The translations under genes were made by a program, and so were the position numbers. The notes beneath the pieces are model-generated. The model was given only the letters and a program-made list of their open reading frames with translations, was not told where the DNA came from and made no database searches. A stretch of DNA of 64,000 nt from an uncultured Acidobacteriota bacterium (GTDB taxonomy: Bacteria > Acidobacteriota > Terriglobia > Terriglobales > Acidobacteriaceae). Where the stretch lies: positions 208,605 through 272,604 of the forward strand of contig CAWGBX010000005.1 of the NCBI GenBank assembly GCA_963820925.1, written 5' to 3'. Below, piece after piece: positions 1-64,000 of this stretch. How positions within the stretch are numbered: position 1 is the first letter of the stretch; each line of letters begins with the position of its first letter.

Positions 1-83
1 TCGGAATTCAAATGCCATAGCGGCCAGATCAGGTTTGTTGACTCGCATGGTGGTTATCTGCATCTGTTCCGTAGGAGGATCTG

Positions 84-896
84 ATGAACTTACTGCGCTG
101 CACAGCCATCGCGCTCGTGGGTTTACTCGTGATCCCACTGGCGCGGGTGGACGCAGGTTCTGAAAAAGTCGTCTTTCCGGCGAACTTCAAGTCCGGCGTG
201 CTCTATAACGTGATTGATCGCGACGACCAGAAGGAAGTTCATCAGCAGTACACAAGTCGTGAAGCCATCGAAGCCGCCAAGGCAGGCAAGCCCCTGCCCC
301 CTGGCACGGTCATTACTAGCGCTAACTACAAAGCCGTGCTTGACCCGCAGGGCAGTCCGATAAGAGATGCCAAAGGCAATTTTGTGGCAGGTGAGTTGGA
401 TCGGGTTGTCGTGATGGAAAAGCGCCCGGGCAGCGGAGCCGCGTACCCGGAGAATCTACGCAACGGCGACTGGGAGTTCGCTGCCTTCACAGCAGACGGC
501 AAGTTCAACCCTCAGGCCCCGGCCAGGGAGGTCTGCATGGCGTGCCACAAGCCTCATGAGCGGCTTGACTACGTGAAAACCTACTTCGCCATGGCCGGGA
601 AGAGAGTCGAGACCAACCCGGCACCCGTTCCTTCCGGCGCGGTGGTCGCAACCGTCGTGCGCTTTGCCGTGAATCCATCCCGTGTCATCGTGCAAGCGGG
701 AACACCCGTGACGTGGATCAATATTGACGACCCGCCGCACCAGTTTCTCGTGGAAGGCGCGGGCGTGAAGACGGAGTACCTGTTGAAAGGGCAAACAGGA
801 ACCGTCGTCCTGAAGGAACCGGGAGTTTATCAGTATGGAGACACTTTCTATCCAGCTGTCGAATCTCTCAGAGGTGTCATTGAGGTGCGCAAGTAA
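84..896 (+). CDS. Secreted c-type cytochrome, cytochrome P460/c'-beta-like, with C-terminal beta-sandwich domain
   Basis: N-terminal signal peptide (MNLLRCTAIALVGLLVIPLA); single CXXCH heme motif (CMACH) near residue 150 preceded by NGDWEFAAFTADGKF, a pattern I recall from the P460 family; no second heme motif; C-terminal ~90 aa without Cys. Confidence 0.5.
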   Translation: MNLLRCTAIALVGLLVIPLARVDAGSEKVVFPANFKSGVLYNVIDRDDQKEVHQQYTSREAIEAAKAGKPLPPGTVITSANYKAVLDPQGSPIRDAKGNFVAGELDRVVVMEKRPGSGAAYPENLRNGDWEFAAFTADGKFNPQAPAREVCMACHKPHERLDYVKTYFAMAGKRVETNPAPVPSGAVVATVVRFAVNPSRVIVQAGTPVTWINIDDPPHQFLVEGAGVKTEYLLKGQTGTVVLKEPGVYQYGDTFYPAVESLRGVIEVRK

Positions 897-1119
897 TACT
901 TCAGAAAGCGATTCCCGTACGGCGCTGCAACCGTTGATTTGCAGATTCTGGTCGCGTAATGGGCTACCCGGAATGAACCCTTAAGTTAGCGCCTATGGGG
1001 CGCCGCCCCCACCTGGAAATTAACCTATCGTATTGGAGGGAATTCTGTAGAATACGCAGTTGGAACGGGCCTCGGTTAGCGTCCGATCCCTATTTTCGGT
1101 CTTTGGGAGCGGAAGTCGA

Positions 1120-2163
1120 GTGGCTGACACTGCAACGATTCGAGAGGGCAGTTCGCGCGCTCCGCAAGCGATCTCAGAAATCGATGTGCTTTGGATCACG
1201 GCCGGCCTTGGCTGCGACGGCGACACGATTGCGATGACAGCGGCAACGCAGCCGAGTATCGAAGATATTGTTCTCGGGGCAATGCCCTGGATCCCCAAAG
1301 TACACTTTCACAACCCCTTCCTCGCCCTTGAGAACGGGGACGATTTTTTGAAACGTTTCCACCTTGCGGCCAGCGGTAATTTGTCTCCCTTCATTCTGGT
1401 GATCGAAGGATCGATTCCGAACGAGCACAATAAGGAGGAAGGCTACTGGGCTTCCCTCGGTACCGACCAGAAAACCGGACAACCGATTACTACCTGTGAG
1501 TGGATCGATCGGCTCGCGCCGCGGGCCTGGGCTGTGATGGCGGCAGGAACTTGTGCGACCTACGGCGGCATCCATGCGATGGAAGGGAATCCAACCGGTT
1601 GCATGGGTCTTCCTGACTATCTTGGATGGCAGTGGAAATCCACAGCGAACATCCCGATTGTGTGCGTCCCTGGATGTCCGGTTCAGCCTGACAATTTCAT
1701 GGAGACGCTGCTCTATCTTCTGTATATGGCGGCCGGGCGCGCCCCGATGATTCCGCTCGACGACGCGCTACGTCCAACATGGCTGTTTGGCGCAACGGTT
1801 CACGAAGGCTGCGATCGAGGCGGTTACTACGAGCAGGCGGAGTTTGCCGAGGAATACGGGTCGCCTCTGTGCATCGTGAAGCTAGGCTGCTGGGGGCCGG
1901 TGGTTCAGTGTAATGTGGGGAAGCGTGGCTGGATGGGCGGGATTGGCGGCTGTCCCAACGTTGGTGGTATTTGCATCGGATGCACGATGCCGGGGTTTCC
2001 CGACAAGTTCATGCCCTTCATGAATCAGCCGCCGGGTTCGTTGCTATCTTCGAATGCGGTGATGACCTATGGCAGGGCGATCCATGCGCTGCGCAGGTTT
2101 ACTCAGGCCTCGCTGAATAAAGAGCCGAGTTGGCGGCGCAAGAGTGTGAAGACGAACGATTAG
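1120..2163 (+). CDS. [NiFe]-hydrogenase small subunit paralog (orphan, no adjacent large subunit), group 1h/5-like, no Tat signal
   Basis: WITAGLGCDGD...GTCATYGG...GCPVQPD...CIGCTMPGFPDKFMPF motifs; ~75-80% identical by eye to the second small subunit at 5697-6761. ORF track starts at a TTG (1060); I prefer the in-frame GTG at 1120 (GGAAG 4 nt upstream), which gives the same 25-aa lead before WITAG as the paralog. Confidence 0.8.
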   Translation: MADTATIREGSSRAPQAISEIDVLWITAGLGCDGDTIAMTAATQPSIEDIVLGAMPWIPKVHFHNPFLALENGDDFLKRFHLAASGNLSPFILVIEGSIPNEHNKEEGYWASLGTDQKTGQPITTCEWIDRLAPRAWAVMAAGTCATYGGIHAMEGNPTGCMGLPDYLGWQWKSTANIPIVCVPGCPVQPDNFMETLLYLLYMAAGRAPMIPLDDALRPTWLFGATVHEGCDRGGYYEQAEFAEEYGSPLCIVKLGCWGPVVQCNVGKRGWMGGIGGCPNVGGICIGCTMPGFPDKFMPFMNQPPGSLLSSNAVMTYGRAIHALRRFTQASLNKEPSWRRKSVKTND

Positions 2164-2186
2164 AATTGCTGAGCTGAGGTATCAGA

Positions 2187-3800
2187 ATGGTGTCCGGGAC
2201 TAGCATCGAAGCCGTATCAGATGCCGCTCAACCCGATTGGAATCAGATGGACGCCATGACCGCTCCGGAGGCCGAAGCTCTTCTCGCCGACCTTGCCGCG
2301 ATATTTCTCAGCAACGCTGCCCAACTAGCGCCAACGGCCGACGCACTCACTGGAGAAGGTCCAGAAGAGCAGTTGCCGAATGTTGACGCCATTTATAGAG
2401 CGCTGGTCGAGCAGATTCCCGCAGTTGTTTTCATGGCCCACTTGGATCGAGGCATCGGCGAAGCTTACGTCAGCCCTCAAATTGAAGCGAGTCTGGGTTT
2501 TTCGCAGGAAGAATGGCTGGAAGATCCCATTCGCTGGTATCAGCAGATCCACCCTGACGACAAACAACGTTGGAGTGTCGAGGCGGCGCAGATGTTTCTT
2601 ACAGGAACGGCACTCCGTTCCGCATATCGCGTCCTGGCGCGGGATGGCAGGGTAGTTTGGTTTCACTGCGAAGCCAAGATGATCCGGCGGAAGAATGGCC
2701 GGCCTTGGTTTATCCATGGCATCGCGTTTGACATTACTGAGCTTAAGCGGACAGAAGAAGCATTGCAGGAGGAACGTAATGTTGTTTCGGCCATCCTGCA
2801 CACGGTCGGCGCTTTGGTTGTGGTCCTTGATCCGCAAGGTCGAATCGTCCGCTTCAATCGAGCTTGTGAGCAGGTCTCGGGTTATTCCTTCCCGGAGGTC
2901 AAGGAGAAATACTTTTGGGATTTGTGCGTGCTTCCGGAGGAGGCAGAGCGCTTCAAGATCATCGTCGAACAGTTGCGAGTGGAGCACAGCACCAGGGACT
3001 ATGAGACTTCGTGGGTCGCCCGGGATGGCTCGCGCCGGCTGATTGCATGGTCAAGTACGATCCTTCCCGGAGAGGATGGAACCCCTGCCTACATTATTGC
3101 AACCGGGATCGACATCACTGAACGCAAACGGCTGGAGAAGGCAATTCTGGAGATTAGCGCCGAAGAGCAGCGTCGCATCGGGCAAGATCTGCACGACGGA
3201 TTAGGGCAACACCTGACCGGCATTGCGTTCATGAGCAAGGTTCAGGAACAGAAGCTAGCGGAGAAAGGTCTTGCGGAGGCGGCCGAAGCCGCCAGAATCG
3301 TCGGCTTGGTCAACGAGGCCATCAATAAGACAAGAGAATTGGCCCATGGCCTTCTCCCCGTAATTTCGGATGCTCACGGTCTTATGTCGGCGCTGAAACG
3401 TTGGGCGGCCGAAGTGGAAGACTTGTTCAATATTTCCTGCTGCTTGCGAATTGACGAACCGGTTCTCATTCACGATACCAATGTGTCGACTCATCTTTAT
3501 CGCATTGCTCAAGAGGCTGTGAACAATGCACTCAAGCACGGGCAGGCGAAGAACATCATCATTAGTCTTTTCGCCAGGAACGATTACGGCACAATGAGAA
3601 TTGAAAACGACGGCTCAGGCCTGCCAGAGCCGTCGACACCGGGCTCGGGCATGGGTATGCAAATCATGAACTATCGGGCCAGAATGATTGGCGGATCCCT
3701 TAAGGTGGAAAGCGGTAGAGCTCAGGGAATCACGGTCACGTGCTTGTTTCCACTCCCCAAGGGCAAGGAAGGGTTGAAGACGGACGCCTATGATCACTAA
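2187..3800 (+). CDS. Cytoplasmic sensor histidine kinase with two PAS domains, HisKA_3 (NarL-family partner type) and HATPase_c
   Basis: H-box HDGLGQHLTGIAF, N-box NALKHGQA, G-boxes ENDGSGLP/GMGMQIM; PAS-like blocks; no TM segments; 24 nt downstream of the orphan small subunit. Confidence 0.85.
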   Translation: MVSGTSIEAVSDAAQPDWNQMDAMTAPEAEALLADLAAIFLSNAAQLAPTADALTGEGPEEQLPNVDAIYRALVEQIPAVVFMAHLDRGIGEAYVSPQIEASLGFSQEEWLEDPIRWYQQIHPDDKQRWSVEAAQMFLTGTALRSAYRVLARDGRVVWFHCEAKMIRRKNGRPWFIHGIAFDITELKRTEEALQEERNVVSAILHTVGALVVVLDPQGRIVRFNRACEQVSGYSFPEVKEKYFWDLCVLPEEAERFKIIVEQLRVEHSTRDYETSWVARDGSRRLIAWSSTILPGEDGTPAYIIATGIDITERKRLEKAILEISAEEQRRIGQDLHDGLGQHLTGIAFMSKVQEQKLAEKGLAEAAEAARIVGLVNEAINKTRELAHGLLPVISDAHGLMSALKRWAAEVEDLFNISCCLRIDEPVLIHDTNVSTHLYRIAQEAVNNALKHGQAKNIIISLFARNDYGTMRIENDGSGLPEPSTPGSGMGMQIMNYRARMIGGSLKVESGRAQGITVTCLFPLPKGKEGLKTDAYDH

Positions 3801-4479
3801 ACAGGTCAACAACAATGTCACAGCCAGAAAGAAAACAGTATTCGTGGTTGACGACCATCCCATCGTTCGACAAGGGTTGACGCTGCTGATCAATCAGGAA
3901 GCCGATCTGACTGTCTGTGGCGAAGCCGAAGAGATGCACTCGGCGTTGTCAGCGATTCAGGCGACCAGACCAGACATCCTTATTGTGGACATCTCGCTCA
4001 ATGGCCCGGATGGATTGGAACTGCTCAAGAATATCCGGTTGACGTCTCCTCGTCTGCCGGTTCTCATCCTGTCTATGCACGATGAATCGATCTATGCGGA
4101 ACGGGCATTGCGGGCGGGTGCGAACGGGTACATCATGAAGCAGGAGGCGACCGAGAAAGTGCTGGTGGCGCTACGTCGTATCCTGAGCGGCGAGATTTAT
4201 GTCAGTGACCGGATCGCCAACAGCATGCTGCGACATTACGTTCGCGGGGCCGGTTCTTCAGAGCACTCGTCGATCTCAGACCTTACCGATCGTGAATTGG
4301 AAGTCTTCCGGCTGATCGGGGAAGGCCAGGGAACCCGCCAGATCGCGGAGGCTCTGCACCTCAGCGTTAAAACTGTCGAGTCCTACCAGGCGCACATTAA
4401 AGAAAAACTCTCGCTGCGAAGTGCTCGGGAACTGGTCCAGCGAGCGGTTCAATGGAATGTCCGCGAGAAGACGGCATGA
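3790..4479 (+). CDS. Response regulator, NarL/FixJ family (REC + LuxR-type HTH)
   Basis: VFVVDDHPIVRQGL...DILIVDISLNGPDGLEL receiver with conserved Asp; C-terminal LTDRELEVFRLIGEGQGTRQIAEALHLSVKTVESY LuxR HTH; overlaps HK stop by 11 nt. Confidence 0.85.
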   Translation: MITKQVNNNVTARKKTVFVVDDHPIVRQGLTLLINQEADLTVCGEAEEMHSALSAIQATRPDILIVDISLNGPDGLELLKNIRLTSPRLPVLILSMHDESIYAERALRAGANGYIMKQEATEKVLVALRRILSGEIYVSDRIANSMLRHYVRGAGSSEHSSISDLTDRELEVFRLIGEGQGTRQIAEALHLSVKTVESYQAHIKEKLSLRSARELVQRAVQWNVREKTA

Positions 4480-4575
4480 ACAGGTTTGGATGTTGTTCTA
4501 AGACTCTTCAAGTAAACCAGCTCTAGCAGCGTAGATGCCCCGGCGGAAGCGGCTTGTGTAGCGTCGTCCCGCAAG

Positions 4576-4597
4576 CGTGCTTCCACAAGGAAGCACG
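4576..4597 (+). terminator. Perfect 9-bp stem/4-nt loop hairpin (cgtgcttcc-acaa-ggaagcacg) downstream of the response regulator; candidate intrinsic terminator or regulatory hairpin (no U-tract)
   Basis: Inverted repeat read directly in the intergenic 4480-4633. Confidence 0.3.
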
Positions 4598-4633
4598 GGC
4601 ACCGGGCGCAGGTGCTAAGCTGTTTCGCTATAT

Positions 4634-5311
4634 ATGGCAAGCGTACTCCTTCTGTTCAAGTTCTTTGCGCTTGGTGTCAGTGCGCTCCTGCCGGTGATTA
4701 ATCCGCTGGGGTCGGCATTGGTGTTCCTCGGCTTCGTGGGGAACGCGCCCGAATCCGTTTTCCGGGACTTAGCGCGCAAGATTGCGGTCAGCACCGCGAT
4801 CTTCATGCTGGTGATCGAGTTGGTGGGAACCGGGCTGTTGGAGTTTTTTGGAATTTCGCTTCCCGTAGTGCAGGTTGCCGGAGGACTGGTGCTGGCCAGC
4901 ATGGGATGGAACCTGCTCAATCAGCAGGAAAGCACGGCCAATCCCGATCGGGCAGCAGTGAGGGAGGATAACTTCGGATCGGTGGAGCAGAATGTTTTCT
5001 ATCCGCTCACATTTCCGGTTACTGTCGGCCCGGGCTGCATCGTGGTCATGCTGACTCTTACGGCGCACGCCTCGGTGAAGGGGAGTGTGCTGGCCAATGT
5101 CATCGCTCACCTGGGGATTTTCCTGGCTGTGGTGGCTTTGAGCGTGACCGTCCTTATCTGCTACCGTTACGCGCCGAAGATCACAGAACGAATTTCACCT
5201 CATACGGCGCATGGTATCTTGCGCATCATCGCGTTCGTGCTTCTCTGCATCGGAGTGCAGATCACGTGGAACGGCGTTGAAACACTACTGAAGGGGGTGC
5301 TGTTTTTGTAG
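4634..5311 (+). CDS. MarC-family (UPF0056) integral membrane protein
   Basis: 225 aa, ~6 predicted TM segments, N-terminal FALGVSALLPVINPLGSALVFLG resembles the MarC family signature. Confidence 0.5.
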   Translation: MASVLLLFKFFALGVSALLPVINPLGSALVFLGFVGNAPESVFRDLARKIAVSTAIFMLVIELVGTGLLEFFGISLPVVQVAGGLVLASMGWNLLNQQESTANPDRAAVREDNFGSVEQNVFYPLTFPVTVGPGCIVVMLTLTAHASVKGSVLANVIAHLGIFLAVVALSVTVLICYRYAPKITERISPHTAHGILRIIAFVLLCIGVQITWNGVETLLKGVLFL

Positions 5312-5696
5312 AGGGCTGGTTGCTCTACCCTTATCCTTAATAACCCCCCGCTCAGCGCTTGTGCCCACGAAGGGTTCAGATGATCCATTTGTGAGCCGTG
5401 CCTGCCTTGCAGTCTCTTCGGTGCTGTCTTCCTCTCCTTCAGGTCGGATTTTCTCTGATTAGGGGAATCCCTGATACGGTTCGTGGGACTTCCCTGGAGA
5501 AATAAAACAGGGCTGCCGCTCTTGTAACAGTCTCGCAATAGGACGATTCTGTCTGCGATTTGAATTTCGAATCGCAGCGATCAATTTACTTGTAATTGCA
5601 AGGTTTGGGTGAGGTTGGATGGCAAGAGTCGTCGGCATCAGACGATGCGAAGCGTCTGTCTGTGATCAAGTTTGAATGGAAGGGAGCAATCCATCT

Positions 5697-6761
5697 ATGG
5701 GAACAGCTACGGTTCCATATGGCCGGTCTACGCAAAAAGCACCGGCGGTCAAAGAGGTGCACATAGTCTGGATCACCGCCGGCCTCGGCTGTGACGGAGA
5801 TTCGGTCTCGATTACTGCGGCCACGCAACCCAGCATCGAAGACGTATTATTGGGCGCAATCCCTGGATTGCCCAAGGTGCACCTGCACAATCCCGTGCTT
5901 GCCGTCGAAGTTGGCGATGACTTCATGAAGTTTTTCTATCAGGCATGGGAAGGCAAGCTCGATCCTTTCGTTCTGGTGGTGGAAGGCTCGATCCCGAACG
6001 AGTCGATCAAGAAAGAAGGATATTGGGCGGCATTGGGAACTGACCCCGAAACCAAACAGCCAATCACCACCAATGAGTGGATCGACCGGTTGGCTCCGAA
6101 GGCGTTGGCGGTGATTGCCATTGGAACCTGCGCCACTTACGGCGGAATTCACGCCATGGAGGGGAACCCCACCGGCTGCATGGGTCTTGCTGATTACCTG
6201 GGTTGGGAGTGGCGGTCCAAAGCCGGGTTGCCGATCGTGAACGTTCCGGGATGTCCGGTGCAGCCCGACAACTTCATGGAGACGGTGCTATACCTGCTGT
6301 ATCAGGTGGCAGGGTTGGCCCCGATGATTCCTTTGGATGATCAACTGCGCCCAACCTGGCTGTTCGGCAGTACCGTGCATGATGGTTGCGACCGAGCCGG
6401 GTACTACGAGCAAGGTGATTTCGCAGAGGTCTATGGCTCTCCCAAGTGCATCGTAAAACTCGGATGCTGGGGACCGGTGGTCAACTGCAACGTACCCAAG
6501 CGCGGATGGATGGCCGGGATTGGCGGCTGCCCCAACGTGGGCGGCATCTGCATCGGTTGCACCATGCCGGGCTTTCCGGACAAGTTTATGCCGTTCATGG
6601 ATGAGCCGCCGGGGGCAAGGGTTTCGACCGGCAGCATCGGCGTGTATGGGCGTGCGATCCGGGCGTTGCGTTCAATCACTCAAAGCACGGTAAACAAGGA
6701 ACCCAAATGGCGGCATCCCCGCGCGGAGCTGACCACCGGTTACCATCCAAGATCTTATTAG
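5697..6761 (+). CDS. hhyS: [NiFe]-hydrogenase small subunit, group 1h/5 (high-affinity uptake hydrogenase), no Tat signal
   Basis: Same conserved Cys blocks as 1120-2163; ATG at 5697 has RBS GGAAGGGAG (the track ATG at 5676 lies inside the RBS); directly followed by the large subunit. Confidence 0.85.
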   Translation: MGTATVPYGRSTQKAPAVKEVHIVWITAGLGCDGDSVSITAATQPSIEDVLLGAIPGLPKVHLHNPVLAVEVGDDFMKFFYQAWEGKLDPFVLVVEGSIPNESIKKEGYWAALGTDPETKQPITTNEWIDRLAPKALAVIAIGTCATYGGIHAMEGNPTGCMGLADYLGWEWRSKAGLPIVNVPGCPVQPDNFMETVLYLLYQVAGLAPMIPLDDQLRPTWLFGSTVHDGCDRAGYYEQGDFAEVYGSPKCIVKLGCWGPVVNCNVPKRGWMAGIGGCPNVGGICIGCTMPGFPDKFMPFMDEPPGARVSTGSIGVYGRAIRALRSITQSTVNKEPKWRHPRAELTTGYHPRSY

Positions 6762-6807
6762 GAGCATGGCTGAGAAGCGCGACTGAGAAAGCAAAGGAGC
6801 GATCGCT

Positions 6808-8604
6808 ATGAGCACCATCACTGCACCGACGAAAGACGTCCCCAGCAAATCGAAAAAGCTGGTGGAGATGAATTGGGATCCGATCACCCGCATCGTAGGC
6901 AGCCTGGGTATCTTTACCAAGATTGATTTCGACGCTCGCAAGGTGGCCGAGTGTCACAGCACATCTTCCATCTTTCGCGGATACAGCATTTTTATGAAGG
7001 GGAAAGATCCGCGTGACGCGCACTTCATTACCAGCCGTATCTGCGGCATCTGCGGCGACAACCATGCAACCTGCGCAACTTATGCGCAGAATATGGCTTT
7101 TGGGGTCAGGCCGCCGCACATCGCGGAATGGATCGTTAATCTTGGCGAAGCGGCCGAATACATGTTCGATCACAACATCTTCCAGGACAACCTGGTCGGG
7201 GTTGACTTCTGTGAGCAGATGGTCAAGGAAACCAACCCCAAGGTTCTGGCGAAAGCCGAGTCAACTCCTGCGCCACATTCCAACGAGCACGGCTTCCGCA
7301 CCATCGCGGATATCATGCGGGCGCTCAATCCCTTCACAGGATCCTTTTATCTTGAAGCTCTGCAGATGAGCCGCATGACCCGGGAGATGTTCTGCCTGAT
7401 GGAAGGCCGTCACGTCCATCCCTCAACGCTTTATCCGGGCGGAGTAGGGACAGTGCCGACGGTGCAGCTGTTCACCGACTACATCGTCAGACTGATGAAA
7501 TACGTCGAGTTCATGAAGAAGGTTCTCCCGCTGCACGACGACCTGTTCGACTTCTTCTACGACGCGTTGCCGGGTTATGAGGAGGTCGGACGTCGCCGCG
7601 TTCTATTGGGATGCTGGGGGTCCTTTAACGATCCCGAGCACTGTGACTACACCTACAAGAACATGACGAACTGGGGCCGGAAGATGTTTGTTACGCCCGG
7701 TGTGGTTGTCGATGGCAAGCTGGTAACAACCGACCTGGTGGACATCAACCTGAATATTCGGATCCTGTTGGGCAGTTCTTACTATGACGACTGGAAGAAT
7801 GCAGAGACGTTCGTGAAAACCGATCCGCTGGGAAACCCGGTCGATAAGAACCATCCCTGGAATCAGACTACGATTCCGCGGCCGCAGAAGCGAGATTTCT
7901 CCGGCAAATACACCTGGGTGATGTCACCTCGCTGGTTCGACAAACGCACAGGAGATCATCTTGCCCTGGATACGGGCGGCGGGCCGATTGCCCGGCTGTG
8001 GGCAACGGCGCTCGCGGGGTTGGTGGATATCGGCTACATCAAAGCTACCGGCAAGAGCGTGAAGATCTACTTGCCGAAAACCATGTCAAAGCCCGAGGTC
8101 GAGTTCGAGTGGAAGATCCCGCAGTGGAGCAATGCTATTGAGCGCGACCGGGCTCGCACGTACTTCCAAGCCTACGCAGCCGCGTGTGCTCTGCATTTCG
8201 CGGAGAAGGCGCTGGAAGAACTTCATGCTGGCAAGACCAGAACCTGGTCAGAATTCAAGGTGCCGGAAGAGGCCATCGGCTGCGGTTTCCACGAAGCCGT
8301 CCGAGGCGTGCTTTCGCATCATGTGGTGATCCGCAAAGGCAAAATCGCCAACTATCATCCTTATCCTCCGACGCCTTGGAACGCCAATCCGCGGGACATT
8401 TACGGCACTCCGGGGCCGTATGAGGATGCGGTGCAAAATACGCCCATCTTCGAAGAAAACGGACCGGAGAAGTTCAAGGGCATAGACATTATGCGCGCGG
8501 TGCGGAGCTTTGATCCGTGTTTGCCTTGCGGCGTGCATATGTATCTGGGTGATGGAAAGGTTTTGAAGACCCACCATTCCCCGATGTTCGGTGTTCAGCC
8601 TTGA
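6808..8604 (+). CDS. hhyL: [NiFe]-hydrogenase large subunit, group 1h/5 (high-affinity H2-oxidizing)
   Basis: 598 aa; L1 motif TSRICGICGDNH and C-terminal SFDPCLPCGVH (Ni-Fe ligands), which I recall as group 5/1h signatures; RBS AAAGGAG upstream. Confidence 0.9.
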   Translation: MSTITAPTKDVPSKSKKLVEMNWDPITRIVGSLGIFTKIDFDARKVAECHSTSSIFRGYSIFMKGKDPRDAHFITSRICGICGDNHATCATYAQNMAFGVRPPHIAEWIVNLGEAAEYMFDHNIFQDNLVGVDFCEQMVKETNPKVLAKAESTPAPHSNEHGFRTIADIMRALNPFTGSFYLEALQMSRMTREMFCLMEGRHVHPSTLYPGGVGTVPTVQLFTDYIVRLMKYVEFMKKVLPLHDDLFDFFYDALPGYEEVGRRRVLLGCWGSFNDPEHCDYTYKNMTNWGRKMFVTPGVVVDGKLVTTDLVDINLNIRILLGSSYYDDWKNAETFVKTDPLGNPVDKNHPWNQTTIPRPQKRDFSGKYTWVMSPRWFDKRTGDHLALDTGGGPIARLWATALAGLVDIGYIKATGKSVKIYLPKTMSKPEVEFEWKIPQWSNAIERDRARTYFQAYAAACALHFAEKALEELHAGKTRTWSEFKVPEEAIGCGFHEAVRGVLSHHVVIRKGKIANYHPYPPTPWNANPRDIYGTPGPYEDAVQNTPIFEENGPEKFKGIDIMRAVRSFDPCLPCGVHMYLGDGKVLKTHHSPMFGVQP

Positions 8605-8749
8605 TCGAATGGGAAACTGATCATGCTGGACATTTGGGGAAGCGAGGGTATATTGGTTGCCTTTACTGCTTTGGGGAACTCTGACCAGTACAAATTTTGG
8701 CTGGGCTGCACAAACGTGAGCGCCCGCGCCTACATTGGCTGGAAACACT

Positions 8750-9316
8750 ATGCCGGATGACAAGGATTTCCAGGTTAAGGTCCAGCGCATCGGCGAACTA
8801 GTCGGTGAGTTGGAGAACATCGCGGATCCAGAGGCTCGGGCAAGCGCAAAAGCTTTGGTGCAATTGCTTCTTGACTTGCATGGCGCTGGCTTGGAACGGA
8901 TCATGGAAATCGTCGCGAAGGACGGCGATCCAGGCCAGCACACGATCGACGACTTGGGTTGCGATCCGCTGGTCAGCAGCCTCCTGGTCCTCTATGGCCT
9001 TCACCCCTTGGATTTGGAGAGTCGGGTAGCACAGGCGGTGGAGCGAGTTCGGCCGCAAGTGCGCAAGAGCGGAGGCGAACTAGATCTGCTCGGCATCGAG
9101 AGCGGCGTGGTCCGGTTGCAGCTTCAAGTTACCGGGCACGGCTGCGCCTCCACGGGAAAGACGCTTCAGAAGTTAGTCGAGGACTTATTATACGAAGCCG
9201 CACCGGACATGAATCGCTTGCTGATTGAAGGGCTCGAAGAAGCGGCAGGTTCCTCCGGCTTTGTGCCGCTCGGTAAGCTGGGCGGCGTGAACGCAACCGC
9301 ATCAGTGCAGGAGTAA
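8750..9316 (+). CDS. NifU/Nfu C-terminal-domain-like protein (possible HhyE-like hydrogenase-associated Fe-S/assembly protein)
   Basis: C-terminal LDLLGIESGVVRLQLQVTGHGCASTGKTLQKLVEDLL resembles the Nfu fold (V..L.G.C..C with only one Cys retained); position immediately after hhyL; track TTG start at 8735, ATG at 8750 preferred. Confidence 0.45.
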   Translation: MPDDKDFQVKVQRIGELVGELENIADPEARASAKALVQLLLDLHGAGLERIMEIVAKDGDPGQHTIDDLGCDPLVSSLLVLYGLHPLDLESRVAQAVERVRPQVRKSGGELDLLGIESGVVRLQLQVTGHGCASTGKTLQKLVEDLLYEAAPDMNRLLIEGLEEAAGSSGFVPLGKLGGVNATASVQE

Positions 9317-9336
9317 CCGTTCGTGGCGTTACGAAA

Positions 9337-10026
9337 TTGGCGCCGGGTCAGAGAATTGTTCGTGAGCCGATGATAAATGCAGTCCAGCCGGGATTCGAGA
9401 ACGCATTTGGAGCGCTCCGCCAGTTCATCCGGCGCAAGCGGAATGTGGAGCGTTGTGAGCTGTGCAGCGCTGAAGTCGCAGCCGATCATCCGCATCTGAT
9501 TGAACCGGGGAGCCGAAAGCTGCTGTGCGCCTGTAACGCCTGCGCAATCCTATTCAGCGGGATGGGGACAAAATATAAGCGTGTTCCCCGTCGCGTCCTC
9601 GCCCTGGCAGATTTTCGCCTCTCGGACGGCCAGTGGGACAGCCTGATGGTACCGATCAGTATGACTTTCTTCTTCCGTAGCACTCCGGATGCCAGGGTGG
9701 TCGCGTTCTATCCCAGCCCGGCGGGGGCGACTGAGTCGCTGCTGCCGCTCGAGACCTGGCAAGACATCGAGGACGCCAATCCTGTGCTCAAGGAAATGGA
9801 ATCTGATGTTGAAGCTCTGCTCGTCAATCGCGTGGGCCATGTCCGCGGATTTGCTGCTCCCGAGTACTATGTGCTCCCTATCGACGAGTGTTACAAACTG
9901 GTCGGCCTGATTCGCGCCAACTGGCGAGGGCTTTCCGGAGGAGCCGAGGTCTGGCAGGAGATCGGCCGTTTCTTCGACGGACTGAAAGACCGAGCCACGC
10001 TGGTCAGAGAGGAAGCGAATGCCTGA
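9337..10026 (+). CDS. Hydrogenase-cluster conserved hypothetical protein with CxxC...CxCxxC motif (putative metal-binding)
   Basis: CELCSAEV...LLCACNAC; translationally coupled into the next gene (8-nt overlap); no recognisable catalytic domain. Confidence 0.6.
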   Translation: MAPGQRIVREPMINAVQPGFENAFGALRQFIRRKRNVERCELCSAEVAADHPHLIEPGSRKLLCACNACAILFSGMGTKYKRVPRRVLALADFRLSDGQWDSLMVPISMTFFFRSTPDARVVAFYPSPAGATESLLPLETWQDIEDANPVLKEMESDVEALLVNRVGHVRGFAAPEYYVLPIDECYKLVGLIRANWRGLSGGAEVWQEIGRFFDGLKDRATLVREEANA

Positions 10027-10669
10027 CCTGAGCTTTCAAATCGAGAAAGCGGAACCACAGCGCTTCACGGTTGCGCCGACCCTCCTGTTCAAACTCCGAA
10101 TTACGAACACGGTTGCGAATGAAACCGTCCATTCGGTCGCATTGCGCTGCCAGATCCAGATTGAAGTAACGCGGCGGCAGTATAGTGCCGGGGACCAAGA
10201 GCAACTGCGTGACCTTTTTGGGGAGACGGAACGCTGGGGCCAGACTCTGAAAACCATGCTGTGGACCCATGCCAGCGTGGTCGCGCCCGCATTTCAGGAC
10301 ACCGCCGTAGTGGATCTTCCTGTGCCTTGTACCTTCGACTTCAATGTGGCTGCGACTAAGTACTTCCATGGCCTTGCGGATGGCGACGTCCCCCTCTGTT
10401 TTCTGTTCAGCGGAACAGTTTTTTATGCAAATGGTGACGGAGCACTGCAAGTAGGCCCGATCCCTTGGGATAAGGAAGCCCACTTCCGGCTTCCGGTGAA
10501 ATCGTGGCGCGAAATGATAGACATCTACTATCCCAATAGCGCATGGCTCTGTTTGCGCCGGGATGTTTTCGAGCGACTCTATCAGTACAAGGTTGAGCAC
10601 GGCATTCCGACCTGGGAGCAAGCGTTGGAGAGCATGCTTCCTGCGCTGGAAGAGGCAGTGAAGCGATGA
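10019..10669 (+). CDS. Hydrogenase-cluster conserved hypothetical protein
   Basis: ATG with RBS GAGGAAG; ATGA overlap with downstream gene; diverse composition, no shadow-ORF signature. Confidence 0.6.
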   Translation: MPDLSFQIEKAEPQRFTVAPTLLFKLRITNTVANETVHSVALRCQIQIEVTRRQYSAGDQEQLRDLFGETERWGQTLKTMLWTHASVVAPAFQDTAVVDLPVPCTFDFNVAATKYFHGLADGDVPLCFLFSGTVFYANGDGALQVGPIPWDKEAHFRLPVKSWREMIDIYYPNSAWLCLRRDVFERLYQYKVEHGIPTWEQALESMLPALEEAVKR

Positions 10670-11724
10670 ATACGAAATCAGTCAACGCAATCGCGAATGC
10701 CGTGCTCTACGAGGGGTACATGCTCTACCCCTACCGCCCTTCCTCGGTGAAAAACCGTCAGCGGTTCAACTTCGGCGTGCTTTATCCCAGGTCCTACAGT
10801 GATACACAGACTGGTTCAGATGTCTGCAGCATGCAGACCGAGTGCCTTGTCCAAGGTTCTTTTCTCACTGCAGTCGAGGTAAGAGTGCGTTTCCTCAAGA
10901 TGGTCGCACGTTCGGTTCGCAAGGTAACAGAACCAATGCAATCACCGGATGTCGGTCTCGGTTTCGAGCCCGTTCCGCTTCTCGAGGTCGACGGCAAGGT
11001 ATTCGCGCCCTGGCAGGAGGCAATCGAATGTGAAGTAACCGTACCGGCTTGCAATCTGGATTCGTTGACTGAAGCGCCGCTTGAACGGAAATTCGAATTT
11101 CCCCCGAAAGAGGAAACGGAATTCTTACGCGACGCGACCGACCGCCTCGTAGGCCTGATTGCAAGGAGGCAGGAATCGGTCCAAGGGATAGTTGAGATGG
11201 TGGCGTTGCGCGTTGCCGGCGAACTGTTCAAAGTCCACGTGCGGGTGAAGAACCTCACCTCTTTTGGAGACGACTCCGTCCAGACCAGCCGGGACACAGC
11301 TTTGATGCGATCGCTGGTCTCCACTCACATCCTGCTAGGCGCAGTGGATGGTCGGTTTGTCTCTCTGCTGGAGCCGCCCGACAATCTGAGAGATCTCGCC
11401 ACGAGCTGCCAGAATGTCGGAGCCTGGCCGGTGTTGGTCGGCGCCGAAGGAGAGCAGGACACAATACTTGCCTCACCCATCATTCTCTACGATTACCCGC
11501 AAATTGCGCCGGAAAGCCCCGGCGACTTGTTCGACGGAACGGAGATTGATGAGATTCTCGCGTTGCGCATTCTGACCATGACCGACGACGAGAAGCGCGA
11601 AATGCGTAGCACGGACGAGCGTGCCCGCAAAATGCTCGACAGAACGGAAACTCTGCCGATGGAGCAGCTGTTGAAGCTCCACGGTACGTTGAGGGAATTG
11701 CGTTCGTTGAAGGAGATGCCATGA
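10666..11724 (+). CDS. Hydrogenase-cluster conserved hypothetical protein (352 aa)
   Basis: Start/stop overlaps (ATGA) with both neighbours indicate a coupled operon. Confidence 0.6.
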   Translation: MNTKSVNAIANAVLYEGYMLYPYRPSSVKNRQRFNFGVLYPRSYSDTQTGSDVCSMQTECLVQGSFLTAVEVRVRFLKMVARSVRKVTEPMQSPDVGLGFEPVPLLEVDGKVFAPWQEAIECEVTVPACNLDSLTEAPLERKFEFPPKEETEFLRDATDRLVGLIARRQESVQGIVEMVALRVAGELFKVHVRVKNLTSFGDDSVQTSRDTALMRSLVSTHILLGAVDGRFVSLLEPPDNLRDLATSCQNVGAWPVLVGAEGEQDTILASPIILYDYPQIAPESPGDLFDGTEIDEILALRILTMTDDEKREMRSTDERARKMLDRTETLPMEQLLKLHGTLRELRSLKEMP

Positions 11725-12575
11725 ACGAATGGGAATGGCAGCTCCTCGAAGCCAAAAAACCGGTGGACGACCTGCGTATTTCGGATATCGAGGTGCGACC
11801 CGGCAGCCGGGTTAGATTGTGCCCGCGAGCGGGCGGCGACATCATGGATATTGCGCTCGCGGGTAAGACCGCCGTTATCGAGTCGATCGAACAGGACTAT
11901 GACGGTAAGGTCCACGTTTGCGTTGTCATCGATGAGGATCCGGGGCGGGACATCGGCCTGATGCGACAACCAGGTCACCGTTTCTTCTTCGATCCGGACG
12001 AAGTTGAACCGCTCCCCCGCGGTGACGATGAAGATGCCGAGCGGGCGAAGATGCCCCGGATCCTCATCGCTGGCATTGGAAATATATTTCTCGGGGATGA
12101 CGCTTTTGGTATCGAGGTGGTGCGGCGCTTGTCGACACAAGAGCTGCCACAGAACATTCGAGTGACTGACTTCGGCATCCGGGGTTACGACTTGGCCTAC
12201 GCGCTACTCGATGGATACGACACCACCATCCTGGTTGACGCGTGTCCGCGCGGCGAACCGGCGGGCACGCTATATGTGATTGAACCCGACGTGAGCGAGT
12301 TTGGTGGGCCAGAAGAGCGGCAGAATGCGGTCGAAGCTCATAGCATGAACCCCTTGAATGTGCTGCGTCTCGCGACCTCTATGGGCGGTCCGCTGAAGCG
12401 AGTCCTACTGGTTGGATGTGAGCCGGGAACCCTCGGTCCGGAGGAAGGTCAGATGGGGCTGAGTGAACCGGTCGAGGCTGCCGTCGATGAAGCGGTGAAA
12501 TTGGTGAAATCGCTGATTGCCAAGATACTGAATGGGGATGAATCCGGTACAAAGAACGTAAACGACATTCAATGA
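11721..12575 (+). CDS. Hydrogenase maturation endopeptidase (HupD/HyaD/HycI family) with ~115-aa N-terminal extension of unknown function
   Basis: C-terminal half ILIAGIGNIFLGDDAFGIEVV...ILVDACPRG...HSMNP matches the large-subunit C-terminal processing protease; N-terminal 115 aa has no match I recognise. Confidence 0.75.
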   Translation: MNEWEWQLLEAKKPVDDLRISDIEVRPGSRVRLCPRAGGDIMDIALAGKTAVIESIEQDYDGKVHVCVVIDEDPGRDIGLMRQPGHRFFFDPDEVEPLPRGDDEDAERAKMPRILIAGIGNIFLGDDAFGIEVVRRLSTQELPQNIRVTDFGIRGYDLAYALLDGYDTTILVDACPRGEPAGTLYVIEPDVSEFGGPEERQNAVEAHSMNPLNVLRLATSMGGPLKRVLLVGCEPGTLGPEEGQMGLSEPVEAAVDEAVKLVKSLIAKILNGDESGTKNVNDIQ

Positions 12576-12587
12576 GAGGAGACTGCC

Positions 12588-12800
12588 GTGGCCATGGAAT
12601 TCTCTGAAGGTAGCAACAACAATGGAAGCGACAAGGAAACGTTGTACATGCTCGGTGGAGCAGCCCTTATTCTGTTTGGGACAGGATTGATCCTTTCCAA
12701 CCCAATCGTCCGGCGTTATCTCGGGCAACTGGGAGTCGGCAATCTTGTGCAGGCTGCCTTGCCGGATGTTGATCGGTATCTGAAGCTGCGGGCTATGTGA
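12588..12800 (+). CDS. Small (70 aa) single-pass membrane protein, hypothetical
   Basis: RBS GAGAGGAGA upstream; one hydrophobic segment LYMLGGAALILFGTGLILS. Confidence 0.35.
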   Translation: MAMEFSEGSNNNGSDKETLYMLGGAALILFGTGLILSNPIVRRYLGQLGVGNLVQAALPDVDRYLKLRAM

Positions 12801-12813
12801 CGCCTGGACAATA

Positions 12814-13386
12814 ATGGGATTAACGACACAAACTAGCGTTCATTACGTCACGGACACGAGAGCCAGCCAATTCACGGTGCAGGTATTCTCCGGCGGACTG
12901 CTGTCGGCTTTCGGTCACAGTCCAACCATCGCCATCCGTGACTTCGTGGGCGAGGTAGAAGTGAACCCCGATGATCTCCAGCGCTCTTCTCTCAGAGTTA
13001 CGATCCAGCCATCGTCGTTGACGGTGAGGGACGATATTTCCGACAAGGATCGGCGGGACATGGAGTTGGCCATGCAGCAGGAGATTCTTGAGATATCGGC
13101 CTATCCCGAGATCATTTATGAGTGCTCGAACATCAGCGTCACCAAAGCCGGCGAAGGGCAGTACTCGATCACCCTCAATGGCGAGTTGACTCTGCACGGC
13201 GTTACTCGTTCTCAGATTGTCCCCGCACGACTGGTGCTGGCCGAGGATTCGCTGCGGGCCTTTGGGACCTTTTCACTTTTGCAGACCGATTATCATTTGA
13301 AACTGGCGTCCGTCGCCGGGGGCGCGCTGAAGGTGAAAGACGAATTGAAGTTTTCATTTAACATCCTGGCTCGAAAGAAAGAGTGA
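12814..13386 (+). CDS. YceI-like (polyisoprenoid-binding) domain protein
   Basis: Length 190 aa and pattern QFTVQVFSGG...LTLHGVT...TDYHLK typical of the YceI fold. Confidence 0.55.
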   Translation: MGLTTQTSVHYVTDTRASQFTVQVFSGGLLSAFGHSPTIAIRDFVGEVEVNPDDLQRSSLRVTIQPSSLTVRDDISDKDRRDMELAMQQEILEISAYPEIIYECSNISVTKAGEGQYSITLNGELTLHGVTRSQIVPARLVLAEDSLRAFGTFSLLQTDYHLKLASVAGGALKVKDELKFSFNILARKKE

Positions 13387-13431
13387 ACGCGTGCACAGGA
13401 AGAATCAGCCATCGTGGGGAGAAGAGCTGAC

Positions 13432-13725
13432 ATGTGCTTAGCCATACCGGGGCAAATCGTTGAACTTTTTCCTGACCAACCGAACGCCGCGCTGATTGAC
13501 GTGGTGGGTGTCCGGCGCAAGGTTGATTTGGGACTCCTGCAGGACAACTTGCCGGTGAAGGGAGACTGGGTCCTCATCCATGTTGGGTTTGCCATGAGCA
13601 AGATCAGCGAGGAAGACGCTCTGGACCAGATGCGTACGCTCCGAATGCTGGGAGAGGCCGACGCCGCGATGCAAGAAATTGAAGGTTATGGACTAGACGA
13701 TGCCGCGAACCAGAAAGCGTCGTGA
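13432..13725 (+). CDS. hypC: Hydrogenase maturation factor HypC
   Basis: Starts MCLAIPGQIVE (essential N-terminal Cys2); RBS GGGAGAAGAG; track ORF begins 18 nt upstream at 13414. Confidence 0.85.
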   Translation: MCLAIPGQIVELFPDQPNAALIDVVGVRRKVDLGLLQDNLPVKGDWVLIHVGFAMSKISEEDALDQMRTLRMLGEADAAMQEIEGYGLDDAANQKAS

Positions 13726-13750
13726 AGCATCTTAACGTGGCAAACAAGGA

Positions 13751-14887
13751 TTGGGTATGAAGTTCGTGGACGAGTTTCGCGATCCTGAAGTCATCACCAA
13801 GACGTCGGAAGAAATCCGCCGGCTGGCCGATCCCAATCGCCATTACCGCATCATGGAAGTGTGCGGCGGCCATACGCACGCGATTTACCGCTTTGGCCTG
13901 AAAGATCTGCTTCCGTCGAACATAGAACTTATTCACGGCCCGGGTTGCCCAGTCTGCGTGCTCCCGATGGGACGAATCGACGACGGTCTGTCCATCGCGC
14001 AACAGCCCGACGTTATCTTCGCCGCATTCGGCGACATGATGAGGGTCCCGGGCACGCAAGGCAGTCCTCTCGAGCATAAGGCCCGCGGGATGGATGTTCG
14101 CATCGTCTATTCACCTTCTGACGCGCTCAAGCTTGCTCAAGTAAATCCGGACAAGCACGTCATGTTCTTTGCTATCGGATTTGAGACCACGGCTCCGTCA
14201 ACCGCGCTGACACTGGTGCGAGCGAAGACTCAGGGCATCCACAATTTTTCCGTGTTCTGTAATCACGTAACCATTATTCCGGCAATCCGGGCGATTCTGG
14301 ATTCTCCAGACATGCGTATTGACGCGTTCATCGGGCCCGGGCACGTATCGACCGTGATTGGTTGCCGGCCTTATGAATGGATCGCCAAGAACGAAAACAA
14401 ACCGGTCGCCGTCTCCGGCTTCGAGCCGCTGGATATTCTGCAGTCCATTGTCATGGTTCTGCGTCAACTGAAGGCGGATGAGGCCAGGATCGAAAATCAG
14501 TACAAGCGCGTAGTGCCGTGGGAAGGAAATCGGGCTGCGCTCAGGGCCATGGCAGACGTTTTCGAGTTGCGTCCCTATTTTGAGTGGAGAGGACTCGGCT
14601 TCATCTCTCAGTCAGCCCTGCGCATCCGGGAAACGTATGCAGAGTGGGATGCCGAGCAGCGTTTCCACATTCCCGGAGTGCGGGTGACCGATCCCAAGGC
14701 TGCGCAATGCGGGGAAGTGTTGAAAGGTGTGCTCAAACCTCATCAATGCAAGCTCTTTGGCAAGGAGTGTACTCCTGAACATCCGATTGGTGCACTCATG
14801 GTTTCATCAGAGGGATCATGCGCAGCGTACTTCAACTACGAACACCGCAAAACGGCAATGGTGCCCAGCATAGCGTCGGTGGCCTGA
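13751..14887 (+). CDS. hypD: Hydrogenase maturation factor HypD
   Basis: CGGHTHAIY, GPGCPVCV and C-terminal CPVC-type motifs; 378 aa. Confidence 0.9.
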   Translation: MGMKFVDEFRDPEVITKTSEEIRRLADPNRHYRIMEVCGGHTHAIYRFGLKDLLPSNIELIHGPGCPVCVLPMGRIDDGLSIAQQPDVIFAAFGDMMRVPGTQGSPLEHKARGMDVRIVYSPSDALKLAQVNPDKHVMFFAIGFETTAPSTALTLVRAKTQGIHNFSVFCNHVTIIPAIRAILDSPDMRIDAFIGPGHVSTVIGCRPYEWIAKNENKPVAVSGFEPLDILQSIVMVLRQLKADEARIENQYKRVVPWEGNRAALRAMADVFELRPYFEWRGLGFISQSALRIRETYAEWDAEQRFHIPGVRVTDPKAAQCGEVLKGVLKPHQCKLFGKECTPEHPIGALMVSSEGSCAAYFNYEHRKTAMVPSIASVA

Positions 14888-14961
14888 ACGCTGCCGAGGC
14901 CGATGGCTCGGCCATCGACAACAACGCACCGAAGGTGCACTTCCGCGAGCCGCAAATCGAG

Positions 14962-15954
14962 ATGGCTCACGGAGCCGGAGGTAAGGCCAGCCGCCGGCTC
15001 GTAGAAGGTCTTTTTGCTCCGCTTCTTTTTGTGCCGTCCTCAGAACCGCTGGGAGATGCGGCCCATCTGGATTTCAACGGTACCCGGATCGCCATTACCA
15101 CTGATAGTTTCGTAGTCAAGCCCCTGAGTTTTCCTGGCGGCTCGATCGGAGAACTCGCAGTGAACGGAACCGTGAACGATCTGGCGGTTTCGGGAGCGAG
15201 AGCGGAAGCCATGGTAGTCACTTATGTGCTCGAAGCTGGGCTGCCGACGCCTGTGCTCGAGGCCGAAGTACGCGCAATGGGGAACGCAGCACGCAACGCC
15301 GGTGTCGCGATCGCGGGTGGCGACACAAAAGTTGTCGAGCACGGCAAAGCCGATTCTATGTACATCACGACGACCGGAATTGGGCGACCTCTGCATTGGT
15401 TGAATATCGATCCGAGATCCGTTCGTCCGGGCGACAGGATTCTGCTCTCCGGCCCAATCGGCGATCACGGTATCACTATTCTTCTGGCGCGTGGGGAACT
15501 CGATCTTGAAGCTGACCTTCGTTCTGACACGCGCTCCGTACTTCCTCTGGTTGAAGCTCTGGTGAAGGCGGCAGGTCCCGGCATCCGCTGGATGCGCGAC
15601 CCGACGCGCGGCGGTGTGGCCACTTCCCTAAACGAACTTGTTCGCGACTGCGGGTGTGGAATTGTGCTCCTGGAGGAAATGATTCCAATACATGATGCTG
15701 TTCGTGGCGCTTGCGAGTTGTTGGGGCTCGATCCATTGCATATTGCAAATGAAGGCCAATTCCTCGCCGTAGTGGCCCCGGAATACGCGGACGCCGCCCT
15801 CAACGCCTTGACTCTTGCTCCTGGTGGCGAGGATGCGCAGATGATTGGGGAGGTGCGTGAACAGCCGTCCGGCGCGGTCTTGGTCACGACACGTTACGGT
15901 GGGAGCAGGATTATAGATATGCTGGTCGGCGATCCGCTCCCGCGCATTTGTTAG
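14962..15954 (+). CDS. hypE: Hydrogenase maturation factor HypE (carbamoyl dehydratase)
   Basis: MAHGAGGKAS N-terminus and C-terminal ...PRIC; track ORF starts at 14818 overlapping hypD; ATG at 14962 gives canonical 330-aa HypE. Confidence 0.85.
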   Translation: MAHGAGGKASRRLVEGLFAPLLFVPSSEPLGDAAHLDFNGTRIAITTDSFVVKPLSFPGGSIGELAVNGTVNDLAVSGARAEAMVVTYVLEAGLPTPVLEAEVRAMGNAARNAGVAIAGGDTKVVEHGKADSMYITTTGIGRPLHWLNIDPRSVRPGDRILLSGPIGDHGITILLARGELDLEADLRSDTRSVLPLVEALVKAAGPGIRWMRDPTRGGVATSLNELVRDCGCGIVLLEEMIPIHDAVRGACELLGLDPLHIANEGQFLAVVAPEYADAALNALTLAPGGEDAQMIGEVREQPSGAVLVTTRYGGSRIIDMLVGDPLPRIC

Positions 15955-15961
15955 AAACGCA

Positions 15962-17164
15962 TTGGTTAGGAATATTGCGATGGCGACAGTTTGTGGACTG
16001 GCAGCTCAAGTGGAAGAGCGCCTGCTCACCCGGAACCAGATTGTCGAGGAGTTTTTCTCTCGCGAGGCATTCCGCCTCGCTGAAGCTTGCCGCTCCATGT
16101 CCGAGCGTTTCCTGCAGGGAGGGCGGCTGCTTGCCTTTGGACGTGGCCCCTACGCAACCGACGCCCAACATGTCTCCGTCGAATTTGTTCATCCTGTGAT
16201 CGTGGGAAAGCGCGCTCTGCCTGCCCTGGATATTTCCATCCAATTCCGGCCCTGGCTGGAAGCAATACTCCATCCTGAAGATATTGTTATGGGATTTGGC
16301 CCTCCAGAGGGGGACGAGGAGATTCGATCCGCGGTCAACTTTGCCCATGCGCGAAACGCACTGACCTTCGCTCTTCCCGGCGTTGAAGGGTCGTACGCGG
16401 TCGAGGCTTTCACTCAGGATCCATTCATTCACCAGGAAATGATTGAGATCCTTTACCACACGCTGTGGGAAAGTGTGCATGTCTTCCTGGAACATCGCGA
16501 ACTGGGCCATGACGTAGGAGAAGCCGGATTTCTGTACCCATTTCTTGGTCGGGAAAGGCAGGAGACCGACGTTTTGGTGTCTGAGGTAGCGGCCTCGATC
16601 CGGATGAAGGTGCAAGATGATTCAAGGCTGCGTGCACAAGTGGCGCGTGAGCAGGCTGAACAGATCAGCAGCGCGGCCGTTGCGATTCACGAACGTCTGT
16701 CGAAAGGCGGCAAGCTCGTCCTCTTCGGCAACGGCGGGTCGGCGACGGACGCGAACGATTGGGCCATCGACTGCGTGCTTCCTCCGTCGGGCTATCGTCC
16801 TGTTCCAGCAGTCTCGCTCTCGCTCGAGCCAGCGAATATCAGCGCGATCGCGAACGATGTCGGTACAGACGTCATTTTCCTTCGCCAACTCATCGCACAG
16901 GCCCGCCCGGACGACGTTGCCATCGGAATTTCCACCAGCGGCGGATCACGCAACATCATCATGGCGCTGGAAGAAGCGCGTAAGCGAAATATGCTGACCG
17001 TCGCTTTGCTGGGTTATGACGGCGGCGAGATCAAGCGTCGCCGGTTGGCGGACTTTCCCATTGTTGTGCAATGCGATTACATACCGCGCATCCAGGAAGT
17101 GCAAGCTTCGATCTACCACATTATCCGCGAAACCTTGGAGGTATTACGCCGTGGCGAAGCTTGA
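15962..17164 (+). CDS. Tandem SIS-domain protein (GmhA/DiaA-like phosphosugar-binding fold) embedded in the hyp cluster
   Basis: Two SIS-like blocks: LLAFGRGPYATDAQHVSVEF and KLVLFGNGGSATDANDWAIDC ... ISTSGGSRNII. Confidence 0.55.
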   Translation: MVRNIAMATVCGLAAQVEERLLTRNQIVEEFFSREAFRLAEACRSMSERFLQGGRLLAFGRGPYATDAQHVSVEFVHPVIVGKRALPALDISIQFRPWLEAILHPEDIVMGFGPPEGDEEIRSAVNFAHARNALTFALPGVEGSYAVEAFTQDPFIHQEMIEILYHTLWESVHVFLEHRELGHDVGEAGFLYPFLGRERQETDVLVSEVAASIRMKVQDDSRLRAQVAREQAEQISSAAVAIHERLSKGGKLVLFGNGGSATDANDWAIDCVLPPSGYRPVPAVSLSLEPANISAIANDVGTDVIFLRQLIAQARPDDVAIGISTSGGSRNIIMALEEARKRNMLTVALLGYDGGEIKRRRLADFPIVVQCDYIPRIQEVQASIYHIIRETLEVLRRGEA

Positions 17165-17387
17165 ACTCTACGGTACAGCGCGCTGCCCGCATACTCAGGA
17201 GATGCGGGAATGGCTGGAGTGGCAGCGCCGCGATTTCGTTGAGTACGATGTCGAGGCCGACCTTGCCGCCCGTCACCGCATGCGCGGGGTAGCGGCTGGA
17301 CACCGAAGTGTTCCTGTGTTGGTCGAAGATGGCAAGGTGGTTCAAATCGGCTGGCAGGGCCGTAGTTGCGTGGTGGATGTGGAGTAA
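17151..17387 (+). CDS. Glutaredoxin-like small thioredoxin-fold protein (single-Cys CPHT motif)
   Basis: LELYGTARCPHTQEMREWLE...VPVLVEDGKVVQIG; GTG at 17151 with RBS GGAGGT; track ORF 17016 overlaps the previous gene for 150 nt. Confidence 0.5.
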   Translation: MAKLELYGTARCPHTQEMREWLEWQRRDFVEYDVEADLAARHRMRGVAAGHRSVPVLVEDGKVVQIGWQGRSCVVDVE

Positions 17388-17389
17388 CG

Positions 17390-19663
17390 ATGGCAAGCGC
17401 CTGCTCGATCCGAGTTCGCGGCGTTGTGCAAGGCGTTGGCTTCCGCCCGTTCGTCTATCGTCTCGCACGCGCCAATACCCTCGCCGGATGGGTACTGAAC
17501 GGCGAGGAGGGGGTTGAGATTTACCTGGAAGGTAGCGAACCAAGACTGCAGGCTTTTGTTCACGACCTGAAAACACAGCCTCCCCCCGCCGCCAGCATCG
17601 CGGACATCGAGGTCCATTCCGCAGCCCCGGTCGGTCTGAACGACTTCACCATCCGTGAGAGCAAACGGCGCGAGCGGCCTACTGCTCGCATCTCCCCCGA
17701 CCTCCCTGTCTGCGATGCTTGTCTGAAAGAGCTTTTTGATCCAGGGGACCGGCGCTACTGGTATCCCTACATTAACTGTACGAACTGTGGTCCGCGCTAC
17801 ACGGTTGTCCTTGGTCTTCCTTACGACCGACCTAACACTACGATGCAGCACTGGTTGCTCGACGACTACTGCGCCGCGGAATATCAAGATCCGGGCGATC
17901 GCCGTTTTCACGCGCAGCCGGTTGCCTGCCCGATCTGCGGCCCGAGCTATTTCCTTCGTCCTCACGATGGGGCCATGCATGGAAATGAAGCAAGCATTCG
18001 CAAAGCGGTTGAATTGCTTAACAGCGGCAATATCCTCGCGGTGAAAGGGCTGGGCGGATACCATTTGGCCTGCGACGCCGGGAATCCCGCGACTGTCGCG
18101 GCTTTGCGCGAACGCAAATATCGCAAGGAAAAACCGTTTGCGCTCATGGCAAGAGACCTCGAAGTTGCCCGCAAGTTGATCGAGCTTTCAGAGGAATCCG
18201 AAAACCTGCTGATGTCCAGTGCGCGACCCATCGTGCTTGCGCCGGCGAAAGTGAAACTCACTGGAGTTGCACCAGAAAACGGTGAACTCGGAGTGATGCT
18301 GCCCTACACCCCTTTGCACCACTTGCTCTTCGCGGCTGGTGCGCCCGAATCGCTGGTAATGACGAGCGCAAATCGCTCCAGTGAACCGATCGCCTATGAA
18401 GATGAAGAAGCGCTTGACCGCCTTGCGGGCATCGCTGATGCATTCTTGATCGGGCAGCGTCCAATCGCACGACGAGTTGATGACTCCGTGGCCCGGGTGG
18501 GAGTGTTTGGTCCAGCAATTCTTCGACGCTCACGGGGCTATGCTCCCGGCGCCGTTGCGACATTTCCGACGGAGCGCCCGATTTTAGCCGTGGGCGGCGA
18601 CCTGAAAAACACAATCACACTGGTTGTGGACGGCCAAGCATTCGTCAGCCAGCACATCGGCGATTTGGGACATTACCAGTCGCTCCGCGCCTTCCAAGAA
18701 ACTATCCAAGATCTGACGGCAATGTATGACGTTCGCCTCGAGGAACTGGTGGTGGTACACGATTCTCACCCGCAGTACGTCTCCACAGCGCACGCCCTCA
18801 CCCTGGGAGTTCCGCAACCGCTGACAGTGCAGCACCACCGTGCACATATTGCGTCCGTGCTGGCGGAGCGGGGCGAATGGGAAACTCGCGTTGCGGGGGT
18901 CAGCTTTGACGGTACCGGCTACGGCGATGATGGCAGCATTTGGGGCGGCGAGATCTTCGTAGGAAGCATCAAAGCGGGTTTTGAGAGGGTGGCCCATTTA
19001 CGCAGTGCCTCGCTGCCAGGCGGTGACGCTGCGGCGCAGTTTCCGGTTCAGGCCGCAGCTGGTTTCCTGGCGGAGTTGGACGGCTTGCCCGACTTGACAG
19101 GCGCGCCCTTCGGTCTTTCCGAGCGCTACCAAAATGCTTGCGAATTAATTCAGAAGGGCGTGCGGACTTTTGCTACTACTTCCATCGGGCGACTGTTTGA
19201 CGCAGCGGCTGCACTTCTTGGTTTTACCCGTGAGGTTACGTTTGAAGGCCAGGCCGCGATGTGGCTAGAACAACTCGCCCGGAGCGTCCCTTTGACCGAA
19301 CCATATCCTTTTCCGCAGATGGGTGAGGAATTGGATTTTCGGCCGTTACTTCAATGTGTAGTTCGTGACCGGCTTCGTGGCCGGGACCGTCGAGAGATTG
19401 CACGTGCTTTCCAGCTTGGTCTTGCTCAAGGCCTGCGCGACGCCCTGGTCGCCATTTGCAACGCACAGGATCTTGAAATCGTGGTCCTCTCAGGAGGCGT
19501 TTTCCAGAACGAGTTACTGCTCAAGGATCTAAAGTGTTTGCTTGAGAACGAGACTTTGCAGATTTGGACAAATCATGCCGTTCCACCCAATGATGGCGGG
19601 ATCAGCCTGGGGCAGGCGGCGATGGCGGCATTTGACCGATCTGGTGGGCATCACGAGCAGTAG
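17390..19663 (+). CDS. hypF: Carbamoyltransferase HypF
   Basis: Acylphosphatase domain (IRVRGVVQGVGFRPFV), two Zn-finger CxxC pairs, YrdC-like and Kae1-like regions; 757 aa. Confidence 0.9.
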   Translation: MASACSIRVRGVVQGVGFRPFVYRLARANTLAGWVLNGEEGVEIYLEGSEPRLQAFVHDLKTQPPPAASIADIEVHSAAPVGLNDFTIRESKRRERPTARISPDLPVCDACLKELFDPGDRRYWYPYINCTNCGPRYTVVLGLPYDRPNTTMQHWLLDDYCAAEYQDPGDRRFHAQPVACPICGPSYFLRPHDGAMHGNEASIRKAVELLNSGNILAVKGLGGYHLACDAGNPATVAALRERKYRKEKPFALMARDLEVARKLIELSEESENLLMSSARPIVLAPAKVKLTGVAPENGELGVMLPYTPLHHLLFAAGAPESLVMTSANRSSEPIAYEDEEALDRLAGIADAFLIGQRPIARRVDDSVARVGVFGPAILRRSRGYAPGAVATFPTERPILAVGGDLKNTITLVVDGQAFVSQHIGDLGHYQSLRAFQETIQDLTAMYDVRLEELVVVHDSHPQYVSTAHALTLGVPQPLTVQHHRAHIASVLAERGEWETRVAGVSFDGTGYGDDGSIWGGEIFVGSIKAGFERVAHLRSASLPGGDAAAQFPVQAAAGFLAELDGLPDLTGAPFGLSERYQNACELIQKGVRTFATTSIGRLFDAAAALLGFTREVTFEGQAAMWLEQLARSVPLTEPYPFPQMGEELDFRPLLQCVVRDRLRGRDRREIARAFQLGLAQGLRDALVAICNAQDLEIVVLSGGVFQNELLLKDLKCLLENETLQIWTNHAVPPNDGGISLGQAAMAAFDRSGGHHEQ

Positions 19664-19669
19664 GAGACT

Positions 19670-20035
19670 ATGCACGAACTTTCTATTGCGATGAGCATCG
19701 TTGAGATGGCGCAAGAAGAAGCCGAGCAGCGAGGTGGTGCTCAAGTCAGTGCCGTCCACCTCAGGCTGGGGGCGTTGTCAGGCGTGGTGAAAGAGGCCTT
19801 GCTCTCGTGTTATGAAATGGCATGCGACGGCACTCCGTTGAGAGATTCGCGCTTGATCGTGGAGGACATTCCCGTCGTAGTCTTTTGTTCAAATTGCCGG
19901 GAGCAGCGGCCACTCAGTTCCATTCAATTGTTTTGTTGCGCTGAATGTGGCACACCTACGTCTGAGATTGTGCAAGGTAAGGAAATCGAGGTCGTTGCAT
20001 TGGAGATACAGGAATGGGCTCACAACCCCGCTTAG
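19670..20035 (+). CDS. hypA: Hydrogenase nickel-incorporation protein HypA
   Basis: Starts MHELSIA; CxxC...CxxC zinc site near C-terminus. Confidence 0.85.
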   Translation: MHELSIAMSIVEMAQEEAEQRGGAQVSAVHLRLGALSGVVKEALLSCYEMACDGTPLRDSRLIVEDIPVVVFCSNCREQRPLSSIQLFCCAECGTPTSEIVQGKEIEVVALEIQEWAHNPA

Positions 20036-20697
20036 TCGAAGTCAGAAAGAATGTTCTGAAACAGAATGATTTGGCGGCTCGCGCCCTTCGCGAACAGTTC
20101 CGCGCCGCCGGAGTCTTTGTTGTGAGCCTTGTATCAAGTCCCGGCTCAGGCAAGACCGCGTTCCTTGAAAGAACCCTCACGCTGCTTCGTCAGAGTTACA
20201 GTGTTGCCGCGCTGGTCGGAGACCTTGCCACTGAAAACGATGCGATGCGGCTGGCGCGCAGCCAGGCCCCGGTCAAACAAATCACCACCGGCACTCTATG
20301 CCATCTCGAAGCCGCCATGGTCCAGAACGCGCTCGCGGGATGGGATCTCAATCATCTGGATTTTCTATTCATCGAAAATGTTGGGAACCTGGTCTGTCCT
20401 TCGTCCTACGATTTGGGCGAGAACCTGCGTCTGGTGCTCATTTCCGTGACGGAGGGCGAGGACAAGCCGCTCAAATACCCCACAATTTTCAACAGTGCCG
20501 ATGTGGCTGTGGTCACGAAGATGGACTTGGCGCCGGCGGTTGAGTTCGATTGGGATACGGCGTACGGCAATATCCAAGCGGTGCGCCCGGGGATGCAGGT
20601 TCTCAAGCTCTCCGCGAAGACCGGGCACGGGATGGAAGAATACTTAGATTTTCTGACGGCCCGCCTGGATGAGTTGCGAGTGGCAACAGCTCAGTGA
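20014..20697 (+). CDS. hypB: Hydrogenase nickel-incorporation GTPase HypB
   Basis: P-loop GSGKTAFLE; no His-rich stretch; overlaps hypA by 22 nt. Confidence 0.85.
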   Translation: MGSQPRLVEVRKNVLKQNDLAARALREQFRAAGVFVVSLVSSPGSGKTAFLERTLTLLRQSYSVAALVGDLATENDAMRLARSQAPVKQITTGTLCHLEAAMVQNALAGWDLNHLDFLFIENVGNLVCPSSYDLGENLRLVLISVTEGEDKPLKYPTIFNSADVAVVTKMDLAPAVEFDWDTAYGNIQAVRPGMQVLKLSAKTGHGMEEYLDFLTARLDELRVATAQ

Positions 20698-20748
20698 CAA
20701 CTCGTTTGATCGGCCGAGAGATGTTCTTCCGAGGGTTCCTGCAGCCCC

Positions 20749-23700
20749 TCAGTCGGCGGCCATACCTTGAGCTTCCTGCTCGACCTGCCCGCGAAGCTGC
20801 TCTTCCAAGGCGGCCAATTGCGCCTCGATCTCCTCGTTTGCCTTTCGCTTCTTGATGACCTCCTCGCGGTAGCGGCGCAGGAAGTAATCGATTGTCTCCA
20901 CGCGGATCCTTATCGAGCCAGTGGGCTTGTTCTCGTCCAGATCTTTGAAGCAGAAGTAAGGCGTGCCCGACTGCTCGATGATGCCTTCGACTACTCCGTA
21001 GATGGGCGCGTCGTGGCCACACTTGAAACTCGAGACTTCCAGAGCGACCAGGTTCGGGTGGCGGGCGGTGAACTTCGCCGCCCAGACCTTGTGGTTGGTA
21101 CTGCAAGAGTATGAATTCTTCCAGGCATCGGTAATATCGAGCGGGTGGCTGATAACTCCCGCGCGAACCTCATCACCGAACAGGCGTTCCAGCAAATCTT
21201 CATCGAGTGGCAGGGTGTTCTGCGAGAAGATGGGATAGCCGAGCTTCTGGAACTCTTCCATGATTTCGTGATTCAGTCCCGGATCATGATGATAAGGGCG
21301 GCCCAGCATCACGATGCCGATGCGATCTTCCCGCTCCAACTGGTCGAGCACCTGGCGCGCGCGTCCGCGAATACTGGCCTCGTAGTCGGCCAGCGCCTTG
21401 TAGCCAACTTCGACCGCGCGATCGTTCTCTTCCAGGGACAATCCCAGGATCGGCTGCCAGGCCTGCAGCATTTGATGGGCGAACAGCTTGCGGTCGGCGA
21501 AGTTCAGGATGGGATCGACGTACTTCACATTGTGCTCAGCAAAAACGTCGTTTTCCTTGGTGAACGCTGCTTTCACGGTCTCGGGGGTCGCTGTCACAGT
21601 CGGGCAAGCGTTCGCGCCAACAATCTTCACCAGCGGAGATGTCAGCACGTCGTACATGGGGAAGAAAATGACGTCCAGGGGCTTTTTCCGATGCTTTTCC
21701 TGGATCAGGTTATACACGTGCGAAATACCGATCTTCGCAGGGAAGCAGGGGTCAATCGCGCCGCGGCTGGCGCCAGCACGGTACAGTTCCGAACTGGTGT
21801 AGTCCGAGTAAATGATGTTCTCCGGCTGCACGCCCAAGCTCTCAAGATATCCGTTGAAGAGCGGCGCATAGGTGTAGATGTTCAGCAGGCGCGGAATGCC
21901 GACGCGAAGCTTCTTGCGATTCTCCATGAGAGGCACGCGCTCTTTTGCCGACTTGTTCCAGAATTTCGTTACCGGGACGGGATCGGCCACGCTCTTCGGG
22001 TTAACCGGCCGGAAGACTTCACGGGCAGCAAAGTCCACAAAGTTTGGGTATTTGTCTTTGATCTGATCGATACCCGCTTTGATGTCCTTCATATCGTTGA
22101 CATCTTCGACCAGGCCTTTTTCGCAGGTTGCGATGATCAATCGCTGCTCGCCATGCATCAACGGAACTTTCGTGACCTTCTGAATCGGAACGAAGCTCAG
22201 GTCATCCTTGGGAACAGTTCGGATGTCAATGAACGTGCGCAAGCAATTGTTCTTGCAGAAATTGCAGCGCGTGCTCTCGTTGCGCGTGGTGCGGTATTCG
22301 ATTTTCCGCACGGCCTCCAGTCCGACAAACGTGGTCTGCTGGCCATTGCGCCACAAGCGGACAGACTCAACCGCAGCCCCGATGGCTCCGGACTCGCCGC
22401 AGAATTCGTGGACAATGATCTCCGGTTTCTTGCCAGCCGCACGGAAGCTGTTCTGGATGAAATCGACTTCTGCCTTGACTACTGCCATGTTGTTCTGAGT
22501 CCCACCCTGCAGGACGAAGCGCGTGCCCAAGGCCGCGAGATTAGGAATGCTGGCCACGTACAAGAACACATTCTTCGGAAGCACAGCCGCCAGGCCTGCC
22601 AGAATTTCCTCCGCCCGCCAGCCCTGACGCTGGAAATTTACGATGTCCGATTGCATGAAAACGGCACAGCCGTAGCCGAAAACCGGCATCGATTGAGCTG
22701 AGAAAGCCAGATCGGCGTATTGTTCCACACTCAGCCCAAAGCCTTCAGCGGTCGACTGCAAGAAATAGCCATTTCCCGCCGAGCATTGCGTATTGAGTTT
22801 GAAGTCTTTGACCCGACCGTTATGCAGGATGATGATTTTGATATCCTGCCCGCCAACGTCGACGATGACGTGGGGATCCTCGTAAAACTTGAGGGCTGAT
22901 TCCGTGTGAGCGACAGTCTCGACCAAGCGCGACGTCCGCATGCAAGACGTCTTTCAGAATATCCTTTGCATAGCCCGTAGTGGCGACTCCCAAGACTTCC
23001 AGCTTCGCCTTTTGCGCTTCCACCTGGCCGCGCAAGTTCTCGAACATTTCAATCGTGTCCTGGATCGGGTTCCCGTTCGAGAGTTGGTAGGACTTACAGA
23101 GAATGTCGCCATTCTCGTCGAGCAGCACGGCTTTGGTGGAAGTGGAGCCACCATCGATGCCGATAAATCCGCCAATCGTCTTGTGGGCGGAGAAGGTCGC
23201 CGGAACAAACTTCTTGCGGCGGTACTCGACCTTGAAGTCGTCCAACTCTTTTTCGCCGGCGGTCAGACCCTTGGCGCCAGCCTTGGCCTTTTCTTCCTGG
23301 CGTCCAAAGTCGATGTAGTGCAGGAGCTTTTCGTATCCCTGATAGCAGCCAACGCAGTCTTCTTCGCTCTTGCCGAATTCAATCGCACCCAGGGCGGCGA
23401 AGTACTGCGCGTTTTGCGGGACTTTGATGAGTTCGTCCGGTTTTGCGCCATCAGGAATCGTGACTTTGCGCTCTTGCCACATGCGAGGGATATTCGCCTG
23501 CCAGGCTTCGCGCATGCCCTTGATGAAGCTGTTCGGACCACCCAGCAACAAAACGTGCGGTCGCAGGGTGTGGCCGCGCGTCAAAACGCTGAGATTCTGC
23601 AGCACGATCGCCTCAAATAGCGAAGCCATCAACTCATCTGGTGGCGTTCCCACTTTCTGCAGACTGTTGATGTCGGTCTCGGCGAACACGCCGCACTTGC

Positions 23701-24313
23701 CGGCGACCTTGTGCAGCTTGATCCCGTGGTAGCCCTGCAGGGCAAGCTCGGCAACTGGAATCTTCAGCTTGGCGTTGATCTTGTCGATGACGGCGCCAGT
23801 GCCGCCTGCGCACTTATCATTCATCGACGGAATTTTCTTCTTGCGCCCCGTCTCATCGTCGTCCTTAAACACGATGATCTTCGCGTCCTGTCCACCTAAC
23901 TCGATCACCGAATACACTTCGGGGTGCATCTTCTCGACCGCCAGCGAAACCGCCGTGACTTCCTGCACGAACTTGGCGCCAATTTGATCGGCGATCCCTC
24001 CGCCACCGGAGCCGGTCATGAACATCCGCGTGTTGTGGCGATTGATGCCTACTTCCTTTTCGATGCGGCGCAGAAACTCCAGCGTCTTCTCTGGTTGCTT
24101 GGTTTCATGGCGCTGGTAGTCTTGCCACAAAGCCTTGTCCGTGGCTGCGTCCACCACAACGGCTTTGACCGTGGTCGAGCCAACATCGAGTCCGACCATG
24201 AATTCGGTGTGGTGATCGTGCGGCCGTTGTGCGGGCGCGGGAGCTATCTGAAATAGTTCTGGCTTTGGTTGGTGGCCAAGATGGTCGTGCATCATCTCTC
24301 CAGTCAGTGGCAA
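20749..24313 (-). pseudogene. Fused CoA-substrate-specific enzyme activase (2x BadF/BadG/BcrA/BcrD ATPase) + 2-hydroxyacyl-CoA dehydratase (HgdB/D-component-like) domain; reading frame broken by 1-nt indel near 22923
   Basis: Track ORFs 22820-24313 and 20749-22941 overlap in different frames; the second ATPase domain (IGIDGGSTSTKAVLL...HADVA | LVETVAHTESAL...VDVGGQDIKII) runs across the junction. Removing one G from ttGGtc restores ADVALVETVAHTE. Confidence 0.7.
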
Positions 24314-24387
24314 GAAGCGTTTTGACTATGGTGACCGCCATCTTGCTGCAAGAAAAATTGCAAGCAAGATGGCGGTCGCTACCACGA

Positions 24388-26172
24388 TTACGCGGCGTTT
24401 GGCACAGCGATTCCAGGAACTCGTGCACGCTTCCACAGCCGTGTGCTCTTATCCATGCGATCGCTCACGTGCAGCACGAACTGGGCTGCCGTTCCCGTAA
24501 CGCCTTCACGATGCGGGACATGATAGAAGGGCCGGCGCAACTCCGGATGCTCGGCAATGTATTCCCTGATTTCCTCCATGCTCTTGCCGGTGGATTTCAG
24601 ACATTGCTCGAATTCGGTCTTGGCCTTCACCTTGGCTTCGCCCAACGCCATCTGCACCCGGCTGTGGGCGTTGACCTCGCCCTCGCCCGAAGTTTCAATA
24701 GGCAGGAAGATCATCTCTTTGAACTTGTTGATCACGGCTGACTGGACGCCATCCGATTGCGACGAAGGCATGCAGCCGAAGGGCTTGAGCGCCAAGACCA
24801 TATGGCAAAGACGATGCACAGTGTAGTAAACGTTCTTGCCCACCTCGAGGTGGCCTTCTCCGCCGCGCGCAAACTGGTTGTAGAAGGGGTGGGCCATTTC
24901 GGCCAAGTCGGTTTGCGGCACGAGGTGATGGGTGATGCCCCCAAGGTTCTTGATCGTCCGGTGATAGAAGAAATTCCACATGCGCTCGCCCGCGCCAATT
25001 CCCCATAATTTTTTGCGCAAGCCGAAGTAATTGCCCATTTGCTTCTGCAGTTCGTACCATTCGGGATTGCGATGCGGACGGTTCGCTGGCCACTTCGCCT
25101 TGGCGTGGGCCTTGGCCTGATACATCAAATACGCCACCCAAGTCGCAATCGGCTCCACCACAACCTGCGCGCCTTCACGCTCGAGGAAATCGAACATGTG
25201 GAAGTTGCCATCGCCTTCGGTAATCTGCGCCCAGAATTCGCCTGTGATCTTCACCACCGGCTTCACCTTGGTACGGTCGACCTCGATGCGGTTCATCTTG
25301 TCGCGCGCAGCAGCCAGAGCGTTGAGATAATCTTTCCCCCACATGTGCTCGTGCCACTTGCCGAAGACATTAAAGGTGTTTCTGAGAACCTTGTTGCTCT
25401 TGAACTTGGGTTTCGCCCATTCCGGAGCCCGTTCCTCGATCTCGAATGAATCGCGGTTCCGCAGGTCCTCGCACAATTCGTCGACCGCTTCGTGAAACAC
25501 GCGATTCGTCTCGCCTTTATTTACTTCGAAGGGACGGACCTGATAGATCAAGTCGTTAATCACATCGCCCAAGTGCATGGCGTTCAGCATGCCGAAGCCG
25601 AAGTCGATGGTGAACTTCAGTCCGGGCTCGCCCGATGCGGCTTTAATGCCGTCGCTGTCCTTGAACAGGAGCACGCGGAAGCCATCGAATCCGGCATTTT
25701 TCAAGGCGAATCGGTACTCGGCTTCATACATGCCAAACCGGCAGGGACCGCAGGAACCAGCGGTAAAGAAGACGTACTTATCCAGAATGTCCTGGCGGGA
25801 GATGCCCTCCTTCTCCAGGAATTGCAGATACTGCACCAGGTTGCCGACGGTGAAATAAGTGGGGTTGCACTGGCCATTATTCCCGTATTCCTTGCCGATC
25901 TGGAATGCAGGAACGTCGGGCACCGGCAACTTCTCGCAGCGATAGCCGCAGCCCTGGAACACAGCCCGGATCAAATCCTCGTGCTTCCAGGTAAAGCCTC
26001 CGAAGAGAATCGTGACCTTGTTACGCTCTTCGGCCGTGAAAGCTCTTTCCACCGGCCGGTGGAAATGATCGGGCTGATCCAACCCTGCGATCTTGCGCAA
26101 CCTGGCGCGTTCCGCCGCCAGCCGCTCTTTGATTTCCTGGTCGTTTTCAATGTGAATAAGATTCGTCGCCAT
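24388..26172 (-). CDS. Acyl-CoA dehydratase/activase-associated protein (DUF2229-like partner of the fused activase)
   Basis: 594 aa immediately upstream (same strand) of the activase fusion; no ATPase motifs; assignment by context and vague family resemblance. Confidence 0.4.
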   Translation of the reverse strand: MATNLIHIENDQEIKERLAAERARLRKIAGLDQPDHFHRPVERAFTAEERNKVTILFGGFTWKHEDLIRAVFQGCGYRCEKLPVPDVPAFQIGKEYGNNGQCNPTYFTVGNLVQYLQFLEKEGISRQDILDKYVFFTAGSCGPCRFGMYEAEYRFALKNAGFDGFRVLLFKDSDGIKAASGEPGLKFTIDFGFGMLNAMHLGDVINDLIYQVRPFEVNKGETNRVFHEAVDELCEDLRNRDSFEIEERAPEWAKPKFKSNKVLRNTFNVFGKWHEHMWGKDYLNALAAARDKMNRIEVDRTKVKPVVKITGEFWAQITEGDGNFHMFDFLEREGAQVVVEPIATWVAYLMYQAKAHAKAKWPANRPHRNPEWYELQKQMGNYFGLRKKLWGIGAGERMWNFFYHRTIKNLGGITHHLVPQTDLAEMAHPFYNQFARGGEGHLEVGKNVYYTVHRLCHMVLALKPFGCMPSSQSDGVQSAVINKFKEMIFLPIETSGEGEVNAHSRVQMALGEAKVKAKTEFEQCLKSTGKSMEEIREYIAEHPELRRPFYHVPHREGVTGTAAQFVLHVSDRMDKSTRLWKRARVPGIAVPNAA

Positions 26173-26644
26173 TATCTTCCTCCGGCGTGTGCAGTCTTAT
26201 AACAGCTTGATGGGATAGGACGAACGGCGGGACCGCCATCCGCGAAAGCCACAGCAGGACAGAGCGCAGGTTTCACCTGAGGCTTGCACTCGGGGCGAGT
26301 GTGGAGCACATCGGGCCTGCGAACAAAACGCACCGGAAACTCCTCACAGCTCGGGACAAGGAGGTTCGAGTTTTACGCCGACGAGACCGTCTGAATAATT
26401 CTCGCGGGCGCCTGACAAGAGCGATACTACAGGTTTCCCAACTGCATCAACACGAGGCGCATCATGCACCTCTTTCCTCTCGGCCAAGCTACGCGAAGCT
26501 GCCACCCACTTCCTGGAATCTCGGGGCAGCTCATTTCAGGACCCCACCTGACAGCTCTCACTCTGTTTATAGCAAAAACTCGGGTGGTGCTTCAAGGTCG
26601 ACCAGTCAGGCTTGACCGAAATTCTTCTTAGGCCCCGCCGGGAG

Positions 26645-27040
26645 CTACTCGCCAGCCTTGAACGCTAATGTTTCCACTACCGCGATGTTCTGCAACAACT
26701 CCGGCGGCACGCCGTGCCGCTCCAGCATGTACGTCGGGCTGTTGTACGAAACCCAGACTCTTCCCTGGGCGTCTTCGGAAACCAGAATCTTGAGCGGGAG
26801 ATCGATGGCGATGCTCGGAGCAGCTAGCATCAAAGGAGTGCCAGCCTTGGGGCTGCCGAAGATCAGCAGCTTGGTGGGAGGCATCTTCAGGCCCACCCTT
26901 TCGGCTTCTCCGCTGTGGTCCACCAGCGCGAATAGCGTGACTCCCTTCACTGCCAGAATCCCCTTCAGTTTTTCTACGGTCTGTTCGACGGAGTGATGGC
27001 TGGGAGTATCGACGATGCCTTCGCTTTTATTGACGGCCAT
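26645..27040 (-). CDS. DUF302 family protein
   Basis: KLLIFGSPKAGTPLM block typical of DUF302; 131 aa. Confidence 0.65.
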   Translation of the reverse strand: MAVNKSEGIVDTPSHHSVEQTVEKLKGILAVKGVTLFALVDHSGEAERVGLKMPPTKLLIFGSPKAGTPLMLAAPSIAIDLPLKILVSEDAQGRVWVSYNSPTYMLERHGVPPELLQNIAVVETLAFKAGE

Positions 27041-27082
27041 AAATATCTCCTCATTGTCTCCGATTTCAATCCCACGGAACCT

Positions 27083-27478
27083 TCAGACCGAAACCAGATA
27101 GATGGCCATGGCCAGCCCGACCAACGCCAAAAAGAAAGCTATCGCAACAGCCTGGATGGAAGGACGAGAGTGTTCCGTTTCGCCATGATCTAAGTCCCGA
27201 ACCAATCGGAGGTGGTGCCATCCGGCAAAAGCATTCACGATTACCCCGCCTGCGATCAGCGCAGTGCCGAACCAAAGCGATAATCCGTAAGAGTGCGCCG
27301 CAGGAACGCGCTGCATGGCTTGGAGTTGCTGCAGGAAGAGCCCGAAGCGCGCCACCACAAAGCCGAACCCCATCAAGGCGAGGCCGGTGCGAATCCATGC
27401 GAGTAGAGTCCGCTCTGCCGCCAGATAGTCACTGAGAGCAGCCTTCTGTCCAGTTCGTGCCGGCGCCCCGATTCTCAT
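27083..27478 (-). CDS. DUF202/YidH-like membrane protein
   Basis: DYLAAERTLLAWIRTGLALMGFG motif; three TM segments. Confidence 0.6.
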   Translation of the reverse strand: MRIGAPARTGQKAALSDYLAAERTLLAWIRTGLALMGFGFVVARFGLFLQQLQAMQRVPAAHSYGLSLWFGTALIAGGVIVNAFAGWHHLRLVRDLDHGETEHSRPSIQAVAIAFFLALVGLAMAIYLVSV

Positions 27479-27633
27479 TGTTCCTTCGACTTTCTAACCG
27501 CAGCAGCGGGCTGATGGCGGGCTGTCCTGAGTGCATTCATTGTCTTCTCTCCTCTGGTACTTACCGCCAATCCGTTGTGCTGTTCGAGGTGAGAGATACG
27601 GCCTTCCCTGATCAGAGTGAAGGCCGTACAGGA

Positions 27634-28473
27634 TTAAGCTGCTACTTCCTTGCTTTGCTTGATGAAACCAAGCAGGTCGGCATTGATCTGGTCGGCATTG
27701 GTCGTGGGCATCCCGTGCGGAAAACCTGGATACACCTTCAACGTGGCGTTCTTAACAATCTTCGCGGACATCGGACCCGCGGCGGCGATTGGCACGATCT
27801 GGTCGTCGTCGCCATGAAGGATGAGGGTCGGAACATCGAACTTCTTTAAGTCTTCTGTGAAGTCCGTCTCCGAGAAGGCTTTGATGCAGTCGTAGTGAGC
27901 CTTCATTCCTCCCATCATGCCCTGCAACCACCAGTGCTCGCGGATGCCTTCCGAAATCTTGGCGCCTGGCCGGTTGTAGCCATAGAACGGCAACGTAATG
28001 TCCTTGTAAAACTGGGGCCGATTTGCTGCAAGCGCGGTTCGGAGGCCGTCGAAGACCGAGATGGGCGCGCCATTCGGATTCTTGTCCGTCTTCAACATGA
28101 GTGGCGGCACCGCGCTTATGAGTACCGCCATGCCGACACGTTTTGAACCATACCGACCGATGTAACGGGCAACTTCTCCGCCACCAGTCGAGTGGCCCAC
28201 ATGGATCGCGTTCTTCAGGTCAAGCTTTTCAGTGAGAGCCGCCAGATCGTCGGCGTAAGTGTTCATCTCGTTGCCATCCCACGTCTGGGTGGAACGGCCA
28301 TGCCCTCGCCGGTCATGCGCGATGACGCGAAAGCCCTGCTGGCCGAAGAACAACATCTGTCCGTCCCAGTCGTCCGCGGTGAGCGGCCAGCCGTGACTAA
28401 ACACTATGGGCTGGCCCTTTCCCCAGTCCTTGTAGTAAATCTGTGTACCGTCTTTTGTGGTGATCGTGGGCAT
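27634..28473 (-). CDS. Alpha/beta hydrolase, non-heme chloroperoxidase/perhydrolase family
   Basis: [26 protein letters not shown]...GHSTGGGEV nucleophile elbow; 279 aa. Confidence 0.8.
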
Positions 28474-28503
28474 AACTTTCTCCTTTGTTTCGAAATTTTT
28501 GTT

Positions 28504-28773
28504 TCAAGAAACAGTGTGACATCGACAGGCCCCGGCCAGAACGGGAATGATCGGGTTCCACATCAGCGAGGTCTCTGCATAGCCGTGCAACAGTATGAGA
28601 AGTGTGCCGTGGCCAGCGGTCATGTAATGAAGCTTGACGCCGTTGATCTCGGCATTGCGTGAGGCGATGGTTTTGTCTGCAGCCTCCCCATAAGCCTTCG
28701 AAGAGAACACGGTGGACAGAGAAAATGGACCGAACACGGCCAAGCCCAGAAGAAGGCTCAAAGTGCGTTTCAC
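28504..28773 (-). pseudogene. Truncated N-terminal remnant of a secreted alpha/beta hydrolase
   Basis: Signal peptide + NGVKLHYMTAGHGTLLILLHGYAETSLMWNPIIPVLA then stop after 89 aa; rest of fold absent. Confidence 0.4.
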
Positions 28774-28919
28774 GAAAAGCTCCTTTGTGGAGACACGCGA
28801 AGGACGAGGTCCTCTCCGGTTTAGTCGCTGGCTTGCGACATTCTAGAGGGAGCCAAACTGAAGAACAAGCGCGAGACCCGCGCAGCCAGTCTGCGCGGGC
28901 TCTCGTCCTTGGCAGCGAT

Positions 28920-29825
28920 TCAGCGATGTTTGATGAAAGCGCCAGTTTGCAGTTCGGCCATTGCCTGGCGTAGCTGTTCCTGCGTGTTCATGACGATCGG
29001 GCCGTACCATGCGACCGGCTCTTCGATCGGCTTGCCTGACACCAGCAGGAACCGCATTCCCTCAGGTCCGGCCTGTACCGTCAACTCGTCTCCGCGGTCG
29101 AACAACACCAGCGAGTGATTGCTGACGTCGTATTTGGCTGGCGCGTTGGGGTCCGCGGCATGTTCGGTCAGCACCGCGCGAGCATCCGAGGCGTCTCGGA
29201 ACGTGCCGGAGCCAGCGAACACGTAGGCAAAGGCATTGCGCGTTGTCTCAACGGTGAGCCGCTTCTGCCGGCCAGCTGGCACAAAAATGTCGAGGTAATT
29301 CGGGTCGGCGGCTACTCCTTCCACCGGGCCTTTCTTGCCCCAAAATTCACCACAGATAACTCGCGCGCGCGTGCCGTCGTCGTCGGTGACCTCAGGAATC
29401 GCGCTCGCCGGAATGTCCTGATACCGGGGGTCGCTCATCTTCAGCGAAGAAGGCAGGTTGGCCCACAGCTGGAAACCGTGCATGCGCCCCTGCTCATCGC
29501 CCTTGGGCATCTCCTGGTGGAGGATGCCACTGCCGGCCGTCATCCATTGCACGTCGCCAGCGGTCATCTTGCCCTGGTTGCCAAGGCTGTCGCCGTGCTC
29601 GACCGAACCGGCCAGTACGTAGGTGATAGTCTCGATGCCCCGGTGGGGATGCCATGGAAATCCTGCCCGATAGTCTTCAGGGTTGTCATTGCGAAAATCG
29701 TCCAGCAGGAGAAACGGATCGAAATCCTTCGTTTTGCCGAACCCAAAGGCGCGTTGCAGCTTTACGCCTGCGCCCTCGATGGTGGGCTTCGGTTGAATGA
29801 TTTGTCTAACTGGGCGGAGTGACAT
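28920..29825 (-). CDS. Pirin family protein
   Basis: HPHRGIETITYVLAG..EHGDS cupin metal-site motif; 301 aa. Confidence 0.85.
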   Translation of the reverse strand: MSLRPVRQIIQPKPTIEGAGVKLQRAFGFGKTKDFDPFLLLDDFRNDNPEDYRAGFPWHPHRGIETITYVLAGSVEHGDSLGNQGKMTAGDVQWMTAGSGILHQEMPKGDEQGRMHGFQLWANLPSSLKMSDPRYQDIPASAIPEVTDDDGTRARVICGEFWGKKGPVEGVAADPNYLDIFVPAGRQKRLTVETTRNAFAYVFAGSGTFRDASDARAVLTEHAADPNAPAKYDVSNHSLVLFDRGDELTVQAGPEGMRFLLVSGKPIEEPVAWYGPIVMNTQEQLRQAMAELQTGAFIKHR

Positions 29826-29884
29826 AACTGTTCCTCTTTTCTGCGCCGCGCGGCAGTTTCGAACTGTACCGCGCAGCTAATCTC

Positions 29885-30448
29885 TTAGGCTTTCACAAAT
29901 TGCACATCCAGGGTGATGGTTACCTCATCGCCGACTAGAATGCCACCGGTCTCCAGCGCCGTATTCCAGGTCAGACCGAAGTCCTTGCGATTGATCTTTG
30001 TGGTCGCCGAGACTGCAACTCGGGTGTTACCCCAGGGATCCTTCGCAGGTAGTGTCGGACCTTCAACGGAAAAGAGCACCTTGCGGGTGATGTCCCGAAT
30101 GGTCAGGTCGCCTTCGACGGCCAGTTCTCCGTCCCGAACAAGGCGGATGCTCGTGGACTTGAAGGACAACGTGGGGAACTTCTCCACGTCGAAGAAGTCA
30201 GGACTCTTCAGGTGCAAATCGCGCTGTGCGTCACGCGTTTCGATTGAGGCCGCTTCGATCGAGGCCTCCACACGGGAGTTGGTTGGGTCGGATTCGTCCC
30301 GGGTCAGCGCTCCCGTGACTTTGGCGAATTGCCCTTTGACGTTAGAAATCATCATGTGCTTGACCCTGAACTCGGCAACCGAGTGGACGGGATCGATGTT
30401 CCAGGTTGTGGTTGTAGCGGCGGTTTGCGGCGTAGCCAATGTGCTCAT
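29885..30448 (-). CDS. YceI-like domain protein
   Basis: WNIDPVHSVAEFRVKHMMISNVKGQF and C-terminal pattern of the YceI family. Confidence 0.7.
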   Translation of the reverse strand: MSTLATPQTAATTTTWNIDPVHSVAEFRVKHMMISNVKGQFAKVTGALTRDESDPTNSRVEASIEAASIETRDAQRDLHLKSPDFFDVEKFPTLSFKSTSIRLVRDGELAVEGDLTIRDITRKVLFSVEGPTLPAKDPWGNTRVAVSATTKINRKDFGLTWNTALETGGILVGDEVTITLDVQFVKA

Positions 30449-30521
30449 TGTGGTTATCCTTTCTGCTTTGATTAGATGCGTTGTGACGATAATCGTTGCA
30501 ACATATATGTTGACAAAAAAA

Positions 30522-30986
30522 TCAACTCACTTTGGTGCGGCACGTGTGCAGCAGTTCGGTAAGCGCCCGAAGCCGTTCCCGTCCCAGGTGGCCCAGTTGC
30601 TTGCGATGGGTCTCTTGCACCGGCTCATCCAGCCGGCCCAGGAGCTTAAGACCCTCCGGCGCGATCCGGGCCATCACCATTCGCCGATCCTTGGTTTCGC
30701 GGCAGCGTGAAATCAGCCCGCGCTTTTCCAACCGGTCGAGCAGCCGCGTGACGTCCGGATCCCGCGTAATCATACGGCTGGCTATCTCGCCACACGGAAG
30801 GCCGCCTGGTGAGCCGCGCAGGATTCGGAGTACGTTATATTGCGTCGAGGAGAGGTCCCCAGTCTTGAGCACCTGAACCAGCCCGCGGGAGAGCACGTCA
30901 GTGGTGCGAAGCAGGTCCAAAAACGCGGCCTCCTCGGAACCGCCGACGCGTCGCCCACCTTTATCTGACTCGACCTTTTCCTTCAT
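30522..30986 (-). CDS. MarR family transcriptional regulator
   Basis: Winged-helix region VLRILRGSPGGLPCGEIASRMITRDPDVTRLLDRLEKRGLISR. Confidence 0.8.
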   Translation of the reverse strand: MKEKVESDKGGRRVGGSEEAAFLDLLRTTDVLSRGLVQVLKTGDLSSTQYNVLRILRGSPGGLPCGEIASRMITRDPDVTRLLDRLEKRGLISRCRETKDRRMVMARIAPEGLKLLGRLDEPVQETHRKQLGHLGRERLRALTELLHTCRTKVS

Positions 30987-31114
30987 CTGGATGAAATATT
31001 ATCCGTTTTAACGACCATTGTCAAGACGGACGTTCTCCCTTTCCCGCACTTTATAGGTGTGCGTAAGATTTTCGAGCTGAGGATAGGAAACACGAGAAGA
31101 GTTTGAGTCTCGCG

Positions 31115-31934
31115 TCAGCTCGTCTTCGCCTTCCCGGGAGGAGCCAACGCGACGGCAGCCTCGGTGGTGAGCAGGAGGAAAGTGAACGTCTCCTGCAGGT
31201 ACAGGCGGACAGCCGTATCGGTGTGGCTGAGGTAGCCGATGGAGACGTCCTGGCCGATGTGCAGGTCGAAATCGCCGCCACGAGTGGTCAGCACGAAAGC
31301 GCCGGCAATGGCGGGCGCCCAGATGATTTGATCGTTGACCAGCCGCTTGACGTGCTCCAGCACCGGGTATCCGTGGTCGCTGGTCTCGGCGAGTGCGGTG
31401 TAAGCGTCGGCGCCGAGCAGCACCGAGTAGGGGCCGTTGACACCGACGAGACGTAAGCTGGCTCAAGCCTTGCGCAATGGCTTCCGGATACTCGCGCACG
31501 TCGGCGGGGAGCGTCATGATTGGATTGCTGGTTCCCTGACGGATACCCCCGATGCCGGCGGCGGCATAGCCCTCAAATATGGCGCCGTCCTCGGCAAAGG
31601 CGATCTGTCGCGCGGCGTCCTTCGCCGGTTGCCAGTCTGAGTCGTTCGCGCCACGATCGACATCGTCGATCGCCTGGCGATCCAGCTCGAACGGAACGCG
31701 CAGCTCGACCAGCGCCTTCACCTCGCGCTGTCTTGCGACGATGCCCTTCGCCGGGGCCGCGATCGTCCGCAGGTGGCCGGTGCCGACGGCAGAAAGGCCG
31801 CTGCCGGCCGGCCCCTTCACGTCGACGACGCGCCGTCCGGCAAGATAGCGCTTGAGCGTGCGCGATGTTTCCTCTTCGATCTGAGCCCATGCCGAATCGG
31901 AAATGGGGGCAAGTTCGCGATGGAGGTTATTCAT
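31115..31934 (-). pseudogene. Family 1 encapsulin shell protein (linocin M18-like), frame broken by 1-nt indel near 31454-31456
   Basis: MNNLHRELAPISDSAWAQIEEETSRTLKRYLAGRRVVDV... matches the Mycobacterium Cfp29-type encapsulin from memory; C-terminal half (LLGADAYTALAETSDHGYPVLEHVKRLV...GGDFDLHIGQD...LYLQETFTF) is in another frame. Deleting one A restores ...AQGLSQLRLVGVNGPYSVLLGADAYT. Confidence 0.8.
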
Positions 31935-33008
31935 GTCGGATGTCTCCTTTGAGGGAACCGATGCCGAGCGAACCCTCGCGCACCGATGCGATGGATGGAG
32001 TGGGATCAGCCGGCGCCGCGCGAGGGATCCGCTCCGTCGGTCAGCGGTCTCCAGAAACGTAGCCGATGGCACGAAGAACAGGTTCCCGGTGACAGCGCGG
32101 CTGAAGTCGAGCAGACGGTCGTAGTTGCCGGGCGGGCGACCGATGAACATGTTCTCGAGCATCTGCTCGATGGTGCGCGGCGAACGGCTGTAGCCGATGA
32201 AATAGGTGCCAAATTCACCTTGCGCAGGACGCCCGAAGGGCATGTTGTCGCGCAGGATCTTGATCTCTTTCCCGTTCTCGACGATGGTCGTGAGCGCGTT
32301 GTGCGCCGAGGTTGGCTTGACGGAATCGTCCAATTCGATGTCGGACAGCTTGGTGCGGCCGATGATGCGTTCTTGCGCCTCGGTGGAGAGCGCATTCCAT
32401 GCCTCAAGGTCGTGGAGATATTTCTGCACGATGACGTAGCTGCCGCGCGGCAAAACGCAGCGTCCTCGTCGCCGATGAGCACGGCATCGATCGCCGCCGC
32501 CCCCCTGGGGTTTTCCGTCCCGTCGACGAAGCCCATGAGATCGCGGTCGTCGAAGTAACGGAAGCCGTGCACTTCGTCCACCGGCGAAACGGCATTTCCG
32601 ATGCGCGCCATGATCTGCGTGGCCAGCTCGAAGCAAAGATCCATGCGCTTCGGCGCGGATGTGGAACAGCAAGTCGCCTGGCGTCGAGACCGCGTGGCGC
32701 GCTCCGGCGCGAATCTCCCGGAATGGATGCAGTTCTGCCGGTCGGGGCGGCCCGAAGAGGCGGTCCCACGCGTCGGACCCAAACCCCATGACGCAGGAAA
32801 GTCCCCCTTCAAGATCGCGAAATTCCACCGCGCGCACCAGCGCGGCGAGGTCTCCGCAGAACGAGCGCACGGTGGCGCGATCGTCAACGCCTGGCTTGAG
32901 CGTCACGACCAGGAAGATCGCGGCGCGGGTAAGCGGCGCGGCTATCGGCTGAGCGAGGGCAGGCAAGCCACCTGCCGCTGGGGGCGCGCTCATCGGACTC
33001 GGCTCCAT
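31927..33008 (-). pseudogene. DyP-type (dye-decolorizing) peroxidase encapsulin cargo with C-terminal targeting peptide; 3 frame disruptions
   Basis: N-terminal AIFLVVTLKPG...LLFHIRAE in frame 1, middle LCFELATQIMARIGNAVSPVDEVHGFRYFDDRDLMGFVDGTENP in frame 2, then GSYVIVQKYLHDLEAWNAL...GEFGTYFIGYSR...NLFFVPSATFL in frame 1. A third frame ends ...EGSLGIGSLKGDIRHE* with the TAA overlapping the encapsulin ATG (cATGAATAA). Confidence 0.8.
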
Positions 33009-33339
33009 CGGGTGTCATCCTGGTGGCGTGCGAAAGTTGGGACCGCAAGCTTACCACCGCTTGCCGGCGAACGTCCAACCGCCGACGGGCTTGACTGTTG
33101 TTTGGAATGGGTTATTCGCGAAGGATCAATTCTGGAGCGCGGTTGTGACGTGTCGACTCTTACGCGAATTGCGGGACACTCGAATATCAGCATCTCTCAA
33201 CGTTACGTTCATCCCTCCAATGCTGTGCTAAATGCGCTTTCACCTTTAAGTGGACACAATTCTGGGCACATTGCCGAAAATGCGATTCCTGCAAGGTCTG
33301 GGGAATTGCGGCTAAGCACCGCTAATTATGAGCATTAGA

Positions 33340-33420
33340 TGGTGAGCGCGGTAGGAATCGAACCTTCAACCTACTGATTAAGAGTTGTCGCACCTCAGCA
33401 GGTTCAACAGCAACGATCAC
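33340..33420 (-). other. tRNA-like 3' fragment (T-arm GGTTCGATTCC + acceptor 3' strand + ACCA) without a recognisable matching 5' half
   Basis: Minus-strand reads ...GAAGGTTCGATTCCTACCGCGCTCACCA; I could not pair a 5' acceptor strand or build a full cloverleaf from the upstream 60 nt. Confidence 0.3.
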
Positions 33421-33699
33421 CATGTGAAATCAACCACTTGCCCACCACCTAGCCCGCACGGAAGCACTCAGTCGAAGTAGCGAAAAAGCCCGTATTGGCG
33501 CGCATCGGCTCGAACTGTACGGCACATTCTGCGGCACACCTCTACACATCGTGTGAGAAACTGCCTCACCGCTATTTCTCAGGATTTTCTCAGCGAGATT
33601 TCAGGGTCGCCAAAGGACATTCGCATCGTGCGCCGCTAATCTCACACCATCTCACGTGGACTTGGCCAAAGGGCAAGTCCGAAAAAAGGATGGTGCGGT

Positions 33700-34479
33700 A
33701 TGGCAAAACGTTTGGCGGTGTTTATGTATGGCCTGGTCAGCTACGTGGCGTTTTTCGTGACATTCGTATACGCCGTAGGATTCATCGGCAATTTATTTGT
33801 TCCGAAGTCGATGGACTCCGCGGCCCAGATGTCGTTCTGGCCGGCTCTGGGTATTGATGCTCTACTGCTGCTGCTGTTCGCAGTGCAGCACAGCCTGATG
33901 GCACGGCCTGCATTCAAGGAAGTGCTGACGCGACTCATTCCGGCGGCTGCCGAGCGCAGTACATACGTGTTGTGCTCCAGCCTGTTGCTCATCGCGTTGT
34001 TCGCCTTTTGGCAACCAATCGGTGGCGTGGTTTGGAACTTCACCAATCCGGTCGTTCAGAATGTCATCAACACGGTGTTCGGTTTGGGCTTCGCACTGGT
34101 GTTCGTCGCGACGTTGTTGATCAACCACTTTGATCTGTTCGGACTTCGTCAGGTCGCGTTGTATCTTGCGCGCAAGCCATATACCTACCTGGAATTTCGC
34201 ACACCTCTGTTCTACCGTTACGTGCGTCATCCTCTGTACGTGGGTTGGTTGATCGCCTTCTGGGCTACTCCAACGATGACCGGCGCACACCTTCTGTTCG
34301 CAGTGCTCACGTCCGCCTACATTCTGATGGCGATCCGCTGGGAAGAGCGCGATTTGGTCGTCGTTCACGGTTCGAAGTATCAGGAATATCAGAAGCGTGT
34401 GCCCAAACTGATCCCGTCGCTCGCACCGTATTGCGCCTCCGACGAAAGGACGGCGCAGGCACGCACTTCAGCGGCGTAA
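33700..34479 (+). CDS. ICMT-family membrane methyltransferase (MddA-like/phospholipid methyltransferase-like)
   Basis: Multi-TM protein with RHPLYVGWLIAFWATP motif (RHPxY.G signature of isoprenylcysteine carboxyl methyltransferase family); 259 aa. Confidence 0.55.
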   Translation: MAKRLAVFMYGLVSYVAFFVTFVYAVGFIGNLFVPKSMDSAAQMSFWPALGIDALLLLLFAVQHSLMARPAFKEVLTRLIPAAAERSTYVLCSSLLLIALFAFWQPIGGVVWNFTNPVVQNVINTVFGLGFALVFVATLLINHFDLFGLRQVALYLARKPYTYLEFRTPLFYRYVRHPLYVGWLIAFWATPTMTGAHLLFAVLTSAYILMAIRWEERDLVVVHGSKYQEYQKRVPKLIPSLAPYCASDERTAQARTSAA

Positions 34480-34540
34480 TTGCGACAAAAAGAAAGGGCG
34501 GTTCACGCCGCCCTTTGCGCTTCCAAATGTAAGAAATTCC

Positions 34541-35770
34541 TTACGAGGCGAAGACTCCTGTTACTGGTGCGGCGGTTCCCTCGTTCCAGCCCAAGAACCC
34601 TGAGACCTCCTCGACCAACTGCTCCCATGCGACGTCCCCCGGGGCGACCATGTGACTGCGGCTGGGCAGTTCGACAAAGCGCGCACCGGGAATTCGTGCC
34701 GCGATTAGCTTTCCCTCTTGCACTGGGACTGCGCCATCGTCGCGCGAGTGCAGCACCAGCGTTGGGCAGCTGATCTTCGGCAGCATGTCGAGAACCCTGA
34801 TGTTGGGAAACTCCGCCATCATGTGCGCGGCGTTTTCGGGTGACGATGAGACACGCTGCAATTCGTTAAGCCATGCCGCCTCGACTGCCTCCGCGTCTGG
34901 TTTGAATAGAGTTGTCCACAACTGTCGGAACGCGGGATTGTCGCGTCCCCATCCGGAACGGATAAGCGTGAGCATCGCCTGTAGGTGCTCCTGCGCTCCG
35001 GGACCCGGCGCCGGCCAGCCGTTCGCGAAGGTTCCGTTGATGATCAGCCTCGTTACTCGCTCGGGGTGGCGCGCTGCGTACGCGATTCCTACCGCGGCGC
35101 CCTGGCAACCACCCAAAATGGAAAACTTTTCCAGGCCCGCGGCATCTACGAGTTCTTCAAAGTCCTGGATCGTCCGCTCAAATGAAAAATCGCTAATGTT
35201 CCAATCCGAAAGCCCGCTGCCGCGCTGATCGTACCGCAGCAGCGTGTTGTGTCTCATGATCTCTGACAGCCACCGCCGACTCGGCGGGGTCTTCCACTCG
35301 AAATCTAGGTGATTGAGCCAATGGATAGTACGCACTAGCGCCGGGCCGTGACCCGCGATGTTGTACGCGATCCGCGCGCCGTCGCTCGTGGTGAGGAATT
35401 CGATCTGCTGGTGCGGAGCGTCGGATGAATATACGGCTGACTCTAATCGGATCAATCGACCCTGAGGCGTTGGGGTAGTCACCTCGGCAACGAATCGATA
35501 GCCGTGCCGTGGCACGGTTTCGATATATTTCGCCGGATGGAGCAGTTTCCGCAGCTGCGAAATGCAATAGTCTAAATTGTTGTCTTCAACGACGGAGTCC
35601 GGCCATACGGACTCCATGAATGCGTCCTTGCGCACAAGCTTACCGGCGTTCTCGACCAGCACGCGCAGAGTGTCGAACAGTTTGCCCCGCAGGCGGATTT
35701 CCTCGTTGTCACGAAGCAGCCTGCGCTCGTCCACATCGAGGACGTAATTGCCAAAAAGATAATGCGCCAT
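34541..35770 (-). CDS. Winged-helix (OmpR/CadC-type trans_reg_C) DNA-binding domain fused to an alpha/beta-hydrolase fold
   Basis: N-terminal LFGNYVLDVDERRLLRDNEEIRLRGKLFDTLRVLVENAGKLVRKDAFMESVW; C-terminal hydrolase-like region; start taken at MAHYLF (track ORF starts 17 codons upstream). Confidence 0.55.
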   Translation of the reverse strand: MAHYLFGNYVLDVDERRLLRDNEEIRLRGKLFDTLRVLVENAGKLVRKDAFMESVWPDSVVEDNNLDYCISQLRKLLHPAKYIETVPRHGYRFVAEVTTPTPQGRLIRLESAVYSSDAPHQQIEFLTTSDGARIAYNIAGHGPALVRTIHWLNHLDFEWKTPPSRRWLSEIMRHNTLLRYDQRGSGLSDWNISDFSFERTIQDFEELVDAAGLEKFSILGGCQGAAVGIAYAARHPERVTRLIINGTFANGWPAPGPGAQEHLQAMLTLIRSGWGRDNPAFRQLWTTLFKPDAEAVEAAWLNELQRVSSSPENAAHMMAEFPNIRVLDMLPKISCPTLVLHSRDDGAVPVQEGKLIAARIPGARFVELPSRSHMVAPGDVAWEQLVEEVSGFLGWNEGTAAPVTGVFAS

Positions 35771-35977
35771 TGTCAAGCCGCAACCCGCGTCGGGGGCCAC
35801 AGGAAAGCCGCGGGTCTCCACATGCTCGCTATTCTACTATCTGTCTTGCCCAGGCCGGCTTGTCTCTACACGAACCCTGCGGAAACGATTCTTCATCGCG
35901 AGTTCCAACCCTGGCTTTCATCGTGCACCAAAACGCTTCAGCGTTGCGCGGTAAGCCGCAAAGCCCTCTGCTGGCGT

Positions 35978-36984
35978 CTAATCATCCGGCGTGGATTTCT
36001 CCTGCCGTGGCGGTTCAGCCTTGGCAGACCTCGACCGACTACGAAAACGTGCGGGGGGAATTTCAAACTCGCGTTTGAATGCCCGGTTAAAAGCGGCTTC
36101 GGACTCATAGCCGACTTCCGATCCGATCTGTGCCACTGAGTAACTGGTCGAGACCAGCATCTGCGCTCCCAGTTGGAGACGCCAGCGCGTCAGGTACGCC
36201 ATTGGAGGTTCGTTGAGGTAGTGCCGGAAGCGCTCGGCCAGTACCGATCGTGATACCCCTGCTTCTTTGGCCAAGGAAGCGATGGTCCACGGATGTGCCG
36301 GGTTCCGGTGCATCAGCGCCAGCGACTTTCCGACCTCCGAATCGCGGGCGCCGGCCAGCCAACCGGTTTGTTCAGGTGGAAGGTGCGCAATGTAGGTCCG
36401 CAGTGTTTCAACAAACAAAACCTCCGATAGTTTTGCCAAGACTGCTTCTCCGCCGGCGCGGGATGCGATCGGTCTCGTTCACCGAAAACCGTATTGAATT
36501 CTCCAGCCATCTGCCCGAGGCATCGTTGCGAATGCTGACCTTGAACACTGAAGGTAGGCCGCTGAGAAAAACCTGGCTGAGTCGTGGCTCACAGGCCATA
36601 AAGCCACAGACAAACTTGGTCATTTCCCCTCCGCCGCCCATGCGTGACAGCTTCAATCCCTGGGCGACAATTCGCGCTATTTCCTTCGCCATGTCCACAG
36701 ACTTCGTTGCCGGGCCGTTTTCGAGGATGTGCGCGTCACCGTGGGGAAAGATCACGATGTCGCCGGTGTCAAGCGCAATGCGCTCGCCATCCACCAGACG
36801 GGCAGAGGCGTCGTCCCTGCGTGAGTAAGTGGTAAACGATAACGTGTCTCGCACCCGGCGCCACATAGGGCGCAATCGTGGCAGAAGCCGGTGAACAAAA
36901 ACTCCACGGGGAGGAGAATTCTCCGTTATAGAACATGGCCCCTTGGAGTTTCACGACCTTCAGCACTTCGGAAAGCACATCCAT
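35978..36984 (-). pseudogene. AraC-family regulator (N-terminal cupin + C-terminal HTH_AraC) split over three frames
   Basis: MDVLSEVLKVVKLQGAMFY... (frame x), ...LVDGERIALDTGDIVIFPHGDAHIL...GGGEMTKFVCGF... (frame y), LAKLSEVLFVETLRTYIAHLPPEQTGWLAGARD...HTH (frame z); the order matches a known AraC subfamily. Confidence 0.6.
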
Positions 36985-37170
36985 ACAGCCTCCCGGCAAA
37001 CCGCACCCAGACTCTTGAGCAAACCATCATACGGCAACTAAGTCGTGAGCAAAGAAATCGGACGCGCGGACAAGTCCCGCAGGAATCTTGCGGCATAGTA
37101 GCTACGTCGAATCAACCAAAGCTGAGCATCGCTGGTCGATTCAAAATTCGAACAAATTGGAGGAGGAAGT

Positions 37171-37672
37171 ATGGAAGTCATTCAAGGGAAACCAATCGGG
37201 GAAGCTTTAGCCCGACAGCCGGAGTCCTATTCGCCGGCCTTAAGAGTAACAAGAATGGCCGAATCCGATCCCACGAGGTACTTGCGTATCGCATTACGAT
37301 TGGTGGGTGCTGGCCTTCATCGTTGGGATTTACACGTTCATTAACGTTTGGCCGTCCGGCTGGTCCTGGCACGCCGGACCGTCGCATCACCTGCCGCATT
37401 ACCTGCAGATGATTCTGGGGGTTTACGCAACACTGGGTGTGTTTCTGCTGATCGCGAGCCGCAATCCGCTCGCACACTTGAGCCTCATCTGGTTCACGGT
37501 GTGGTCCAGCCTTGTACACGCTGCAATCATGGCAGTCCAGGCGCTGACAAATCCGGACCAAATTGCACACCTTTGGGGTGATGTTCCGGCACTGCTTGTT
37601 TTCGCTGCCGTCCTTGCGTTTCTGACCCCACGAGGCACGGTAGCGACTGCCCTTGCAGCAGGCAAAAAGTAA
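37171..37672 (+). CDS. Hypothetical small protein / 4-TM membrane protein (two overlapping frames, possibly one gene with a frameshift)
   Basis: ATG 37171 with strong RBS GGAGGAGG gives a 57-aa ORF; a hydrophobic 121-aa ORF (GTG 37307) follows in another frame. Confidence 0.3.
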
Positions 37673-37696
37673 GAACCTAAAGAGACTGGAGGAAAC

Positions 37697-38518
37697 ATGA
37701 GCACAACGACAACTGCAGTGGAAATCGACAGTCTGAAGACACGGCTGAAAGAAACCTGGATGGCTGGAGACTACGACCGCTTCTCGCGGTATATGGAGCA
37801 GGGCGCACGCATCTTCTACGAACAGCTCGATATTCCCGCTGGATGCCAACTGCTTGATGTCGCTTGCGGATCGGGTCAGGTCGCGCTATGGGCGGCACGC
37901 GATGGAGTGAATGCTACAGGCGTGGACATCGCGCCGAACCTGGTGCAACGGGCGCAGGCGCGTGCCAAGGCGGAAGGGCTCAACGCTCGTTTTATGGAAG
38001 GCGATGCCGAAGCGCTCCCATTTGAGGATGGCAGCTTCGACGTCGTCACCAGCCTTGTGGGAGCCATGTTCGCCCCACGTCCGGAACTGGTGGCTCGCGA
38101 ACTGCTGCGGGTGTGCAGTCCCGGAGGCACCATCGCCATGGGAAATTGGACGCCCCAAGGGTTCGTGGGACAAATGTTCAAAACCTTTGCCAGGTTCATC
38201 GCCCCTTCCGGCATGCCGGCTCCGGTGTTGTGGGGAGATGAGTCTGTAGTGCGCGAGAGGCTGGGCCCCGGGGTCTCGGACCTTACGATGACACGGCGTG
38301 ACTATAACTTCACATACCCCTTCCCGCCGGCTGAGGTCGTCGAATTCTTCCGTCAGTATTACGGACCGACAAATCGGGCATTCGCCTCGCTAAGTGGAGA
38401 CTCCGCGAAGAGCTTGCGCGACGAACTAGTAGGGTTGTGGTCTGAACACAATCGCGGAGGGGATGAACTCACTGTAGTTGCAGCGGAGTATCTGGAAGTG
38501 GTTGCGATCCGCGCCTAA
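37697..38518 (+). CDS. Class I SAM-dependent methyltransferase
   Basis: Motif I LLDVACGSGQVALWAA; post-I acidic residue; 273 aa. Confidence 0.8.
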   Translation: MSTTTTAVEIDSLKTRLKETWMAGDYDRFSRYMEQGARIFYEQLDIPAGCQLLDVACGSGQVALWAARDGVNATGVDIAPNLVQRAQARAKAEGLNARFMEGDAEALPFEDGSFDVVTSLVGAMFAPRPELVARELLRVCSPGGTIAMGNWTPQGFVGQMFKTFARFIAPSGMPAPVLWGDESVVRERLGPGVSDLTMTRRDYNFTYPFPPAEVVEFFRQYYGPTNRAFASLSGDSAKSLRDELVGLWSEHNRGGDELTVVAAEYLEVVAIRA

Positions 38519-38700
38519 GGTTCAGTATCGCAGTCTGAATCAGAGGCCTTGAGATCGACGCAGCGGCATTGGAGAAGGCCATCAGCGTTTCTGAAGCGAA
38601 GTACTGAGGCCGGCCGGCCGTATATCACTTCCAGACGAGCCACGCCAACCTCGGAAGGGACTAGCGGAAGGTCGAAGCCGCAATCGTCTAGGGGGATGCC

Positions 38701-39825
38701 ATGAATACTGGGAATCCAGGACTAAGACTCGCCGTTTTAGTAGTAGCCGCTATGCTCGGCTTCAGCAGTTGCTCAACTCAACAACAATCGAAAGCCTCAT
38801 CCACAGAAACCGTGCGAGACGTTTCCGTGCTCGCGGTTAAACAAGCCAACATTCCCGATGTGCTGGAGGCGGTAGGAACAGTGCGCGCTGAGCAGACCAG
38901 CGATCTCGCGAGTCAGATGATGGGGAACATTGTCGAAATCCGGGTTCACGAGGGAGATCGGGTTCATCGAGGTCAAGTGCTCGCCGTCATCGACGACTCC
39001 CAGCCGCGAGCCGCGGTGGACCGCGCCACCGCGGCCGATCTTGCTGCCCAGCAACAACTCGTCGCCGCGGATTCCGACCTGGCCCTGGCGGAATCGACGT
39101 TGAAGCGTAACCAATACCTCTACGATCAGAAGATCGTGAGCCAGCAGGAATTCGACGAAGTGAAAACCCGTCAGGAAGCTAATCTCGCGCGGCGCGACTT
39201 TGCAAAGGCAGGCCAGGCCCAGGCGCGGGCCGTATTGAATCAGGCTATGACTTCACTGGGCTATACGCGGATTCGGGCTCCGTTCAACGGCGTTGTTACG
39301 CATAAGAAGTCTGATTCTGGGACATTAGCTTCACCCGGAATGCCGATCTTCACTGTCGAGGATACGAGTCGCTATCGCCTGGAAGTCGCTGTCAACGAGA
39401 GCGATGTGCGGTATGCAAGAGAAGGAGGGCAGGTTTCGATTGCGATTGAAGCCTTGGGCAACGTAGCACTGACGGGCAAGGTAGTGGAGATCGTTCCGGC
39501 CGCGGACCCCGCGAGTCGGGCGTTTTTGGTGAAGATCGAGTTGCCCACAGACACACGGCTACGTTCGGGGCTATTTGGCCGGGCCCAGTTTTCTCGCGGC
39601 AAGCAACAGGCGCTGCTGATTCCCCGCTCGGCAGTGATCGAACGCGGTCAATTGCAGGGTGTTTTCGTGCTGGACCAGAACAAGGTTGCGAGCCTGCGTT
39701 ATGTCAGCTTGGGAAAGTTCTCGGGGGCCGAAATCGAAGTGCTCTCCGGGCTTCAGGGTGGCGAGTGGTTTGTAGCCAATCCGGGTGACCGGGACCTGAA
39801 CAGCAAGCGCATCGAGGGCGAGTAA
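38701..39825 (+). CDS. Efflux RND transporter periplasmic adaptor (membrane fusion protein)
   Basis: Signal/lipobox-like N-terminus (GFSSCST), coiled-coil + beta-barrel pattern, immediately upstream of the RND permease. Confidence 0.85.
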
Positions 39826-42800
39826 TGGCTAACAAAGAATCCAAGTCGCGGGTCCCGCCTTCGCGAGCGTTGGGTCTGGCCGGCCGCGTTGCGCATGCCT
39901 TTATCGATTCGAGACTGACACCTCTGGTGATCGTTGCCGCTTTACTCATTGGCGCTTTCAGCATTCTCAAAACTCCACGAGAAGAAGAGCCGCAGATCGT
40001 GGTGCCCATGCTCGACGTGTTCCTTCAGATGCCAGGTGCATCAGCGGAAGAAGTCGCGCAGCGTGTCAGCGTTCCGACTGAAAAGCTGCTGCGCGACGTA
40101 CCGGGCGTCGAGTATGTCTACTCCATCAGTCATCCAGGGCTCAGCATGCTGATGGTTCGCTTCTACGTCGGCACCAAAGAAGAAAATGCAATTGTGGAGA
40201 CCTACAATAAGCTCTACGCAAACTTCGATCGCATTCCGCCCGGCGTCTCGCAACCGATTATTAAGGTCCGCTCGATTGACGATGTACCCATTTTGGCTCT
40301 GACTTTGTGGGGAAAAGGCTACGACTCATACCATCTGCGGCGAATAGCAAGTGAACTGGAGAACTCACTCAAGCCACTCGATGGCGTTTCTGAGACGACG
40401 ATCATCGGAGGCGAGCCGAGGCAAGTACGAGTAGTACTCGATACGCAACGGCTCACAGCATACGGCCTCACACCGGGCGCGATCGTGGCACAACTCCAGA
40501 ACACGAATGTCCGCGGCCAAGCCGGAAGTTTCGCCCGGGACAATCGGCAGTTCCAGGTCGAGGCGGGTACTTTCTTTACAAGTCTCGAAGATCTGGACCA
40601 GGTCGTGGTAGGAGTTCACGCGGGATATCCGGTCTACCTGCGTGACGTAGCCGAGAAGCTCCAAGACGGTCCAGCAGAGCCGGATACTTATGTTTTATTT
40701 GCCAATGCTCGCGGTGGAGCAGAACAGAAGCCTGGCGCAGACTATCCCGCGGTCACCATCACGTTCTCGAAACGCAAAGGTACGAACGCCACTGATATCT
40801 CCCGACGGCTCCTGGATAATGTCAATGCGCTGCGCGGGTACATGCTTCCGAACGACCTGAACATTACCGTCACACGCAACTATGGCGAGACTGCAAAAGA
40901 TAAATCCGACGAACTCCTCAAGCACCTGCTGATCGCAACATTGTCGGTCACATTGCTGATTGCGCTGGCGCTGGGTTGGCGTGAATCGGGAGTCGTTCTG
41001 TTGGCGGTGCCTGTGACGCTGGCCCTGACTCTCGGCGTCTTCTACCTTTATGGGTACACGCTAAACCGGGTCACATTGTTCGCGCTCATCTTCTCAATCG
41101 GGATCCTGGTTGACGATGCCATCGTTGTGGTCGAGAACATTGCCCGACACTTCAGGTTACCGGAAAGCCGAGCACGATCCGTGATGGAAATCGTGGTTGA
41201 GGCGGTGGACGAAGTTGGGAACTCCACGATTCTCGCTACCTTTGCTGTGATCGGCGCCGTCTTGCCCAATGCTTTCGTGCGCGGACTGGCGGGCCCATAC
41301 ATGCGGCCGATCCCTGTGGGTGCGTCGGCAGCGATGTTGTTCTCGCTTGTTGTGGCCTTCATCGTTCTGCCGTGGGCGGCATCGAGACTGCTAACGAGAG
41401 GCAGAGGAATTGGCGGCCATTCAGGGCAACAGACCGAAAGCTGGACCACCCGCTTGTATCGTCGGATGATGAACCCGCTGATCCTTAGTACGTGTCGCCG
41501 CTGGATGTTTCTTGGAAGTGTGGGGGGCTTGCTGCTCGCCGCGATCGCGTTTGTCCCTTTGAAGTGGGTACGCCTCAAGATGCTGCCGTTCGACAACAAG
41601 AGTGAGTTTCAGGTCATCATTGACATGCCGGACGGCACGCCGCTGGAACAGACAACTCACGTTGCCCAGGCATTGGGACAATATTTGGGCAAGCAGCCTG
41701 AGGTCATGAATTATCAGATCTATGCGGGGACCTCCGGTCCTTACAACTTCAACGGCCTGGTGCGCCATTACTTCTTACGCAATCAGCCCAATCAAGCCGA
41801 CATTCAGGTGAATCTGCTTTCGCGGCACGACCGCAAGGCACAAAGCCACGAGATTGCGCGACGATTGCGGCCGGAGTTGGACAGGATTGCCCAGCCGTTT
41901 GGCGCGCGCATCAAGGTTGCCGAGGTTCCGCCGGGTCCACCCGTGTTGCAAACTCTGGTCGCGGAAGTTTATGGGCCGGACTACAAAGGCCAGATCGAGT
42001 TGGCCGCTCAGATCAAGAAGGTCTTTCAGCAGACGTCGGGCATCGTGGATGTGGACTGGTATGTCGAAGATCCGCAAACCAAGTACGACATGAAAGTGGA
42101 TCTAGAGAAGGCGGCGCTGCATGGCATCTCGCCTGCTGATGTCACGCGCACCCTGCAGCTGGGACTCGGTGGAACCAACGCCGGTTTGCTACACGATTCC
42201 CATTCCCGCGAAGACATCCCCATCGAGGTGCGGTTGGCGCGTCCGGATCGTTCGGGGATCGAGGACCTGGGCAATCTGAAGCTGCCCACCACTTCCGGTG
42301 GACAGATTGCTCTGCAGGAAGTAACGACCCTGCAGCAAACGACGATCGATACCAGTGTGTATCGCAAGAACCTGCAGCCGGTCGTCTACGTGACGGGAGA
42401 TGTAGCGGGCGGAGAAGAAAGCCCGGTGTACGCCATCATGAAGATGAGCGCCGCGATTGACAAAATCAAGTTGCCCGATGGCTATACAGTGAAGCAATAC
42501 AAGGGCACCACCATGCCCGAGCGCACCGACCGCTTCTCGATGAAGTGGGATGGTGAGTGGCAGATCACGGTGGAAGTCTTCCGTGATTTGGGATTGGCTT
42601 TCGCGGCGGTGCTTGTCCTGATCTACGTGCTGGTCGTGGGCTGGTTCCGCTCGTTCGTCACCCCGCTCGTCATCATGGCGCCGATTCCGCTGACCCTAGT
42701 TGGCATCCTCCCGGCTCACGCGCTGATGGGGGCTTTCTTCACCGCGACCTCAATGATCGGCTTCATCGCGGGCGCCGGAATTGTCGTGCGAAACGCAATC

Positions 42801-43133
42801 ATTCTTGTCGACTTCATTGAATTACGTCGTTCGCAGGGTATGTCATTGGAGGCGGCCGTCGTTGACGCGGGGGCGGTGCGCTTCCGTCCGATGCTGTTGA
42901 CGGCAGCTGCGGTCGTCGTGGGAGCGAGTGTGATCCTGTTCGATCCGATCTTTCAGGGTTTGGCCCTTTCACTGATGGCCGGAGAATTGGCGTCTACCGT
43001 TCTGTCAAGAATGGCAGTGCCGGTTCTCTATTATCTTTCCCAGAGGGGACACCCTGCTGCATCAGAGCGCCTAGCGATTAGCCCTGTTCTCTGCCGCTTA
43101 GAGGTCCTGGGCCGCATGGCCAGTAAGGCATAA
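39825..43133 (+). CDS. Efflux RND transporter permease (AcrB/CzcA superfamily)
   Basis: 1102 aa, 12-TM with two large periplasmic loops; ATG overlaps adaptor stop. Confidence 0.9.
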
Positions 43134-43385
43134 GCATAGGATCCTTCCACCTTCACGAGAATCTCGACGCAAACTCTGTCTTGTCATTGTCGCAGAATGT
43201 TTCCCGCGTCCCGGCAAATCGCACCGGACGCTGGGACAAGCGAAACGCATACAACGCACGCGCGAGCAAGAGAGCCAGACTCTCGGATAACTATAAAGCC
43301 GGATCCTGCCTCATAATGACTGCGTCGAAACAGCGGAAGGAGCGAATTGCTGGCCGACTAAAATTCAATCATGAGGAGATGAAGT

Positions 43386-43914
43386 ATGCCACCAGAGACC
43401 ACGGCCTCTCACAAAACCAGAACCACCACGGGTCGTCGCGCTGAATTATTGGCGGATCGCATCGAGGAAGGCGCTGCAGGCTTGGCTGCCTTTGCTGAAG
43501 GACTCTCGGAAGCCGAGTGGCGAATACCGGTGTCGAGCTACGGACCGTCGTTCGATCGGCGTCATCGTGCACCATGTTGCCAGCATGTACCCGATCGAGA
43601 TTGATGTCGCGCGAGCAATCGCCGGCGGCAAGGCCATCACGGACGTCACGTGGGAGGTTGTCGCCGAGCTGAATGCCAAGCATGCCGGCGAAAATGCGGG
43701 GATAACGAAGGCCGCCGCGCTCGAACTCTTGCGCCGGAACAGTCGCGAGGCGGCCGACGCGGTACGCGCGTTCACGGATGACGAGTTGGATCGGGCGGCG
43801 CCCTTCTCGCTGAGCTTCGGCGCGCCGGTCACCGCGCAGTTCGTCATTGAGGACCACGCACTGCGGCACAGTTGGCACCACTTGGCGCGCATCCGCAAGG
43901 CCTTGGGCCGGTGA
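43386..43914 (+). pseudogene. DinB_2/DinB-YfiT-like (DUF664) metal-dependent protein, frame broken near 43555-43565
   Basis: N-terminal AELLADRIEEGAAGLAAFAEGLSEAEWRIPVS in one frame, continuation RSIGVIVHHVASMYPIEIDVARAI...HALRHSWHHLARI in the +1 frame. Confidence 0.55.
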
Positions 43915-44012
43915 TTTCGCAGCCGGGCCGTGCCTGATCAAATTAGGGTTTGTTCGAGACTCCGACGCGAATTGGCGCGGCAGCCAATTCGCCCAAAGGG
44001 AACACAGAAATC

Positions 44013-44840
44013 ATGCGGACACCGAGATTAATGGCCGTGCTCGCGCACCCCGATGACGAATCCCTGGGGGTGGGAGGCACGCTTGCAAAATACGCGTCCG
44101 AAGGCGTTGACGTCTTTCTGCTCACCGCCACTCGTGGCGATAGTGGCCGCTTCCGAGGCTATCGTCTGGATGATCATCAGCATCCCGGCCCATTGGCACT
44201 GGCGAACATCCGTGAGGGCGAGCTGCGTGCCGCCGCCTCGGCCCTGGGTGTGCGCGAAGTCTCAATCCTCGACTACCACGATCAGCAACTCGACCGTGCG
44301 AATCCCCGCGAGGCTGTCGCCACCATTGTGGGACATATAAGGCGGATCCAGCCCGATGTAGTCGTGACGTTCGGAGCCGACGGTGCTTACGGGCACCCCG
44401 ATCATATTGCGATCTCCCAATTCACCACGGCGGCCATCGTCGCCGCAGCCGATCCCGCCTTTTCTTGCGATGGGATCGAGGCCGCACAGCCGCATGCAGT
44501 GTCGAAGCTTTACTACATAGCCTGGCCGGAGTCGACCTGGAAAGCTTACCAGTCAGCTTTCCGGAAATTGGTCTCGACGGTCGACGGCATTGAGCGGCAG
44601 GCTGTGCCCTGGCCAGACTGGGCGATTACCACAGTGATTGATACGCGCAGCTTCTCGTCGACAGTGTGGCGGGCGATCTGCTGCCACGAATCACAGGTGA
44701 CCGCGTACGAGCGGCTGAAGGACTTGTCGGCCGATGATCACGAAGCGTTATGGGGACGGCAGTCGTTCTATCGGGCATTCAGCACCGTGACTGGCGGGCG
44801 AGTGCCTGAGACGGATCTCCTGGAAGGGATAAATACGTGA
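44013..44840 (+). CDS. PIG-L/LmbE family N-acetylglucosaminyl deacetylase (MshB/BshB-like)
   Basis: MAVLAHPDDESLGVGGTLAKY...HPDH motifs. Confidence 0.8.
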   Translation: MRTPRLMAVLAHPDDESLGVGGTLAKYASEGVDVFLLTATRGDSGRFRGYRLDDHQHPGPLALANIREGELRAAASALGVREVSILDYHDQQLDRANPREAVATIVGHIRRIQPDVVVTFGADGAYGHPDHIAISQFTTAAIVAAADPAFSCDGIEAAQPHAVSKLYYIAWPESTWKAYQSAFRKLVSTVDGIERQAVPWPDWAITTVIDTRSFSSTVWRAICCHESQVTAYERLKDLSADDHEALWGRQSFYRAFSTVTGGRVPETDLLEGINT

Positions 44841-45389
44841 CGAAAGAATCGACAGTAAAAGAGAGATTCGTGGATGGCGATTCCGGCCGGCATGCGCCGC
44901 TCGAGATAGACGCTGCGACGTTCCGCAAGCTCGGACATCGACTCGTGGACCAGCTTTCAGCGCTACAGAGCGATCCAGACGTGCCGCGTTGAAGAATAAT
45001 TCGTTCGCTTCGCCAACTGACGGATCAGCGACCAACTCCAGTTCGCTTTGGCCATTCAAAACGAAAGGCAATATTGTTCCTGCAACGCTCCCAGCGAGAC
45101 GCTCGGCAATCTCTGCTGATGCGAATGAAACATACGTAGCCCCGAAAAGGGCCTTGACCGCCAGCAAGCTTACCCGACGATCTCCGGGCACAATCGCCAA
45201 CACGTACTTGGTGGTCTTCTTGCCCAACTTGACCATAAGGATCATGCATTTCGCTGCATCTCTGAGGTTGTTTCCTCTCATTGGACTCACGACTTCCGTT
45301 CGTCCTTCGGGCGGATGGTCAATCAGGCGATAATGAGCACCATGCTGCTCAAGTAGGTCGATCAGCTTCTTATATATATCTTCAGCCAC
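44748..45389 (-). CDS. YbaK/ProX-like aminoacyl-tRNA deacylase domain protein; 3' end uncertain (ORF runs ~90 nt into the convergent PIG-L gene)
   Basis: KCMILMVKLGKKTTKYVLAIVPGDRRVSL...ELFFNAARLDRSV resembles the YbaK/ProX editing domain; C-terminal ~60 aa look like read-through. Confidence 0.45.
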   Translation of the reverse strand: MAEDIYKKLIDLLEQHGAHYRLIDHPPEGRTEVVSPMRGNNLRDAAKCMILMVKLGKKTTKYVLAIVPGDRRVSLLAVKALFGATYVSFASAEIAERLAGSVAGTILPFVLNGQSELELVADPSVGEANELFFNAARLDRSVALKAGPRVDVRACGTSQRLSRAAHAGRNRHPRISLLLSILSSRIYPFQEIRLRHSPASHGAECPIERLPSP

Positions 45390-46339
45390 GAATATCGTTC
45401 CTTCCTTATGGGATCAGCACGATCTTTCCCAATGCGCTTGTTTTCATCACGCTGATGAGCTTCGGGCGCTGAGGCCAGCGGCATTTTCAACTCCAACGAC
45501 AGGCTTTAGAGACCCGCGCCGCTGTGCGGCGTTGGGCAAGGGATGTCTCTGGCTCAATTCGAAACAATTCACGCGCTTACGCGCAGCGCTCGCTTTCGGA
45601 AAACGTTGAAAAAGTTGGTGAAATCGAGCGGTATCTAATTGCGAAGGACACAAAAAGGACACAGCGCACGTTGAGGCACCAGTCCGATTTTCAACTGATC
45701 CTTTTCTTCTGTGGATACCACCGTGAAAGAACGGCCCATACACGACGTTAAAGGACTTACAAGAGTCGGATGACCTCTAAGTCGTTGGAAATTTCCCGGT
45801 AGCGGGAGCGGAACCGTAGCGTAATCCGCAGTGCGGCGCAGCCAAAGATGAGCGTCGAATCTGAGCACTGTCACAACCGCTGGTATCGCGAGTTTCGGCA
45901 AAACTGAAGAGATTAGGAATGCTCGTCCGCTCGTGGCGGTTCCTGCCTGAAGACATTGTGATCCGGGCGACGCTGATTGCATCAGCTATTTGTGCTGGTG
46001 CCGAAGGCGATCCTTTGGGGTCGCAGGAAATTACTTCTTGCGTCGCGACGGAACGGTGTCTGGAGTGACAGGGCAACAATGAGACGTAGCTGATTGATAT
46101 CAAACGGTGTCGGCGGACGTCGTTTGGTAGCAAGTGGAGCGGCATGAGCGAAAATCACAATCGTTAAAGGACTTTGCAACCTCTGCCGATAGCACCGCTA
46201 TGTGGCTTTCCTATCCTAACAGCAAATTGGATTCTTCCCGAGTTCAGGAGTGAGATGCATCCAGAGTCAGGACACTTCCCGGGAAGAAGATCAAGCCCTT
46301 ATCGTCTCGCCTTGCTGCGAATCGTCCCCCCAGTCGCTG

Positions 46340-47120
46340 ATGAGGGCCGTGGTTGGAGGGGTGTTTTCTTACGGATTAAGCTTCAGCAAGCTTCTCACCT
46401 CGGGAGCGGTGTTGGCCCTGCTGCTGGTGCAGACGACGCCTTGTAACGCCGCCTTAAGCGCCAGTTCCACCGACCAATCTCAAGCTATTGCGCTTGACAG
46501 CCGAGTCCGCGCCGTCATTGCAGATCCGACTACAGGACCGCTTCCCAATAGTTCCACAAAGTCACAAACATCACCACCTCCAACCTATCGCGAGCCGCGG
46601 TTTTCCGTCGGAGTTCGCGGTGGACTGAGTCTCGGTGAGCATGACCTGAAACTCACCACCAATCGGTTCCCGAACTACTACGCGGGAGCACATGGACAGT
46701 TTCGCATGGGCGAGTCGCATTTCCTGAGACCGGTGGGTGAATGGTGGAACTTCCGTACCGGCGTGCAAAGATTTCAAAACCCCACCCAGATTCAGACAAT
46801 CAACACTCAGGTTCGGGCCATGGTGGCTGGCGGCGAATATCTCTATCTCCTGGGCGGGCCATTCAAGAGAACCTCTCTCGGCTTCGGTGGATATGTCGGC
46901 GCGGTGGTCCGTGGATAGTGTGAATACGGTGACATTCTTCGGGTTGGGCACCGTCCAGGCTTCTGGAAACAGCCACTGGACGCGACCCGCAGGAAGCGCG
47001 ATCGCTACCTGTCGCCTCTCGCATCGGTTCGAACTGATGGGCCGATGGGTCTACAGCACCTACGGTTTTGAACGGGTCCCGGTCAGCGTCGTCACGTTCG
47101 GGGCAGGGTGGAACTTTTAA
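46340..47120 (+). pseudogene. Outer-membrane beta-barrel protein (signal peptide; C-terminal ...FGAGWNF), frame broken near 46900
   Basis: Track ORFs 46250-46918 and 46737-47120 overlap in different frames; the second ends with the typical OMP C-terminal aromatic (F) and stops 1 nt before the giant gene ATG. Confidence 0.5.
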
Positions 47121-50100
47121 ATGGCGCGGGGACAGCCAAATGTGCAGCAATCCGAATGTCAGGCCTCACCGCGAAATCTATTCATCGCGTTTGGTAGTGC
47201 GACGTGCGTTTTGTTTGCGCTGCTGCTCACTGGATGCGCTGCTTTCCAAAGCGGAGACCACACCGACAAGAATAACTATGCGCTGAAGATCACGCCCGCG
47301 ACCCCGGTTGTGACGGTGGGGCGCACTATTCATCTCACCGCAAGCAGTCCGTGGGGCGGTGGCGCGCACTGGTCTGTACTTCCAGCCTCTCTAGGAGCCA
47401 TCGATCAAAACGGCAACTTCACCGCCTCCAACACGCCCGGCTCCGGCACGATCATCGCGATGTGGGACCGGGACGTTCGCTATACCGCCACTGCAACAAC
47501 GACGGTTGTCGCGGTGCCCCAGGCAAGCATCACGGTGGTAGCACCGGTTGGCAACACGCCGGGAAACGCATCCGTTCCTCCCAGCCTGATTCCGCCTACG
47601 TGTGGACCATCCAGGGCGGCACCATCCTTTCCGGCCAGGGCACGTCGCAGATTCAATTTGCCGATTCCGGCCCCGGTGCCACTCTAGTGAACTGTACCGT
47701 GACGGACGGCGCCGGCGACACCACTACCAATTCGGCCACGGTTCCTGCCACAATCGAGTACAACCCAACTTCTTACACTCTTATTCGCGGCGCCGACATT
47801 GGGAACATTGCGCCCACACGTGCTGACGCTAACGCCCTGATGTGGCGAGTATCGCCTGATTTGCCTGTGGGCCTCGTGCTCAATGCAAGTACGGGCGTGA
47901 TCAGCGGCGCTCCCGCATCGCCGGCGCCAGCTGCCGCTTACACGGTGACAGCCAGCAACACAGGCGGTGACAGGTCACGCCGTGGCGCTCGCGATTACCG
48001 TGATCGATTCGGCGCCAATCTTTTCCTACATCCCCAATGCCTACATCGGGACGGTTAACGTTCCGGTCACACCCATATCGCCGACGCTGACCCACGGCAC
48101 GGTGACTTTGTGGAAAATCAGTCCTTCTTTGCCCGCCGGCCTGGTGTTTGATTCCGCGACGGGCCAGGTCTCAGGCGCGTCTCGCGTCCTCAGTCCGAAT
48201 ACGACATACACGGTGACAGCGAGCAACAATTGGGGATCGGTCACTGCGGAACCGCTGTCCATTGACGTCATCGACGTTCCTCCGGCGATTCACTATGCTC
48301 CATCTGCCTTCACTTTGACGAGGGGGACCGCTGTATCGCCGATAGTTCCCGCCAACTCTGGTGGTCCAGCAACTTCCTGGTCGATCGCGCCACCACTCAC
48401 CGCAGGGTTGACCTTCAACCTAGCGACCGGCTCGATCTCTGGAAATCCAAGCACGATCACGGCCGCAGTTTCGTATTCCGTCACGGCAACGAACACCGGG
48501 GGAACAAGCCCTCCAACCAGCCTCAATATCAACGTGGTTGACATCGTTCCCGCGATTCAGTATCCCTCGGCAAACTTTGCCATCACCATCAACTCAGCAT
48601 TGCTACCATTCTTGCCCACAAACTCTGGCGGGCCGGCGACGAGTTGGAGCATTCAGCCGGCGATTCCCTCCGGCCTCAGCTTTGATCCCGCAACCGGAGC
48701 CATCAGCGGAGTCCCGGATACAGCAACCCCGGCTGCTCTCTACATCGTCACGGCGACGAACACTGGCGGCACGAGCCAGCCCTTTACTATCACATTGGCC
48801 GTCGTAGTTCGGCCGACTTCGTCGATCAGCGCGTCTTCGACCAATCCGCTGAGGGGAGCAACGGTCGATCTGACGCCAACGTTTGCCAACGCCGTCTCGG
48901 CCACGGTGGGGACAACGCAAGGCGGCAGCGACATCTCCAGTTCGCCGACGACCGGAACAGCAATTCCAACCGCCGCCATTACCGCAACCAAAACCTACTG
49001 GCTGCGGGCGACGAACGGCGCGGGAGATTTCGTAGACGGTTCCGTTACGGTGACGCCGCAGACCGTTACAATTAATGGCATCAGCCCGGCTGCACCTACC
49101 CGCACAGTCAACAGCACGAGTAGCTTCACCACAACGGCCACAGGCGGAGTAACCAACGGCATCTCATGGTCCGCCAACGCCGGCTCCATGAACGCCGCCA
49201 CCGGAGCGTGGACTGCTCCCGGCAGCGCGGGCAATGTCATCATCACCGCCACCTCGAATGATGACAGCGGCAAAACCGCCACGACCCTGGTGAACGTCGT
49301 GGCAGCCGCGAGTGCATCGATCAGCGCCTCCTCGACCAATCCGCTCTATGGCGCGACGATCAACCTGACACCGACATTCAGCAACGCGGTCTCTGCCTCG
49401 GTCGGAACGACGCTGGGCGGCAATGACATCTCCAGTTCGCCCACAAGCGGCACCGCAATCCCCACCGCAGCCATCACCTCACCCCGGACTTACTGGCTGC
49501 GCGCGACCAATGCTGCCGGCGACTACATTGACAGCTCCGTCACAGTGACGCCAAAGACAGTCGTGGTGGGCGCAATTACTCCAGGCGCGCCCACACGCAC
49601 CGTCAACAGCTCGACCACCTTCAGCGCCAGCGCCACGGACGGTGTGACCAATAGCGTTACCTGGTCAGCCAGCGCGGGCACCATGAATGCCAGCACCGGG
49701 GTCTGGACTGCTCCCGCCACTGCGGGCAATGTCACCATCACGGCGACATCGAGTGATGACGGCAGCAAAACAGCGACGACCACCGCAAGCGTGGTCCTGG
49801 CCAGCACAGCCTCGATCACCGCCTCGTCAACTAGTCCGCCCCACGGCGCAACGGTTAATCTGGCGCCAACGTTTGGCAACGCAGTTTCAGCTTCGGTAGG
49901 GACAACGCAGGGCGGAAGCGACATTTCCGCGTCCCCGACCAGCGGAACGCAGATCCCGACCTCAGCCATCGTATCCGTCAAAACCTACTGGCTACGCGCC
50001 ACCAACGCTGCCGGAGACTACACCGACAGTTCCGTCACGGTCACACCGCAGACGGTCGTAGTGAATGCCATCAGCCCGGCCGCGCCCACACGCACCGTCG

Positions 50101-53100
50101 ACAGCGCAACCACCTTCACAACAACGGCCACAGGCGGAGTAACCAACGGCATCGCATGGTCCGCCACCGCTGGGACCATGAACGCTGCCACCGGAGCCTG
50201 GACTGCTCCCGGCAGCGCCGGCAATGTGACCATCACCGCCACCTCGAACGACGATAGCAGCAAGAACGCGACGACCCTAGTCAACGTCGTGGCAGCCGCG
50301 AGTGCGTCGATCACAGCTTCCTCCACCAATCCCTTGTATGGCGCGGCGATTAGCCTGACGCCGACATTCGGCAACGCAGTCTCGGCCTCGGTCGGTACCA
50401 CGCAAGGCAGTAGCGACATCTCCAGTTCACCCACGAGCGGCACGCCGATCCCTACTGCGGCGATCACGTCATTTAGGATCTACTGGCTGCGGGCGACAAA
50501 CGCGGCCGGGGACCATGCCGACAGCTCCGTCTCTGTTACGCCGCAGACCGTGGTGGTAAACGCAATTACTCCAGCCGCGCCCACACGCACCGTCAACAGC
50601 TCAACCACTTTCGCCACCACCGCCACGGGCGGCGTGACCAATGCCGTTACGTGGTCGGCAAGTGCAGGATCGATGAACGCCAGCACCGGCGACTGGACCG
50701 CTCCCGCCGCCGGCAATGTCACCATCACGGCAACATCGAGTGATGACAGCGGCAAAACGGCGACGACCACGGTTAGCGTGGTCCTGGCCAGCACCGCCTC
50801 GATCACTGCCTCGTCAACTGGCCCGCTCTATGGCGCAACGGTCAACCTCACTCCGACTTTCTCCAATGCTGTCTCAGCCGCAGTAGGCACTACTCAGGGC
50901 GGCGGCAATATCTCCAGTTCGCCTACGACCGGAACAGCAATTCCAACCTCCGCCATTACCACAACCAAAACCTATTGGCTGCGGGCTACGAACGCTGCCG
51001 GGGATTACGCCGACAGCTCCGTTACGGTCACACCGCAGACGGTCGTTGTGAATGGCATCAGCCCGGCCTCTCCCACGAAGACGGTCAACAGCTTGACTAC
51101 CTTCACCACCACGGCCACAGGCGGCGTGACCAATAACATCACGTGGTCAGCGAGCGCGGGAACGATGAACGCCGGTACCGGCGCCTGGACCGCTCCCGCC
51201 ACAGCCGGCAACGTCACCATTACCGCCACGTCGGCCGACGACAACACGAAGTCAGCCACGACATCAGCGACCGTCGTCCTGGCTCCGACTGCCTCACTTG
51301 CCGCGTCCTCGGCAAATCCGCTCTACGGGGCAACGATCACCCTCACGCCAACATTTGCCAACGCCGTCTCGGCATCGGTCGGAACAACGCAGGGCGACAA
51401 CGACATCTCCGGGTCACCCACCAGCGGCGCCGCAATCCCTACAGCAGCAATCACGTCAGTCAAGACCTACTGGCTGCGAGCCACGAACGCGGCCGGGGAT
51501 CACGCCGACAGCTCCGTCGTGGTTACGCCGCAGACCGTGGTGGTCAACGCAGTCGGTCCTTCGGCGCCCACACGCACCGTCAACACGACGACCACCTTCT
51601 CCACCACCGCCATGGGCGGAGTGACCAACGGCATCAACTGGTCGGCCAACGCAGGCACTATGAATGCCAGCACCGGAACCTGGACTGCTCCTGCCACGGC
51701 CGGCAATGTGACCATCACCGCAACATCGCAGGACAATCCTGCAAAGACGGCGACGACCACTGTAACTGTTGTTCTGGCCAGTACCGCTTCTATTTCGGCA
51801 TCCTCAACTACGCCTCTGCGGGGCGCGACGGTCAATCTGACGCCAACCTTTGCGAACGCAGTCTCGGCCTCGGTGGGCACCACGCAGGGCGGAAACGATA
51901 TCTCGAACTCACCCACCAGTGGAACACAGATTACGACTGCGGCCATTACCACAACCAAGACTTACTGGCTACGCGCTACCAATGCCGCGGGAGACTTCGT
52001 AGATGGTTCCGTCACGGTGACGCCGCAAACGGTGGCAGTAAATGCCATCATCCCGGCCTCGCCCACGAAGACGGTCAACACAGTGACAACCTTCACTACC
52101 ACGGCCACCGGGGGCGTAACCAATGGCATCACATGGTCGGCGAGCGCGGGAGCGATGAACGCCAGTACCGGCGCGTGGACTGCTCCCGCCATCGCTGGCA
52201 ACGTCACCATCACTGCCACCGCGAATGACGACAACAGCAAAACGGTCACAACTACGGTCACCGTGGTCCTGGCCGCTACCGCGTCGATCAACGCGTCGAC
52301 CACGACGCCGCTGTACGGCGCGACGGTCAACCTGACTCCGACTTTCTCCAATTCAGTCTCGGCCGCAGTGGGCACCGCGCAGGGCGGCAGCGATGTCTCG
52401 AACTCGCCCACGAGTGGAACGCAAATTACAACTGCAGCCCTCACTGCCTCAACCACTTTCTGGCTGCGCGCCACCAACGCGGCGGGAGACTTTGCGGACA
52501 ATTCTGTCGCGGTGGTGCCGAAGACGGTCACCATTGGCGCCATCACCAAGAGCGCCAGCAACGTCAGCGTAGGGTACACGGCGACGGCGAAAGCCACCGT
52601 TTCCAATGCCGTGGACACAACGGTTGACTGGACAGCCACCTGCGGTTCGTTCAGCCTAACCAATACGGCAAGCGGTGTGAATACAACATGGACAGCGCCG
52701 GGCAGCCCCGGATCCTGCACGCTGACCGCAAAAAGTCATGCCAAGCCGTCTGTCAGCATCACTACCACCATCACGGTGATTGCGCTTCCGATTGCCACCA
52801 GCCTTACGCCGAGCACGACCAGCCCGCTCTACGGCGCTACCGTCAGCCTTCTTCCTCTGTTCAACGCATTCGCGGGCGGAAACGGCAGTGTCAACAACGG
52901 TGTGGGAACGGTCACCAACAACGTTGCCAAATCGTCACTGGCAATCACCACGGCGACGACGTTCACTCTGACGGTCACCAACGCTGGGGGACAGCAGGCA
53001 ACGATAGATTCTGCGCTGGTCACGCCGCAAACAGTCGTGGTAAATCCGCTCAGCCCGGCTTCGCCCACCCGCACCGTGAACAGTTTGACCACCTTCACTA

Positions 53101-56100
53101 CGACGACCAGCGGCGGACACTTGGGAACAGTCACCTGGACTGCAAGTGGAGGCGCGATCAATGGCAGCACGGGAACATGGACCGCGCCCGGCACCTCGGG
53201 CAGCGTCACGATTACCGCGACTTCGAACGACGACGCCAGCAAGAAGGCCACCACCACAGTCACCGTGGTGCTCGCGCCCACGGCTTCGATCACTGCTTCA
53301 ACCAGCGCGCCGCTTTACGGCGCGACGGTGAATCTGACGCCGACATTCGCCAACTCTGTCTCGGCCTCGGTCGGCACCACGCAAGGCGGCAGCGACATCT
53401 CCAATTCACCGACGAGCGGCACGCCGATCACCACCAGTGCAATCACTTCGGCCATTACTTACTACCTGCGCGCAACCAATGCGGCGGGAACCTACGCAGA
53501 TAGTTCAGTCGTGGTGACACCGCAGACGGTGGCGATCGGGTCCATCACCAAGGGGCAGAGCACGGTCAGCGTGGGCTATACCACGACCGCCCAAGCAACC
53601 GTCACGAATGCGGTTGATACAGCCGTCAATTGGAGTTCCAGTTGCGGCTCTTTCAGTCCCGGCAGCACCGCGAGCGGAGTGAATACCACATGGACCGCAC
53701 CGGTATCGGCGCAGACGTGCACGCTTACCGCAACCAGCAACGCCAATCCGGCCCTGACCATTAATGCGACCATTACGATTGTCGCTTTGCCGGTTGCGAC
53801 CGGCCTCTCGCCGAGCACTACTAGTCCGCTATTCGGCGCCCCCATCAATTTGACGCCACAGTTCTCGAATGGCACCGGCGCGGTCGACCAAGGCATCGGG
53901 GCGGTCACCAATAACGTCAGCAAGTCTTCTTCGGCAATCACTACACCGGTAACATTCACTCTGACGGTTACAAACGCGGCCGGTCAGACCACCACTGCAA
54001 CCTCGGGCTTAATCACGCCGCAGACTGTCGCGGTGACCGTGCCCTCGCCCGCCGCAGGTTATGTAACGACCAGCGGCACGCAGGCTTTCACCGCCTCTGC
54101 GCAAAATGCGGTCAACACCGCCGTCACCTGGAGCGCGGCCGGGGCAGGCTCATGGTCTGGCGCTACCTGGACCGCGCCATCAACTCTAGGCGTATACACA
54201 ATCACGGCAACCTCGGTTTCGGATCCCACAAAGTCAACTTCCACCAGCGTGAACGTCGTCATTGCGCCGGTCATCAGTTCTTTCACCGCGGCCGTTCTTC
54301 TTGTCAGCGAGAACTTTGGAACCACTTTGACGGGAGTTTTCACCAACGGAGGCGGAAACGCATTCGTCGGCACGAGCGGAGCTGGCAGTTCGGATATCAC
54401 AAATTCTGCCCAGTCGAACGTCGGTGTTCCTACCGGCAATCTCGCGGCGACCACCACATTCACTCTCACCGTCTATAACCTGGCAGGAAGCAGCACCTCG
54501 GCAACGCTTACAGTTCCGGTGGTCGTGGGTTCTTCCCTGGCGACAATTTCTGCTCTCCGGCGCGCGATATAACCACACCAGTACCTTGCTGCCGGATGGC
54601 ACCGACTTGATCATCGGCGGGCAGAGCGATAGTGGGTCGCTCAACACATCCGAGATTTACGACCCGGTGGCGGTAGCTGTTTCCGATGGCGGCACGATGC
54701 TCTCGGCGCGCTACAACCACACAGCTACTCTCATTACCCAATGGCACGGTCCTGAGTCGCCGGTGGCAACAACGGCGGGACCATTGCCGCCAGCGAAGTC
54801 TGGGATACCGGCGGCTTTGCCGCGACCGGTGCACTCAAGACGCCCCGCGAAAAGCACACAGCCACACTGCTGCAAAACGGACTGGTGCTGATCGTCGGAG
54901 GACTGAACGGAAGTTCTCCCGTAGTCTCGGCGGAACTGTACAGCCCGTTGACGGAGACATTCACCTACACGGCGGGCAATCTGAACACGGCTCGCTACAG
55001 CCACACCGCTACGCTACTCGCCAGCGGTCAAGTGCTCATTGCGGGCGGATACAACGGAAGCGTACCTCTGGCCAGCGCGGAGATCTATAACCCGGCCACG
55101 GGCGCATTCACGGTGGTTGGAAGCATGTCTACCGCCCGGCAGCGTCACGCCGCGGTCTTGCTGAATGACGGACGCGTCGCCATGGTTGGCGGCAAAGGCG
55201 CAAGCGCTCCACTGGCCAGCGCGGAAATCTTCAACTCTTCGAACAATACATTCAGCGCGACGGGCGCGATGGCCGATGCGCGCGACGGCCTGACTGCAAC
55301 GCTGACCACCAGCGGCAAAGTGATTGCGGCAGGCGGAGTGAATGCATCTGGCATTCCCATCGATGGCGCCGAGATGTTTGACCCGACCGCGGGAACGTTC
55401 AGCCTTACCGCGCTACTGTCCACTGCGCGCTCGCAACACACGGCAACGCTTCTACAGGACGGGCAAGTGCTGATCGCGGGAGGGTTGGTGCAGAGTGGCG
55501 CAACGGCGATCCAGGAACTGTTCGACCCGCAAGATGGTCTAACCCCCACGGTTCCGAACTCGACCATCACCGCTCCCGTAGGCGCGATCACGGCACAGAC
55601 CGGGCTCGCAGGAAGCGTACCGTCGCAGACGCACATTCAATATTTCTGGATGATCACCGGCGGCGCCATCAGCGCTGGTCAGGGAACGAGGTCTATCACA
55701 TTTTCAATGCCGGCCTCGGGCACCGCCACACTCGACGCGCTGGTGGTAAGCGATCGCATTATCCCCTCGCACACGCAGTTTGTGGTAACGCCGGTTCCGA
55801 TCATCTCCAGCTTTTCGGCGCAGAATCCCACCGTCACAGTAGGTGGAAGCACGACGCTGAATTGGACGGTGCAAGGTGCTACCAGTCTCTTCATTGACCA
55901 GGGTGTTGGGATGGTAGCTGGAACTTCTGTACCCGTCACGGTGGGCTCTTTGGGTACGACAACATATACGCTGACGGCCACGAATGCGGGCGGCAGTGCA
56001 ACCGCCACGGCGCTAATTCTTGCTGTGCCGCCTCCGATCGCGACATCCCTGACCGCCGCGGCGAGCACGGTGCCTGTGGGCGGCAACACCAACCTCACAC

Positions 56101-59100
56101 CGATCTTCCCCCAGGGCACGGGATCGATTTCTCCGGGCATTGGGGCAGTTTCGAGCGGCCCCGCCTATCCGACTGCGGCCATTTCTACGCCCACCACCTT
56201 TACTCTTACGGTGACCAATGCGGCCGGAGACACGGCGCAGCAATCCACCACAGTTGGATTGCAACCGGTCTCAGTCAGAATCTCGGGGCCGACCTATGTC
56301 ACCGAAGGCCACACCGCGACCTACTCTGCAACGGTTTCCGGATCGGTGAACACGGCCGTTACGTGGCACGCTTCGGCGGGAAGTTTCAGCGGCGCGAATT
56401 TTACCGCTCCCACCGGACCTCCGTACGATACGACCCAGACCGCCGTTACCATTACCGCGACATCGGTTAACGGTGGCACGGCGTCGAACTTTACCGTGCA
56501 GGTGGTACCGCTGCCCGTGATCACCAGCTTCGTGTCGAATCCGGTGACCGCAAACTACGGAGGCTCGACCACGATTACGCCGGTCTTCTCTCTGGGATCT
56601 GGCCAGATCGTCGGACTGGGTTCGGTGACCAGCGGCCAGGGAGTTTCAAGCGGCGGGCTGACCACGTCGAAGACATTTACGTTAACCGTGACCGATGTTG
56701 CCGGTGATTCTGTTTCACAGAATCTGAACGTCAATCAGAGCGCGGTTTCAGTCAGCACTCCGACACCCACGGCGAGCACCGTCTCGGTTGGCGACCAGGT
56801 GCATTTCACAGCCACCACGAACGGTTCCGCAAACAGCGCCGTCACCTGGAGCGCCACCGGCGGCAGCTTCTCCGGCAGCAACTGGACTGCACCATCAGCA
56901 GGCACGTACACCATTACCGCCAGTTCGGTTTCGCCATTAGGTTACTCCGCGAACACAACCACCACCGTGGTTAATTTGCCGGTAATCTCATCGTTCACGG
57001 CATCCCCAGTGGCACTTTCTGCGGGAGATAGCTCGAACCTGCAGGCCAATTATTCCGGGGGCACAGCAACCGTCATGCCGGGAAATACTTCGCCGGTGAG
57101 CGGTGTTCCCTTCTCCACCGGCTCGCTGGCCTCCACCACTACCTACACGCTAACCGTGGTGAGCGCAGCCGGAAAGAGCACCAACAAAACCGTCACCGTG
57201 AATGCGGTCCAGGGGAGGACGAATTCCGGGTCGAGCCTGAGTACCAACCGTGTAGGACACAGCGTGACGCTGCTGCCCGATGGCAGAGTCCTGATCGCAG
57301 GCGGAAGTTCGACGGCGAGCGCGGATATTTCCGATGTGACAGGTCAGAACATCAGCGCCATCGGTTCGGCAATGCAATCGGTTCGCTACTCTCACACCGC
57401 AACTTTGCTGGCGAACGGCCAGGTTCTGATCGCAGGCGGAGCAGACATCAACGGGACGGCGCAGAACACGGCGGAGCTGTTCAATCCATCGAACAATACG
57501 TTCACCTCAACCGGGTCGATGTCGAAGGCCCGGCAAAAACACTTTGCCGCGCTAATGGATGATGGAAGAGTGCTGCTCGCCGGAGGCGTCGATGACAATG
57601 GCACGGCGCTCTCGAGCGCCGAGATTTATGATCCCGTGGCAGGAACTTTCTCCGTCGCGCCGAGCCTGGCGGCAGCAAGCGAATCGGGCAGCACAACCCT
57701 GCTCGAAAACGGCACGGTGCTCGTGGCCGGAGGAGACAACACCAGCGCGGCCAGCGCCTCCGCTCAGACCTTCAACGGCGCAAGCTTCAGCGGCACGCTA
57801 TCCATGGCGGATGCGCGCTCGCAGTCCACGGCAACCCTGCTGCAAGGCGGGAACGTCATTTTCGCCGGCGGCACCGACCTGACCAATGCGCTGAACACAG
57901 TCGAAACATTCTCTGGCGGCAGTTTCTCCCAAAACCCGACAGCCATGTCGGAGGCGCGTTACGGTCACTCGGCGAATCTGCTCGCCAGCGGCCTGGTGCT
58001 TTTGACCGGTGGAAGTTCCGACGGCTCTACGCCACTGTCGGACGCGATGCTCTTCGATCCGTTCGATGCCTCGACTCCCTATTGGTCAACCAGCAGTCTC
58101 AACACCGCTCGCTTCGAGCCGGCATCAACCATTCTGCGCAATGGACATGTGCTGATCGCGGGCGGCAGCTCCGATCCCGCTAATATCTCTGCCAACGCTT
58201 TAAGCACGACTGAGAACTATGATCCGCAGGATAGTCTCACTCCGGTTCTGCCGAACGCAACACTCACCGCCCCTGCCGCCGCCGTTAATGGCGCATCTGG
58301 GCTGACCGCGTCCGTTCCAACGGGCCAGACCAACGTCCTCTATATATGGTCGTTGACTAACGGAACGATCACCGCCGGCTTGAACACTCGCTCCATCACC
58401 TTCACCGTGAACACAACTCCCGCGGTCGTGAATGTCCTGGTGATCAGCGACCGTGAAGTCCCGGTGCAGAGCTCGGCGACGATTGCTTCGGCCAATCCGG
58501 GGCCGTCGATTGCTTCTTTCACGGCGACTCCCTCCACCAACACAACTGGAGTGACAACGACTCTCGCCTGGTCCGCCAGCGGCGCTGCCGATATGACACT
58601 CACCATTAATCATGGTGTGGGCGATGTTACCGGCTCCAGTTCCACCCCGGTCACCACGCCGGCCAGCACCACCACTTACACGCTGACCGCGACCGACAGC
58701 AACGGCACCACCAACAAGACCGTAACTCTGACCGCGGTTCCCATGCCGGTTGCGACCAGTCTCACCGCCGCCGTGAACCCGGTGCTCAAGGGAAGCTCCA
58801 CCACCATCGTTCCGGTTTTCACCACCAACGGATCGGCGTCCATCAATAACGGAATCGGAACCGTCACCAGCGGAGTTGCCTACCCCACGGGCGTGCTGAA
58901 CACCGCCACCACATTCACGCTGACCGCGACCAACACGGTGGGCACCAGCGCCACCGCCAACGCGACCATCAACGTCATGCCGGTCGTGGTGACCTCGATT
59001 ACCGGGCCATCCAACGTCACGGTCAATAGCACCGAAGCGCAGTTCACTGCCACCGTAACGGGCGCGGTAAATACCGCAGTCACCTGGTCCGTCTCCGCGG

Positions 59101-62100
59101 GTTCCATTAATGCAGCCGGACAACTGACTGCGCCGTCCACGCCGCAAGACATCACGGTGACGGCTACTTCAATTGCAGATCCTGCGCAGTCCCATCAAGT
59201 GACGGTGCACGTGGTGCCGGTGGCGATCGCGCTCAGTATCACGGCAGCTGCCAACCCTGTGCTCTATGGAAGCTCGACCACAGTCACGCCTGTCTTCTCG
59301 CAAGGCAGCGGCGTCATTGATCAGGGGATTGGAAACGTGACCACGGGAGTGGCATACACAACCGGCACGATCACGGGCAGCAAGAGCTTTACGCTCACCG
59401 TGACCAACGTCTCCGGTGACAGCGCCGATGCAACGGTCACAGTGCTGCCGGCAGATGTGGTGGTTAGCGGCATCACCGGTCCCGCCTCAGGCAAGGTGAC
59501 GCAAGGCCACACAGCCACTTTCAGCGCCACCGTCAGCGGCGCGGTCAACACGTCTCTCACCTGGAGTTCGGGCGGCGCCGGCTCGTGGTCCGGCGCGACC
59601 TGGACGGCGCCCGGAACTCCCGGCAACTACACCATCACCGCGACTGCCGTAAATGGTTCAACCAACACTCTGCCAATCACGGTCGTTGCCGCTCCGGCGA
59701 TTGCATCATTCACCGCGACGCCGCCAGGCATCAACAAGAACCAGAGTTCTACTCTCACCGCGACCTTCTCCGGCGCGGGCACTGGCAGCAATTCCAGCGG
59801 CGTCGTCACTCCCGGCAATCTCACGCTGGCCAGCGGTTCAGGTGGCGTGAGCACCGGCGCGCTCACCGCATCGCAGACTTACACGCTGACGGTGACGAAT
59901 GACGCGGGTGACACTGCCACGGCGCAAACGACGGTGCAAGTTTTCCTCGGCGAGTTCAGCGCGGTTTCGAATAGCCTGGCAACGCCTCGCAATCTGCCCA
60001 CGGCAACTTTACGTGCAGACGGCAATGTGGTGGTCGCCGGCGGCGGAAGCGGAAGCGCGAGTGTTGACCTCTTCAACAGTACAAATCTTTCGTTCTCTTC
60101 AGCGACTCCACAGCTGACCGGGCGAAACGGACAGACGGCGACACTGTTGCCCAATGGCCTCATCCTCATCGCCGGGGGTTCGAACGGCTCGACTGCGCTT
60201 GCGACAGCGGAACTTTACAATCCGGCTGACGGCAGTTTCACCGCAACTGGATCGCTCGCACATGCGCGGCAGAATCATCGCGCGATCCTGCTCGACTCAG
60301 GCCAGGTGCTGCTTGTCGGAGGCACTGGCCTTGCGAGCGCCGAACTTTACAATCCTGCAACCAGGACCTTCTCGTCCACAAATTCCATGGCATGGGTGCG
60401 TGACTCCGCGACCGTTTCGCGTCTGCTCGATGGCCGCATTCTCGTGGCCGGGGGAAGCAACGGCAGCACGCGTCTGGCTACGGCCGAAATCTACGATCCT
60501 TCCACAAATTCGTTTTCTACAGCCGCTACCATGCTCGCGGCGCGCGCGCTGCACACGGCCACGACGCTCACTAGCGGACAGATTCTGATCGCCGGCGGCA
60601 CCGGCTCCACGGGAAGTGGAAGCGCAGAGATTTTCAATCCTTCGCTCATGCGCTTCGTAAGCACAGGAAATATGATCCAGCCGCGTCAGGAACACGTTGC
60701 CGCATTGCTGGCGGGTGGAATGGTGCTGGTGGCGGGTGGAAACAATGGCACGTCTTCCAGCGCCAGCGACCAGGCTGAACTCTTTGATCCGGCAGGCGGC
60801 GCCTTCCAGAAGTCCGATTTTATGAGTTCGGTTGGTTCGCCCACCACCGGAGCCGCGGGTACGATTCTCCCCAGCGGGCAAGTGCTCGTGACCGGCGGCA
60901 CCAGCGATGGCACGAATGCTGTCGCAGGATCGGAGTTGTACACGCCGACTGACGGAATCACCGCAGCCGCGGCGAATGCAGCGATCACGGTTGCGGCGTA
61001 CGTCTCTCAGGGAGCCACAGGCATCTCCGCACACGTGACCGCCGCAGCCGGCGCGCGCTACATCTGGATGGTCACCGGCGGCACTCTGGTCTCCGGACAA
61101 GGCACCGCCAGCATCACCTTTAATATGCCGGCGACCGGCAATGCCACCCTGGATGTTTTGATCATCACGAGCACACTTGTTCCTTCTCATGGACTGTCGG
61201 TCGTAGTGGGAGAACCGGCGCCGGTAGTCAGCAGTTTCACGGCGGCGCCAAGTCCGGTTGCTTATGGCAGCCCGACCACACTCACGCCAGTATTCAGCAA
61301 CGCGACGGCGAGCGCCGTCATCGGCACCGGCGCCGCCGGCAGTTCCGATGTAACCCCCGCGGCGGTCAGCGGCACTCCAGTCGTGGCAGGCTCAATTACC
61401 AGCGCAACCCAGTACCGGCTCACAGTCACAAATCGCGCTGGTGTAAGTCTCAATCAGACAGTCACAGTCGGCGTGCAGAGCGTGATCGTCTCCGCAATCA
61501 GCCCCGCCAATCCGGTCCTATCTGCGGAGGGCACGCAGAGCTTCAGCTCTGCTGTCAGTCAGGCTGCCAACACCGCAATCGTATGGAGCGCCAACGGCGG
61601 CGTGATGAATGCCGCGACGGGAGCATGGACCGCCCCACCGACGCCCGGGCCCTACACCATTACCGCCACTGCGGCGGCGGATGGCATTACTTCATCGTCG
61701 ACGACGGCGACCGTAGTTGCATTGCCAGTCGTCCAGAGCTTCACTGCCTCGGCGGCCACGGTGAACTATGGGCAGGTATCTTCGTTAACTGCGGTGTTCA
61801 CTGGGGGCGTGGGAAATCAGGCATCGATAGGGACGAGCGGCACGGGTTCATCGCAGCTGACGTCCACTGCGACCAGCAGCAACGCCGTCTCCACCGGACC
61901 GTTAGTCGTCGATACCACTTTTACCCTTACCGTCACAAATGCGGCTGGGTCATCTACCACCGCGACAGTTCAGGTCTCGGTGAACCAGCCGTTCTCATCG
62001 ACTGTCTCGATGAACTATGCCCGATTGGGTCAAACGACCACCGTCCTTCCAGGCGGCGCTGTCCTGGTCGCTGGCGGAACGGGAGGTACCGACCCGGCTG

Positions 62101-62639
62101 AACTCTATAGCAACGGCAGCTTCGCTACGACTGTGGGACCGATGACGGCGGCGCGCGCTTATCACACTGCCACGCTGCTCGCCAGCGGACAAGTGCTTTT
62201 CGCCGGCGGTGTGGATGCCTCCGGGAACGCCCAAAACACAGCCGAGCTTTACGATCCAACTCTCGGCACTTTCACTGCGACCGCGGGAAATATGGTCCGT
62301 GCGCGTCAAGATCAGGTTGCGGCTCTCCTGCCGGATGGAACCGTCCTGATCGCTGGCGGCTACAACGCAACCAATCAGCAACTCTCTGATGCCGAGATTT
62401 TCAATCCCATTACCGGCACATTCGACAGCAACGCCAACATCTGTTGCCACGGCGCGCCAGTTTGCCACAGCGACCGCACTGCAAGACGGCCGCGTTCTGA
62501 TCGCAGGCGGATTCAACGGCACAACGCATCGGCAACTGCGCAGATTTTTTGCCAATGGCAGCTTCGTCACCCCCGAGATGCCAAAAGATCCATTTCATAC
62601 GACACAAACTTGTTTAGTGAATCCGTGAATTTACAGTGA
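47121..62639 (+). pseudogene. Giant (~5,100 aa if contiguous) cell-surface lipoprotein: lipobox, tandem Ig-like (He_PIG/BIG-like) repeats, then Kelch/beta-propeller-like repeat region; split by 8 or more single-nt frame disruptions
   Basis: Lipobox LLLTGCAAF at start. Track ORFs 47121-47687, 47351-48058, 47967-54572, 54424-54891, 54885-62639 and 62389-62628 carry consecutive pieces of the same repeat protein in different frames. Removing two A residues at ~54727 and ~54757 gives contiguous ARYNHTATLLPNGTVLVAGGNNGGTIAASEVWDTGGF. Confidence 0.7.
48830..53330 (+). repeat. About nine tandem, highly similar ~486-498-bp (about 163-aa) coding repeats inside the giant gene (unit ...ASSTNPLYGATVNLTPTF.NAVSASVGTTQGG.DISSSPTSGT.IPTAAIT..KTYWLRATNAAGD..DSSVTVTPQTVVVN.I.PA.PTRTVNS.TTF.TTATGGVTN.I.WSA.AG.MNA.TG.WTAPA.AGNVTITATS.DD..KTATT.V.VVLA)
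   Basis: Landmark tcga-tca(c/g)cgc recurs at 48836, 49321, 49816, 50311, 50803, 51294, ~51790, 52288, 53288; minus-strand shadow ORFs repeat with the same period. Confidence 0.8.
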
Positions 62640-63013
62640 AACACACATTTTTTCGAGACAGGACGATATTCCCACCGTGAAAAACACGTCTCCCATAAAA
62701 GCCGCAGAGTGCTGGCGAGAACGGCAAGACTCTAACGGGCAGTGTTCTAGACCGATTTAAGATCTTTGCAGGAAACCGATCTCTCTGCCCCGCGGGGTAC
62801 ATATACTGTTTGCGAAAGTCATCTTCGGGAGCAATAAGGAGTCTCAAGGATCGTTAGGTTATGAGCCCACAAATACTATTATTTTCAACAACTTACAAGA
62901 CGCGGGTGGCCCCTTAAAAACCTTGCAAGAAGCGCTAAGGAATCCTTATTGGACAGTTAAAGGACAGTGAACAACCGCACCGTGAACCTTGAGGCTGCAG
63001 ATCGAAAATTGTT

Positions 63014-63988
63014 TTAGCGTTCGTCTACGGGCGAAGCTTTCGGCACCGCCGGCAAGGGCTCGCCCGCCAGTCGTTTTTTCACCAGCCCGGCGAGGAAGTC
63101 CGCGAAGGGCACGATATCCTCGCCGACACTCGCTTTTTCGAGAGCGTTCACGTAGGCGTTGCGGTCGGTTACCGGAATGACCGTCCACGGGTATCCGCCC
63201 GACGCCATCATGGTGTTCATCAGGAAGCGCCCGACGCGGCCGTTGCCATCCATATAAGGATGGATGTAGACGAAGATGAAGTGCCCGAGCACCACGCGGA
63301 CGGCCGGATGCGGCTCTTCGCGCAGCAGGTCGAAGAACGCCGGCATGGCGTCCCTCACCGCGTCCCGGTTCAGCGGCACGTGCATCGACTTGCGGATATA
63401 GACCTGGCCGTTGCGATAGCCCGCGAGATCGGCGGGCTTCAGCAGGCCGACGGTGACGCTCGGCGCGAACAGCTCTCGATACCACGTGCCGTGGTCCGCG
63501 TCCGCGACCTCTCCCGGATTTTCGCCCTTCAGAATTTTGCCGAGGCTTTTCTGCACGGCCTGAAAGGCCTGCCAGTAGCCCCGCGCCGCCATCGCGTTTC
63601 GCTGATCGCGGTCGCCCTCGTCGGCTTCCGGGTTCCACCTACCCCCACGGACGCGCTCGATAAGGTCCGGCGTCACCCGGTAGCCCTCGATCGACAGCGA
63701 ATGGTAGGCGTCCGTGACGTAGGCGTCGTTGACGCGCTTGAGGTACGCCTCGATGTTGCGCGGCGGGCCCGGCGCTTTCGGGAAGCGTTCGATGACCGGC
63801 TCGCGCATTTTCTGCCAGAGCAGCCGCAGCCTGTTTACGTAAGGAGAGGTTTCGCGGGCTCCGATGACCAGGGACGGCTTGTCCGTGAAGGGATCGTTCT
63901 CCCGCACGGCGTAGTCGGCCGCCGCCATCGTCTTCACGATATCGTCCGCGATGCGGTCGAGGCCGATGTTGCGGAAGGCCCCGGCCAA
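63014..63988 (-). CDS. Fic/DOC family protein (AMPylase-type fold)
   Basis: Fic motif HPYMDGNGRVGRF (HPFx[DE]GNGR); 324 aa; the overlapping Arg-rich ORF 62946-63638 is a shadow frame. Confidence 0.8.
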   Translation of the reverse strand: MAGAFRNIGLDRIADDIVKTMAAADYAVRENDPFTDKPSLVIGARETSPYVNRLRLLWQKMREPVIERFPKAPGPPRNIEAYLKRVNDAYVTDAYHSLSIEGYRVTPDLIERVRGGRWNPEADEGDRDQRNAMAARGYWQAFQAVQKSLGKILKGENPGEVADADHGTWYRELFAPSVTVGLLKPADLAGYRNGQVYIRKSMHVPLNRDAVRDAMPAFFDLLREEPHPAVRVVLGHFIFVYIHPYMDGNGRVGRFLMNTMMASGGYPWTVIPVTDRNAYVNALEKASVGEDIVPFADFLAGLVKKRLAGEPLPAVPKASPVDER

Positions 63989-64000
63989 GCGTCCGGCGAT

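Follow-up and report, generated by a model that had tools for sequence, protein, structure and literature searches.

An orphan group 1h [NiFe]-hydrogenase small-subunit paralog linked to a PAS kinase and a NarL-type regulator: a probable regulatory module for hhySL in Terriglobia

The 64-kb stretch of DNA analyzed here (the window) comes from an uncultured Terriglobia lineage. Near its start, a group 1h small-subunit gene (designated oSSU), a histidine kinase gene and a response regulator gene lie between a cytochrome P460-like gene and the hydrogenase genes hhyS and hhyL. The features of the locus are as follows:

84-896: cytochrome P460-like gene, 270 aa (Cytochrome_P460, E 8e-20; weak C-terminal cupredoxin-like domain)
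1040..1057, + strand: conserved promoter-like element GAATTCTGTAGAATACGC upstream of the oSSU-kinase-regulator operon
1120..2163, + strand: oSSU, orphan group 1h [NiFe]-hydrogenase small-subunit paralog, 347 aa (Oxidored_q6 and NiFe_hyd_SSU_C, Pfam)
2187..3800, + strand: soluble sensor histidine kinase, 537 aa (PAS-PAS-HisKA_3-HATPase_c, Pfam)
3790..4479, + strand: NarL/LuxR-type response regulator (REC and GerE, Pfam)
5460..5474, no strand assigned: 15-bp palindrome TAGGGGAATCCCTGA in the hhyS promoter region, candidate operator
5483..5497, no strand assigned: second, degenerate palindrome-like site GTGGGACTTCCCTGG, from a column-wise consensus anchored on the 15-bp palindrome
5676..8604, + strand: hhyS (5676-6761) and hhyL (6808-8604), the presumed regulated target (Pfam)

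All genes placed by the original prediction were recovered at their positions, and its distances required small corrections. Comparison with related loci favors GTG 1120 over TTG 1060 as the start of oSSU, because a conserved ribosome-binding site and the start context GTG-GCT-GAC recur there. The proposed gap of 160 nt from the cytochrome gene is close to the 163 nt that separate it from the mechanical TTG 1060; to GTG 1120 it is 223 nt. oSSU does adjoin the kinase gene on its upstream side, with a gap of 23 rather than 24 nt. The regulator gene overlaps the kinase gene by 11 nt, a MarC gene is inserted between the regulator and hhyS, and the trio lies 1.2 kb upstream of hhySL. For hhyS, which ends at 6761, a start at 5697 is likelier than one at 5676.

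The oSSU product shares 73% identity with that of hhyS (5676-6761). Its Pfam matches (E-values 1.7e-21 and 4.1e-22) and its similarity to the group 1h small subunit HofK, the best solved relative (5AA5_A, E 1.4e-174, the next match being far below), place it in the group 1h small-subunit fold. Every FeS ligand position aligned to HofK is kept (C32, D35, C145, C186, H228, C231, C251, C257, C264, C278, C285 and C288). These 12 ligands are invariant in 40 sequences, comprising 38 oSSU-clade search matches and both small subunits of the window, and the ligand columns are conserved in a 78-sequence oSSU consensus. With ligands assigned to clusters by homology, the set for three clusters is complete, including the group 1h C-D-G-D proximal motif with its Asp ligand. 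The expectation that all FeS-ligating Cys residues would be retained was thus right about retention and wrong about residue type, as the proximal cluster has an Asp; this ligand is common to all group 1h enzymes.

oSSU sequences form a monophyletic clade of their own outside the catalytic HhyS clade, from which they are separated by 24 fixed differences. Identity is 71% between oSSU and acidobacterial HhyS and 71% between oSSU and HofK, compared with 78% between HhyS and HofK, and 208 of the 232 strongly conserved columns are identical in oSSU and HhyS. The oSSU clade lacks the motifs that are conserved in the N-terminal and C-terminal tails of HhyS, and oSSU has no signal peptide. The gene is under strong purifying selection (dN/dS about 0.05), and across 78 species 65% of its positions do not vary, versus 34% of kinase positions. 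Residues 253-292 are almost entirely invariant, and constraint on the C-terminal helix (residues 307-331) exceeds that in HhyS. Residues 50-95 are relaxed at positions where HhyS is invariant, such as H62, L63 and H64. Clade-fixed changes surround the proximal-cluster side (T36, I37, A38, F67, N104, C126 and C182), with new invariant Cys residues at 126 and 182 on the cluster side and new Trp residues at 57 and 137 on the opposite edge of the N-terminal sheet. The relaxed segment and the changes near the proximal cluster could mean that the large-subunit interface has been lost or remodelled.

The only large-subunit gene in the 64-kb window is hhyL, the single HhyL found by tblastn. A metagenome contig that is identical to the window in this region reaches another 3.5 kb on the upstream side, where Aldedh and Dioxygenase_C genes lie; no large-subunit gene was found in these 3.5 kb, where a second hydrogenase operon beyond position 1 had to be sought. 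Nor does any adjoin oSSU in the window, in the locus with the same sequence (L001) or in about 85 related loci, where the next gene is always that of the kinase. oSSU therefore lacks an adjacent cognate partner and is a true orphan paralog, as predicted. Published isolates with the homologous gene, termed hhyS homolog, likewise have one large subunit only (PMC5900883).

Further examination of related genomes revealed very wide conservation of the oSSU-kinase-regulator order, the synteny on which the original prediction depended. Searches from the kinase side, where relatives occur in at least 509 species-level genomes, found an oSSU-clade gene directly upstream of a PAS-A kinase in 79 of 80 species-level Terriglobia loci, one of these oSSU copies being frameshifted. 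Searches from the small-subunit side found the same order for all five oSSU-clade proteins sampled. The closest relatives of the window kinase (85-91% identical) come from metagenome-assembled genomes. The trio usually lies directly upstream of hhySL, with hhyS-hhyL-NifU-DUF5947 following in about 66 loci and the order hhyS-hhyL-NifU-DUF5947-DUF6084 conserved downstream. In one locus (L035), oSSU stands beside a second kinase that has PAS-A alone in common; in another (L016), the trio is present and hhySL is absent within 10 kb. Gaps between oSSU and the kinase gene range from 11 to 246 nt; among the spacing classes of the kinase and regulator genes, an overlap of 4-11 nt is the most frequent. 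The kinase-regulator operon starts with oSSU in practically every locus, and oSSU was never found with structural genes. Moreover, 50 of 78 loci have GTAGAATACG, with at most two substitutions, ahead of the oSSU start, in most cases at a distance of 41-105 nt. The k-mers of this upstream element are found in 33-41 of 78 loci and in no more than 15 in shuffles. Within the window element (1040..1057), the conserved TAGAAT at 1048-1053 is consistent with a promoter of the operon. The trio most likely makes up a single operon and would act as a dedicated two-component regulator of the adjacent group 1h operon.

The cytochrome P460-like gene is an incidental neighbor outside this module. Its product has a signal peptide and a single CxxCH motif (CMACH), and a tblastn search of 88 related loci matched only L001; the exact protein is on record in two contigs only. 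In about 85 other loci, the genes upstream of oSSU encode a multicopper oxidase, an outer-membrane protein, MatE or a deaminase. The original prediction had named the cytochrome gene as a flank of oSSU, an adjacency that is confined to copies of the window sequence and found in none of the about 85 related loci. Since this adjacency is not conserved and oSSU has its own conserved promoter-like element upstream, the suggested electron transfer from oSSU toward the cytochrome is rejected.

Pfam and AF2 secondary structure divide the kinase into an N-terminal helix (aa 26-45), PAS-A (about 63-190; nt 2373-2756), PAS-B (about 191-316), HisKA_3 (317-395) and HATPase_c (431-525), with no apparent membrane segment. 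Conservation is highest in PAS-A, where 75 of 128 positions are invariant; orthologous kinases always keep this domain, whereas PAS-B may be absent or supplemented and is dispensable. The N-terminal helix is conserved as well. H336, N446/N447 and the G-box glycines are invariant, as is one Cys in each PAS domain (C161 in PAS-A, and C227). HisKA_3, HATPase_c, Response_reg and GerE all score above their Pfam cut-offs, which identifies a two-component system of the NarL/FixJ family; no NCBIfam equivalog cut-off was reached for the kinase/regulator system. The closest solved relatives of the regulator are NarL (1A04, E 7.5e-30) and DevR/DosR (3C3W, E 8e-29).

Regulators of the NarL/DevR type bind palindromes as dimers, and the hhyS promoter region contains a conserved 15-bp palindrome with the consensus T[AC][GA]GGGA-W-TCCC[CT][GT]A. 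In 66 of 72 loci it stands 110-255 nt ahead of hhyS, and it remains with hhyS where insertions part the regulator gene from hhyS. Only 69 matches occur in 1.6 Mb of related loci, 65 of them within 320 nt upstream of hhyS, and the oSSU operon is preceded by one in a single locus of 78. Its half-site GGGGA resembles GGGAC, the half-site of the palindrome bound by DosR. A second palindrome-like site lies two helical turns (about 22 bp) further downstream, ahead of a conserved A-rich block, GAGAAATAAAACAGGG, and of a CCCTTG block, and may also function in regulation. From its pattern of occurrence, the 15-bp palindrome is likely the operator bound by the regulator of the trio; it could belong to another regulator.

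The arrangement of oSSU, kinase and regulator is not new and was noted earlier in Acidobacteria as the 'hhyS homolog' locus. A two-component locus with an 'hhyS homolog' has reportedly been described in Pyrinomonas methylaliphatogenes by Greening et al. (PNAS, 2015). The arrangement was also noted by Giguere et al., so the novelty claimed for it originally was mistaken. The published locus has an extra hhyS beside kinase and regulator genes, with some 3.6 kb between it and the group 1h structural genes downstream; this copy is about 70% identical to the genome's own hhyS, and each genome has a single large subunit. The window differs in representing another, uncultured Terriglobia lineage and in its MarC insertion. 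The clade analysis, the candidate operator, the distribution and the proposed mechanism given here are not in the earlier publications on this locus.

Among better-known systems, HoxBC-HoxJ-HoxA (Cupriavidus necator) and HupUV-HupT-HupR (Rhodobacter) of group 2b similarly combine a hydrogenase-derived FeS small subunit, a soluble PAS kinase and a regulator of uptake-hydrogenase genes. It is established that the HoxBC/HupUV small subunit signals to a PAS kinase (PMC13098282). In those systems the C-terminal region of the small subunit mediates kinase contact, and in oSSU the C-terminal helix is under extra constraint. However, they have a dedicated sensor large subunit (HupV/HoxC) where only the catalytic HhyL is present here, and a group 2b rather than a group 1h small subunit. 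Furthermore, they use a HisKA kinase (HoxJ/HupT) and an NtrC-type sigma-54 activator (HoxA/HupR), whereas the window has HisKA_3 and a NarL/LuxR-type regulator without AAA+. The systems are analogous and not homologous, as originally proposed. Mycobacterial DosS/DosT-DosR (DevST-DevR) shares a HisKA_3-family kinase and a NarL-family regulator with the window (DevR 3C3W), and in M. smegmatis DosR controls the group 1h hydrogenase Hhy (PMC13098282). DosS and DosT bind heme in tandem GAF domains, whereas the window has PAS_3 and PAS domains plus a separate FeS protein; Pfam found no GAF domain in the window kinase, and its weak similarity to DosT is limited to the ATP-binding domain. Staphylococcal NreB-NreC would be a parallel by analogy for FeS-based sensing into a cytoplasmic PAS-HisKA_3 kinase and a NarL-type regulator. 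NreB, however, holds its [4Fe-4S] cluster with four Cys of its own PAS domain; no such four-Cys site is present in the PAS domains of the window kinase, where PAS-A has one invariant Cys (C161) and the clusters would sit on the separate hydrogenase-derived oSSU.

Taken together, the trio very probably regulates hhy, taking its input from oSSU, and a role as signal-relay partner of the kinase, one of those originally suggested, is the best-supported reading of oSSU. Signs of specialization on the sensor side are the conservation of PAS-A and of the N-terminal helix in the kinase, the constrained C-terminal helix of oSSU and the tracking of the kinase by oSSU dN distances. In such a module, oSSU would provide the signal input as an HhyS-derived FeS 'wire' with three clusters and would dock on the kinase, the candidate contacts being its own C-terminal helix and, on the kinase side, PAS-A and/or the N-terminal helix. 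Redox occupancy of the oSSU clusters would set kinase activity, and the phosphorylated regulator, as a dimer, would bind the 15-bp palindrome that lies some 200 nt before hhyS and control hhySL transcription, most likely so as to switch the enzyme on. For the electron source, the likeliest option is that oSSU borrows HhyL, the only large subunit, which would give an oSSU-HhyL sensory hydrogenase that reports H2-derived electron flow. To this explanation as a whole we give a little under an even chance. A dedicated sensor large subunit might not be needed, as HhyL is already O2-insensitive and of high affinity.

In exponential-phase cells of strain KBS 83, transcripts of hhyL and of the homolog are present and that of hhyS is not detected; in stationary phase the hhyS homolog is up 13-fold (PMC8027828). 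This joint expression and the single large subunit of the window and of published isolates favor a shared HhyL, which we regard as possible, somewhat short of probable. In E. aggregans, the homolog transcript was not detected while hhySL was induced and cells were actively consuming H2 (PMC8027828). This non-detection, the locus with a trio and no hhySL within 10 kb, the relaxed residues 50-95 and the fixed changes by the proximal cluster count against the explanation as a whole, as does, weakly, the absence of a residual correlation of oSSU divergence with HhyL. The rationale for an H2 sensor is weakened by the near-constancy of atmospheric H2 and by the known response of group 1h enzymes to starvation or hypoxia, not to H2.

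The foremost alternative, which we consider doubtful, is that oSSU never binds HhyL and is a sensor independent of any large subunit, its kinase-bound FeS clusters reporting O2, reactive species or the redox state of the acceptor pool. Such a sensor would turn hhy on in starvation or hypoxia, in parallel with heme-based DosS/DosT-DosR and FeS-based NreB-NreC. It would fit the orphan status of oSSU, the relaxed residues 50-95, the clade-fixed changes by the proximal cluster with Cys 126/182 and Trp 57/137, and the lost tail motifs; in addition, Hhy of M. smegmatis is under the O2/redox-sensing DosST/DosR, of the same kinase and regulator families (PMC13098282). The dN distances of oSSU also follow those of the kinase (r 0.80, partial r 0.59) and not those of HhyL (partial r 0.02 with the kinase controlled, no residual correlation), the latter being weak evidence since pairs are not independent and HhyL barely varies. 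On the other hand, three clusters, about 90% of the strongly conserved HhyS columns and the near-invariant 253-292 seem to exceed the needs of a simple redox switch, an unpartnered small subunit would leave the proximal cluster and an extensive hydrophobic interface exposed, and hhyL and the homolog are expressed together in exponential-phase KBS 83 (PMC8027828). Whether by time-sharing HhyL or as a free-standing three-cluster FeS redox sensor on a PAS kinase, it is fairly probable that a sensor built on oSSU, with no large subunit of its own, regulates the Terriglobia hydrogenase.

It seems improbable that oSSU is a feedback or assembly checkpoint, in which free oSSU would set the kinase and mature HhyL would titrate it off, or the reverse, so that hhySL expression matches the amount of matured large subunit and not H2 or redox state. 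The linkage and conservation that argue for the main explanation, the single shared large subunit and the restriction of the palindrome to hhyS (1/78 loci for the oSSU operon) would all suit it, but strict retention of FeS ligands would be superfluous for a pure binding role. We know of no precedent for control by small-subunit titration in hydrogenases.

The intact FeS chain, the high similarity to HhyS and the expression of the homolog in KBS 83 (PMC8027828) could instead indicate an alternative catalytic electron-transfer subunit, which would form an HhyL-oSSU isoenzyme with another acceptor and be merely co-located with the regulator; this was the second idea of the original prediction, with the P460-like cytochrome as a possible acceptor. 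This is unlikely, given that the cytochrome is conserved beside oSSU in no related locus and is predicted to be secreted while oSSU has no signal peptide, that oSSU heads the kinase-regulator operon and not structural genes, and that the homolog went undetected in H2-consuming E. aggregans (PMC8027828). Finally, a truncated second hydrogenase operon or a decaying pseudogene, suggested by nothing more than the position near the window start, is ruled out by the unrelated genes in the 3.5 kb upstream and by the dN/dS of 0.05, the 65% invariant positions and the intact frame and ligands, leaving it a negligible chance.

Atmospheric H2 is removed biologically mainly by group 1h hydrogenases, and few groups of soil bacteria match Terriglobia in abundance; how starvation induces Hhy is asked in a 2026 paper (PMC13098282). 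The locus offers a concrete and widespread candidate regulator of hhy, with an input protein, a kinase (relatives in at least 509 species-level genomes), a regulator and a candidate operator, and cultured strains such as KBS 83 and E. aggregans make direct testing feasible. If correct, this would give a group 1h enzyme its first dedicated regulator with a defined operator and, with oSSU either sharing HhyL or free-standing, a signaling architecture yet undemonstrated for any hydrogenase. Should oSSU time-share HhyL, a single NiFe subunit would serve both catalysis and sensing. In either case, it would represent a new route from hydrogenase module to signaling device, which may be relevant to engineered H2 or redox biosensors.

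The orphan group 1h [NiFe]-hydrogenase small-subunit paralog (oSSU), together with the PAS-PAS-HisKA_3 kinase and the NarL-type regulator encoded downstream of it (the three are hereafter called the trio), makes up a genuine module that is both strongly conserved and ecologically widespread. ORF listing and Pfam scans of the window confirmed the genes of the original prediction, only small spacing details of which were off. The genes around the trio and the group 1h hydrogenase genes hhyS and hhyL (hhySL) are listed below.

Genes of the hydrogenase region of the window, from the ORF listing and Pfam scans
84-896, + strand: secreted single-heme protein with a Cytochrome_P460 domain and a weak cupredoxin-like C-terminal domain
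1120-2163, + strand: [NiFe]-hydrogenase small subunit (oSSU)
2187-3800, + strand: soluble kinase with PAS_3, PAS, HisKA_3 and HATPase_c domains
3790-4479, + strand: REC and GerE response regulator, with an 11-nt overlap with the kinase gene
4634-5311, + strand: MarC-family membrane protein
5676-6761, + strand: hhyS
6808-8604, + strand: hhyL
downstream of hhyL, + strand: NifU-like, DUF5947 and DUF6084 genes

Only one large-subunit gene is present in the window. TTG 1060 was rejected as the start codon of oSSU in favor of GTG 1120, on the grounds of conservation in its ribosome-binding site, its start context and the TAGAAT element upstream. The hhyS start at ATG 5676 is a mechanical call and probably wrong; the conserved HhyS N-terminus begins at a second ATG (5697), directly preceded by GGAAGGGAG. 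The NifU-like gene after hhyL is longer in some relatives (loci L005-L008, 14754-15671; 305 aa vs 193 aa in the window), and this longer version, unlike that of the window, has a weak match to a Rieske domain. In addition, two very large ORFs on the + strand (47967-54572 and 54885-62639) encode 2201 and 2584 aa.

The possibility that oSSU is the end of a second hydrogenase operon cut by the window edge was addressed using L001, a JGI metagenome contig whose cytochrome, oSSU and kinase genes specify the same proteins as those of the window and which reaches 3.5 kb further upstream. This extra DNA contains genes for an aldehyde dehydrogenase (Aldedh, opposite strand) and a dioxygenase (Dioxygenase_C), and no second large subunit was found in these 3.5 kb. 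Therefore, oSSU is not the end of a truncated operon, and its originally predicted orphan status, which turned on the genes upstream of position 1, stands. The suggested connection of oSSU with the cytochrome fell away: the P460 gene is missing from all of the related loci examined from the small-subunit and kinase sides, where genes for a multicopper oxidase, a TonB-type outer-membrane protein, or MatE or a deaminase are found upstream of oSSU instead. Cytochrome P460 was thus rejected as a partner of oSSU, and its gene is an incidental neighbour with no link to the hydrogenase module. Records of the exact P460 protein are limited to two contigs. It combines a Cytochrome_P460 domain (E 8e-20) with a cupredoxin-like C-terminal part under the Pfam cut-off (E 1e-4) and has no NCBIfam match.

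Thousands of oSSU relatives are present in the databases, and the best 120 are 81-90% identical to oSSU and much nearer to it than the hhyS product of the same genome is. All five genomic contexts looked up (those of the related proteins P0004, P0018, P0058, P0105 and P0120) have the order oSSU, PAS_3-HisKA_3 kinase, REC-GerE regulator, hhyS, hhyL, NifU, DUF5947. From the kinase side, scanning the kinase alignment against one genome per species yielded at least 509 genomes with a kinase relative, the best 80 of which all belong to Terriglobia/Acidobacteriota and are mostly metagenome-assembled; the 120 matches listed in a kinase homology search are all close Terriglobia relatives. In 79 of these 80 best loci, tblastn placed an oSSU-clade gene (one copy, in L040, being frameshifted) directly upstream of a kinase bearing PAS-A, the first PAS domain of the window kinase, and hhyS-hhyL-NifU-DUF5947 begins 0.2-5 kb past the regulator gene in about 66 of the 80. 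The synteny on which the original prediction depended is thus very widespread in related genomes.

The MarC gene between the regulator gene and hhyS is restricted to the window and its three closest relatives (L009, L011 and L014); elsewhere the two genes are separated by 0.2-0.6 kb of intergenic DNA or by unrelated 1-5 kb insertions, which suggests that this interval is an insertion hotspot. Since neither the P460 gene nor the MarC gene is conserved across related loci, the conserved unit is the trio alone. At locus L035 (13927-16176), a kinase-regulator pair has no upstream oSSU, which lies 1.7 kb downstream beside a second kinase; the latter has only the PAS-A region in common (aa 28-204, 64% identity), with identity falling to about 25% elsewhere, an arrangement that looks like a natural domain-swap variant. 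In L040 (8854-9938), oSSU is broken into three frames and represents a pseudogene or a long-read assembly error.

At the protein level, oSSU is 73% identical to the hhyS product of the window, and among solved structures its best match is HofK, a group 1h subunit from Cupriavidus necator (5AA5_A, E 1e-174); no named NCBIfam equivalog reaches its cut-off for oSSU. The ligand positions for three FeS clusters are all kept, among them the proximal C-D-G-D motif of group 1h. When 78 oSSU and 70 HhyS sequences were aligned with HofK, the oSSU and HhyS groups were reciprocally monophyletic, with an oSSU stem about twice the length of the HhyS stem (identities: oSSU vs HhyS 71%, oSSU vs HofK 71%, HhyS vs HofK 78%). 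Among 232 strongly conserved columns, 208 are identical in both clades and 24 show fixed differences, given here from HhyS to oSSU in HofK numbering, which equals the window oSSU numbering counted from GTG 1120. Three of them follow the proximal ligands C32 and D35 (S36T, V37I and S38A), and N182C lies four residues ahead of ligand C186. The others are G57W, L58I, V67F, V92I, I104N, L137W, L178I, V197L, Q203M, V204A, L207R, Q216A, A234G, K250L, N263Q, P267G, E303Q, V309L, R322H and T331S. Moreover, Cys126 is conserved in oSSU at a position variable in HhyS, and oSSU has neither the conserved HhyS N-terminus (VPYGRsTQK) nor its C-terminal tail (LTTGYHPrsY).

Median pairwise dN/dS values for oSSU, HhyS, HhyL, the kinase and the regulator were 0.05, 0.036, 0.033, 0.09 and 0.07, and near-invariant positions made up 65%, 73%, 76%, 34% and 48% of these proteins, respectively. 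A reading of oSSU as a pseudogene is excluded. Compared with HhyS, constraint on oSSU is relaxed around residues 50-95 and tighter in the C-terminal helix (residues 307-331). The AF2 model of oSSU (pLDDT 62) was usable only for secondary structure, with an N-terminal flavodoxin-like domain and the FeS domain unmodelled. Judging from this secondary structure and the usual topology of such folds rather than from coordinates, W57 and W137 may sit at strand N-termini, on the edge away from the proximal cluster, and T36, I37, A38, F67, N104, C126 and C182 on the side of the cluster and the large subunit.

Within the kinase, conservation peaks in PAS-A (about aa 63-190), where 75 of 128 positions are invariant, and exceeds even that of the ATP-binding domain. 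Kinase orthologues in L093 and L094 (406 aa) contain PAS-A only, and the L089 and L091 orthologues carry three PAS domains; the second PAS domain (PAS-B) is dispensable, with PAS-A staying highly similar throughout. Conservation extends to a short amphipathic helix at the N-terminus (aa 26-45), in which A29, E30, L33, L36, A37 and F40 are invariant. The kinase retains its catalytic His and intact N and G boxes; the AF2 model (pLDDT 64) was again usable for secondary structure only. With a single invariant Cys per PAS domain (PAS-A and PAS-B), an internal FeS site such as that of NreB is unlikely. The closest solved relatives of the regulator are NarL and DevR/DosR. For the kinase and the regulator alike, no named NCBIfam equivalog passes its cut-off.

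A k-mer survey upstream of hhyS revealed the palindrome T[AC][GA]GGGA-W-TCCC[CT][GT]A in 66 of 72 loci, 110-255 nt ahead of the gene. The corresponding sites of the window are as follows, with the conserved element of the oSSU operon.

Regulatory elements in the window
5460-5474: palindrome TAGGGGAATCCCTGA, candidate operator, from the k-mer survey upstream of hhyS
5483-5497: second, degenerate palindrome-like site, about 22 bp downstream of the first
1040-1057: conserved element GAATTCTGTAGAATACGC of the oSSU operon

Conserved A-rich and CCCTTG blocks follow the second site. In related loci totalling 1.6 Mb, the palindrome has 69 matches, 65 of them within 320 nt upstream of hhyS; of the remaining four, three likewise fall in the interval from the regulator gene to hhyS or to the contig end. 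Where insertions part the regulator gene from hhyS, the palindrome keeps with hhyS. A 7-1-7 inverted repeat is the kind of site used by a dimeric NarL/LuxR-type regulator, and from gene adjacency we infer that the regulator of the trio would bind it. Autoregulation through the palindrome was rejected, as it occurs upstream of the oSSU operon in just 1 of 78 loci. At L016, the trio is present, and neither hhySL nor the palindrome was found within 10 kb downstream. A near-palindrome resembling the operator core (CGGGAATCCCG, 18079-18089, within the long ORF 17366-19663) is probably due to chance, since core matches in the window are no commoner than in shuffles (8 found vs 10 expected).

The hhyS leader past the palindrome (5510-5700) is long (about 150-200 nt) and moderately structured (MFE -66 kcal/mol, z = -2.65), with a perfect 8-bp hairpin at about 5553-5577 and conserved blocks shared among loci (CCCTTGTAAC / CCCGCTTGTG). 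The conserved GG...CTTG block past the palindrome was considered by eye as a possible sigma-54 site, and the idea was dropped: the spacing misses the GG-N10-GC rule by one base, and the NarL-type regulator has no AAA+ domain, which sigma-54 requires. A simple scan for sigma-70 promoters and terminators (1-6900) gave no more matches than in shuffles, and an Rfam scan (1-12000) gave none.

The novelty claimed for the arrangement in the original prediction does not hold: it had been noticed in earlier papers (Giguere et al. 2020) and is already on record, as an annotation-level remark only; no functional study of it was found in the literature. In strain KBS 83, the hhyS homolog, as oSSU is called there, was expressed in exponential phase and 13-fold higher in stationary phase, its transcript was undetected in E. 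aggregans, and hhyL but not hhyS transcripts were found in exponential phase (Giguere et al., PMC8027828). One large subunit was reported per strain (Eichorst et al. 2018, PMC5900883). In M. smegmatis, Hhy is controlled by DosST/DosR, and its starvation induction is still unexplained (2026 paper, PMC13098282).

The near-obligate linkage of the operon, an FeS chain that is intact and under strong constraint, the pattern of conservation on the sensor side and the palindrome specific to hhyS make it probable that the trio serves as a dedicated hhySL regulator in which oSSU is the FeS input component, and the regulatory idea of the original prediction stands on these grounds. As to how oSSU would receive its signal, we tentatively favor the sharing of HhyL over a stand-alone sensor. 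A duplicated hhyS would most simply give rise to an analogue of HoxBC-HoxJ in this way, the HhyL protein is O2-insensitive to begin with, oSSU retains about 90% of the strongly conserved HhyS columns, and the transcription of hhyL with the homolog and without hhyS in growing KBS 83 would be accounted for. The main rival, that oSSU senses redox state or O2 on its own, seems rather unlikely to us. It is consistent with the relaxation at residues 50-95, the remodelled surroundings of the proximal cluster with two new Cys, and the known pattern in which starvation and hypoxia control group 1h enzymes independently of H2; mirror-tree partial correlations, in which pairs are non-independent and HhyL is nearly invariant, weakly suggest that oSSU divergence follows the kinase and not HhyL. 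A role of oSSU as a titration or assembly checkpoint is improbable, and so, to the same degree, is one as an alternative catalytic subunit.

What the present analysis adds is the scale of conservation, the separate oSSU clade with its diagnostic residues, the constraint pattern of PAS-A, the N-terminal helix and the C-terminal helix, and a candidate operator. Taken together, these results open the regulation of atmospheric H2 oxidation in Acidobacteria to direct testing.

Follow-up and report, generated by a model that had tools for sequence, protein, structure and literature searches.

Among the closest described systems, the "actinobacterial" hydrogenase (AH) locus of Cupriavidus necator H16, carried on pHG1, comprises hofK and hofG (PHG064/065), PHG066-069, hupD (PHG070) and hypF3C2D2E2A3B3, and a crystal structure of its enzyme is available (PDB 5AA5). 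The genes PHG066-069, or hhaABC, are carried in the literature as ORFs of unknown function or conserved hypotheticals (PMC6776052, PMC4377017, PMC12319191), which agrees with the view of the initial annotation that this accessory set is not functionally understood. In C. necator, induction of the enzyme is accompanied by that of PHG066, PHG067 and the protease (PMC4377017). In Thermomicrobium, hhaABC reside on the structural rather than on the maturation operon, and their induction is stronger than that of the maturation genes (PMC6776052). The NifU-like protein HhyE of Mycobacterium smegmatis (MSMEG_2718) is needed for Hhy activity (PMC6883350), and an extra copy of hhyS, located about 3.6 kb upstream, has already been published for Acidobacteria (PMC8027828).

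The window analyzed in this work, a stretch of 64,000 nucleotides from an uncultured Acidobacteriota bacterium, carries what its genes identify as a complete cytoplasmic group 1h (Hhy or "actinobacterial-type") high-affinity uptake [NiFe]-hydrogenase locus, with the gene arrangement that is standard in Acidobacteria. Such a cluster is ordinary for soil Acidobacteria, and enzymes of this type scavenge trace hydrogen from air. All gene calls lie on the + strand and agree in position with the initial annotation. The small subunit gene hhyS (5676..6761, likely start ATG 5697) encodes a protein that scores 655 bits against HofK (5AA5_A; 77% identity), compared to 172 bits for the next hydrogenase, and that contains GLGCDGD at aa 36. 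It had been predicted to lack a Tat signal; indeed, a scan for the twin-arginine motif RRxF[LIV]K gave no match in HhyS, and the alignment to the crystallized HofK chain begins at residue 10. The large subunit HhyL (6808..8604) scores 1184 bits against HofG (5AA5_C; 83% identity), compared to 155 for the next hydrogenase, and this margin of about 1000 bits over other hydrogenase classes supports the group 1h/5 assignment made initially. Both signatures attributed to HhyL were located, L1 TSRICGICGDNH at aa 75-86 (nt 7030-7065) and L2 SFDPCLPCGVH at aa 567-577 (nt 8506-8538), the latter followed by a 21-aa C-terminal extension. The large-subunit gene of C. necator encodes 603 aa, but the crystallized chain comprises only 579, with the conserved His as its last residue, which indicates that the orthologue does undergo C-terminal processing.

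The initial annotation placed the edge of the locus at 5697, but the functional unit reaches further upstream. An orphan second small subunit of the group 1h type, hhyS2 (1060..2163, start codon uncertain; Pfam Oxidored_q6 and NiFe_hyd_SSU_C), is 69% identical to hhyS and retains all 11 Cys residues and GLGCDGD; a second hhyS was found in 58 of 66 acidobacterial loci. It is followed by a PAS/HisKA_3 histidine kinase (2187-3800) and a NarL/LuxR-type response regulator (3790-4479), both identified by Pfam and both recurring upstream in related loci (39/66 and 58/66, respectively). From their position, they are candidate regulators of the hydrogenase locus. MarC is encoded between the regulator and hhyS here, a rare arrangement (3/66 acidobacterial loci).

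As described initially, a NifU-like gene and three translationally coupled ORFs (9337-11724), overlapping by 8 nt and then by 4 nt (ATGA), follow hhyL and precede the protease gene (11721-12575). The NifU-like protein (8735..9316, likely start ATG 8750; PF01106, 45.7 bits) is homologous to PHG066. HhaA, or DUF5947 (9337..10026), is homologous to PHG067 and contains a Cys5His2 motif that is invariant in this family; its true start is probably ATG 9370, since homologues are 217-219 aa long, with alignments spanning 95% of the ORF. The CxxC...CxCxxC motif noted earlier in one of the three ORFs is present. HhaB, or DUF6084 (10019..10669; PF19562, 306 bits), is 58% identical to its C. necator counterpart PHG068. 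HhaC (10666..11724, 352 aa) corresponds to the N-terminal ~350 aa of PHG069 and has no counterpart among the Pfam or NCBIfam families. It is predicted to be a beta-sandwich with highly conserved termini, which are of low confidence in the monomer model; they could fold only once bound to a partner, or the low confidence may just reflect a shallow alignment. Searches revealed no solved structural relative of DUF5947, HhaC or DUF6084 (the last by a sequence search of the PDB), and none of the accessory proteins is present in any solved hydrogenase structure.

The order hhyS-hhyL-NifU-like-DUF5947-DUF6084-HhaC-protease is preserved in all 66 full-length acidobacterial loci that we counted, and also in C. 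necator pHG1 and in plasmids of Mycobacterium, Streptomyces and Methylocystis, i.e. in three other bacterial classes. The earlier suggestion that the embedded genes are conserved companions of hhy therefore holds: each group 1h locus that we inspected contains homologues of them in that order. An unbiased set of 72,556 plasmid records, seeded with hhyL, yielded 13 carriers, with HhaC and DUF5947 in 13/13 and DUF6084 in 11/13; none of the records contained HhaC and DUF5947 in the absence of hhyL. One could argue that the ORFs are unrelated passengers, or mis-called altogether, with no role in hydrogen metabolism; the one thing in favor of this is that they lack a functional annotation. However, they have strong Pfam matches, they belong to families with thousands of members that evolve under purifying selection, retain invariant motifs and exhibit 40-58% identity between the bacterial classes compared, and they co-occur with hhyL in strictly the same order, so that this reading is effectively refuted by the conservation data. 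Sequence comparison establishes the embedded genes as orthologues of PHG066-069/hhaABC found alongside group 1h enzymes in all four lineages compared (Acidobacteriota, Betaproteobacteria, Alphaproteobacteria and Actinomycetota).

A functional hint comes from gene fusions. The protease gene encodes, upstream of a HupD/HycI-type maturation endopeptidase domain (12036..12575; PF01750 at aa 131-262, TIGR00072 115.6 bits against a cutoff of 47.45), an N-terminal domain of ~100 aa that we call X (11721..12035). X has no match in Pfam or the PDB and is dissimilar to HypC (hhalign probability 0.8%), but it aligns with residues 377-469 of the HhaC homologue from C. necator at 55% identity (8e-30). It is joined to HhaC in Cupriavidus, Mycobacterium, Streptomyces and Methylocystis, to the protease in this locus and other Terriglobia, and forms a free ORF of ~110 aa in Blastocatellia; triple fusions HhaC-X-protease (HycI) with natural linkers occur in P0399 and P0429, two representatives of separate 50%-identity clusters. 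X thus behaves as a separate mobile module, and its recurrent fusions with HhaC and with the protease tie HhaC to the processing of the large subunit. In P0311, DUF6084 seems to be fused to HhaC, but a frameshift artefact is the likely cause.

These fusions suggest that the embedded genes help to assemble the enzyme. We propose, with a probability of roughly 0.55, that the NifU-like protein, HhaA, HhaB, HhaC and X constitute a dedicated assembly module beside the C-terminal endopeptidase, jointly with which it would work in the cytoplasm and in air. HhaA, with its zinc-ribbon-like N-terminus, would be the Cys5His2 metal-binding member. The module would hold the HhyL precursor, and possibly also apo-HhyS, during or after cofactor insertion, then present the 21-aa C-terminal extension of HhyL to HupD, and finally release the processed HhyL to pair with HhyS.

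Counting against the assembly module are the operon placement of hhaABC in Thermomicrobium, the electron-transfer proposal for HhyE, and the Methylacidiphilum 1h cluster, which has been described with hhyS, hhyL and hupD only (PMC5364354), suggesting that the module may be dispensable in some lineages. In a different scenario, HhaA (via Cys5His2) and/or the NifU-like protein would carry a redox cofactor to which the distal cluster of HhyS passes its electrons, HhaB, HhaC and a small transmembrane peptide of the DUF6893 family would anchor the soluble Hhy at the membrane, and in Acidobacteria a YceI-like protein would provide the quinone. Hhy has no cytochrome b or other membrane subunit, and HhyE has been proposed as its acceptor; it was the same operon argument that led Islam et al. 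to this electron-transfer role (PMC6883350). Also in keeping with such coupling, the accessory genes adjoin the structural genes, the Cys/His motif of DUF5947 is invariant, the transmembrane peptide is conserved across bacterial classes, and members of the YceI family bind polyisoprenoids. There are precedents for quinone extraction: trace-gas oxidoreductases located outside the membrane obtain menaquinone via HucM, the small membrane-contacting scaffold of Huc (PMC10017518), or via CoxG, the lipid-binding shuttle of Mo-CO dehydrogenase (PMC12202499). By analogy, the DUF6893 peptide and the YceI-like protein could act like HucM or CoxG, but they are not homologous to them, the former being a transmembrane peptide of 33-70 aa and the latter having a fold different from that of SRPBCC CoxG. 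On the other hand, the recurrent fusion partner is a maturation protease rather than a redox or membrane protein. Moreover, the NifU-like proteins of this locus (GHGCAS in place of CxxC) and of C. necator (35% identity) are both devoid of the CxxC ligands, which speaks against their carrying electrons on a Cys-ligated FeS cluster. Finally, mycobacterial mutants with hhyE deleted show no Hhy activity staining, even if an artificial acceptor is supplied (PMC6883350), which fits a role in assembly or stability better than a pure electron relay. Taken as a whole, electron transfer with docking and quinone supply seems to us doubtful.

The maturation set was initially described as complete and uninterrupted. 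It is complete, as hypC, hypD, hypE, hypF, hypA, hypB and the protease are all present, but four conserved genes are embedded in it. The genes for the DUF6893 peptide and the YceI-like protein separate the protease from hypC (13414.., MCLAIPG start at 13432; Pfam HupF_HypC), which is followed by hypD (13751-14887; Pfam HypD, 511 bits) and hypE (14818-15954; AIRS/AIRS_C); a double-SIS protein and a glutaredoxin-like ORF separate hypE from hypF (17366.., likely start ATG 17390; Pfam HypF domains), hypA (19670-20035; Pfam HypA) and hypB (20014-20697; cobW/HypB). We regard both the enzyme and this Hyp machinery as securely identified. The four genes and the extra module of the protease had been overlooked initially.

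The DUF6893 gene (12588..12800; PF21833, 28.9 bits against a cutoff of 24.6) encodes a small peptide that spans the membrane once and has a conserved tail at its C-terminus, PDxxRYLKLRxM, in which synonymous codon differences outnumber nonsynonymous ones (9674 vs 4580). It is present in 64/66 acidobacterial loci, and homologues of 33-39 aa pass the Pfam cutoff in the Cupriavidus, Mycobacterium and Streptomyces loci. The YceI-like protein (12814..13386; PF04264, 56.2 bits), which has no signal peptide and whose profile matches solved YceI/polyisoprenoid-binding proteins (E 1.4e-9), is found in 65/66 acidobacterial loci and in 0 of the 4 loci from other classes. The double-SIS protein (15962..17164, 400 aa; SIS_2, 87.6 bits) is GmhA-like, although it scores below the cutoffs of the GmhA models; the gene occurs in 62/66 acidobacterial loci, and a single-SIS homologue resides inside the hyp clusters of C. 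necator and Methylocystis. The glutaredoxin-like protein (17151..17387, likely start GTG 17151; PF00462) has a CPHT motif and is encoded in 63/66 acidobacterial loci and, among the loci compared, in these only. All four are further conserved accessories of the locus. One could also consider a function after maturation, in which the module would keep the oxygen-exposed FeS clusters or Ni-Fe site working through long starvation, e.g. by re-inserting or re-reducing damaged clusters with the aid of the glutaredoxin-like and NifU-like proteins. The enzyme is active in air in dormant cells, the genes are co-induced under carbon limitation (PMC6776052, PMC4377017), and NifU-like, glutaredoxin-like and Cys/His-rich proteins share one operon. 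Nonetheless, the restriction of the glutaredoxin-like gene to the acidobacterial loci and the endopeptidase fusion, which points to a one-off processing step, make such protection or repair quite unlikely.

O2-tolerant hydrogenases of group 1d require enzyme-specific chaperones (HoxL/HupF, HoxV/HupK, HoxO/Q/R/T) for assembly in air. The proposed assembly module would resemble them in concept, with extra chaperone genes between the structural and hyp genes; no sequence relationship of HhaA, HhaB or HhaC to the Pfam families of group 1d accessory proteins was detected. Among group 1h systems, M. smegmatis likewise has a NifU-like protein directly after hhyL, and in a mycobacterial plasmid locus DUF5947, DUF6084 and HhaC+X follow it. 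However, mycobacterial HhyE has ~300 aa; its NifU domain contains a CxxC, and a further, C-terminal domain carries two CxxC motifs, whereas the 193-aa protein described here lacks both that CxxC and the C-terminal domain and corresponds to the "truncated HhyE" class of Islam et al. The AH system of C. necator belongs to the same class and exhibits the same order from small subunit to protease, a SIS protein within the hyp genes and a DUF6893 peptide after the protease. It differs in the position of X (the C-terminus of the 476-aa PHG069 beside a 183-aa protease, compared to the N-terminus of a 284-aa protease here), in the single instead of double SIS protein, in the order of hyp genes, and in lacking the YceI-like gene, the glutaredoxin-like gene and the second hhyS, all of which are present here. 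The acidobacterial loci of Pyrinomonas methylaliphatogenes, Edaphobacter aggregans and Acidobacteriaceae KBS 83 (PMC8027828) share hhySL, the maturation and accessory genes, and the spacing of the extra hhyS (here 1060-2163 vs 5676); identity of HhaC to related loci is 53-80%. We found nothing substantive that sets our locus apart from these published ones. It is of a known kind and appears to come from an uncultured relative of the published acidobacterial hhy carriers.

As far as its sequence can settle the matter, the hydrogenase encoded by hhyS and hhyL belongs to group 1h/5, a placement derived from the 83% identity of its large subunit to HofG, the group 1h large subunit encoded on plasmid pHG1 of Cupriavidus necator (PDB 5AA5). 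The small subunit is 77% identical to HofK, the partner of HofG. HhyL scores 1184 bits against HofG, compared to 155 bits for the next-best hydrogenase, and HhyS scores 655 bits against HofK, with the next match at 172 bits, which bears out the class proposed in the initial annotation. The signatures reported there are also exact: L1, TSRICGICGDNH, occupies residues 75-86 of HhyL and L2, SFDPCLPCGVH, residues 567-577, and the same motifs are given for group 1h/5 in PMC5364354. Likewise, HhyS had been said to lack a Tat signal; a search of this subunit for the twin-arginine motif RRxF[LIV]K found none, and its alignment to the crystallised HofK chain begins at residue 10. The sequence GLGCDGD at residue 36 of HhyS is shared by HofK and by hhyS2, the second small-subunit copy upstream, and we take its Asp, which stands in place of the second Cys of the proximal cluster, to be a cluster ligand in the 5AA5 structure. 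HhyL carries a C-terminal extension of 21 residues beyond the processing His. Proteolytic processing is real in the orthologue, since the HofG gene encodes 603 residues whereas the crystallised chain comprises 579 and ends at the conserved His. Hydrogenases of group 1h constitute the main biological sink of atmospheric H2 and sustain the survival of dormant soil bacteria.

According to Pfam and NCBIfam, these genes are part of a single long run on the + strand, extending from about 1.0 to 20.7 kb. The run comprises the orphan paralogue hhyS2 (1060-2163), a PAS histidine kinase (2187-3800), a LuxR-type response regulator (3790-4479), MarC (4634-5311), hhyS (5676/5697-6761) and hhyL (6808-8604), followed by the companion genes: a NifU-like protein (8735-9316, PF01106), DUF5947 (HhaA, 9337/9370-10026, 232 bits), DUF6084 (HhaB, 10019-10669, 306 bits), the 352-residue HhaC, which has no family assignment (10666-11724), and a protein of 284 residues (11721-12575), whose C-terminal 170 residues form a HycI/HupD endopeptidase (PF01750, TIGR00072). 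Further downstream are DUF6893 (70 residues, 12588-12800), a YceI-like protein (12814-13386, PF04264), hypC, hypD and hypE (13414-15954), a double-SIS protein of 400 residues (15962-17164), a glutaredoxin-like ORF (~17151-17387, PF00462), and hypF, hypA and hypB (17366-20697). Promoter and terminator scans of the region gave counts no higher than the shuffled expectation. The best sigma-70-like match, TGGACA-16-TATATT (10/12), lies at 8627-8654 (+), within the 145 nt that separate hhyL from the NifU-like gene (8605-8749); because such sites are in total as numerous as in shuffled sequence, it gives just a hint of an internal promoter.

Directly upstream of hhyS2 (84-896, +) a cytochrome P460 domain is fused to a cupredoxin-like domain, and a pair of genes for BcrAD/BadFG-type ATPases ("CoA enzyme activase", DUF2229) at 20749-24313 (-) lies past the hyp cluster, in convergent orientation. 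Elsewhere in the window, a single ORF of 666 residues (31008-33008, -) combines the N- and C-terminal domains of a DyP-type peroxidase with an encapsulin shell domain (Linocin_M18); it appears to encode a cargo fused to its shell protein. Two very large ORFs, of 2201 and 2584 residues (47967-54572 and 54885-62639, +), occupy a region in which the GC content is higher (0.61) and the GC skew strongly negative; Kelch, PKD and Ig repeats abound in the latter ORF, while the former has no Pfam family.

The initial annotation had regarded the uncharacterized ORFs behind hhyL as conserved accessory genes of hhy loci, and comparison of gene neighbourhoods upholds this view, as orthologues occur in the same order in loci of four bacterial classes. 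A genome scan seeded with HhaC was evaluated for its best 80 loci, of which 66 with full flanks were counted. Since all 80 came from Acidobacteriota, the comparison across classes was drawn from a plasmid collection. The order hhyS, hhyL, NifU-like protein, DUF5947, DUF6084, HhaC, protease is identical in 66/66 of the full-flank acidobacterial loci, and the annotation of C. necator pHG1 shows the core order as well, as do those of plasmids from Mycobacterium intracellulare, Streptomyces fungicidicus and Methylocystis parvus. Among the same 66 loci, DUF6893 was found in 64, YceI in 65, the SIS protein in 62 and the glutaredoxin-like protein in 63. In an independent scan seeded with hhyL, a group 1h large subunit was detected on 13 of 72,556 plasmids; HhaC and DUF5947 accompany it on all 13 and DUF6084 on 11. 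The two hhyL plasmids with no detectable DUF6084 are records of Streptantibioticus cattleyicolor (NC_016113.1 and NC_017585.1), on which the locus is rearranged and HhaC lies on the opposite side of hhyL. At E<=1e-3 the HhaC family comprises 3983 representatives of clusters at 50% identity, and no Pfam model describes it. Two loci with typical acidobacterial-type hhy clusters are labelled "Candidatus Saccharimonadales" (L076, DATHNC010000010.1) and "Candidatus Deferrimicrobiaceae" (L033, DASRWO010000132.1); their HhaC is 53-64% identical, and the labels probably reflect mis-binning rather than the true hosts.

These genes have been noticed before: hhaABC, the orthologues of PHG067-069 in C. 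necator, were called "conserved hypothetical proteins" (PMC6776052), and in 2025 the same genes were still "four CDS of unknown function" (PMC12319191). As far as the accessible text of the literature goes, our search found DUF6084 mentioned only incidentally, in a study of the Streptomyces aurodox gene cluster, and no mention of DUF5947 or DUF6893. The second hhyS copy of acidobacteria, about 3.6 kb upstream, has also been described (PMC8027828); hhyS2 is 69% identical to hhyS, retains all cluster ligands, has no adjacent large subunit, and is present in 58 of the 66 related loci.

The NifU-like domain directly after hhyL scores 45.7 bits with PF01106, whose cutoff is 27, and its sequence identifies the protein as a short form of HhyE, which matches the "truncated" class of Islam et al. 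2019 (PMC6883350). With 193 residues, it lacks the C-terminal domain with two CxxC motifs that is present in the 300-residue mycobacterial homologue. The CxxC of the NifU domain itself is represented by GHGCAS, with a single Cys, in the window, by CKSC in Mycobacterium, and by no conserved Cys in C. necator. We considered whether the NifU-like protein and DUF5947 could be the halves of a split HhyE that is fused in mycobacteria, and rejected this idea, as Mycobacterium possesses both the 300-residue NifU/HhyE protein and a separate DUF5947. The motif CxxC-x7-HxH-x10-CxCxxC of DUF5947 is invariant across the four bacterial classes compared. In the AF2 model (pLDDT 77.6) the motif residues are predicted to lie in short beta-hairpins that lead into a helix; for the rest of the modelled fold no solved relative was found.

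Further variation concerns the protease. Its endopeptidase domain is well above the curated cutoffs (PF01750, 51.4 bits against 23; TIGR00072, 115.6 against 47.45), and it exhibits GDD, VDA and AHS at positions that presumably match those binding the metal in HybD. The first ~100 residues, on the other hand, form a separate, previously unremarked module, here termed X. In C. necator the protease has just 183 residues, and a sequence 55% identical to X is found instead at residues 377-469 of the 476-residue HhaC homologue, whereas in Blastocatellia X is encoded as a free ORF of ~110 residues. Moreover, HhaC, X and the HycI protease form one polypeptide with natural linkers in two proteins from different 50%-identity clusters (P0399 and P0429), so that gene fusions tie HhaC and X to the maturation protease. 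An apparent DUF6084-HhaC fusion (P0311) was dropped as a probable frameshift artefact. X has no relative that we could find in Pfam or the PDB, and profile comparisons with hhalign rejected homology of X to HypC (probability 0.8%), of DUF6084 to HhaC (0.8%) and of DUF5947 to DUF6084 (0.3%). Profiles of DUF5947, DUF6084, HhaC and X had no match below E 0.09 among all PDB sequences, and relaxed Pfam scans of sub-domains revealed no additional families.

The repeated fusions of HhaC, X and the endopeptidase, together with the translational coupling of the genes that lie between hhyL and the protease, lead us to propose, with a probability of roughly 0.55, that the companion proteins form a module acting at or around the processing of the large subunit while the enzyme is assembled in the cytoplasm, in air. 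Three further observations were counted in favour of an assembly role: profile searches of PDB sequences found none of the companions in any solved hydrogenase structure; mycobacteria that have lost hhyE show no activity staining, even when an artificial acceptor is supplied (PMC6883350); and NifU-like proteins of the short form have no Cys ligands. The last two bear against the main rival, in which the companions would be the missing electron-transfer or membrane-coupling partners of Hhy; we regard it as rather unlikely, and retain it because the companions are encoded alongside the structural subunits and no membrane subunit is known for Hhy. A role in protection or repair of the enzyme after its maturation seems to us slightly less probable still. 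If the module does act at the processing step, the fusions of HhaC and X to the protease predict a processing defect in mutants.

Two of the genes downstream of the protease may bear on the coupling of the enzyme to the membrane. DUF6893 has one transmembrane helix and a conserved C-terminal tail, PDxxRYLKLRxM. Versions of 33-39 residues that pass the Pfam threshold are encoded in "intergenic" stretches of the hhy loci from Cupriavidus, Mycobacterium and Streptomyces; the gene tables of the plasmids do not list them. With the tail conserved as P-D-x-x-R/K-Y-L/M-K-L/I-R-x-M-stop and with codon differences within this tail that are synonymous in 9674 and nonsynonymous in 4580 cases, DUF6893 is a real, conserved micro-protein. 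A form of 33 residues, MKTTFKGLAVVLLCVAAVRFYPDLARYMRIRAM, is located elsewhere in the hyp cluster, not directly after the protease, in two of the compared acidobacterial loci (~16960-17059 in L079 and ~10640-10738 in L076).

The YceI-like protein (PF04264, 56.2 bits against 23.7) resembles solved polyisoprenoid-binding proteins, its profile matching 5ixh, 7bwl, 1y0g, 1wub and 5w2d with E values between 1e-9 and 1e-4 (best 1.4e-9). Most characterised YceI members are periplasmic. Nonetheless, no signal peptide was found in the YceI-like protein, whose N-terminus MGLTTQTSVHYVTDTRAS has no hydrophobic signal, and the ORF cannot extend upstream because of the DUF6893 stop at 12800. Among the loci examined, the gene is restricted to those of acidobacteria, and a literature search combining YceI with hydrogenase returned nothing relevant. 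The double-SIS protein scores 142.8 bits against the GmhA equivalog TIGR00441, below the cutoff of 209.45, and is therefore filed as a SIS-domain protein only and not as GmhA (sedoheptulose-7-phosphate isomerase). The glutaredoxin-like ORF, above the PF00462 cutoff, has the motif CPHT with a single Cys, as opposed to the dithiol CPYC type. On the Streptomyces fungicidicus plasmid (L083, 1086-1529) a gene about 2.6 kb upstream of hhyS codes for a protein with an SRPBCC domain, the fold family of the quinone shuttle CoxG; this may be a coincidence.

The island described in the initial annotation is thereby confirmed and its interpretation holds, with corrections. As both the companion genes and the second hhyS are already in the literature, the locus is an ordinary example of an established type rather than a novel system. 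Comparison with related loci, on the other hand, yields two testable hypotheses on long-unassigned genes and sharpens two questions, namely what role the four to five conserved companions play, and how the enzyme feeds the respiratory chain with no membrane subunit. For the latter, concrete candidates that may couple the enzyme to membrane and quinone are a conserved micro-membrane-protein and, for Acidobacteria, the YceI-like protein as a putative lipid binder of the cytoplasm. It is tempting, if improbable, to consider DUF6893 as the membrane tether of group 1h hydrogenases and the YceI-like protein as the supplier of quinone, which would explain how electrons pass from a soluble enzyme to the respiratory chain, in analogy to HucM in Huc and CoxG in CO dehydrogenase (PMC10017518, PMC12202499).

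Follow-up and report, generated by a model that had tools for sequence, protein, structure and literature searches.

The window analysed here, a 64-kb stretch of DNA from an uncultured Acidobacteriota bacterium, contains a [NiFe]-hydrogenase island in its first 20.7 kb, and an earlier note on this DNA reported at least 17 frame disruptions in the remaining 43 kb whilst finding none in the island. The locus thus raises the question of whether the accessory genes are decaying beside an island maintained by selection, or whether the quality of the assembly is locally poor.

Distribution of frame breaks

A total of 18 single-nucleotide frame breaks were mapped between 22.9 and 62.6 kb, as against none in 1-20.7 kb, in agreement with the earlier count. 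These comprised one break each in the activase, encapsulin, DinB_2 and outer-membrane protein genes, two in the AraC regulator, four in the DyP peroxidase and eight in a giant Kelch/He_PIG lipoprotein gene. All 18 disruptions are single-base indels, beyond which protein identity is high again in another frame, the flanks being 88-93% identical to close homologues. The genes previously listed as frame-broken were confirmed to be so, and at the places given for them, by domain splits, homologue alignment and frame reading, with the exception of ybaK. A codon-usage frame tracker was sound on ordinary genes but could not be relied on in the giant gene, whose composition is odd, hence homology was used instead. 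The features of the window are as follows, with inserted bases in brackets within the motifs.

84-20697, plus strand: [NiFe]-hydrogenase island without a frame break (full-length NCBIfam matches; relatives' ORFs in single frames)
22915-22935, minus strand: activase (two BcrAD_BadFG domains and DUF2229), +1 insertion CTT[G]GTC at about 22925 (Pfam split; junction reading)
31450-31460, minus strand: encapsulin (Linocin_M18), +1 insertion CAG[C]TTA at 31456 (tblastn; DNA alignment with related loci L001 and L002)
32040-32050, minus strand: DyP linker, -1 deletion at about 32045 (frame -3 to -2 between 32049 and 32040)
32444-32455, minus strand: DyP, two +1 insertions 6 nt apart (TTT to TTTT; GCCG[C]GCGG), at 32452 and 32446 (DNA alignment with L001 and L002)
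32648-32654, minus strand: DyP, +1 insertion GCC[G]AAG at 32651 (tblastn; DNA alignment with L001 and L002)
36455-36470, minus strand: AraC regulator, +1 shift at about 36463, Cupin_6 positions 157/158 (direction deduced from ORF frame arithmetic)
36800-36815, minus strand: AraC regulator, +1 shift at about 36808, Cupin_6 positions 44/46 (Cupin_6 profile match)
43386-43914, plus strand: DinB_2 piece, equivalent to residues 284-456 (linker and C-terminal domain) of a 456-aa methyltransferase-DinB_2 family (tblastn; three-frame reading)
43530-43542, plus strand: DinB_2 domain gene, +1 insertion TCG[A]GCT at 43536 (frameshift-aware alignment to homologue P0243)
46890-46910, plus strand: putative outer-membrane beta-barrel protein, probable +1 shift at about 46900 (reading of two overlapping frames only)
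47575-47975, plus strand: giant gene, -1 at about 47581 and +1 at 47969 (GGT[G]ACA) (alignment to P0126; 10 homologues)
54548-54760, plus strand: giant gene, three +1 insertions at 54552 (TCT[G]CTC), 54733 (CTC[A]TTA) and 54755 (CTG[A]GTC) (homologue alignment)
62420-62555, plus strand: giant gene, +1 at 62424 (TTC[G]ACA), -1 at about 62527 (CTGG to CGG) and +1 at about 62550 (T5 to T6) (three-frame reading against P0122; alignment)
62585-63016, no strand: end of giant-gene homology, structural truncation (homologues P0122 and P0123 run about 900 residues further)

The naive chance of positions 1-20700 escaping all 18 events was 9e-4 (nominal P ~0.001), and 0.009 when 12 clusters were taken as the unit. 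A largest-gap test, which allows for the post hoc choice of boundary, returned 0.007 for events and 0.06 for clusters. Break-free stretches of 6.6 to 8.6 kb were also present inside the 43 kb. The unevenness is real, but only moderately above what is expected from a clustered process.

Integrity of the hydrogenase island

Besides the small and large subunits, the island encodes a paralogue of the small subunit, a response regulator and a PAS histidine kinase, together with accessory genes, hypA-F, a SIS-domain gene and the maturation protease. NCBIfam matches span the full length of the small subunit, the large subunit, the protease and HypA-F, and the ORFs of nine short-read relatives each aligned in one frame along window positions 1090-19351, which together bear out the claim that the island genes are intact. 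The possibility that the 284-aa protease ORF (11721-12575) conceals a fusion error was considered and rejected, as close short-read relatives have the identical single ORF. In distant relatives the equivalent of this ORF is two genes in different frames.

Genes with frame breaks

The BcrAD_BadFG domain of the activase is divided between two ORFs, with positions 1 to ~88 in ORF 22820-24325 and 89-269 in ORF 20749-22953 according to Pfam, and at the junction the sequence ...HADVAL resumes as VETVAH... one frame over. Similarly, the Cupin_6 profile of the AraC regulator is spread across three frames (1-44, 46-157 and 158-183). The outer-membrane protein has a C-terminus, ...FGAGWNF, that was found in the next frame. 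A chimeric query combining the outer-membrane protein, DinB_2 and ybaK returned DinB_2 relatives only, and no outer-membrane or ybaK homologue.

In the encapsulin gene, the tblastn match changed from frame -3 to frame -1 at 31455/31456 with 92-93% identity on either side, and one additional base was present in the window relative to the DNA of both L001 and L002. The DyP insertion at 32651 and the pair at ~32450 together return the gene to its original frame, having displaced approximately 65 codons, the GXXDG region among them. As in Family 1 encapsulin systems with DyP cargo, the DyP gene of the window has the encapsulin-targeting peptide SLGIGSLKGD at its end and runs into the start codon of the encapsulin gene, the true DyP stop (31930) and the encapsulin ATG (31934) sharing the overlap CATGAATAA at 31930-31936. 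It differs from those systems in showing a 661-aa fused ORF, made by the linker deletion that moves the targeting peptide out of frame. Both L001 and L002, which are ENA assemblies with metaFlye-style contig names, carry their own breaks in the DyP and encapsulin genes at other positions, and JGI homologues of DyP, which come mostly from short-read data, are nearly all 367-430 aa in length with no fused encapsulin domain. Frame errors in the linker account for the 661-aa ‘DyP-encapsulin fusion’ ORF (P0001) and for comparable database entries of sibling genomes, which do not represent a new fused architecture. DyP-encapsulin fusions also occur in three JGI entries (P0028, P0038 and P0098), which counts against the reading as an artefact. 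The neighbours of the DyP-encapsulin pair differ in L001 and L002.

The first two events of the giant gene displace 388 nt from the frame, an off-frame signal obtained with 10/10 homologues, whilst the trio at 54552, 54733 and 54755 sums to the original frame. Between 56280 and 62423 (6.1 kb) the gene reads in one frame against the JGI homologue P0122, with a single one-codon gap. Beyond the end of its homology come an AT-richer spacer and a minus-strand Fic gene (63017-64000). The 3' truncation of the giant gene is structural, involves no single-base event and may be real.

Alignment of the DinB_2 gene with P0243 gave ~90% identity on each side of 43536. Its best 120 homologues are all at least 359 aa long and nearly all contain both the methyltransferase and the DinB_2 domain, but tblastn and three-frame reading detected no N-terminal methyltransferase domain upstream of the piece, where an AcrB gene ends at 43133. 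This 5' truncation may also be real. It was considered whether the DinB_2 piece once formed a single gene with the methyltransferase encoded at 37697-38518, split by the HlyD-AcrB pair. This was rejected, as the methyltransferase has only 57-63% identity to the methyltransferase-DinB_2 family, compared with ~90% in the case of the DinB_2 piece, and its stop codon is not followed by any remnant of DinB_2.

Indel spectrum and coding constraint

Insertions of +1 accounted for 15/18 events and deletions for 3/18 (binomial P = 0.008). Only three of the 18 events lie inside base runs, such that the earlier attribution of some breaks to homopolymer-length differences stands for these three and fails for the remainder. 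The spectrum of replication slippage, run-associated and deletion-biased, was absent among the 18 events, and no slippery heptamer, long homopolymer or simple-sequence repeat was found in the break-site contexts. Several break sites are compatible with an insertion that keeps both alleles of a strain polymorphism.

The homology-supported frame segments aligned to homologues contained no in-frame stop (0 nonsense mutations versus 18 frameshifts). On two occasions, in DyP and at 54.55-54.76 kb, the frame was restored within ~200 nt by three +1 events. When the displaced stretches were compared with relatives in the original frame, synonymous to non-synonymous ratios of 11:3 and 24:9 (both from the DyP stretch), 12:5 and 22:8 were obtained, with 21:4 and 28:3 in the in-frame parts. 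No relaxed constraint was thus detected inside or downstream of the shifts in the disrupted reading frames, although very recent events would escape this test.

Frame breaks in related genomes

The nearest relatives of the window are long-read genomes of Microflora Danica (MFD), deposited as ‘MFDxxxxx.bin ... contig_N’ records, which were assembled by metaFlye from Nanopore reads alone and polished once with Medaka (PMC12313526). The hydrogenase-island genes of 48 long-read loci contained 35 frame switches in 609 kb, distributed across 13/48 loci, whereas those of 32 short-read or isolate loci contained none in 319 kb (Fisher P ~0.001). Comparison with a closely related genome had been proposed as a check; in the present comparison, the short-read and isolate loci were unbroken, and a part of the long-read siblings was broken in like manner. 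Of the sibling breaks, 31/36 are +1, mostly off homopolymers, and they are clustered, with up to eight in 5 kb at one locus (L053). They also recur at identical codons across independent genomes (9 cross-locus pairs versus 2.5 expected; P = 0.001). The hypD/E/F and SIS-domain genes of the siblings held 28 breaks in 162 kb, whereas their genes for the small and large subunits held none in 185 kb. The hyp genes are thus not protected, and the breaks follow the sequencing technology.

Origin of the frame breaks

We consider that the 18 breaks are errors of base calling and consensus building in a soil metagenome assembled from Nanopore reads alone, and not marks of decaying genes, with a probability of approximately 0.88. 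The contig is probably of Nanopore origin, as indicated by its relatives, by NCBI and ENA source tags and by the shared error signature. It would represent a Terriglobia (Acidobacteriota) MAG of the MFD long-read set, and so a Nanopore-only metaFlye assembly polished with one Medaka round, in which residual consensus errors would have produced the 18 breaks. These errors would be mostly spurious single-base insertions off homopolymers, partly enriched beside CGCG-rich sequence, and the process would be over-dispersed, with 2-3 errors per cluster within ~200 nt. Long clean stretches are normal under over-dispersion, and the hydrogenase island would be one of these; selection on the island is unnecessary for the pattern. 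Local read depth or strain homogeneity may have been better over the island. Near-finished consensus from Nanopore R10.4 data requires ~40x coverage (PMC9262707), and among the proteins of metaFlye assemblies built from soil Nanopore data, only 56.8% reached 90% of the expected length (PMC13087279). In the organism itself, the activase, DyP with encapsulin, the AraC regulator and the other affected genes are most likely unbroken. A point against consensus error is that the Nanopore error of textbooks differs from non-homopolymer insertions.

Of the two alternatives offered in the earlier note, locally poor assembly quality is thus supported by the off-run +1 spectrum, the lack of nonsense mutations, the conservation of the original frame and the 13/48 versus 0/32 loci. 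Recent pseudogenisation, in which real frameshifts accumulate in accessory genes whilst purifying selection keeps the island, is improbable. It would fit the limitation of the breaks to non-island genes, the accessory character of the region (given the differing DyP-encapsulin neighbours in L001 and L002) and the two structural truncations, namely the loss of ~900 codons from the giant gene and of the methyltransferase domain from DinB_2. Usual bacterial indels are deletion-biased and run-associated, however, whereas the present spectrum is insertion-biased and non-homopolymeric; there are neither nonsense mutations nor IS elements, constraint on the original frame is not relaxed, and single genes have taken as many as four and eight hits, with frame-restoring triplets. 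A like signature is moreover found in hypC-F of the long-read siblings and not in the short-read loci, and breaks recur at identical codons in unrelated genomes. Decay of accessory genes beside a selected island is therefore unsupported for the frame breaks, as the equally essential hyp genes are hit in siblings. Since single-base errors cannot make the two larger truncations, the residual support for decay is confined to these, namely the giant gene at its 3' end and the DinB_2 fragment, and the accessory region may also have been rearranged in reality. A version in which a very recent burst of insertion-biased single-base changes inactivated DyP-encapsulin, AraC, activase and the giant surface protein, with the atmospheric-type hydrogenase island selected and the truncations part of the same decay, appears more improbable still.

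Sequence context alone, with an island poorer in error-prone motifs and an unevenness intrinsic to the DNA instead of to coverage, is an unlikely explanation, though one with some evidence behind it. CGCG-containing contexts were present at 17/54 break sites versus 6.8 expected, GCGCG is sparser in the island (3.8 versus 6.4 per kb), and in siblings it is hypD/E/F and the SIS-domain gene that bear most of the breaks, the subunit genes being spared. Nevertheless, the motif explains only ~1/3 of events, the difference in density is less than 2-fold, and the window's own hypD-F are clean despite being a hot region in siblings. Homopolymer density was rejected as the cause of the unevenness, as it is equal or higher in the island than in the remainder of the window. 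Programmed frameshifting or phase variation, for example as an on/off switch of the giant surface protein, can practically be disregarded. Giant surface lipoproteins are a gene class that is often phase-variable, and this one has eight breaks, but there is no slippery heptamer, long homopolymer or simple repeat at any site (the longest base run in the giant gene being 6 nt), cytoplasmic enzymes and regulators are broken too, and no protein conservation is seen in the frames that lie between breaks.

Comparison with known systems and consequences for annotation

Consensus error as the preferred reading resembles the indel truncation of Nanopore metagenomes (the IDEEL effect), in which single-base consensus indels split or fuse ORFs, at a rate that varies with coverage and with the complexity of the sample, metaFlye assemblies of soil being the worst affected (PMC9262707, PMC13087279). 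The classic form consists of deletions in long homopolymers, whereas the events in the window and its siblings are mostly +1 off runs, clustered, partly CGCG-associated and recurrent at the same codons. The window also resembles reductive, pseudogene-rich genomes such as those of Mycobacterium leprae and Sodalis in having many frame-broken genes beside an intact functional core. Those genomes additionally display nonsense mutations, deletions, relaxed constraint and an expansion of IS elements, whereas the frame-broken genes here show none of the four.

As the genes are most likely intact, the biological significance of the breaks is small; their practical significance is greater. Given that the error mode is clustered, insertion-biased and codon-recurrent, the local presence or absence of frame breaks in such assemblies should not be taken as a sign of selection or decay. 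Among the genes called on this contig and in sibling long-read genomes from soil are proteins split or fused artificially, which could pass for new domain architectures or pseudogenes. Such proteins, including the 661-aa fusion and homologues of the giant protein with out-of-frame tails, are already present in public protein collections.

Frame breaks in the window

The window comprises a [NiFe]-hydrogenase gene region (the island) and a further 43 kb, with the following gene content:

84-20697 (+): [NiFe]-hydrogenase island, from family matches; in order, a small-subunit paralogue, PAS histidine kinase, response regulator, small and large subunits, accessory genes, maturation protease, hypC/D/E, a SIS-domain gene and hypF/A/B
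Remaining 43 kb: double BcrAD/BadFG activase
Remaining 43 kb: small genes DUF302, DUF202, hydrolase, pirin, YceI and MarR
Remaining 43 kb: DyP peroxidase and its encapsulin
Remaining 43 kb: AraC regulator
Remaining 43 kb: methyltransferase, then HlyD and AcrB
Remaining 43 kb: DinB_2 piece, PIG-L deacetylase and YbaK-like gene
Remaining 43 kb: putative outer-membrane protein
Remaining 43 kb: giant lipoprotein of >5,000 codons with He_PIG and Kelch repeats
Remaining 43 kb: Fic gene

The relatives of the hydrogenase are Terriglobia, and the DyP homologues carry the name Candidatus Sulfotelmatobacter. The frame breaks (single-base indels) that an earlier note had listed in the activase, DyP, encapsulin, AraC, DinB_2, outer-membrane protein and giant genes were all present, amounting to 18 events. 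An intact DyP homologue (P0056) and an intact encapsulin matched the window in alternating frames, and DNA alignment with two relatives placed three single-base insertions in DyP (32651, 32452 and 32446), one deletion in its linker (~32045) and one insertion in the encapsulin gene (31456). The three insertions put the conserved FVDGTENP stretch, which we take to be the DyP GXXDG motif, out of frame, and the DNA there is still close to that of the relatives. In its true frame, DyP retains the targeting peptide SLGIGSLKGD and ends in a stop at 31930 that overlaps the encapsulin ATG; the linker shift thus gives rise to the 661-aa DyP-encapsulin ‘fusion’ ORF as a by-product.

Elsewhere, one BcrAD_BadFG domain of the activase was divided over two frames (junction at ~22925, ...HADVAL / VETVAH...), the AraC Cupin_6 profile was spread over three frames as segments 1-44, 46-157 and 158-183, and DinB_2 was shifted at 43536. 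Frame reading placed a probable shift near 46900 in the putative outer-membrane protein. In the giant gene, frameshift-aware protein-to-DNA alignment with homologues located eight events in three regions (47581 and 47969; 54552, 54733 and 54755; 62424, ~62527 and ~62550), with off-frame signal confined to those three regions in all 10 homologues and a single-frame alignment to a homologue from JGI, a mostly short-read source, across 56280-62423. Several giant-protein homologues carry tails whose only match to the window is out of frame, and are thus themselves mis-translated.

Public protein collections hold many ‘DyP-encapsulin fusion’ entries of 450-1000 aa from sibling long-read genomes (P0001-P0035; window 31930-32040 and 31124-31936). 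In the window and in two relatives (L001 and L002), where another frame preserves SLGIGSLKGD in full, the ‘fusions’ result from frame errors in the linker of DyP; among the more distant entries a few, JGI ones included (P0038, P0098, P0054), might be genuine.

Signature and distribution of the breaks

Fifteen of the 18 events were +1 insertions and three were -1 deletions (P = 0.008). Only three lay in base runs (G->GG, T3->T4 and T5->T6), the others being single extra bases outside runs, for example TCT[G]CTC, CTC[A]TTA, CTG[A]GTC, TTC[G]ACA and TCG[A]GCT, and no slippery sites or repeats were found at the break sites. The frame was twice restored by three +1 events within ~200 nt, once in DyP. 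No in-frame stop codons occurred in the frame segments aligned to homologues, and differences from relatives in and downstream of the shifts were mostly synonymous in the original frame, as in unaffected parts. Genuine bacterial indels are run-associated, deletion-biased and accompanied by nonsense mutations, hence the pattern of breaks is unlike that of decaying genes.

The island was, as the earlier note had stated, without a frame break (0 versus 18 events elsewhere); its genes gave full-length family matches, and the ORFs of nine short-read relatives aligned in a single frame across 1090-19351. The uneven distribution had a naive P of 9e-4, or 0.009 when the 12 clusters formed by the events were taken as units, and a largest-gap test allowing for a boundary chosen afterwards gave 0.007 (events) and 0.06 (clusters). 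The 43 kb, too, includes stretches of 6.6 to 8.6 kb free of breaks. The unevenness is real, yet modest for a clustered process. Homopolymer density fails to explain the clean island, and CGCG motif density (3.8 per kb in the island versus 6.4 elsewhere) explains little; candidate causes are a higher read depth or a lower degree of strain mixing.

Long-read and short-read relatives

With the large subunit as query, a scan of species-representative genomes retrieved 80 loci (maximum length 21.8 kb), comprising 48 ‘MFDxxxxx.bin ... contig_N’ records of the Microflora Danica long-read catalogue, which consists of Nanopore-only metaFlye assemblies with one Medaka polishing round (PMC12313526), and 32 short-read genomes or isolates. 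Probed with the island proteins of the window, the long-read loci contained 35 frame switches in 609 kb, over 13 loci, and the short-read and isolate loci 0 in 319 kb. This count leaves out the frame change seen repeatedly at codon ~100 of the protease ORF, where distant relatives, including isolates, naturally have a boundary between two genes. Frameshift-aware alignment of the long-read loci reproduced the signature of the window, with 31 of 36 breaks being +1 and mostly outside runs.

These breaks were strongly clustered (eight in 5 kb of locus L053, seven in 3 kb of L018) and concentrated in hypD, hypE, hypF and the SIS-domain gene, with 28 in 162 kb, while the genes for the small and large subunits had 0 in 185 kb. 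Breaks within five codons of each other in independent genomes formed nine pairs versus 2.5 expected (P = 0.001), and break sites had CGCG-rich context more often than expected (17 of 54 versus 6.8). Together these suggest a systematic consensus error mode, possibly methylation-related. In the hypC-hypF parts of L004-L079, frame-breaking +1 insertions fell at the same codons in independent Microflora Danica samples; at hypF codon 91, an extra C lies just upstream of CGAATTCACC in both L017:21020 and L018:21503. L001 and L002, which come from ENA assemblies whose contigs are named in the metaFlye style, also show breaks of their own in DyP and encapsulin, one of them ~25 nt or less away from that in the window.

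The breaks track sequencing technology, not biology, and we put the probability that they are an artefact of a known kind at about 0.88; the error signature is unusually clear, if somewhat atypical. A Nanopore origin of the window is inferred from its relatives, source tags and the shared signature. The earlier note had weighed poor local assembly against decay of accessory genes beside a selected island; the former is supported, the latter is not. Equally indispensable hydrogenase-maturation genes are broken in a quarter of the sibling long-read genomes, so the intact island is no evidence of selection, and as 35 of the 48 long-read loci have no break in their assessable ~13 kb, a clustered error process can readily leave 20 kb clean. 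Published work agrees with the technological reading, in that R10.4 consensus requires ~40x coverage (PMC9262707) and truncated proteins are numerous in soil Nanopore metaFlye assemblies (PMC13087279).

Larger lesions

Two lesions, in the giant and DinB_2 genes, are not single-base errors. Giant-gene homology ends at ~62590, where homologues run on for ~900 residues, and 62585-64000 holds an AT-richer spacer followed by the Fic/DOC gene on the opposite strand; this end reflects a real truncation or else a join made in assembly. The DinB_2 piece, within 43133-43914, corresponds to residues 284-456 (linker and C-terminal domain) of a widespread 456-aa methyltransferase-DinB_2 fusion family, at ~90% identity, and is without the N-terminal domain. 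Both lesions may be real rearrangements of the accessory region, or chimeric joins. A stand-alone methyltransferase (37697-38518), 57-63% identical to this family, lies 5 kb upstream, beyond the HlyD-AcrB pair, and a short motif just upstream of the fragment, GRSELLAD, echoes GRRAELLAD within it.

Other features of the window

In a comparison with loci L068, L070, L074, L076 and L077, the large subunit (6808-8604) is 85% identical to copies in Paraburkholderia, Burkholderia and Caballeronia and to one on a 756-kb Tunturiibacter plasmid, which points to horizontal transfer having spread this type of hydrogenase between phyla. The maturation-protease ORF (11721-12575) has an in-frame N-terminal extension of ~110 residues that is a separate gene in another frame in more distant relatives, including isolates; as close short-read relatives have the same single ORF, the fusion seems real in the clade of the window. 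At 1060-4479, a second small-subunit paralogue of 367 aa, without an adjacent large subunit, is directly followed by the PAS histidine kinase and the response regulator, which is of NarL type, and matches to all three are present in the loci of relatives. This module may be conserved, and could be an H2- or redox-sensing unit. An ORF of 594-602 aa at 24388-26196 (-) has good coding statistics and no Pfam match.

Follow-up and report, generated by a model that had tools for sequence, protein, structure and literature searches.

Among encapsulins, those of family 1 loaded with DyP are the most common type and the best studied. In the known systems, a peptide at the C terminus of the DyP-type peroxidase docks on the inner face of an HK97-fold shell during assembly, enclosing the peroxidase. 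Reference systems include the Linocin M18/DyP pair of Brevibacterium linens, the Cfp29/DyP pairs of Mycobacterium tuberculosis and M. smegmatis, and the DyP encapsulins of Klebsiella pneumoniae and enterobacteria, with PDB entries 8u4z/8u50, 7boj/7bok and 9bkx as structural references. Here we describe an operon of this type in the window, the whole stretch of 64,000 nucleotides that was analysed, which belongs to a soil Acidobacteriota MAG lineage, a host that differs from those of the known DyP encapsulins. The system itself is already known, and after correction of the reading frames nothing of substance separates the window operon from its characterised counterparts. Its sole unusual property, the frame disruption, is very probably not real. 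The biological importance of the locus is small, for solved systems include close homologues of it, and its value is that of a methodological warning: strongly conserved operons of many co-occurring taxa can acquire clustered frameshifts in a metagenome consensus, at sites where both alleles are kept.

The operon and its products

The operon genes, their neighbours and the inserted bases are outlined in Table 1. The original prediction of a DyP gene upstream and a family 1 encapsulin gene downstream was confirmed by translation, by NCBIfam and Pfam profiles and by structure-sequence alignments. With five inserted bases removed, the DyP gene translates into a protein of 358 aa, which scores 298.7 bits against the NCBIfam profile Dyp_perox_fam (TIGR01413; cut-off 100.5) and lies above the cut-offs of both Pfam DyP domains, with 115.8 bits for Dyp_perox_N (PF04261) and 200.8 bits for Dyp_perox_C (PF20628). 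Alignment with the encapsulin-associated DyP of K. pneumoniae (8u4z) gives an E value of 1.3e-138 and reaches through GSLNIGSLK. The corrected C terminus, ...REGSLGIGSLKGDIRHE, lines up with GSLNIGSLKKE of this encapsulated enzyme, and in both proteins a linker is followed by a C-terminal targeting motif of the GSLxIGSLK type. Of the haem-binding and catalytic features of DyP-type peroxidases, namely a GxxDG motif with the distal Asp, a distal Arg and a proximal His, the GxxDG motif can be read from the sequence as GFVDG. The alignment to 8u4z also preserves KPTSAHN and ILRDNMPFG, as whole stretches. Besides its host, the window operon differs from the known DyP encapsulins in a short lineage-specific N-terminal extension of the DyP (MEPSPMSAPPAAGG...), in the DyP tail that follows the targeting peptide (DIRHE) and in the six extra bases of the sequence as deposited.

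Table 1 Features of the DyP-encapsulin locus, its neighbours and the inserted bases (window coordinates)
Feature	Position	Strand	Evidence or sequence context
DyP-type (B-class, encapsulin-associated) peroxidase gene	31927..33008	(-)	translation before and after correction; TIGR01413; Pfam; 8u4z alignment
Family 1 encapsulin (Linocin_M18/Cfp29) shell gene	31115..31934	(-)	NF041155; Linocin_M18; alignments to solved shells
Insertion 1 (DyP)	32648	(-)	+1 G on coding strand: GCCGAA[G]CGC
Insertions 2 and 3 (DyP)	32445..32451	(-)	+1 G at 32451, +1 C at 32445: TTTT[G]CCGCG[C]GGC
Insertion 4 (DyP)	32045	(-)	+1 G: GAGACC[G]CTGACC
Insertion 5 (DyP)	32021	(-)	+1 G: CCCTC[G]CGCGG
Insertion 6 (shell)	31459	(-)	+1 A: AGCC[A]GCTTA
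MarR-family regulator	30522..30986	(-)	PF01047, PF12802; 100% identical in L002; immediately downstream of operon
Tyrosine recombinase C-terminus remnant (…GHSNISISQRYVHPS…)	33028..33338	(+)	PF00589, below gathering score; upstream of DyP

The shell gene, with its one inserted base removed, encodes 272 aa, which score 357.9 bits against encap_f1 (NF041155; cut-off 100) over profile positions 1-261 of 261, and 332.8 bits against Linocin_M18 (PF04454). Alignments to the solved shells 9i8d, 7boj, 9bkx and 8u50 run end to end, with E values of 5e-112 to 3e-106; for 9i8d and the mycobacterial Cfp29 structures the range is 5e-112 to 2.5e-109, and the protein is equal in length to Cfp29-type shells (E ~1e-110). 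From these end-to-end alignments, an HK97-type fold and icosahedral assembly can be predicted for the shell protein. DyP and shell genes share a strand, with DyP directly upstream as in the known DyP encapsulins, and this arrangement of cargo next to shell is identical on three intact contigs described below (L002, L086 and L087). The end of DyP overlaps the beginning of the shell gene by 8 nt (ATGAATAA) and not by the 4 nt first proposed. Judged by its sequence, the locus is a classical DyP-loaded family 1 encapsulin operon, its matches being far above the curated cut-offs and not a product of chance. In the intact system, the C-terminal peptide of DyP (SLGIGSLKG...) would, by analogy with the known encapsulins, dock the cargo inside the HK97-fold shell. 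The recombinase remnant upstream is a weak match to PF00589 (E 0.0011; 19.2 bits vs a cut-off of 27.1) and is identical in L002.

As sequenced, both genes are frame-broken. Three-frame translation of positions 31000-33100 places the DyP N terminus, MEPSPMSAPP..., at 33008 and reveals frame switches near 32648, 32450 and 32030. The last ~30 residues of DyP, ...PSIASVREGSLGIGSLKGDIRHE*, fall in the third frame, which is the only one in which its C-terminal ...SVREGSLGIGSLKGDIRHE* can be read; the targeting peptide ...GSLGIGSLKGDIRHE is encoded at ~31927-31975 on the minus strand, and in the uncorrected sequence the cargo-loading peptide SLGIGSLKGDIRHE is out of frame relative to the DyP start. 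The shell protein starts with MNNLHRELAPISDSAW... at 31934, switches frame near 31459 and ends at 31115, with residues 1 to ~159 alone sharing one frame. These translations bear out the earlier observation that the targeting peptide is found in a third frame only and that both genes are broken, and the statement that no intact compartment can be encoded by the sequence as given is literally true. By chance, the uncorrected sequence also has one 666-codon frame without a stop that spans both genes (31008-33008).

Intact relatives

Protein searches with the hand-joined sequences gave thousands of close homologues, at most 95% identical and mostly from soil Acidobacteriota metagenomes. The best DyP match (P0121) is encoded on L002, a 4168-bp JGI short-read contig on which the gene order is that of the window, namely a 259-aa membrane protein, DyP, shell and MarR, and on which both operon genes are intact. 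L002 and the window have zero mismatches in ~0.8 kb downstream of the operon, including the MarR gene, and in the ~1 kb immediately upstream. Two JGI short-read contigs from other samples, L086 and L087, also carry an intact operon, with 6 differences from L002 over ~1850 positions; their upstream context departs from ~33363 onward, with the operon allele unchanged. The intact operon is found, then, on short-read contigs of three other metagenomes, one of them with flanks identical to those of the window, and the window differs at 77 columns from all three contigs alike.

For comparison, 39 relatives were aligned, drawn from the best 80 GTDB species-representative loci and from database contigs. 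The species-representative relatives have at most 88% protein identity to the window, and each of the best 80 has a full-length DyP match. Across the 30 closest aligned soil Acidobacteriota relatives, the operon has a nucleotide identity of 84% or more. The corrected proteins, looked up exactly as 2 variants of the shell and as 8 of DyP that cover the possible alleles at the insertion sites, are all absent from a 15-billion-protein collection. This absence of a natural, intact allele of the window type is negative evidence that fits a mosaic consensus. The 259-aa, 426-aa and 594-aa neighbour proteins of the window were also looked up for contigs of the same species, with no record returned, and a lineage-specific 24-mer upstream of DyP had 0 matches in the metagenome contig collection. 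As this 24-mer is present in L002, the collection does not contain these samples.

Six insertions at polymorphic sites

Nucleotide alignment of the window with L002, to which it is ~96% identical across the operon, reveals six single-base insertions and zero deletions. The original prediction had counted four disruptions, three in DyP and one in the shell gene; the alignment raises this to five in DyP and one in the shell gene. Two close pairs of insertions (32451 with 32445, and 32045 with 32021) each resemble one net shift, which explains the lower count. Repeat runs would be the expected sites of replication slippage, and also of the errors classically made by Nanopore, 454 or Ion Torrent sequencing. 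Homopolymer lengthening was sought at the six insertion sites and found at none of them (0/6), and homopolymer error was rejected as the cause.

Each of the six inserted bases is an allele found in at least 25% of the 39 relatives at the neighbouring column; L002 differs there and mostly has a rare base. For instance, at insertion 1 the L002 codon is GAA, and a G occupies the third codon position in 36 of the 39 relatives (AAG in most of the displayed relatives with G, GAG in few); GAA merged with AAG or GAG gives GAAG. Insertions 2 and 3 together give the sequence that results from joining TCCGCGGGC, the allele of L002, to GCCGGCGGC, that of the relatives. Here L002 reads TTT-TCC-GCG-GGC, most relatives read TTT-GCC-GGC-GGC, and the window sequence TTTTGCCGCGCGGC combines both exactly; the T is private to L002 (0/39 relatives), and the G is present in 39/39. 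At insertion 4, L002 has CTG and 36 of 39 relatives have G at the first codon position (GTG, or GTT/GTC/GTA, among those displayed), so that CTG and GTG yield GCTG. Insertion 5 combines the TCC of L002 with TCG into TCGC, the G being found in 11 of 39 relatives, and insertion 6 combines the CGC of L002 with the relatives' CAG into CAGC (A in 25/39).

In a simulation, a random non-homopolymer insertion matched an adjacent-column allele of at least 25% of relatives with a probability of 0.092. The probability of six in six by chance is ~6e-7, or ~7e-6 if the close pair is counted once. We know of no mutational process that would be expected to insert the alternative allele of a neighbouring polymorphic site; a consensus drawn from a mixture of two alleles would be expected to do so. 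The six frame breaks are most likely consensus errors of a metagenome assembly from mixed alleles, as judged from assembled sequences. The underlying locus is most likely an ordinary functional two-gene operon of a soil Acidobacteriota (Terriglobales-like) bacterium. A decayed nanocompartment is unsupported, and the comparative evidence favours the very outcome that had been named as refuting it, an assembly or consensus error in an ordinary operon.

Substitutions and the origin of the second allele

Within the genes, there are 73 substitutions relative to L002, 53 of which are at codon position 3, with 50 synonymous and 23 non-synonymous. This mostly synonymous pattern indicates alleles whose function purifying selection has maintained, and it bears directly on genuine pseudogenisation, in which the population would carry the six +1 insertions and the DyP nanocompartment would be in the process of being lost. 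Such decay would account for the broken frames of both genes as given. The integrase remnant that adjoins the operon and the further split genes of the window would also fit, as would the variable context of the operon among relatives, which is what a dispensable mobile accessory locus might display. However, six independent insertions would have had to arise with zero deletions, zero nonsense mutations and no excess of non-synonymous change, at sites none of which (0/6) is a slippage-prone run, and with every inserted base matching the other allele of the polymorphic site beside it. In place of the marks of a pseudogene, the locus has substitutions of the purifying type, insertions that join two alleles and near-identical natural copies that are intact in three samples. 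We therefore regard pseudogenisation as very unlikely.

The substitutions can also reveal the source of the second allele. Among the 83 columns at which the window and L002 differ, the window carries the relatives' majority base at 65 and L002 at 14 (binomial p 5e-9). Each of the 39 relatives is nearer to the window than it is to L002, and the window is 93.8% identical to the consensus vs 91.2% for L002. Sister alleles should be equidistant from outgroups, and the pull of the window toward the average fits cross-mapped or collapsed reads of other taxa that carry the operon.

Under a putative model of mixed-allele consensus error, the conserved ~2-kb operon would have collapsed in the assembly graph or would have attracted the reads of other taxa during polishing. 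The mixed alleles may belong to co-occurring strains, or to other taxa whose reads were cross-mapped or were collapsed into a single edge of the assembly graph. At most strain-specific positions, the consensus would have taken the majority, that is, the common base; at six positions the resident and the common allele would both have been retained, resulting in +1 insertions. This model would explain the clustering of the errors, their overlap with the patch that diverges from L002 and the clean flanks, and the identity of the flanks fits cross-mapping because the flanks are lineage-specific. We know of no documented reason for a mixed pile-up to yield insertions only, as in 6/6 cases here.

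Two other readings can be weighed against the same data. The first is a collapse of two diverged paralogous copies of the operon in one genome, or of strains of the same species, with no cross-mapping from other taxa. This collapse predicts the same two-allele signature and the same identical flanks, and the L086/L087 allele, which sits in another upstream context, indicates more than one natural junction. On the other hand, the second allele resembles an average of many taxa and not one haplotype, as any single relative shares at most 67 of the 83 window-specific bases, and a natural window-type allele was not found by protein searches or among the 10 exact variants; we consider this reading highly improbable. 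It is a sub-variant of the mixed-allele artefact and leaves the biological conclusion unchanged. The second reading takes the insertions as real, with a population that has identical flanks and that inactivated cargo and shell after recombinational import of a divergent allele. Little credence can be given to this reading. If true, such a recent inactivation would provide a snapshot of encapsulin loss in nature.

Split genes elsewhere and in other assemblies

Consensus error from mixed alleles can also be viewed against the rest of the window, in which at least three other genes are split. An AraC-type regulator is divided near 36420 into a Cupin_6 ORF (36408-36875) and an overlapping HTH_18 ORF (35978-36439), and a CoA-enzyme activase is broken near 22880, inside its second BcrAD_BadFG domain (22820-24313 and 20749-22941). 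A giant Ig-like/Kelch-like repeat lipoprotein is spread over five overlapping ORFs (47121-62639), with breaks at ~47600, ~48000, ~54500 and ~54870 and with repeat similarity that spans the frame changes. The density of breaks is 6 in 1.9 kb for the operon vs roughly 6 in the other 62 kb of the window. Two regions of the window, 15-17 kb and 49-54 kb, have short ORFs on the minus strand that were considered as broken genes with in-frame stops and rejected, since they lie antisense to intact genes of the plus strand.

The window probably derives from a long-read (Flye/Medaka-type) metagenome assembly, as suggested by, among other things, naming and the origin of its relatives. Microflora Danica MAGs make up the majority of the best 80 relatives. 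Textbook Nanopore errors are homopolymer or methylation-motif errors; those in the window differ in that they sit at polymorphic positions and retain the two alleles, a pattern that favours a mixed-population consensus over basecalling bias. The Microflora Danica long-read MAGs were built from Nanopore reads only, with metaFlye and one Medaka round (PMC12313526). The window resembles such Nanopore-only assemblies in that single-base indels split genes, and private +1 insertions are found in the operon of two relatives, L003 and L012. In L003, there are five private non-homopolymer +1 insertions in DyP, 4/5 of them beside polymorphic positions and with an inserted base that some relatives carry. 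The shell gene of L012, a Microflora Danica long-read MAG, has a single private non-homopolymer +1 insertion, and L005 has private single-base deletions in the operon. Among the 40 aligned sequences, frame-shifting private indels in conserved coding regions are confined to Flye-style or Microflora Danica long-read contigs. The remaining frame-shifting private indels, in short- and long-read MAGs, fall at the outermost alignment columns or within the DyP linker, which varies in length and aligns ambiguously.

The DyP-encapsulin operon is frame-broken on three Flye-style database contigs; in the alignment with relatives, one has private +1 insertions and another has single-base deletions. Three top database matches (P0001, P0009 and P0010), from ENA contigs named contig_N, are apparent 'fusion' proteins that join Dyp_perox_C to Linocin_M18. 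Together with the frame that is open through both genes of the window, these proteins could be taken to mean that the frame changes are used biologically, through programmed ribosomal frameshifting or a real DyP-encapsulin fusion. However, the open frame contains long out-of-frame nonsense and lacks the last 40% of the shell as well as the targeting peptide, slippery motifs are found at 0/6 sites, and DyP is full length in the best 80/80 relatives. The 'fusion' contigs have their frame breaks at differing places and carry fragmented neighbour genes, including MutL, MetH, TPP-enzyme or activase-family (BcrAD_BadFG) calls. A fusion or a programmed frameshift was rejected on the content of the open frame, the absence of slippery motifs and the intact relatives, and it is close to untenable as an explanation. 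Rather, both-allele errors can create false pseudogenes and false fusions, as exemplified by these three proteins, which then reach protein databases.

Frame breaks elsewhere in the window

Several genes outside the DyP-encapsulin operon are also divided between reading frames (see table). The Cupin_6 and HTH_18 portions of an AraC-family regulator lie on separate ORFs that overlap by 32 nt, a split that is probably another single-base frame error. The two ORFs of a CoA-substrate-specific enzyme activase overlap by 122 nt (22820-22941), and the break falls inside the second ATPase domain. The largest case is a giant surface protein, in which a lipoprotein-type signal is followed by He_PIG/PKD-like Ig repeats and then by Kelch-like repeats. 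Similarity between its repeats persists past the changes of frame, and about four more frameshifts are therefore likely in this gene, a region where GC skew is strongly negative. Also present on the plus strand is a hydrogenase-maturation neighbourhood (8735-17164), in which every listed gene seems intact.

Features of the window outside the DyP and shell coding sequences, with the putative ribosome-binding site
Feature	Position	Strand	Remarks
NifU-like domain protein	8735-9316	plus	
DUF5947	9337-10026	plus	
HypD	13751-14887	plus	
HypE-like AIRS/AIRS_C protein	14818-15954	plus	
SIS-domain protein	15962-17164	plus	
CoA-substrate-specific enzyme activase	20749-24313	minus	Two ORFs; two BcrAD_BadFG domains and DUF2229
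Shine-Dalgarno-like AAGGAG	31940-31952	minus	9 nt upstream of shell start codon
Tyrosine recombinase C-terminus (GHSNISISQRYVHPS)	33028-33338	plus	Short remnant; weak Pfam match, E 0.0011
AraC-family regulator	35978-36875	minus	Two ORFs in different frames
HTH_18 ORF of regulator	35978-36439	minus	
Cupin_6 ORF of regulator	36408-36875	minus	
Giant surface protein	47121-62639	plus	~5000 aa
Its five overlapping ORFs	47121-47687, 47351-48058, 47967-54572, 54424-54891, 54885-62639	plus	

Artefactual proteins in public collections

Artefactual versions of the operon are present in public protein collections, among them the database matches P0001, P0009, P0010, P0002, P0013, P0029, P0065 and P0132. 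One class consists of apparent Dyp_perox_C+Linocin_M18 'fusions', and another of shell proteins extended at the N terminus by out-of-frame read-through of DyP. In P0132, a DyP of 433 aa, an internal block is duplicated, such that GREKLSDIELDDS... is present twice.

Organization, flank and distribution of the operon

In the targeting peptide (SLKGD), the codons for Lys-Gly-Asp supply the AAGGAG that precedes the shell gene; the tag's conserved end is thus encoded by the same bases as the shell gene's putative ribosome-binding site. Upstream of DyP, the recombinase remnant is positioned between this gene and a 259-aa membrane protein, and an identical copy is found in L002, a syntenic metagenome contig. 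In two further metagenome contigs (L086 and L087), homology to the window is lost upstream of about 33363; the operon is thus located at a strain-variable junction.

Among Acidobacteriota relatives, the genomic context of the operon is not constant. DyP genes with 78-82% protein identity to that of the window also occur at four loci (L034, L037, L040 and L077) from metagenome-assembled genomes labelled as Alphaproteobacteria, Xanthobacteraceae and Methylocella; their presence there is due either to binning contamination or to the operon having been transferred horizontally. The G+C content of the operon is slightly higher than that of its neighbourhood (0.60 vs 0.57).

Follow-up and report, generated by a model that had tools for sequence, protein, structure and literature searches.

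Introduction

A succession of overlapping open reading frames (ORFs) in a 64,000-nucleotide stretch of DNA from an uncultured Acidobacteriota bacterium (the window, i.e., the whole stretch that was analysed) raises the question of whether they are the pieces of one giant surface protein gene, whether that gene is intact in the organism, and how its product would be attached to the cell. Soil Acidobacteriota commonly encode giant repetitive surface proteins, and the search for relatives agreed with the Acidobacteriota-type lineage proposed by a first-pass annotation of the sequence. That annotation described a single giant lipoprotein gene carrying near-identical tandem Ig-like repeats followed by a long Kelch-like region; this is largely correct as an observation but overdrawn as a description, and the truncation of the 3′ end at 62581, the frameshifted barrel gene upstream and the organisation of the Kelch region into four discrete propellers were absent from it. 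What is new here is that the giant lipoprotein gene is coupled to a small, undescribed barrel gene. The two genes form a cassette (46250-62628) of a soil bacterium that probably encodes an outer-membrane-anchored, adhesin-like or binding fibre, and the breaks of its reading frames are more likely assembly errors. A literature search on giant Kelch lipoproteins of Acidobacteria returned nothing relevant, and a search with the N-terminus of the giant protein returned only short or fragmentary proteins and no giant ones.

Gene Structure and Origin of the Reading-Frame Breaks

In the ORF map of the window, the giant lipoprotein gene runs on the + strand from an ATG at 47121 to a stop codon at 62626-62628, and is split as assembled into the ORFs 47121-47687, 47351-48058, 47967-54572, 54424-54891, and 54885-62639. 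Eight single-base edits restore a frame of 5,167 codons in which zero in-frame nonsense codons are left, and the conceptual product (5,167 aa) comprises a lipobox signal peptide, a handle of Big_2-like and PKD-like modules, four He_PIG domains, about 40 Ig-like domains and four Kelch propellers, with a total of about 45 Ig-like domains. The ORF breaks coincide with private 1-nt indels, and two independent relatives, L001 and L090, read straight through the corresponding positions; the gene is a single intact ORF in L081 (5,347 aa) and in L090 (2,406 aa, limited by the contig end), and a single ORF of at least 5,008 aa in L082. The earlier proposal of one lipoprotein gene fragmented as assembled is borne out by the restored frame and by these relatives. 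Furthermore, dN/dS between the window and L001 is 0.14 at a dS of 0.30.

The private indels of the cassette, one in the barrel gene and eight in the giant gene, form four clusters, at 46.9 kb (46897), 47.6-48.0 kb (47580, -1; 47974, +1), 54.55-54.76 kb (1-nt insertions at 54551, about 54736 and about 54755) and 62.42-62.55 kb (62424, +1; 62532, -1; 62548, +1, by comparison with L001). The third cluster, at the start of the first propeller, appears as gaps against both L001 and L090 and generates the ORF breaks 54572/54424-54891/54885. The gene is also truncated at its 3′ end: homology to L001, the closest relative, ends at 62581, and L001 runs on for about 2.7 kb (905 aa), to which nothing in the window is more similar than paralogous sequences at under 50% identity. 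The homology is followed by an AT-richer junction sequence (62582-63013), which has no similarity to any fetched locus, and by a Fic-domain gene on the - strand (63014-63988).

Long-read metagenome consensus errors are favoured over real mutations as the more likely source of these indels. A less probable but serious reading is that both genes are genuine pseudogenes of recent origin, with real frameshifts and a real 3′ truncation, so that neither fibre nor barrel is made; a rearrangement or insertion, for instance, could have introduced the region of the Fic gene. Both genes of the cassette are affected, homology stops in the middle of a blade beside unrelated AT-rich DNA and the Fic gene, and the variable genomic context is as expected of dispensable, strain-variable surface genes. 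Moreover, the cassette holds 9-11 indels in 16.4 kb against 2-3 in 46 kb of window background (counted by Pfam profile coverage, a codon-usage frame plot being too noisy), a difference of about tenfold that also speaks against assembly error, as do the prevalence of insertions outside homopolymers and the tight clustering of the indels, which would not be expected of errors that occur uniformly. Among substitutions, the window has slightly more private amino-acid changes (67 vs. 48; chi-square 3.1) and non-synonymous changes (29 vs. 19), a surplus that is not significant and would fit recent decay. The N/S ratio of the window branch (29/101, 0.29) is not significantly different from that of the L001 branch (19/111), a sign that purifying selection still acts on the window branch, and no nonsense codon is found in 5,167 codons after removal of the indels.

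The distribution of frameshifts among related assemblies also argues against a pseudogene pair. Each Nanopore MAG copy of the gene carries its own private frameshift (at 8887 in L001, and in L002), whereas the gene is intact in contigs named as k141 short-read assemblies. A similar kind of 1-nt insertion outside homopolymers distinguishes L080 from L081, which stem from one organism (99.3% identity), and affects their housekeeping genes as well. MFD MAGs are built from Nanopore reads only and were polished once with Medaka (PMC12313526). In the window itself, at least two further genes are split, a CoA activase gene near 22880 and an AraC regulator gene near 36420. Finally, insertions outnumber deletions in the cassette by about 7-9 to 2; because bacterial mutation is usually deletion-biased, this excess counts against real mutation. 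The truncation of the 3′ end may nevertheless be real.

The genomic surroundings of the cassette differ in each genome compared. The flanks of L001 and L002 have no similarity to the window, so that synteny is unusable for estimating the background error rate. As for signs of a mobile element, no tRNAs and no convincing terminal repeats were found at the borders of the cassette; a 13-nt repeat, CGTTAAAGGACTT, occurs at 45746 and 46162 and is absent from every fetched locus.

N-Terminal Handle and Partner Barrel

The N-terminus of the giant protein reads as a lipoprotein (type II) signal peptide (47121-47237, + strand) of the form ...SPRNLFIAFGSATCVLFALLL-TG-C39, in which the lipobox LLLTG-C expected of a signal peptidase II substrate ends at Cys39 (codon 47235-47237). 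It fits the consensus [LVI][ASTVI][GAS]-C, which closes a hydrophobic h-region preceded by a positively charged n-region. The lipobox, which had been pointed out in the first-pass annotation, is kept as L-[TSA]-G-C in seven related loci; among nine aligned homologues, Cys39 is invariant, the pattern L-[TSA]-G-C or A-C is kept, and the residue at position +2 after the cysteine is Ala, Ser, or Gly, not Asp. The signal peptide is followed by a conserved handle (47286-47765, + strand, containing the -1 frameshift at 47580), which consists of a Big_2-like domain (47286-47528) matched by the B-type HMM at E 1.3e-4 and of a PKD_6-like module (about 47529-47765) matched by Pfam PKD_6 at E 5e-4. The handle aligns with the lipoproteins L085, L086, and L088, which carry other cargo, at 33-36% identity with invariant residues, and precomputed PF02368 (Big_2) annotations are present on only two distant handle homologues.

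Directly upstream lies the small barrel gene (46250-47120, + strand), which is split by the insertion near 46897 into the ORFs 46250-46918 and 46737-47120, and whose TAA stop codon directly abuts the ATG of the giant gene. The barrel HMM matches both fragments (E 1e-50 and 3e-38). In the AlphaFold model of the orthologue P0001, eight strands are predicted with pLDDT >90 over residues 135-305, in a barrel of about 175 aa, and Foldseek matches this model to the transmembrane domain of OmpA (OmpA-TM), Ail, and OmpX (9fzd, 3qra, and 1qj9: E 1e-8 to 2e-6, TM(target) 0.61-0.66). The C-terminus, ...GAGW[SRK]F, has the aromatic end of the OmpA-TM/OmpX/Ail class. The modelled fold thus suggests an OmpX/OmpA-type eight-stranded barrel of a previously undescribed family: the gene product has no Pfam or NCBIfam match, 17 homologues carry no precomputed Pfam annotation, and a "weak" OMP_b-brl (PF13505) match occurs on the distant member P0038 only. 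The family is small, with 76 representatives among 1.84 billion, and includes P0060 (E 1e-19) but not P0083 (E 4e-6), which was rejected as an ordinary pair of OMP_b-brl paralogues, so that its boundary lies somewhere between these two values.

The pairing of the two genes is conserved. Within the first 84 fetched loci and the window, the barrel HMM was matched in all eight places with a lipoprotein-type giant gene and in none of the 77 other Kelch/Ig loci, and barrel stop and giant-gene start abut or overlap in 8/8. Distant barrels (P0038, P0052, P0040, and P0060) are followed at -13 to +21 nt by a lipoprotein gene with the same handle and other cargo, and the barrel was again found directly upstream when the search was started from the handle (P0102 and P0104). 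Altogether, the barrel abuts a lipoprotein gene with the same N-terminal handle in 12 of the 12 distinct systems examined, while the cargo varies among a giant fibre, a lactonase-type propeller, an FGE-sulfatase, and the handle alone followed by a collagen-like fibre gene. We tentatively suggest that barrel and handle constitute an undescribed, dedicated two-component module of Acidobacteriota for outer-membrane anchoring or surface display, in which the handle would be bound by its private barrel and the cargo would have been swapped in evolution.

Because an eight-stranded barrel has no lumen able to translocate a polypeptide, any role for it is a guess. Strict pairing, translational coupling, and a conserved handle over varied cargo resemble the gene layout of a translocator and its substrate, and the barrel might instead be a dedicated secretion pore or a helper that flips the lipoprotein to the surface (like Slam/T11SS or a type V translocator) and not a passive anchor. 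This is unlikely, since the barrel comprises only about 175 aa and eight strands, matches the channel-less OmpA-TM, OmpX, and Ail, and has neither POTRA, TPR, or DUF560 features nor any Pfam match. With the barrel regarded as an anchor, the lipoprotein would be exported by Sec, lipidated at Cys39, sorted to the outer membrane, and held or displayed there via its handle together with the co-expressed barrel, and the remainder would form a long rod of about 45 Ig-like domains with four to five seven-bladed Kelch propellers as ligand-binding nodes.

Ig-Like Domains and Kelch Propellers

The handle is followed on the + strand by four He_PIG-type Ig-like domains of about 88 aa each (47766-48824, with the +1 frameshift at 47974), the pattern of which is visible in the corrected protein. 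Among the Pfam families that the first-pass annotation had named, He_PIG (PF05345; 30.2 bits against a cutoff of 24, at 47276-48055, and also present on orthologues) and Kelch are matched above their cutoffs, whereas Big_2 (PF02368) has zero matches at E ≤ 0.01 on any window segment.

The tandem array consists of seven 495-bp (165-aa) units (48825-52286, + strand), each comprising an A-type and a B-type Ig-like domain, as delineated by Tandem Repeats Finder (TRF; period 495, 7.4 copies, 48822-52491, 71% matches), a sequence motif, the HMM domain map, and structure modelling; it continues in divergent form in the HMM domain map as two [A B′ A′ B] blocks and a closing A′ domain (52287-54530, + strand), and the motif YWLRATN occurs nine times between 48996 and 53460. 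The AlphaFold model of one unit (49320-49814, pLDDT 96.2) is an all-β pair of Ig-like β-sandwiches and resembles cadherin EC1-2, SraP, LigA, titin, and GhpA in Foldseek (probability 1.0). Array and Ig-like modules are accordingly present as first described, but the units are not near-identical copies: the seven full units share 69-82% identity in DNA and 71-84% in protein, the longest exact word shared is 33 nt, and at 70-82% identity the concern that the array had collapsed in assembly carries little weight. Recent expansion or concerted evolution, the explanation offered initially, is mostly contradicted, because units 4-7 are 82-91% identical to their positional orthologues in L001 and about 70-77% to any paralogue. 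The sequence comparison suggests that the units mostly predate the split from the nearest relative; the exception is the first two units, which look like the product of a later two-unit (990-bp) duplication or conversion. A higher-order odd/even (990-bp) pattern is present within the array.

The Kelch region is matched by Pfam Kelch_4, Kelch_6, and Kelch_1 (262.6, 228.8, and 228.3 bits against cutoffs of 20-25; E 1e-69 to 1e-79 in the window) and by Kelch proteins in the PDB with E values down to 6e-24, in agreement with the Kelch-like repeats noted previously. These repeats do not extend over the approximately 2,700 aa first ascribed to them. By count of the Kelch motif of about 47 aa, 25 blades are arranged as 7+7+7+4 in four propellers of about 330 aa, separated by Ig-like runs of about 260-480 aa. 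Propellers 1 (54553-55523), 2 (57216-58223), and 3 (59961-60938) each appear to be seven-bladed in the corrected protein, and propeller 4 (61986-62581), which contains the three indels of the last cluster, has only four blades present; all are on the + strand. PKD_6-like linker modules lie on the same strand at 55536-55793, about 58236-58493, and 60951-61223 (Pfam PKD_6 E 1.5e-6, two matched stretches). The conserved linker motif Y.W..GG.I..GQGT.SITF, a feature that was correctly recognised in the first reading, occurs four times and matches PKD_6 weakly.

The propellers are predicted to bind ligands. That they are catalytic, as in radical copper oxidases of the galactose oxidase or GlxA type, which would make the protein a surface-tethered multi-enzyme and not a binding fibre, is very improbable. 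A weak Glyoxal_oxid_N match, galactose oxidase chains matching at E about 1e-8, and 48 bits to the NCBIfam GlxA model speak for it; but the GlxA score is far below the cutoff of 800 bits for that equivalog model (NF052501), the matches span just one or two generic Kelch blades, and the best solved matches are non-catalytic Kelch proteins. The view that the large ORFs are separate genes with their own starts, encoding an Ig-repeat protein (47967-54572) and a Kelch/Ig protein (54885-62639), an objection foreseen in the first-pass annotation, is effectively refuted. ORFs with GTG starts can be drawn mechanically, but the frame runs on across each boundary once one base is removed, some domains, Kelch blades 1-3 among them, extend over the boundaries, and the same positions are read through in L001, L090, L081, and L082.

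Comparison With Known Surface Proteins and Secretion Systems

The giant lipoprotein resembles the outer-surface adhesins LigA and LigB of Leptospira, in which an N-terminal lipobox likewise precedes Big_2-type Ig-like domains arranged in tandem, and the structure of LigA (8gyr) ranks with those that best match the 165-aa unit. The giant protein exceeds 5,000 aa, compared with about 1,200-1,900 aa in Lig proteins, and its Pfam Big_2 match is not significant; to our knowledge, Lig proteins have no Kelch propellers, PKD-like linker modules, or dedicated barrel gene. As multi-thousand-residue surface rods that combine Ig-like domains with ligand-binding modules, the RTX adhesins LapA, MpIBP, and SiiE and the grappling-hook protein GhpA of Aureispira, fragments of which match the 165-aa unit structurally, are also comparable. 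RTX adhesins are secreted by a type I system (T1SS) with a C-terminal RTX signal and are retained in a TolC-like pore, and others of this group use a type IX system (T9SS). Unlike these fibres, the giant protein carries a lipobox, and a Pfam search of the window detected neither an RTX domain nor a T9SS C-terminal domain; without any RTX-type Pfam match in the window, it does not qualify as a T1SS RTX giant adhesin. The C-terminus of the intact L001 protein consists of a propeller and a PKD-like module. Separately, HlyD/AcrB genes at 38701-43133 represent an RND efflux pair that is not syntenic with the cassette in relatives.

The barrel shares its predicted eight-strand fold and C-terminal aromatic residue with the OmpA N-domain, OmpX, Ail, NspA, and OmpW (Foldseek probability 1.0, E 1e-8 to 1e-5), and differs from them in its low identity (12-15%), the absence of a Pfam or NCBIfam model, and its constant coupling to a lipoprotein gene among the systems examined, which is, as far as we know, not a property of OmpX or OmpA. 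Outer-membrane barrels that are needed to place or hold a lipoprotein are exemplified by LptD-LptE, RcsF-OmpA/C/F, and Slam-TbpB, and the genes of Slam and its substrate are adjacent, as are those of the barrel and the giant protein. LptD is 26-stranded, Slam combines a DUF560 barrel of 14 strands with TPR repeats, and RcsF passes through general porins; we know of no eight-stranded dedicated partner among them, and Pfam searches found no sequence relation of the barrel to the LptD, Slam, or porin partners.

No signatures of type I, type V, or type IX secretion are present at the locus. Type Vb (two-partner) secretion relies on a 16-stranded Omp85 TpsB barrel with POTRA domains and a TPS domain in the substrate, and was rejected in view of the eight strands and about 175 aa of the barrel and of the lipobox, without a Pfam match, at the giant N-terminus. 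Type Ve (inverse autotransporters, intimin/invasin) has a 12-stranded barrel fused to an Ig-like passenger, and was rejected because the barrel is encoded by its own gene and has eight strands; a Slam/T11SS-dependent lipoprotein was likewise rejected, as the partner has eight strands only and no Pfam match. Finally, secreted Kelch/Ig proteins with the same type of Kelch propeller and runs of Ig-like domains are common in MAGs of Acidobacteriota, Verrucomicrobiota, and Chloroflexota, and relatives number at least 424 in species-representative genomes and at least 419 in metagenome contigs. Unlike the giant lipoprotein, those examined have ordinary Sec signal peptides, and their loci (77) lack the barrel gene.

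Perspective

A caution for annotation arises from the locus: consensus errors in long-read MAGs shred giant genes into several "hypothetical proteins," so that counts of giant genes and of pseudogenes in such catalogues are unreliable. For the giant lipoprotein itself, a putative role in adhesion or aggregation, as first suggested, is plausible. The barrel and the handle represent two domain families without a curated model, and the strict coupling of the barrel to lipoproteins with the same handle, whatever their cargo, offers a testable hypothesis of surface anchoring in a poorly studied phylum.

Reading Frame of the Giant Lipoprotein Gene

Across 47121–62639, the giant lipoprotein gene is covered by a chain of overlapping plus-strand open reading frames (ORFs) of 188, 235, 2,201, 155, and 2,584 aa, and frame-by-frame translation reveals that the same protein passes from frame to frame at every ORF boundary. 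The closest relative fetched, locus L001 in the Acidobacteriota MAG MFD06435.bin.1.31, aligns collinearly with window positions 46183–62579 at 87.5% DNA identity. Isolated, uncompensated 1-nt differences from L001 are located in the giant gene at 47580 (−1), 47974 (+1), 54551, 54736, and 54755 (+1 each), 62424 (+1), 62532 (−1), and 62548 (+1), and in the upstream gene at 46897; those at 46218 and 46358 fall in the weakly conserved 5′ part of the upstream gene, where they could reflect noise in the alignment. Relative to L090, an independent JGI metagenome contig with 79% DNA identity to the window and an uninterrupted 2,406-codon frame, the window carries extra bases at 54551, 54734, and 54754, the same three as in the comparison with L001. 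The indels are considered private to the window because L090, like L001, is without these three bases. Editing of the eight giant-gene sites restores a 5,167-codon frame with zero stops, and the gene is a single one of 5,347 aa in L081 (GCA_030012885.1); the first-pass annotation of one giant gene, fragmented as assembled, is thereby upheld. In other relatives, the gene comprises at least 5,008 aa in one piece (L082), 2,132 and 3,928 aa split by one private frameshift at L001:8887 (L001), or 4,238 and about 1,300 aa (L002).

Substitution patterns indicate that purifying selection has acted on the gene over essentially its whole history, since the window and L001 show a dN/dS of 0.14 (dS 0.30), the branch counts with L090 as outgroup are 101 synonymous and 29 non-synonymous changes for the window and 111 and 19 for L001, and the excess of the window over L001 in a relative-rate test (67 vs 48) is not significant.

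Domain Architecture and the Tandem Array

The corrected protein begins with a lipoprotein signal peptide (LLLTG-C; residues 1–39), followed by a Big_2-like domain (56–136), a PKD_6-like module (YVWTIQGGTILSGQGTSQIQF; ∼137–215), four He_PIG domains (216–565), seven 165-aa units each consisting of an A-type and a B-type domain (569–1722), and two divergent [A B′ A′ B] sets with a final A′ (1723–2470). The remainder (∼2478–5150) comprises four super-repeats, each of a Kelch propeller, a PKD_6-like module, and three to six Ig-like domains; the propellers start at residues ∼2478, 3365, 4280, and 4955 and contain 7, 7, 7, and 4 blade motifs, respectively. The Kelch portion amounts to only ∼1,200 aa, and the ∼2,700 aa initially assigned to it is wrong. 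Neither Pfam nor NCBIfam yields a match to the 165-aa unit; the predicted model of the unit (pLDDT 96) consists of two β-sandwiches and matches the folds of cadherin EC1-2, SraP, LigA, and GhpA, and the designation of these modules as Ig-like is therefore confirmed by fold.

The tandem copies had been described as near-identical and attributed to recent expansion or concerted evolution. However, the seven full 495-bp units share only 69–82% pairwise identity in DNA (71–84% in protein), their longest common exact word is 33 nt, and Tandem Repeats Finder (TRF) reports 71% matches. Unit identities alternate between odd and even positions, which points to a higher-order unit of 990 bp. Units 4–7 are closer to their positional orthologues in L001 (82–91%) than to any paralogue, and the array is thus old and mostly stable, leaving concerted evolution unsupported. 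Units 1–2 best match L001 units 3–4 (83–85%), suggesting one two-unit duplication or conversion near the time of the species split. Collapse of the array during assembly is unlikely, since the units are this divergent.

Origin of the Frameshifts and the 3′ End

The breaks in the cassette (46250–62628), i.e., the giant gene and the upstream barrel gene, are attributed with a modest preference to assembly error rather than to real decay. Private frameshifts are found in every Nanopore MAG copy and in none of the contigs named as k141 short-read assemblies, and the MFD MAGs are Nanopore-only with a single Medaka polishing round (PMC12313526). Loci L080 (GCA_030012865.1) and L081, from the same organism and 99.3% identical, are distinguished by 1-nt insertions of a similar kind, outside homopolymers, in both the giant gene and a protease gene; of the seven 1-nt indels found over 20.5 kb, four are insertions that interrupt the gene solely in L080, the giant gene of L081 being unaffected by them, and assembly quality can therefore fragment such giant genes. 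No nonsense codon remains once the indels are corrected, and at least two further genes in the window are split. The CoA-enzyme activase gene (20749–24313, minus strand; two BcrAD_BadFG domains and DUF2229) lies in two overlapping ORFs with its second ATPase domain divided at ∼22880, suggesting a frameshift outside the cassette. The AraC-family regulator (35978–36875, minus strand) is divided near 36420 into a Cupin_6 ORF (36408–36875) and an HTH_18 ORF (35978–36439) overlapping by 32 nt, probably by another frameshift. Encapsulin may be a third: a 666-aa ORF (31008–33008, minus strand) joins a DyP-type peroxidase to a shell protein (Linocin_M18) matching only profile positions 1–168 of 253, and results either from a natural fusion of cargo and shell or from further frameshifting.

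Real decay, somewhat the less probable explanation, is favored by an indel density in the cassette ∼10× background, the tight clustering of the indels, their presence in both the barrel gene and the giant gene, and a truncated end that adjoins unrelated DNA. Homology to L001 stops at 62581, within the fifth blade of propeller 4; L001 has another 905 aa beyond this point, comprising the rest of propeller 4, further Ig-like domains, and a fifth propeller, and this tail has no counterpart elsewhere in the window. The sequence at 62582–64000, which begins exactly where homology is lost, consists of 430 bp of AT-richer non-coding DNA and then a minus-strand Fic-domain gene with a weak, sub-threshold match to “mobile mystery protein B”; a rearrangement, an insertion, or a misjoin may account for the junction.

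The non-coding stretch that immediately precedes the cassette contains CGTTAAAGGACTT in two perfect copies 416 bp apart (45746–45758 and 46162–46174); the CGTTAAAGGACTT motif is absent from every fetched locus. A cytochrome P460 family gene (84–896) and an RND efflux pair (HlyD-type adaptor and AcrB-type pump; 38701–43133) are both uninterrupted and have no relation to the cassette. A [NiFe]-hydrogenase locus (1060–20697) includes a small subunit (5676–6761), a large subunit (6808–8604), a NifU-like gene, DUF5947, DUF6084, HycI protease, HypD/E/F, and a CobW/HypB-type GTPase. Its second small-subunit-like gene (1060–2163) adjoins a PAS histidine kinase and a LuxR-type response regulator (2187–4479), an arrangement resembling an H2-sensing regulatory hydrogenase without a visible partner large subunit.

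The Barrel-Handle Module and Its Cargo

Window positions 46250–47120 are the counterpart of a 306-aa L001 ORF with no Pfam match. The conserved C-terminal ∼175 aa of this protein are predicted to form an eight-stranded barrel (pLDDT >90), and OmpA-TM, Ail, and OmpX are matches to this model (E-values 1e-8 to 2e-6). The family is small, with 17 clusters in an index of 5.8 billion proteins and 76 representatives among 1.84 billion (59 with E ≤ 1e-10). The barrel stop codon abuts or overlaps the giant-gene start in the window, L001, L002, and L080–L084, and no barrel gene is found in 77 other Kelch/Ig loci.

In distant members of the family, the gene directly downstream encodes a lipoprotein that shares the N-terminal handle of the giant protein, where this conserved part holds the Big_2-like domain and PKD_6-like module. 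The common handle comprises a lipobox, “GD,” “SSPWGGGA.W.VLPA...G.FTA....W..DVRYTA,” and usually a PKD-like module; distant handles share 33–36% identity with that of the window, and Cys39, G45, P59, G79, V86, P88, G92, F100, D118, R120, and Y121 are invariant. The cargo is a lactonase-type propeller in L085 and an FGE-sulfatase domain in L088; in L086 the lipoprotein (173 aa) consists of nothing but the handle, and the next gene encodes a protein with collagen-like repeats; the L087 contig stops just past the lipobox. A handle-based search yielded mostly lipoproteins of ∼170–195 aa, and the two systems checked (L170–L173) have a barrel-family gene immediately upstream (E-values 1e-48 and 1e-52), with a large protein, collagen-like or unannotated, encoded downstream. 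The pairing of barrel and handle is found in all 12 distinct systems examined.

A three-gene variant (L086, 713–4363; L170–L173, about 4392–10552) consists of a barrel, a handle-only lipoprotein (173–190 aa), and a large GXY-repeat protein of collagen-like type (Pfam Collagen and PTL_trimer); in L170 and L171 it lies beside IS66 transposase and ParB/RepB genes. The cassette in metagenome contig L083 (351–1882) adjoins VirB3 and TrbC conjugation genes and an SRAP gene. Cassette flanks differ among all genomes examined, and the cassette may therefore be mobile or located in variable regions.

Inferred Function

The best-supported reading is a fiber anchored in the outer membrane, in which the lipidated N-terminal handle would work with the dedicated small barrel, and the Ig-like rod and Kelch propellers would provide reach and binding. 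The hallmarks of type I, Vb, Ve, and Slam systems are all absent from the cassette; leptospiral Lig lipoproteins and giant Ig-like adhesins are the closest functional analogues of the predicted fiber. Giant genes of this kind are widespread, and the present one is ordinary among them; what looks new is the barrel-handle module.
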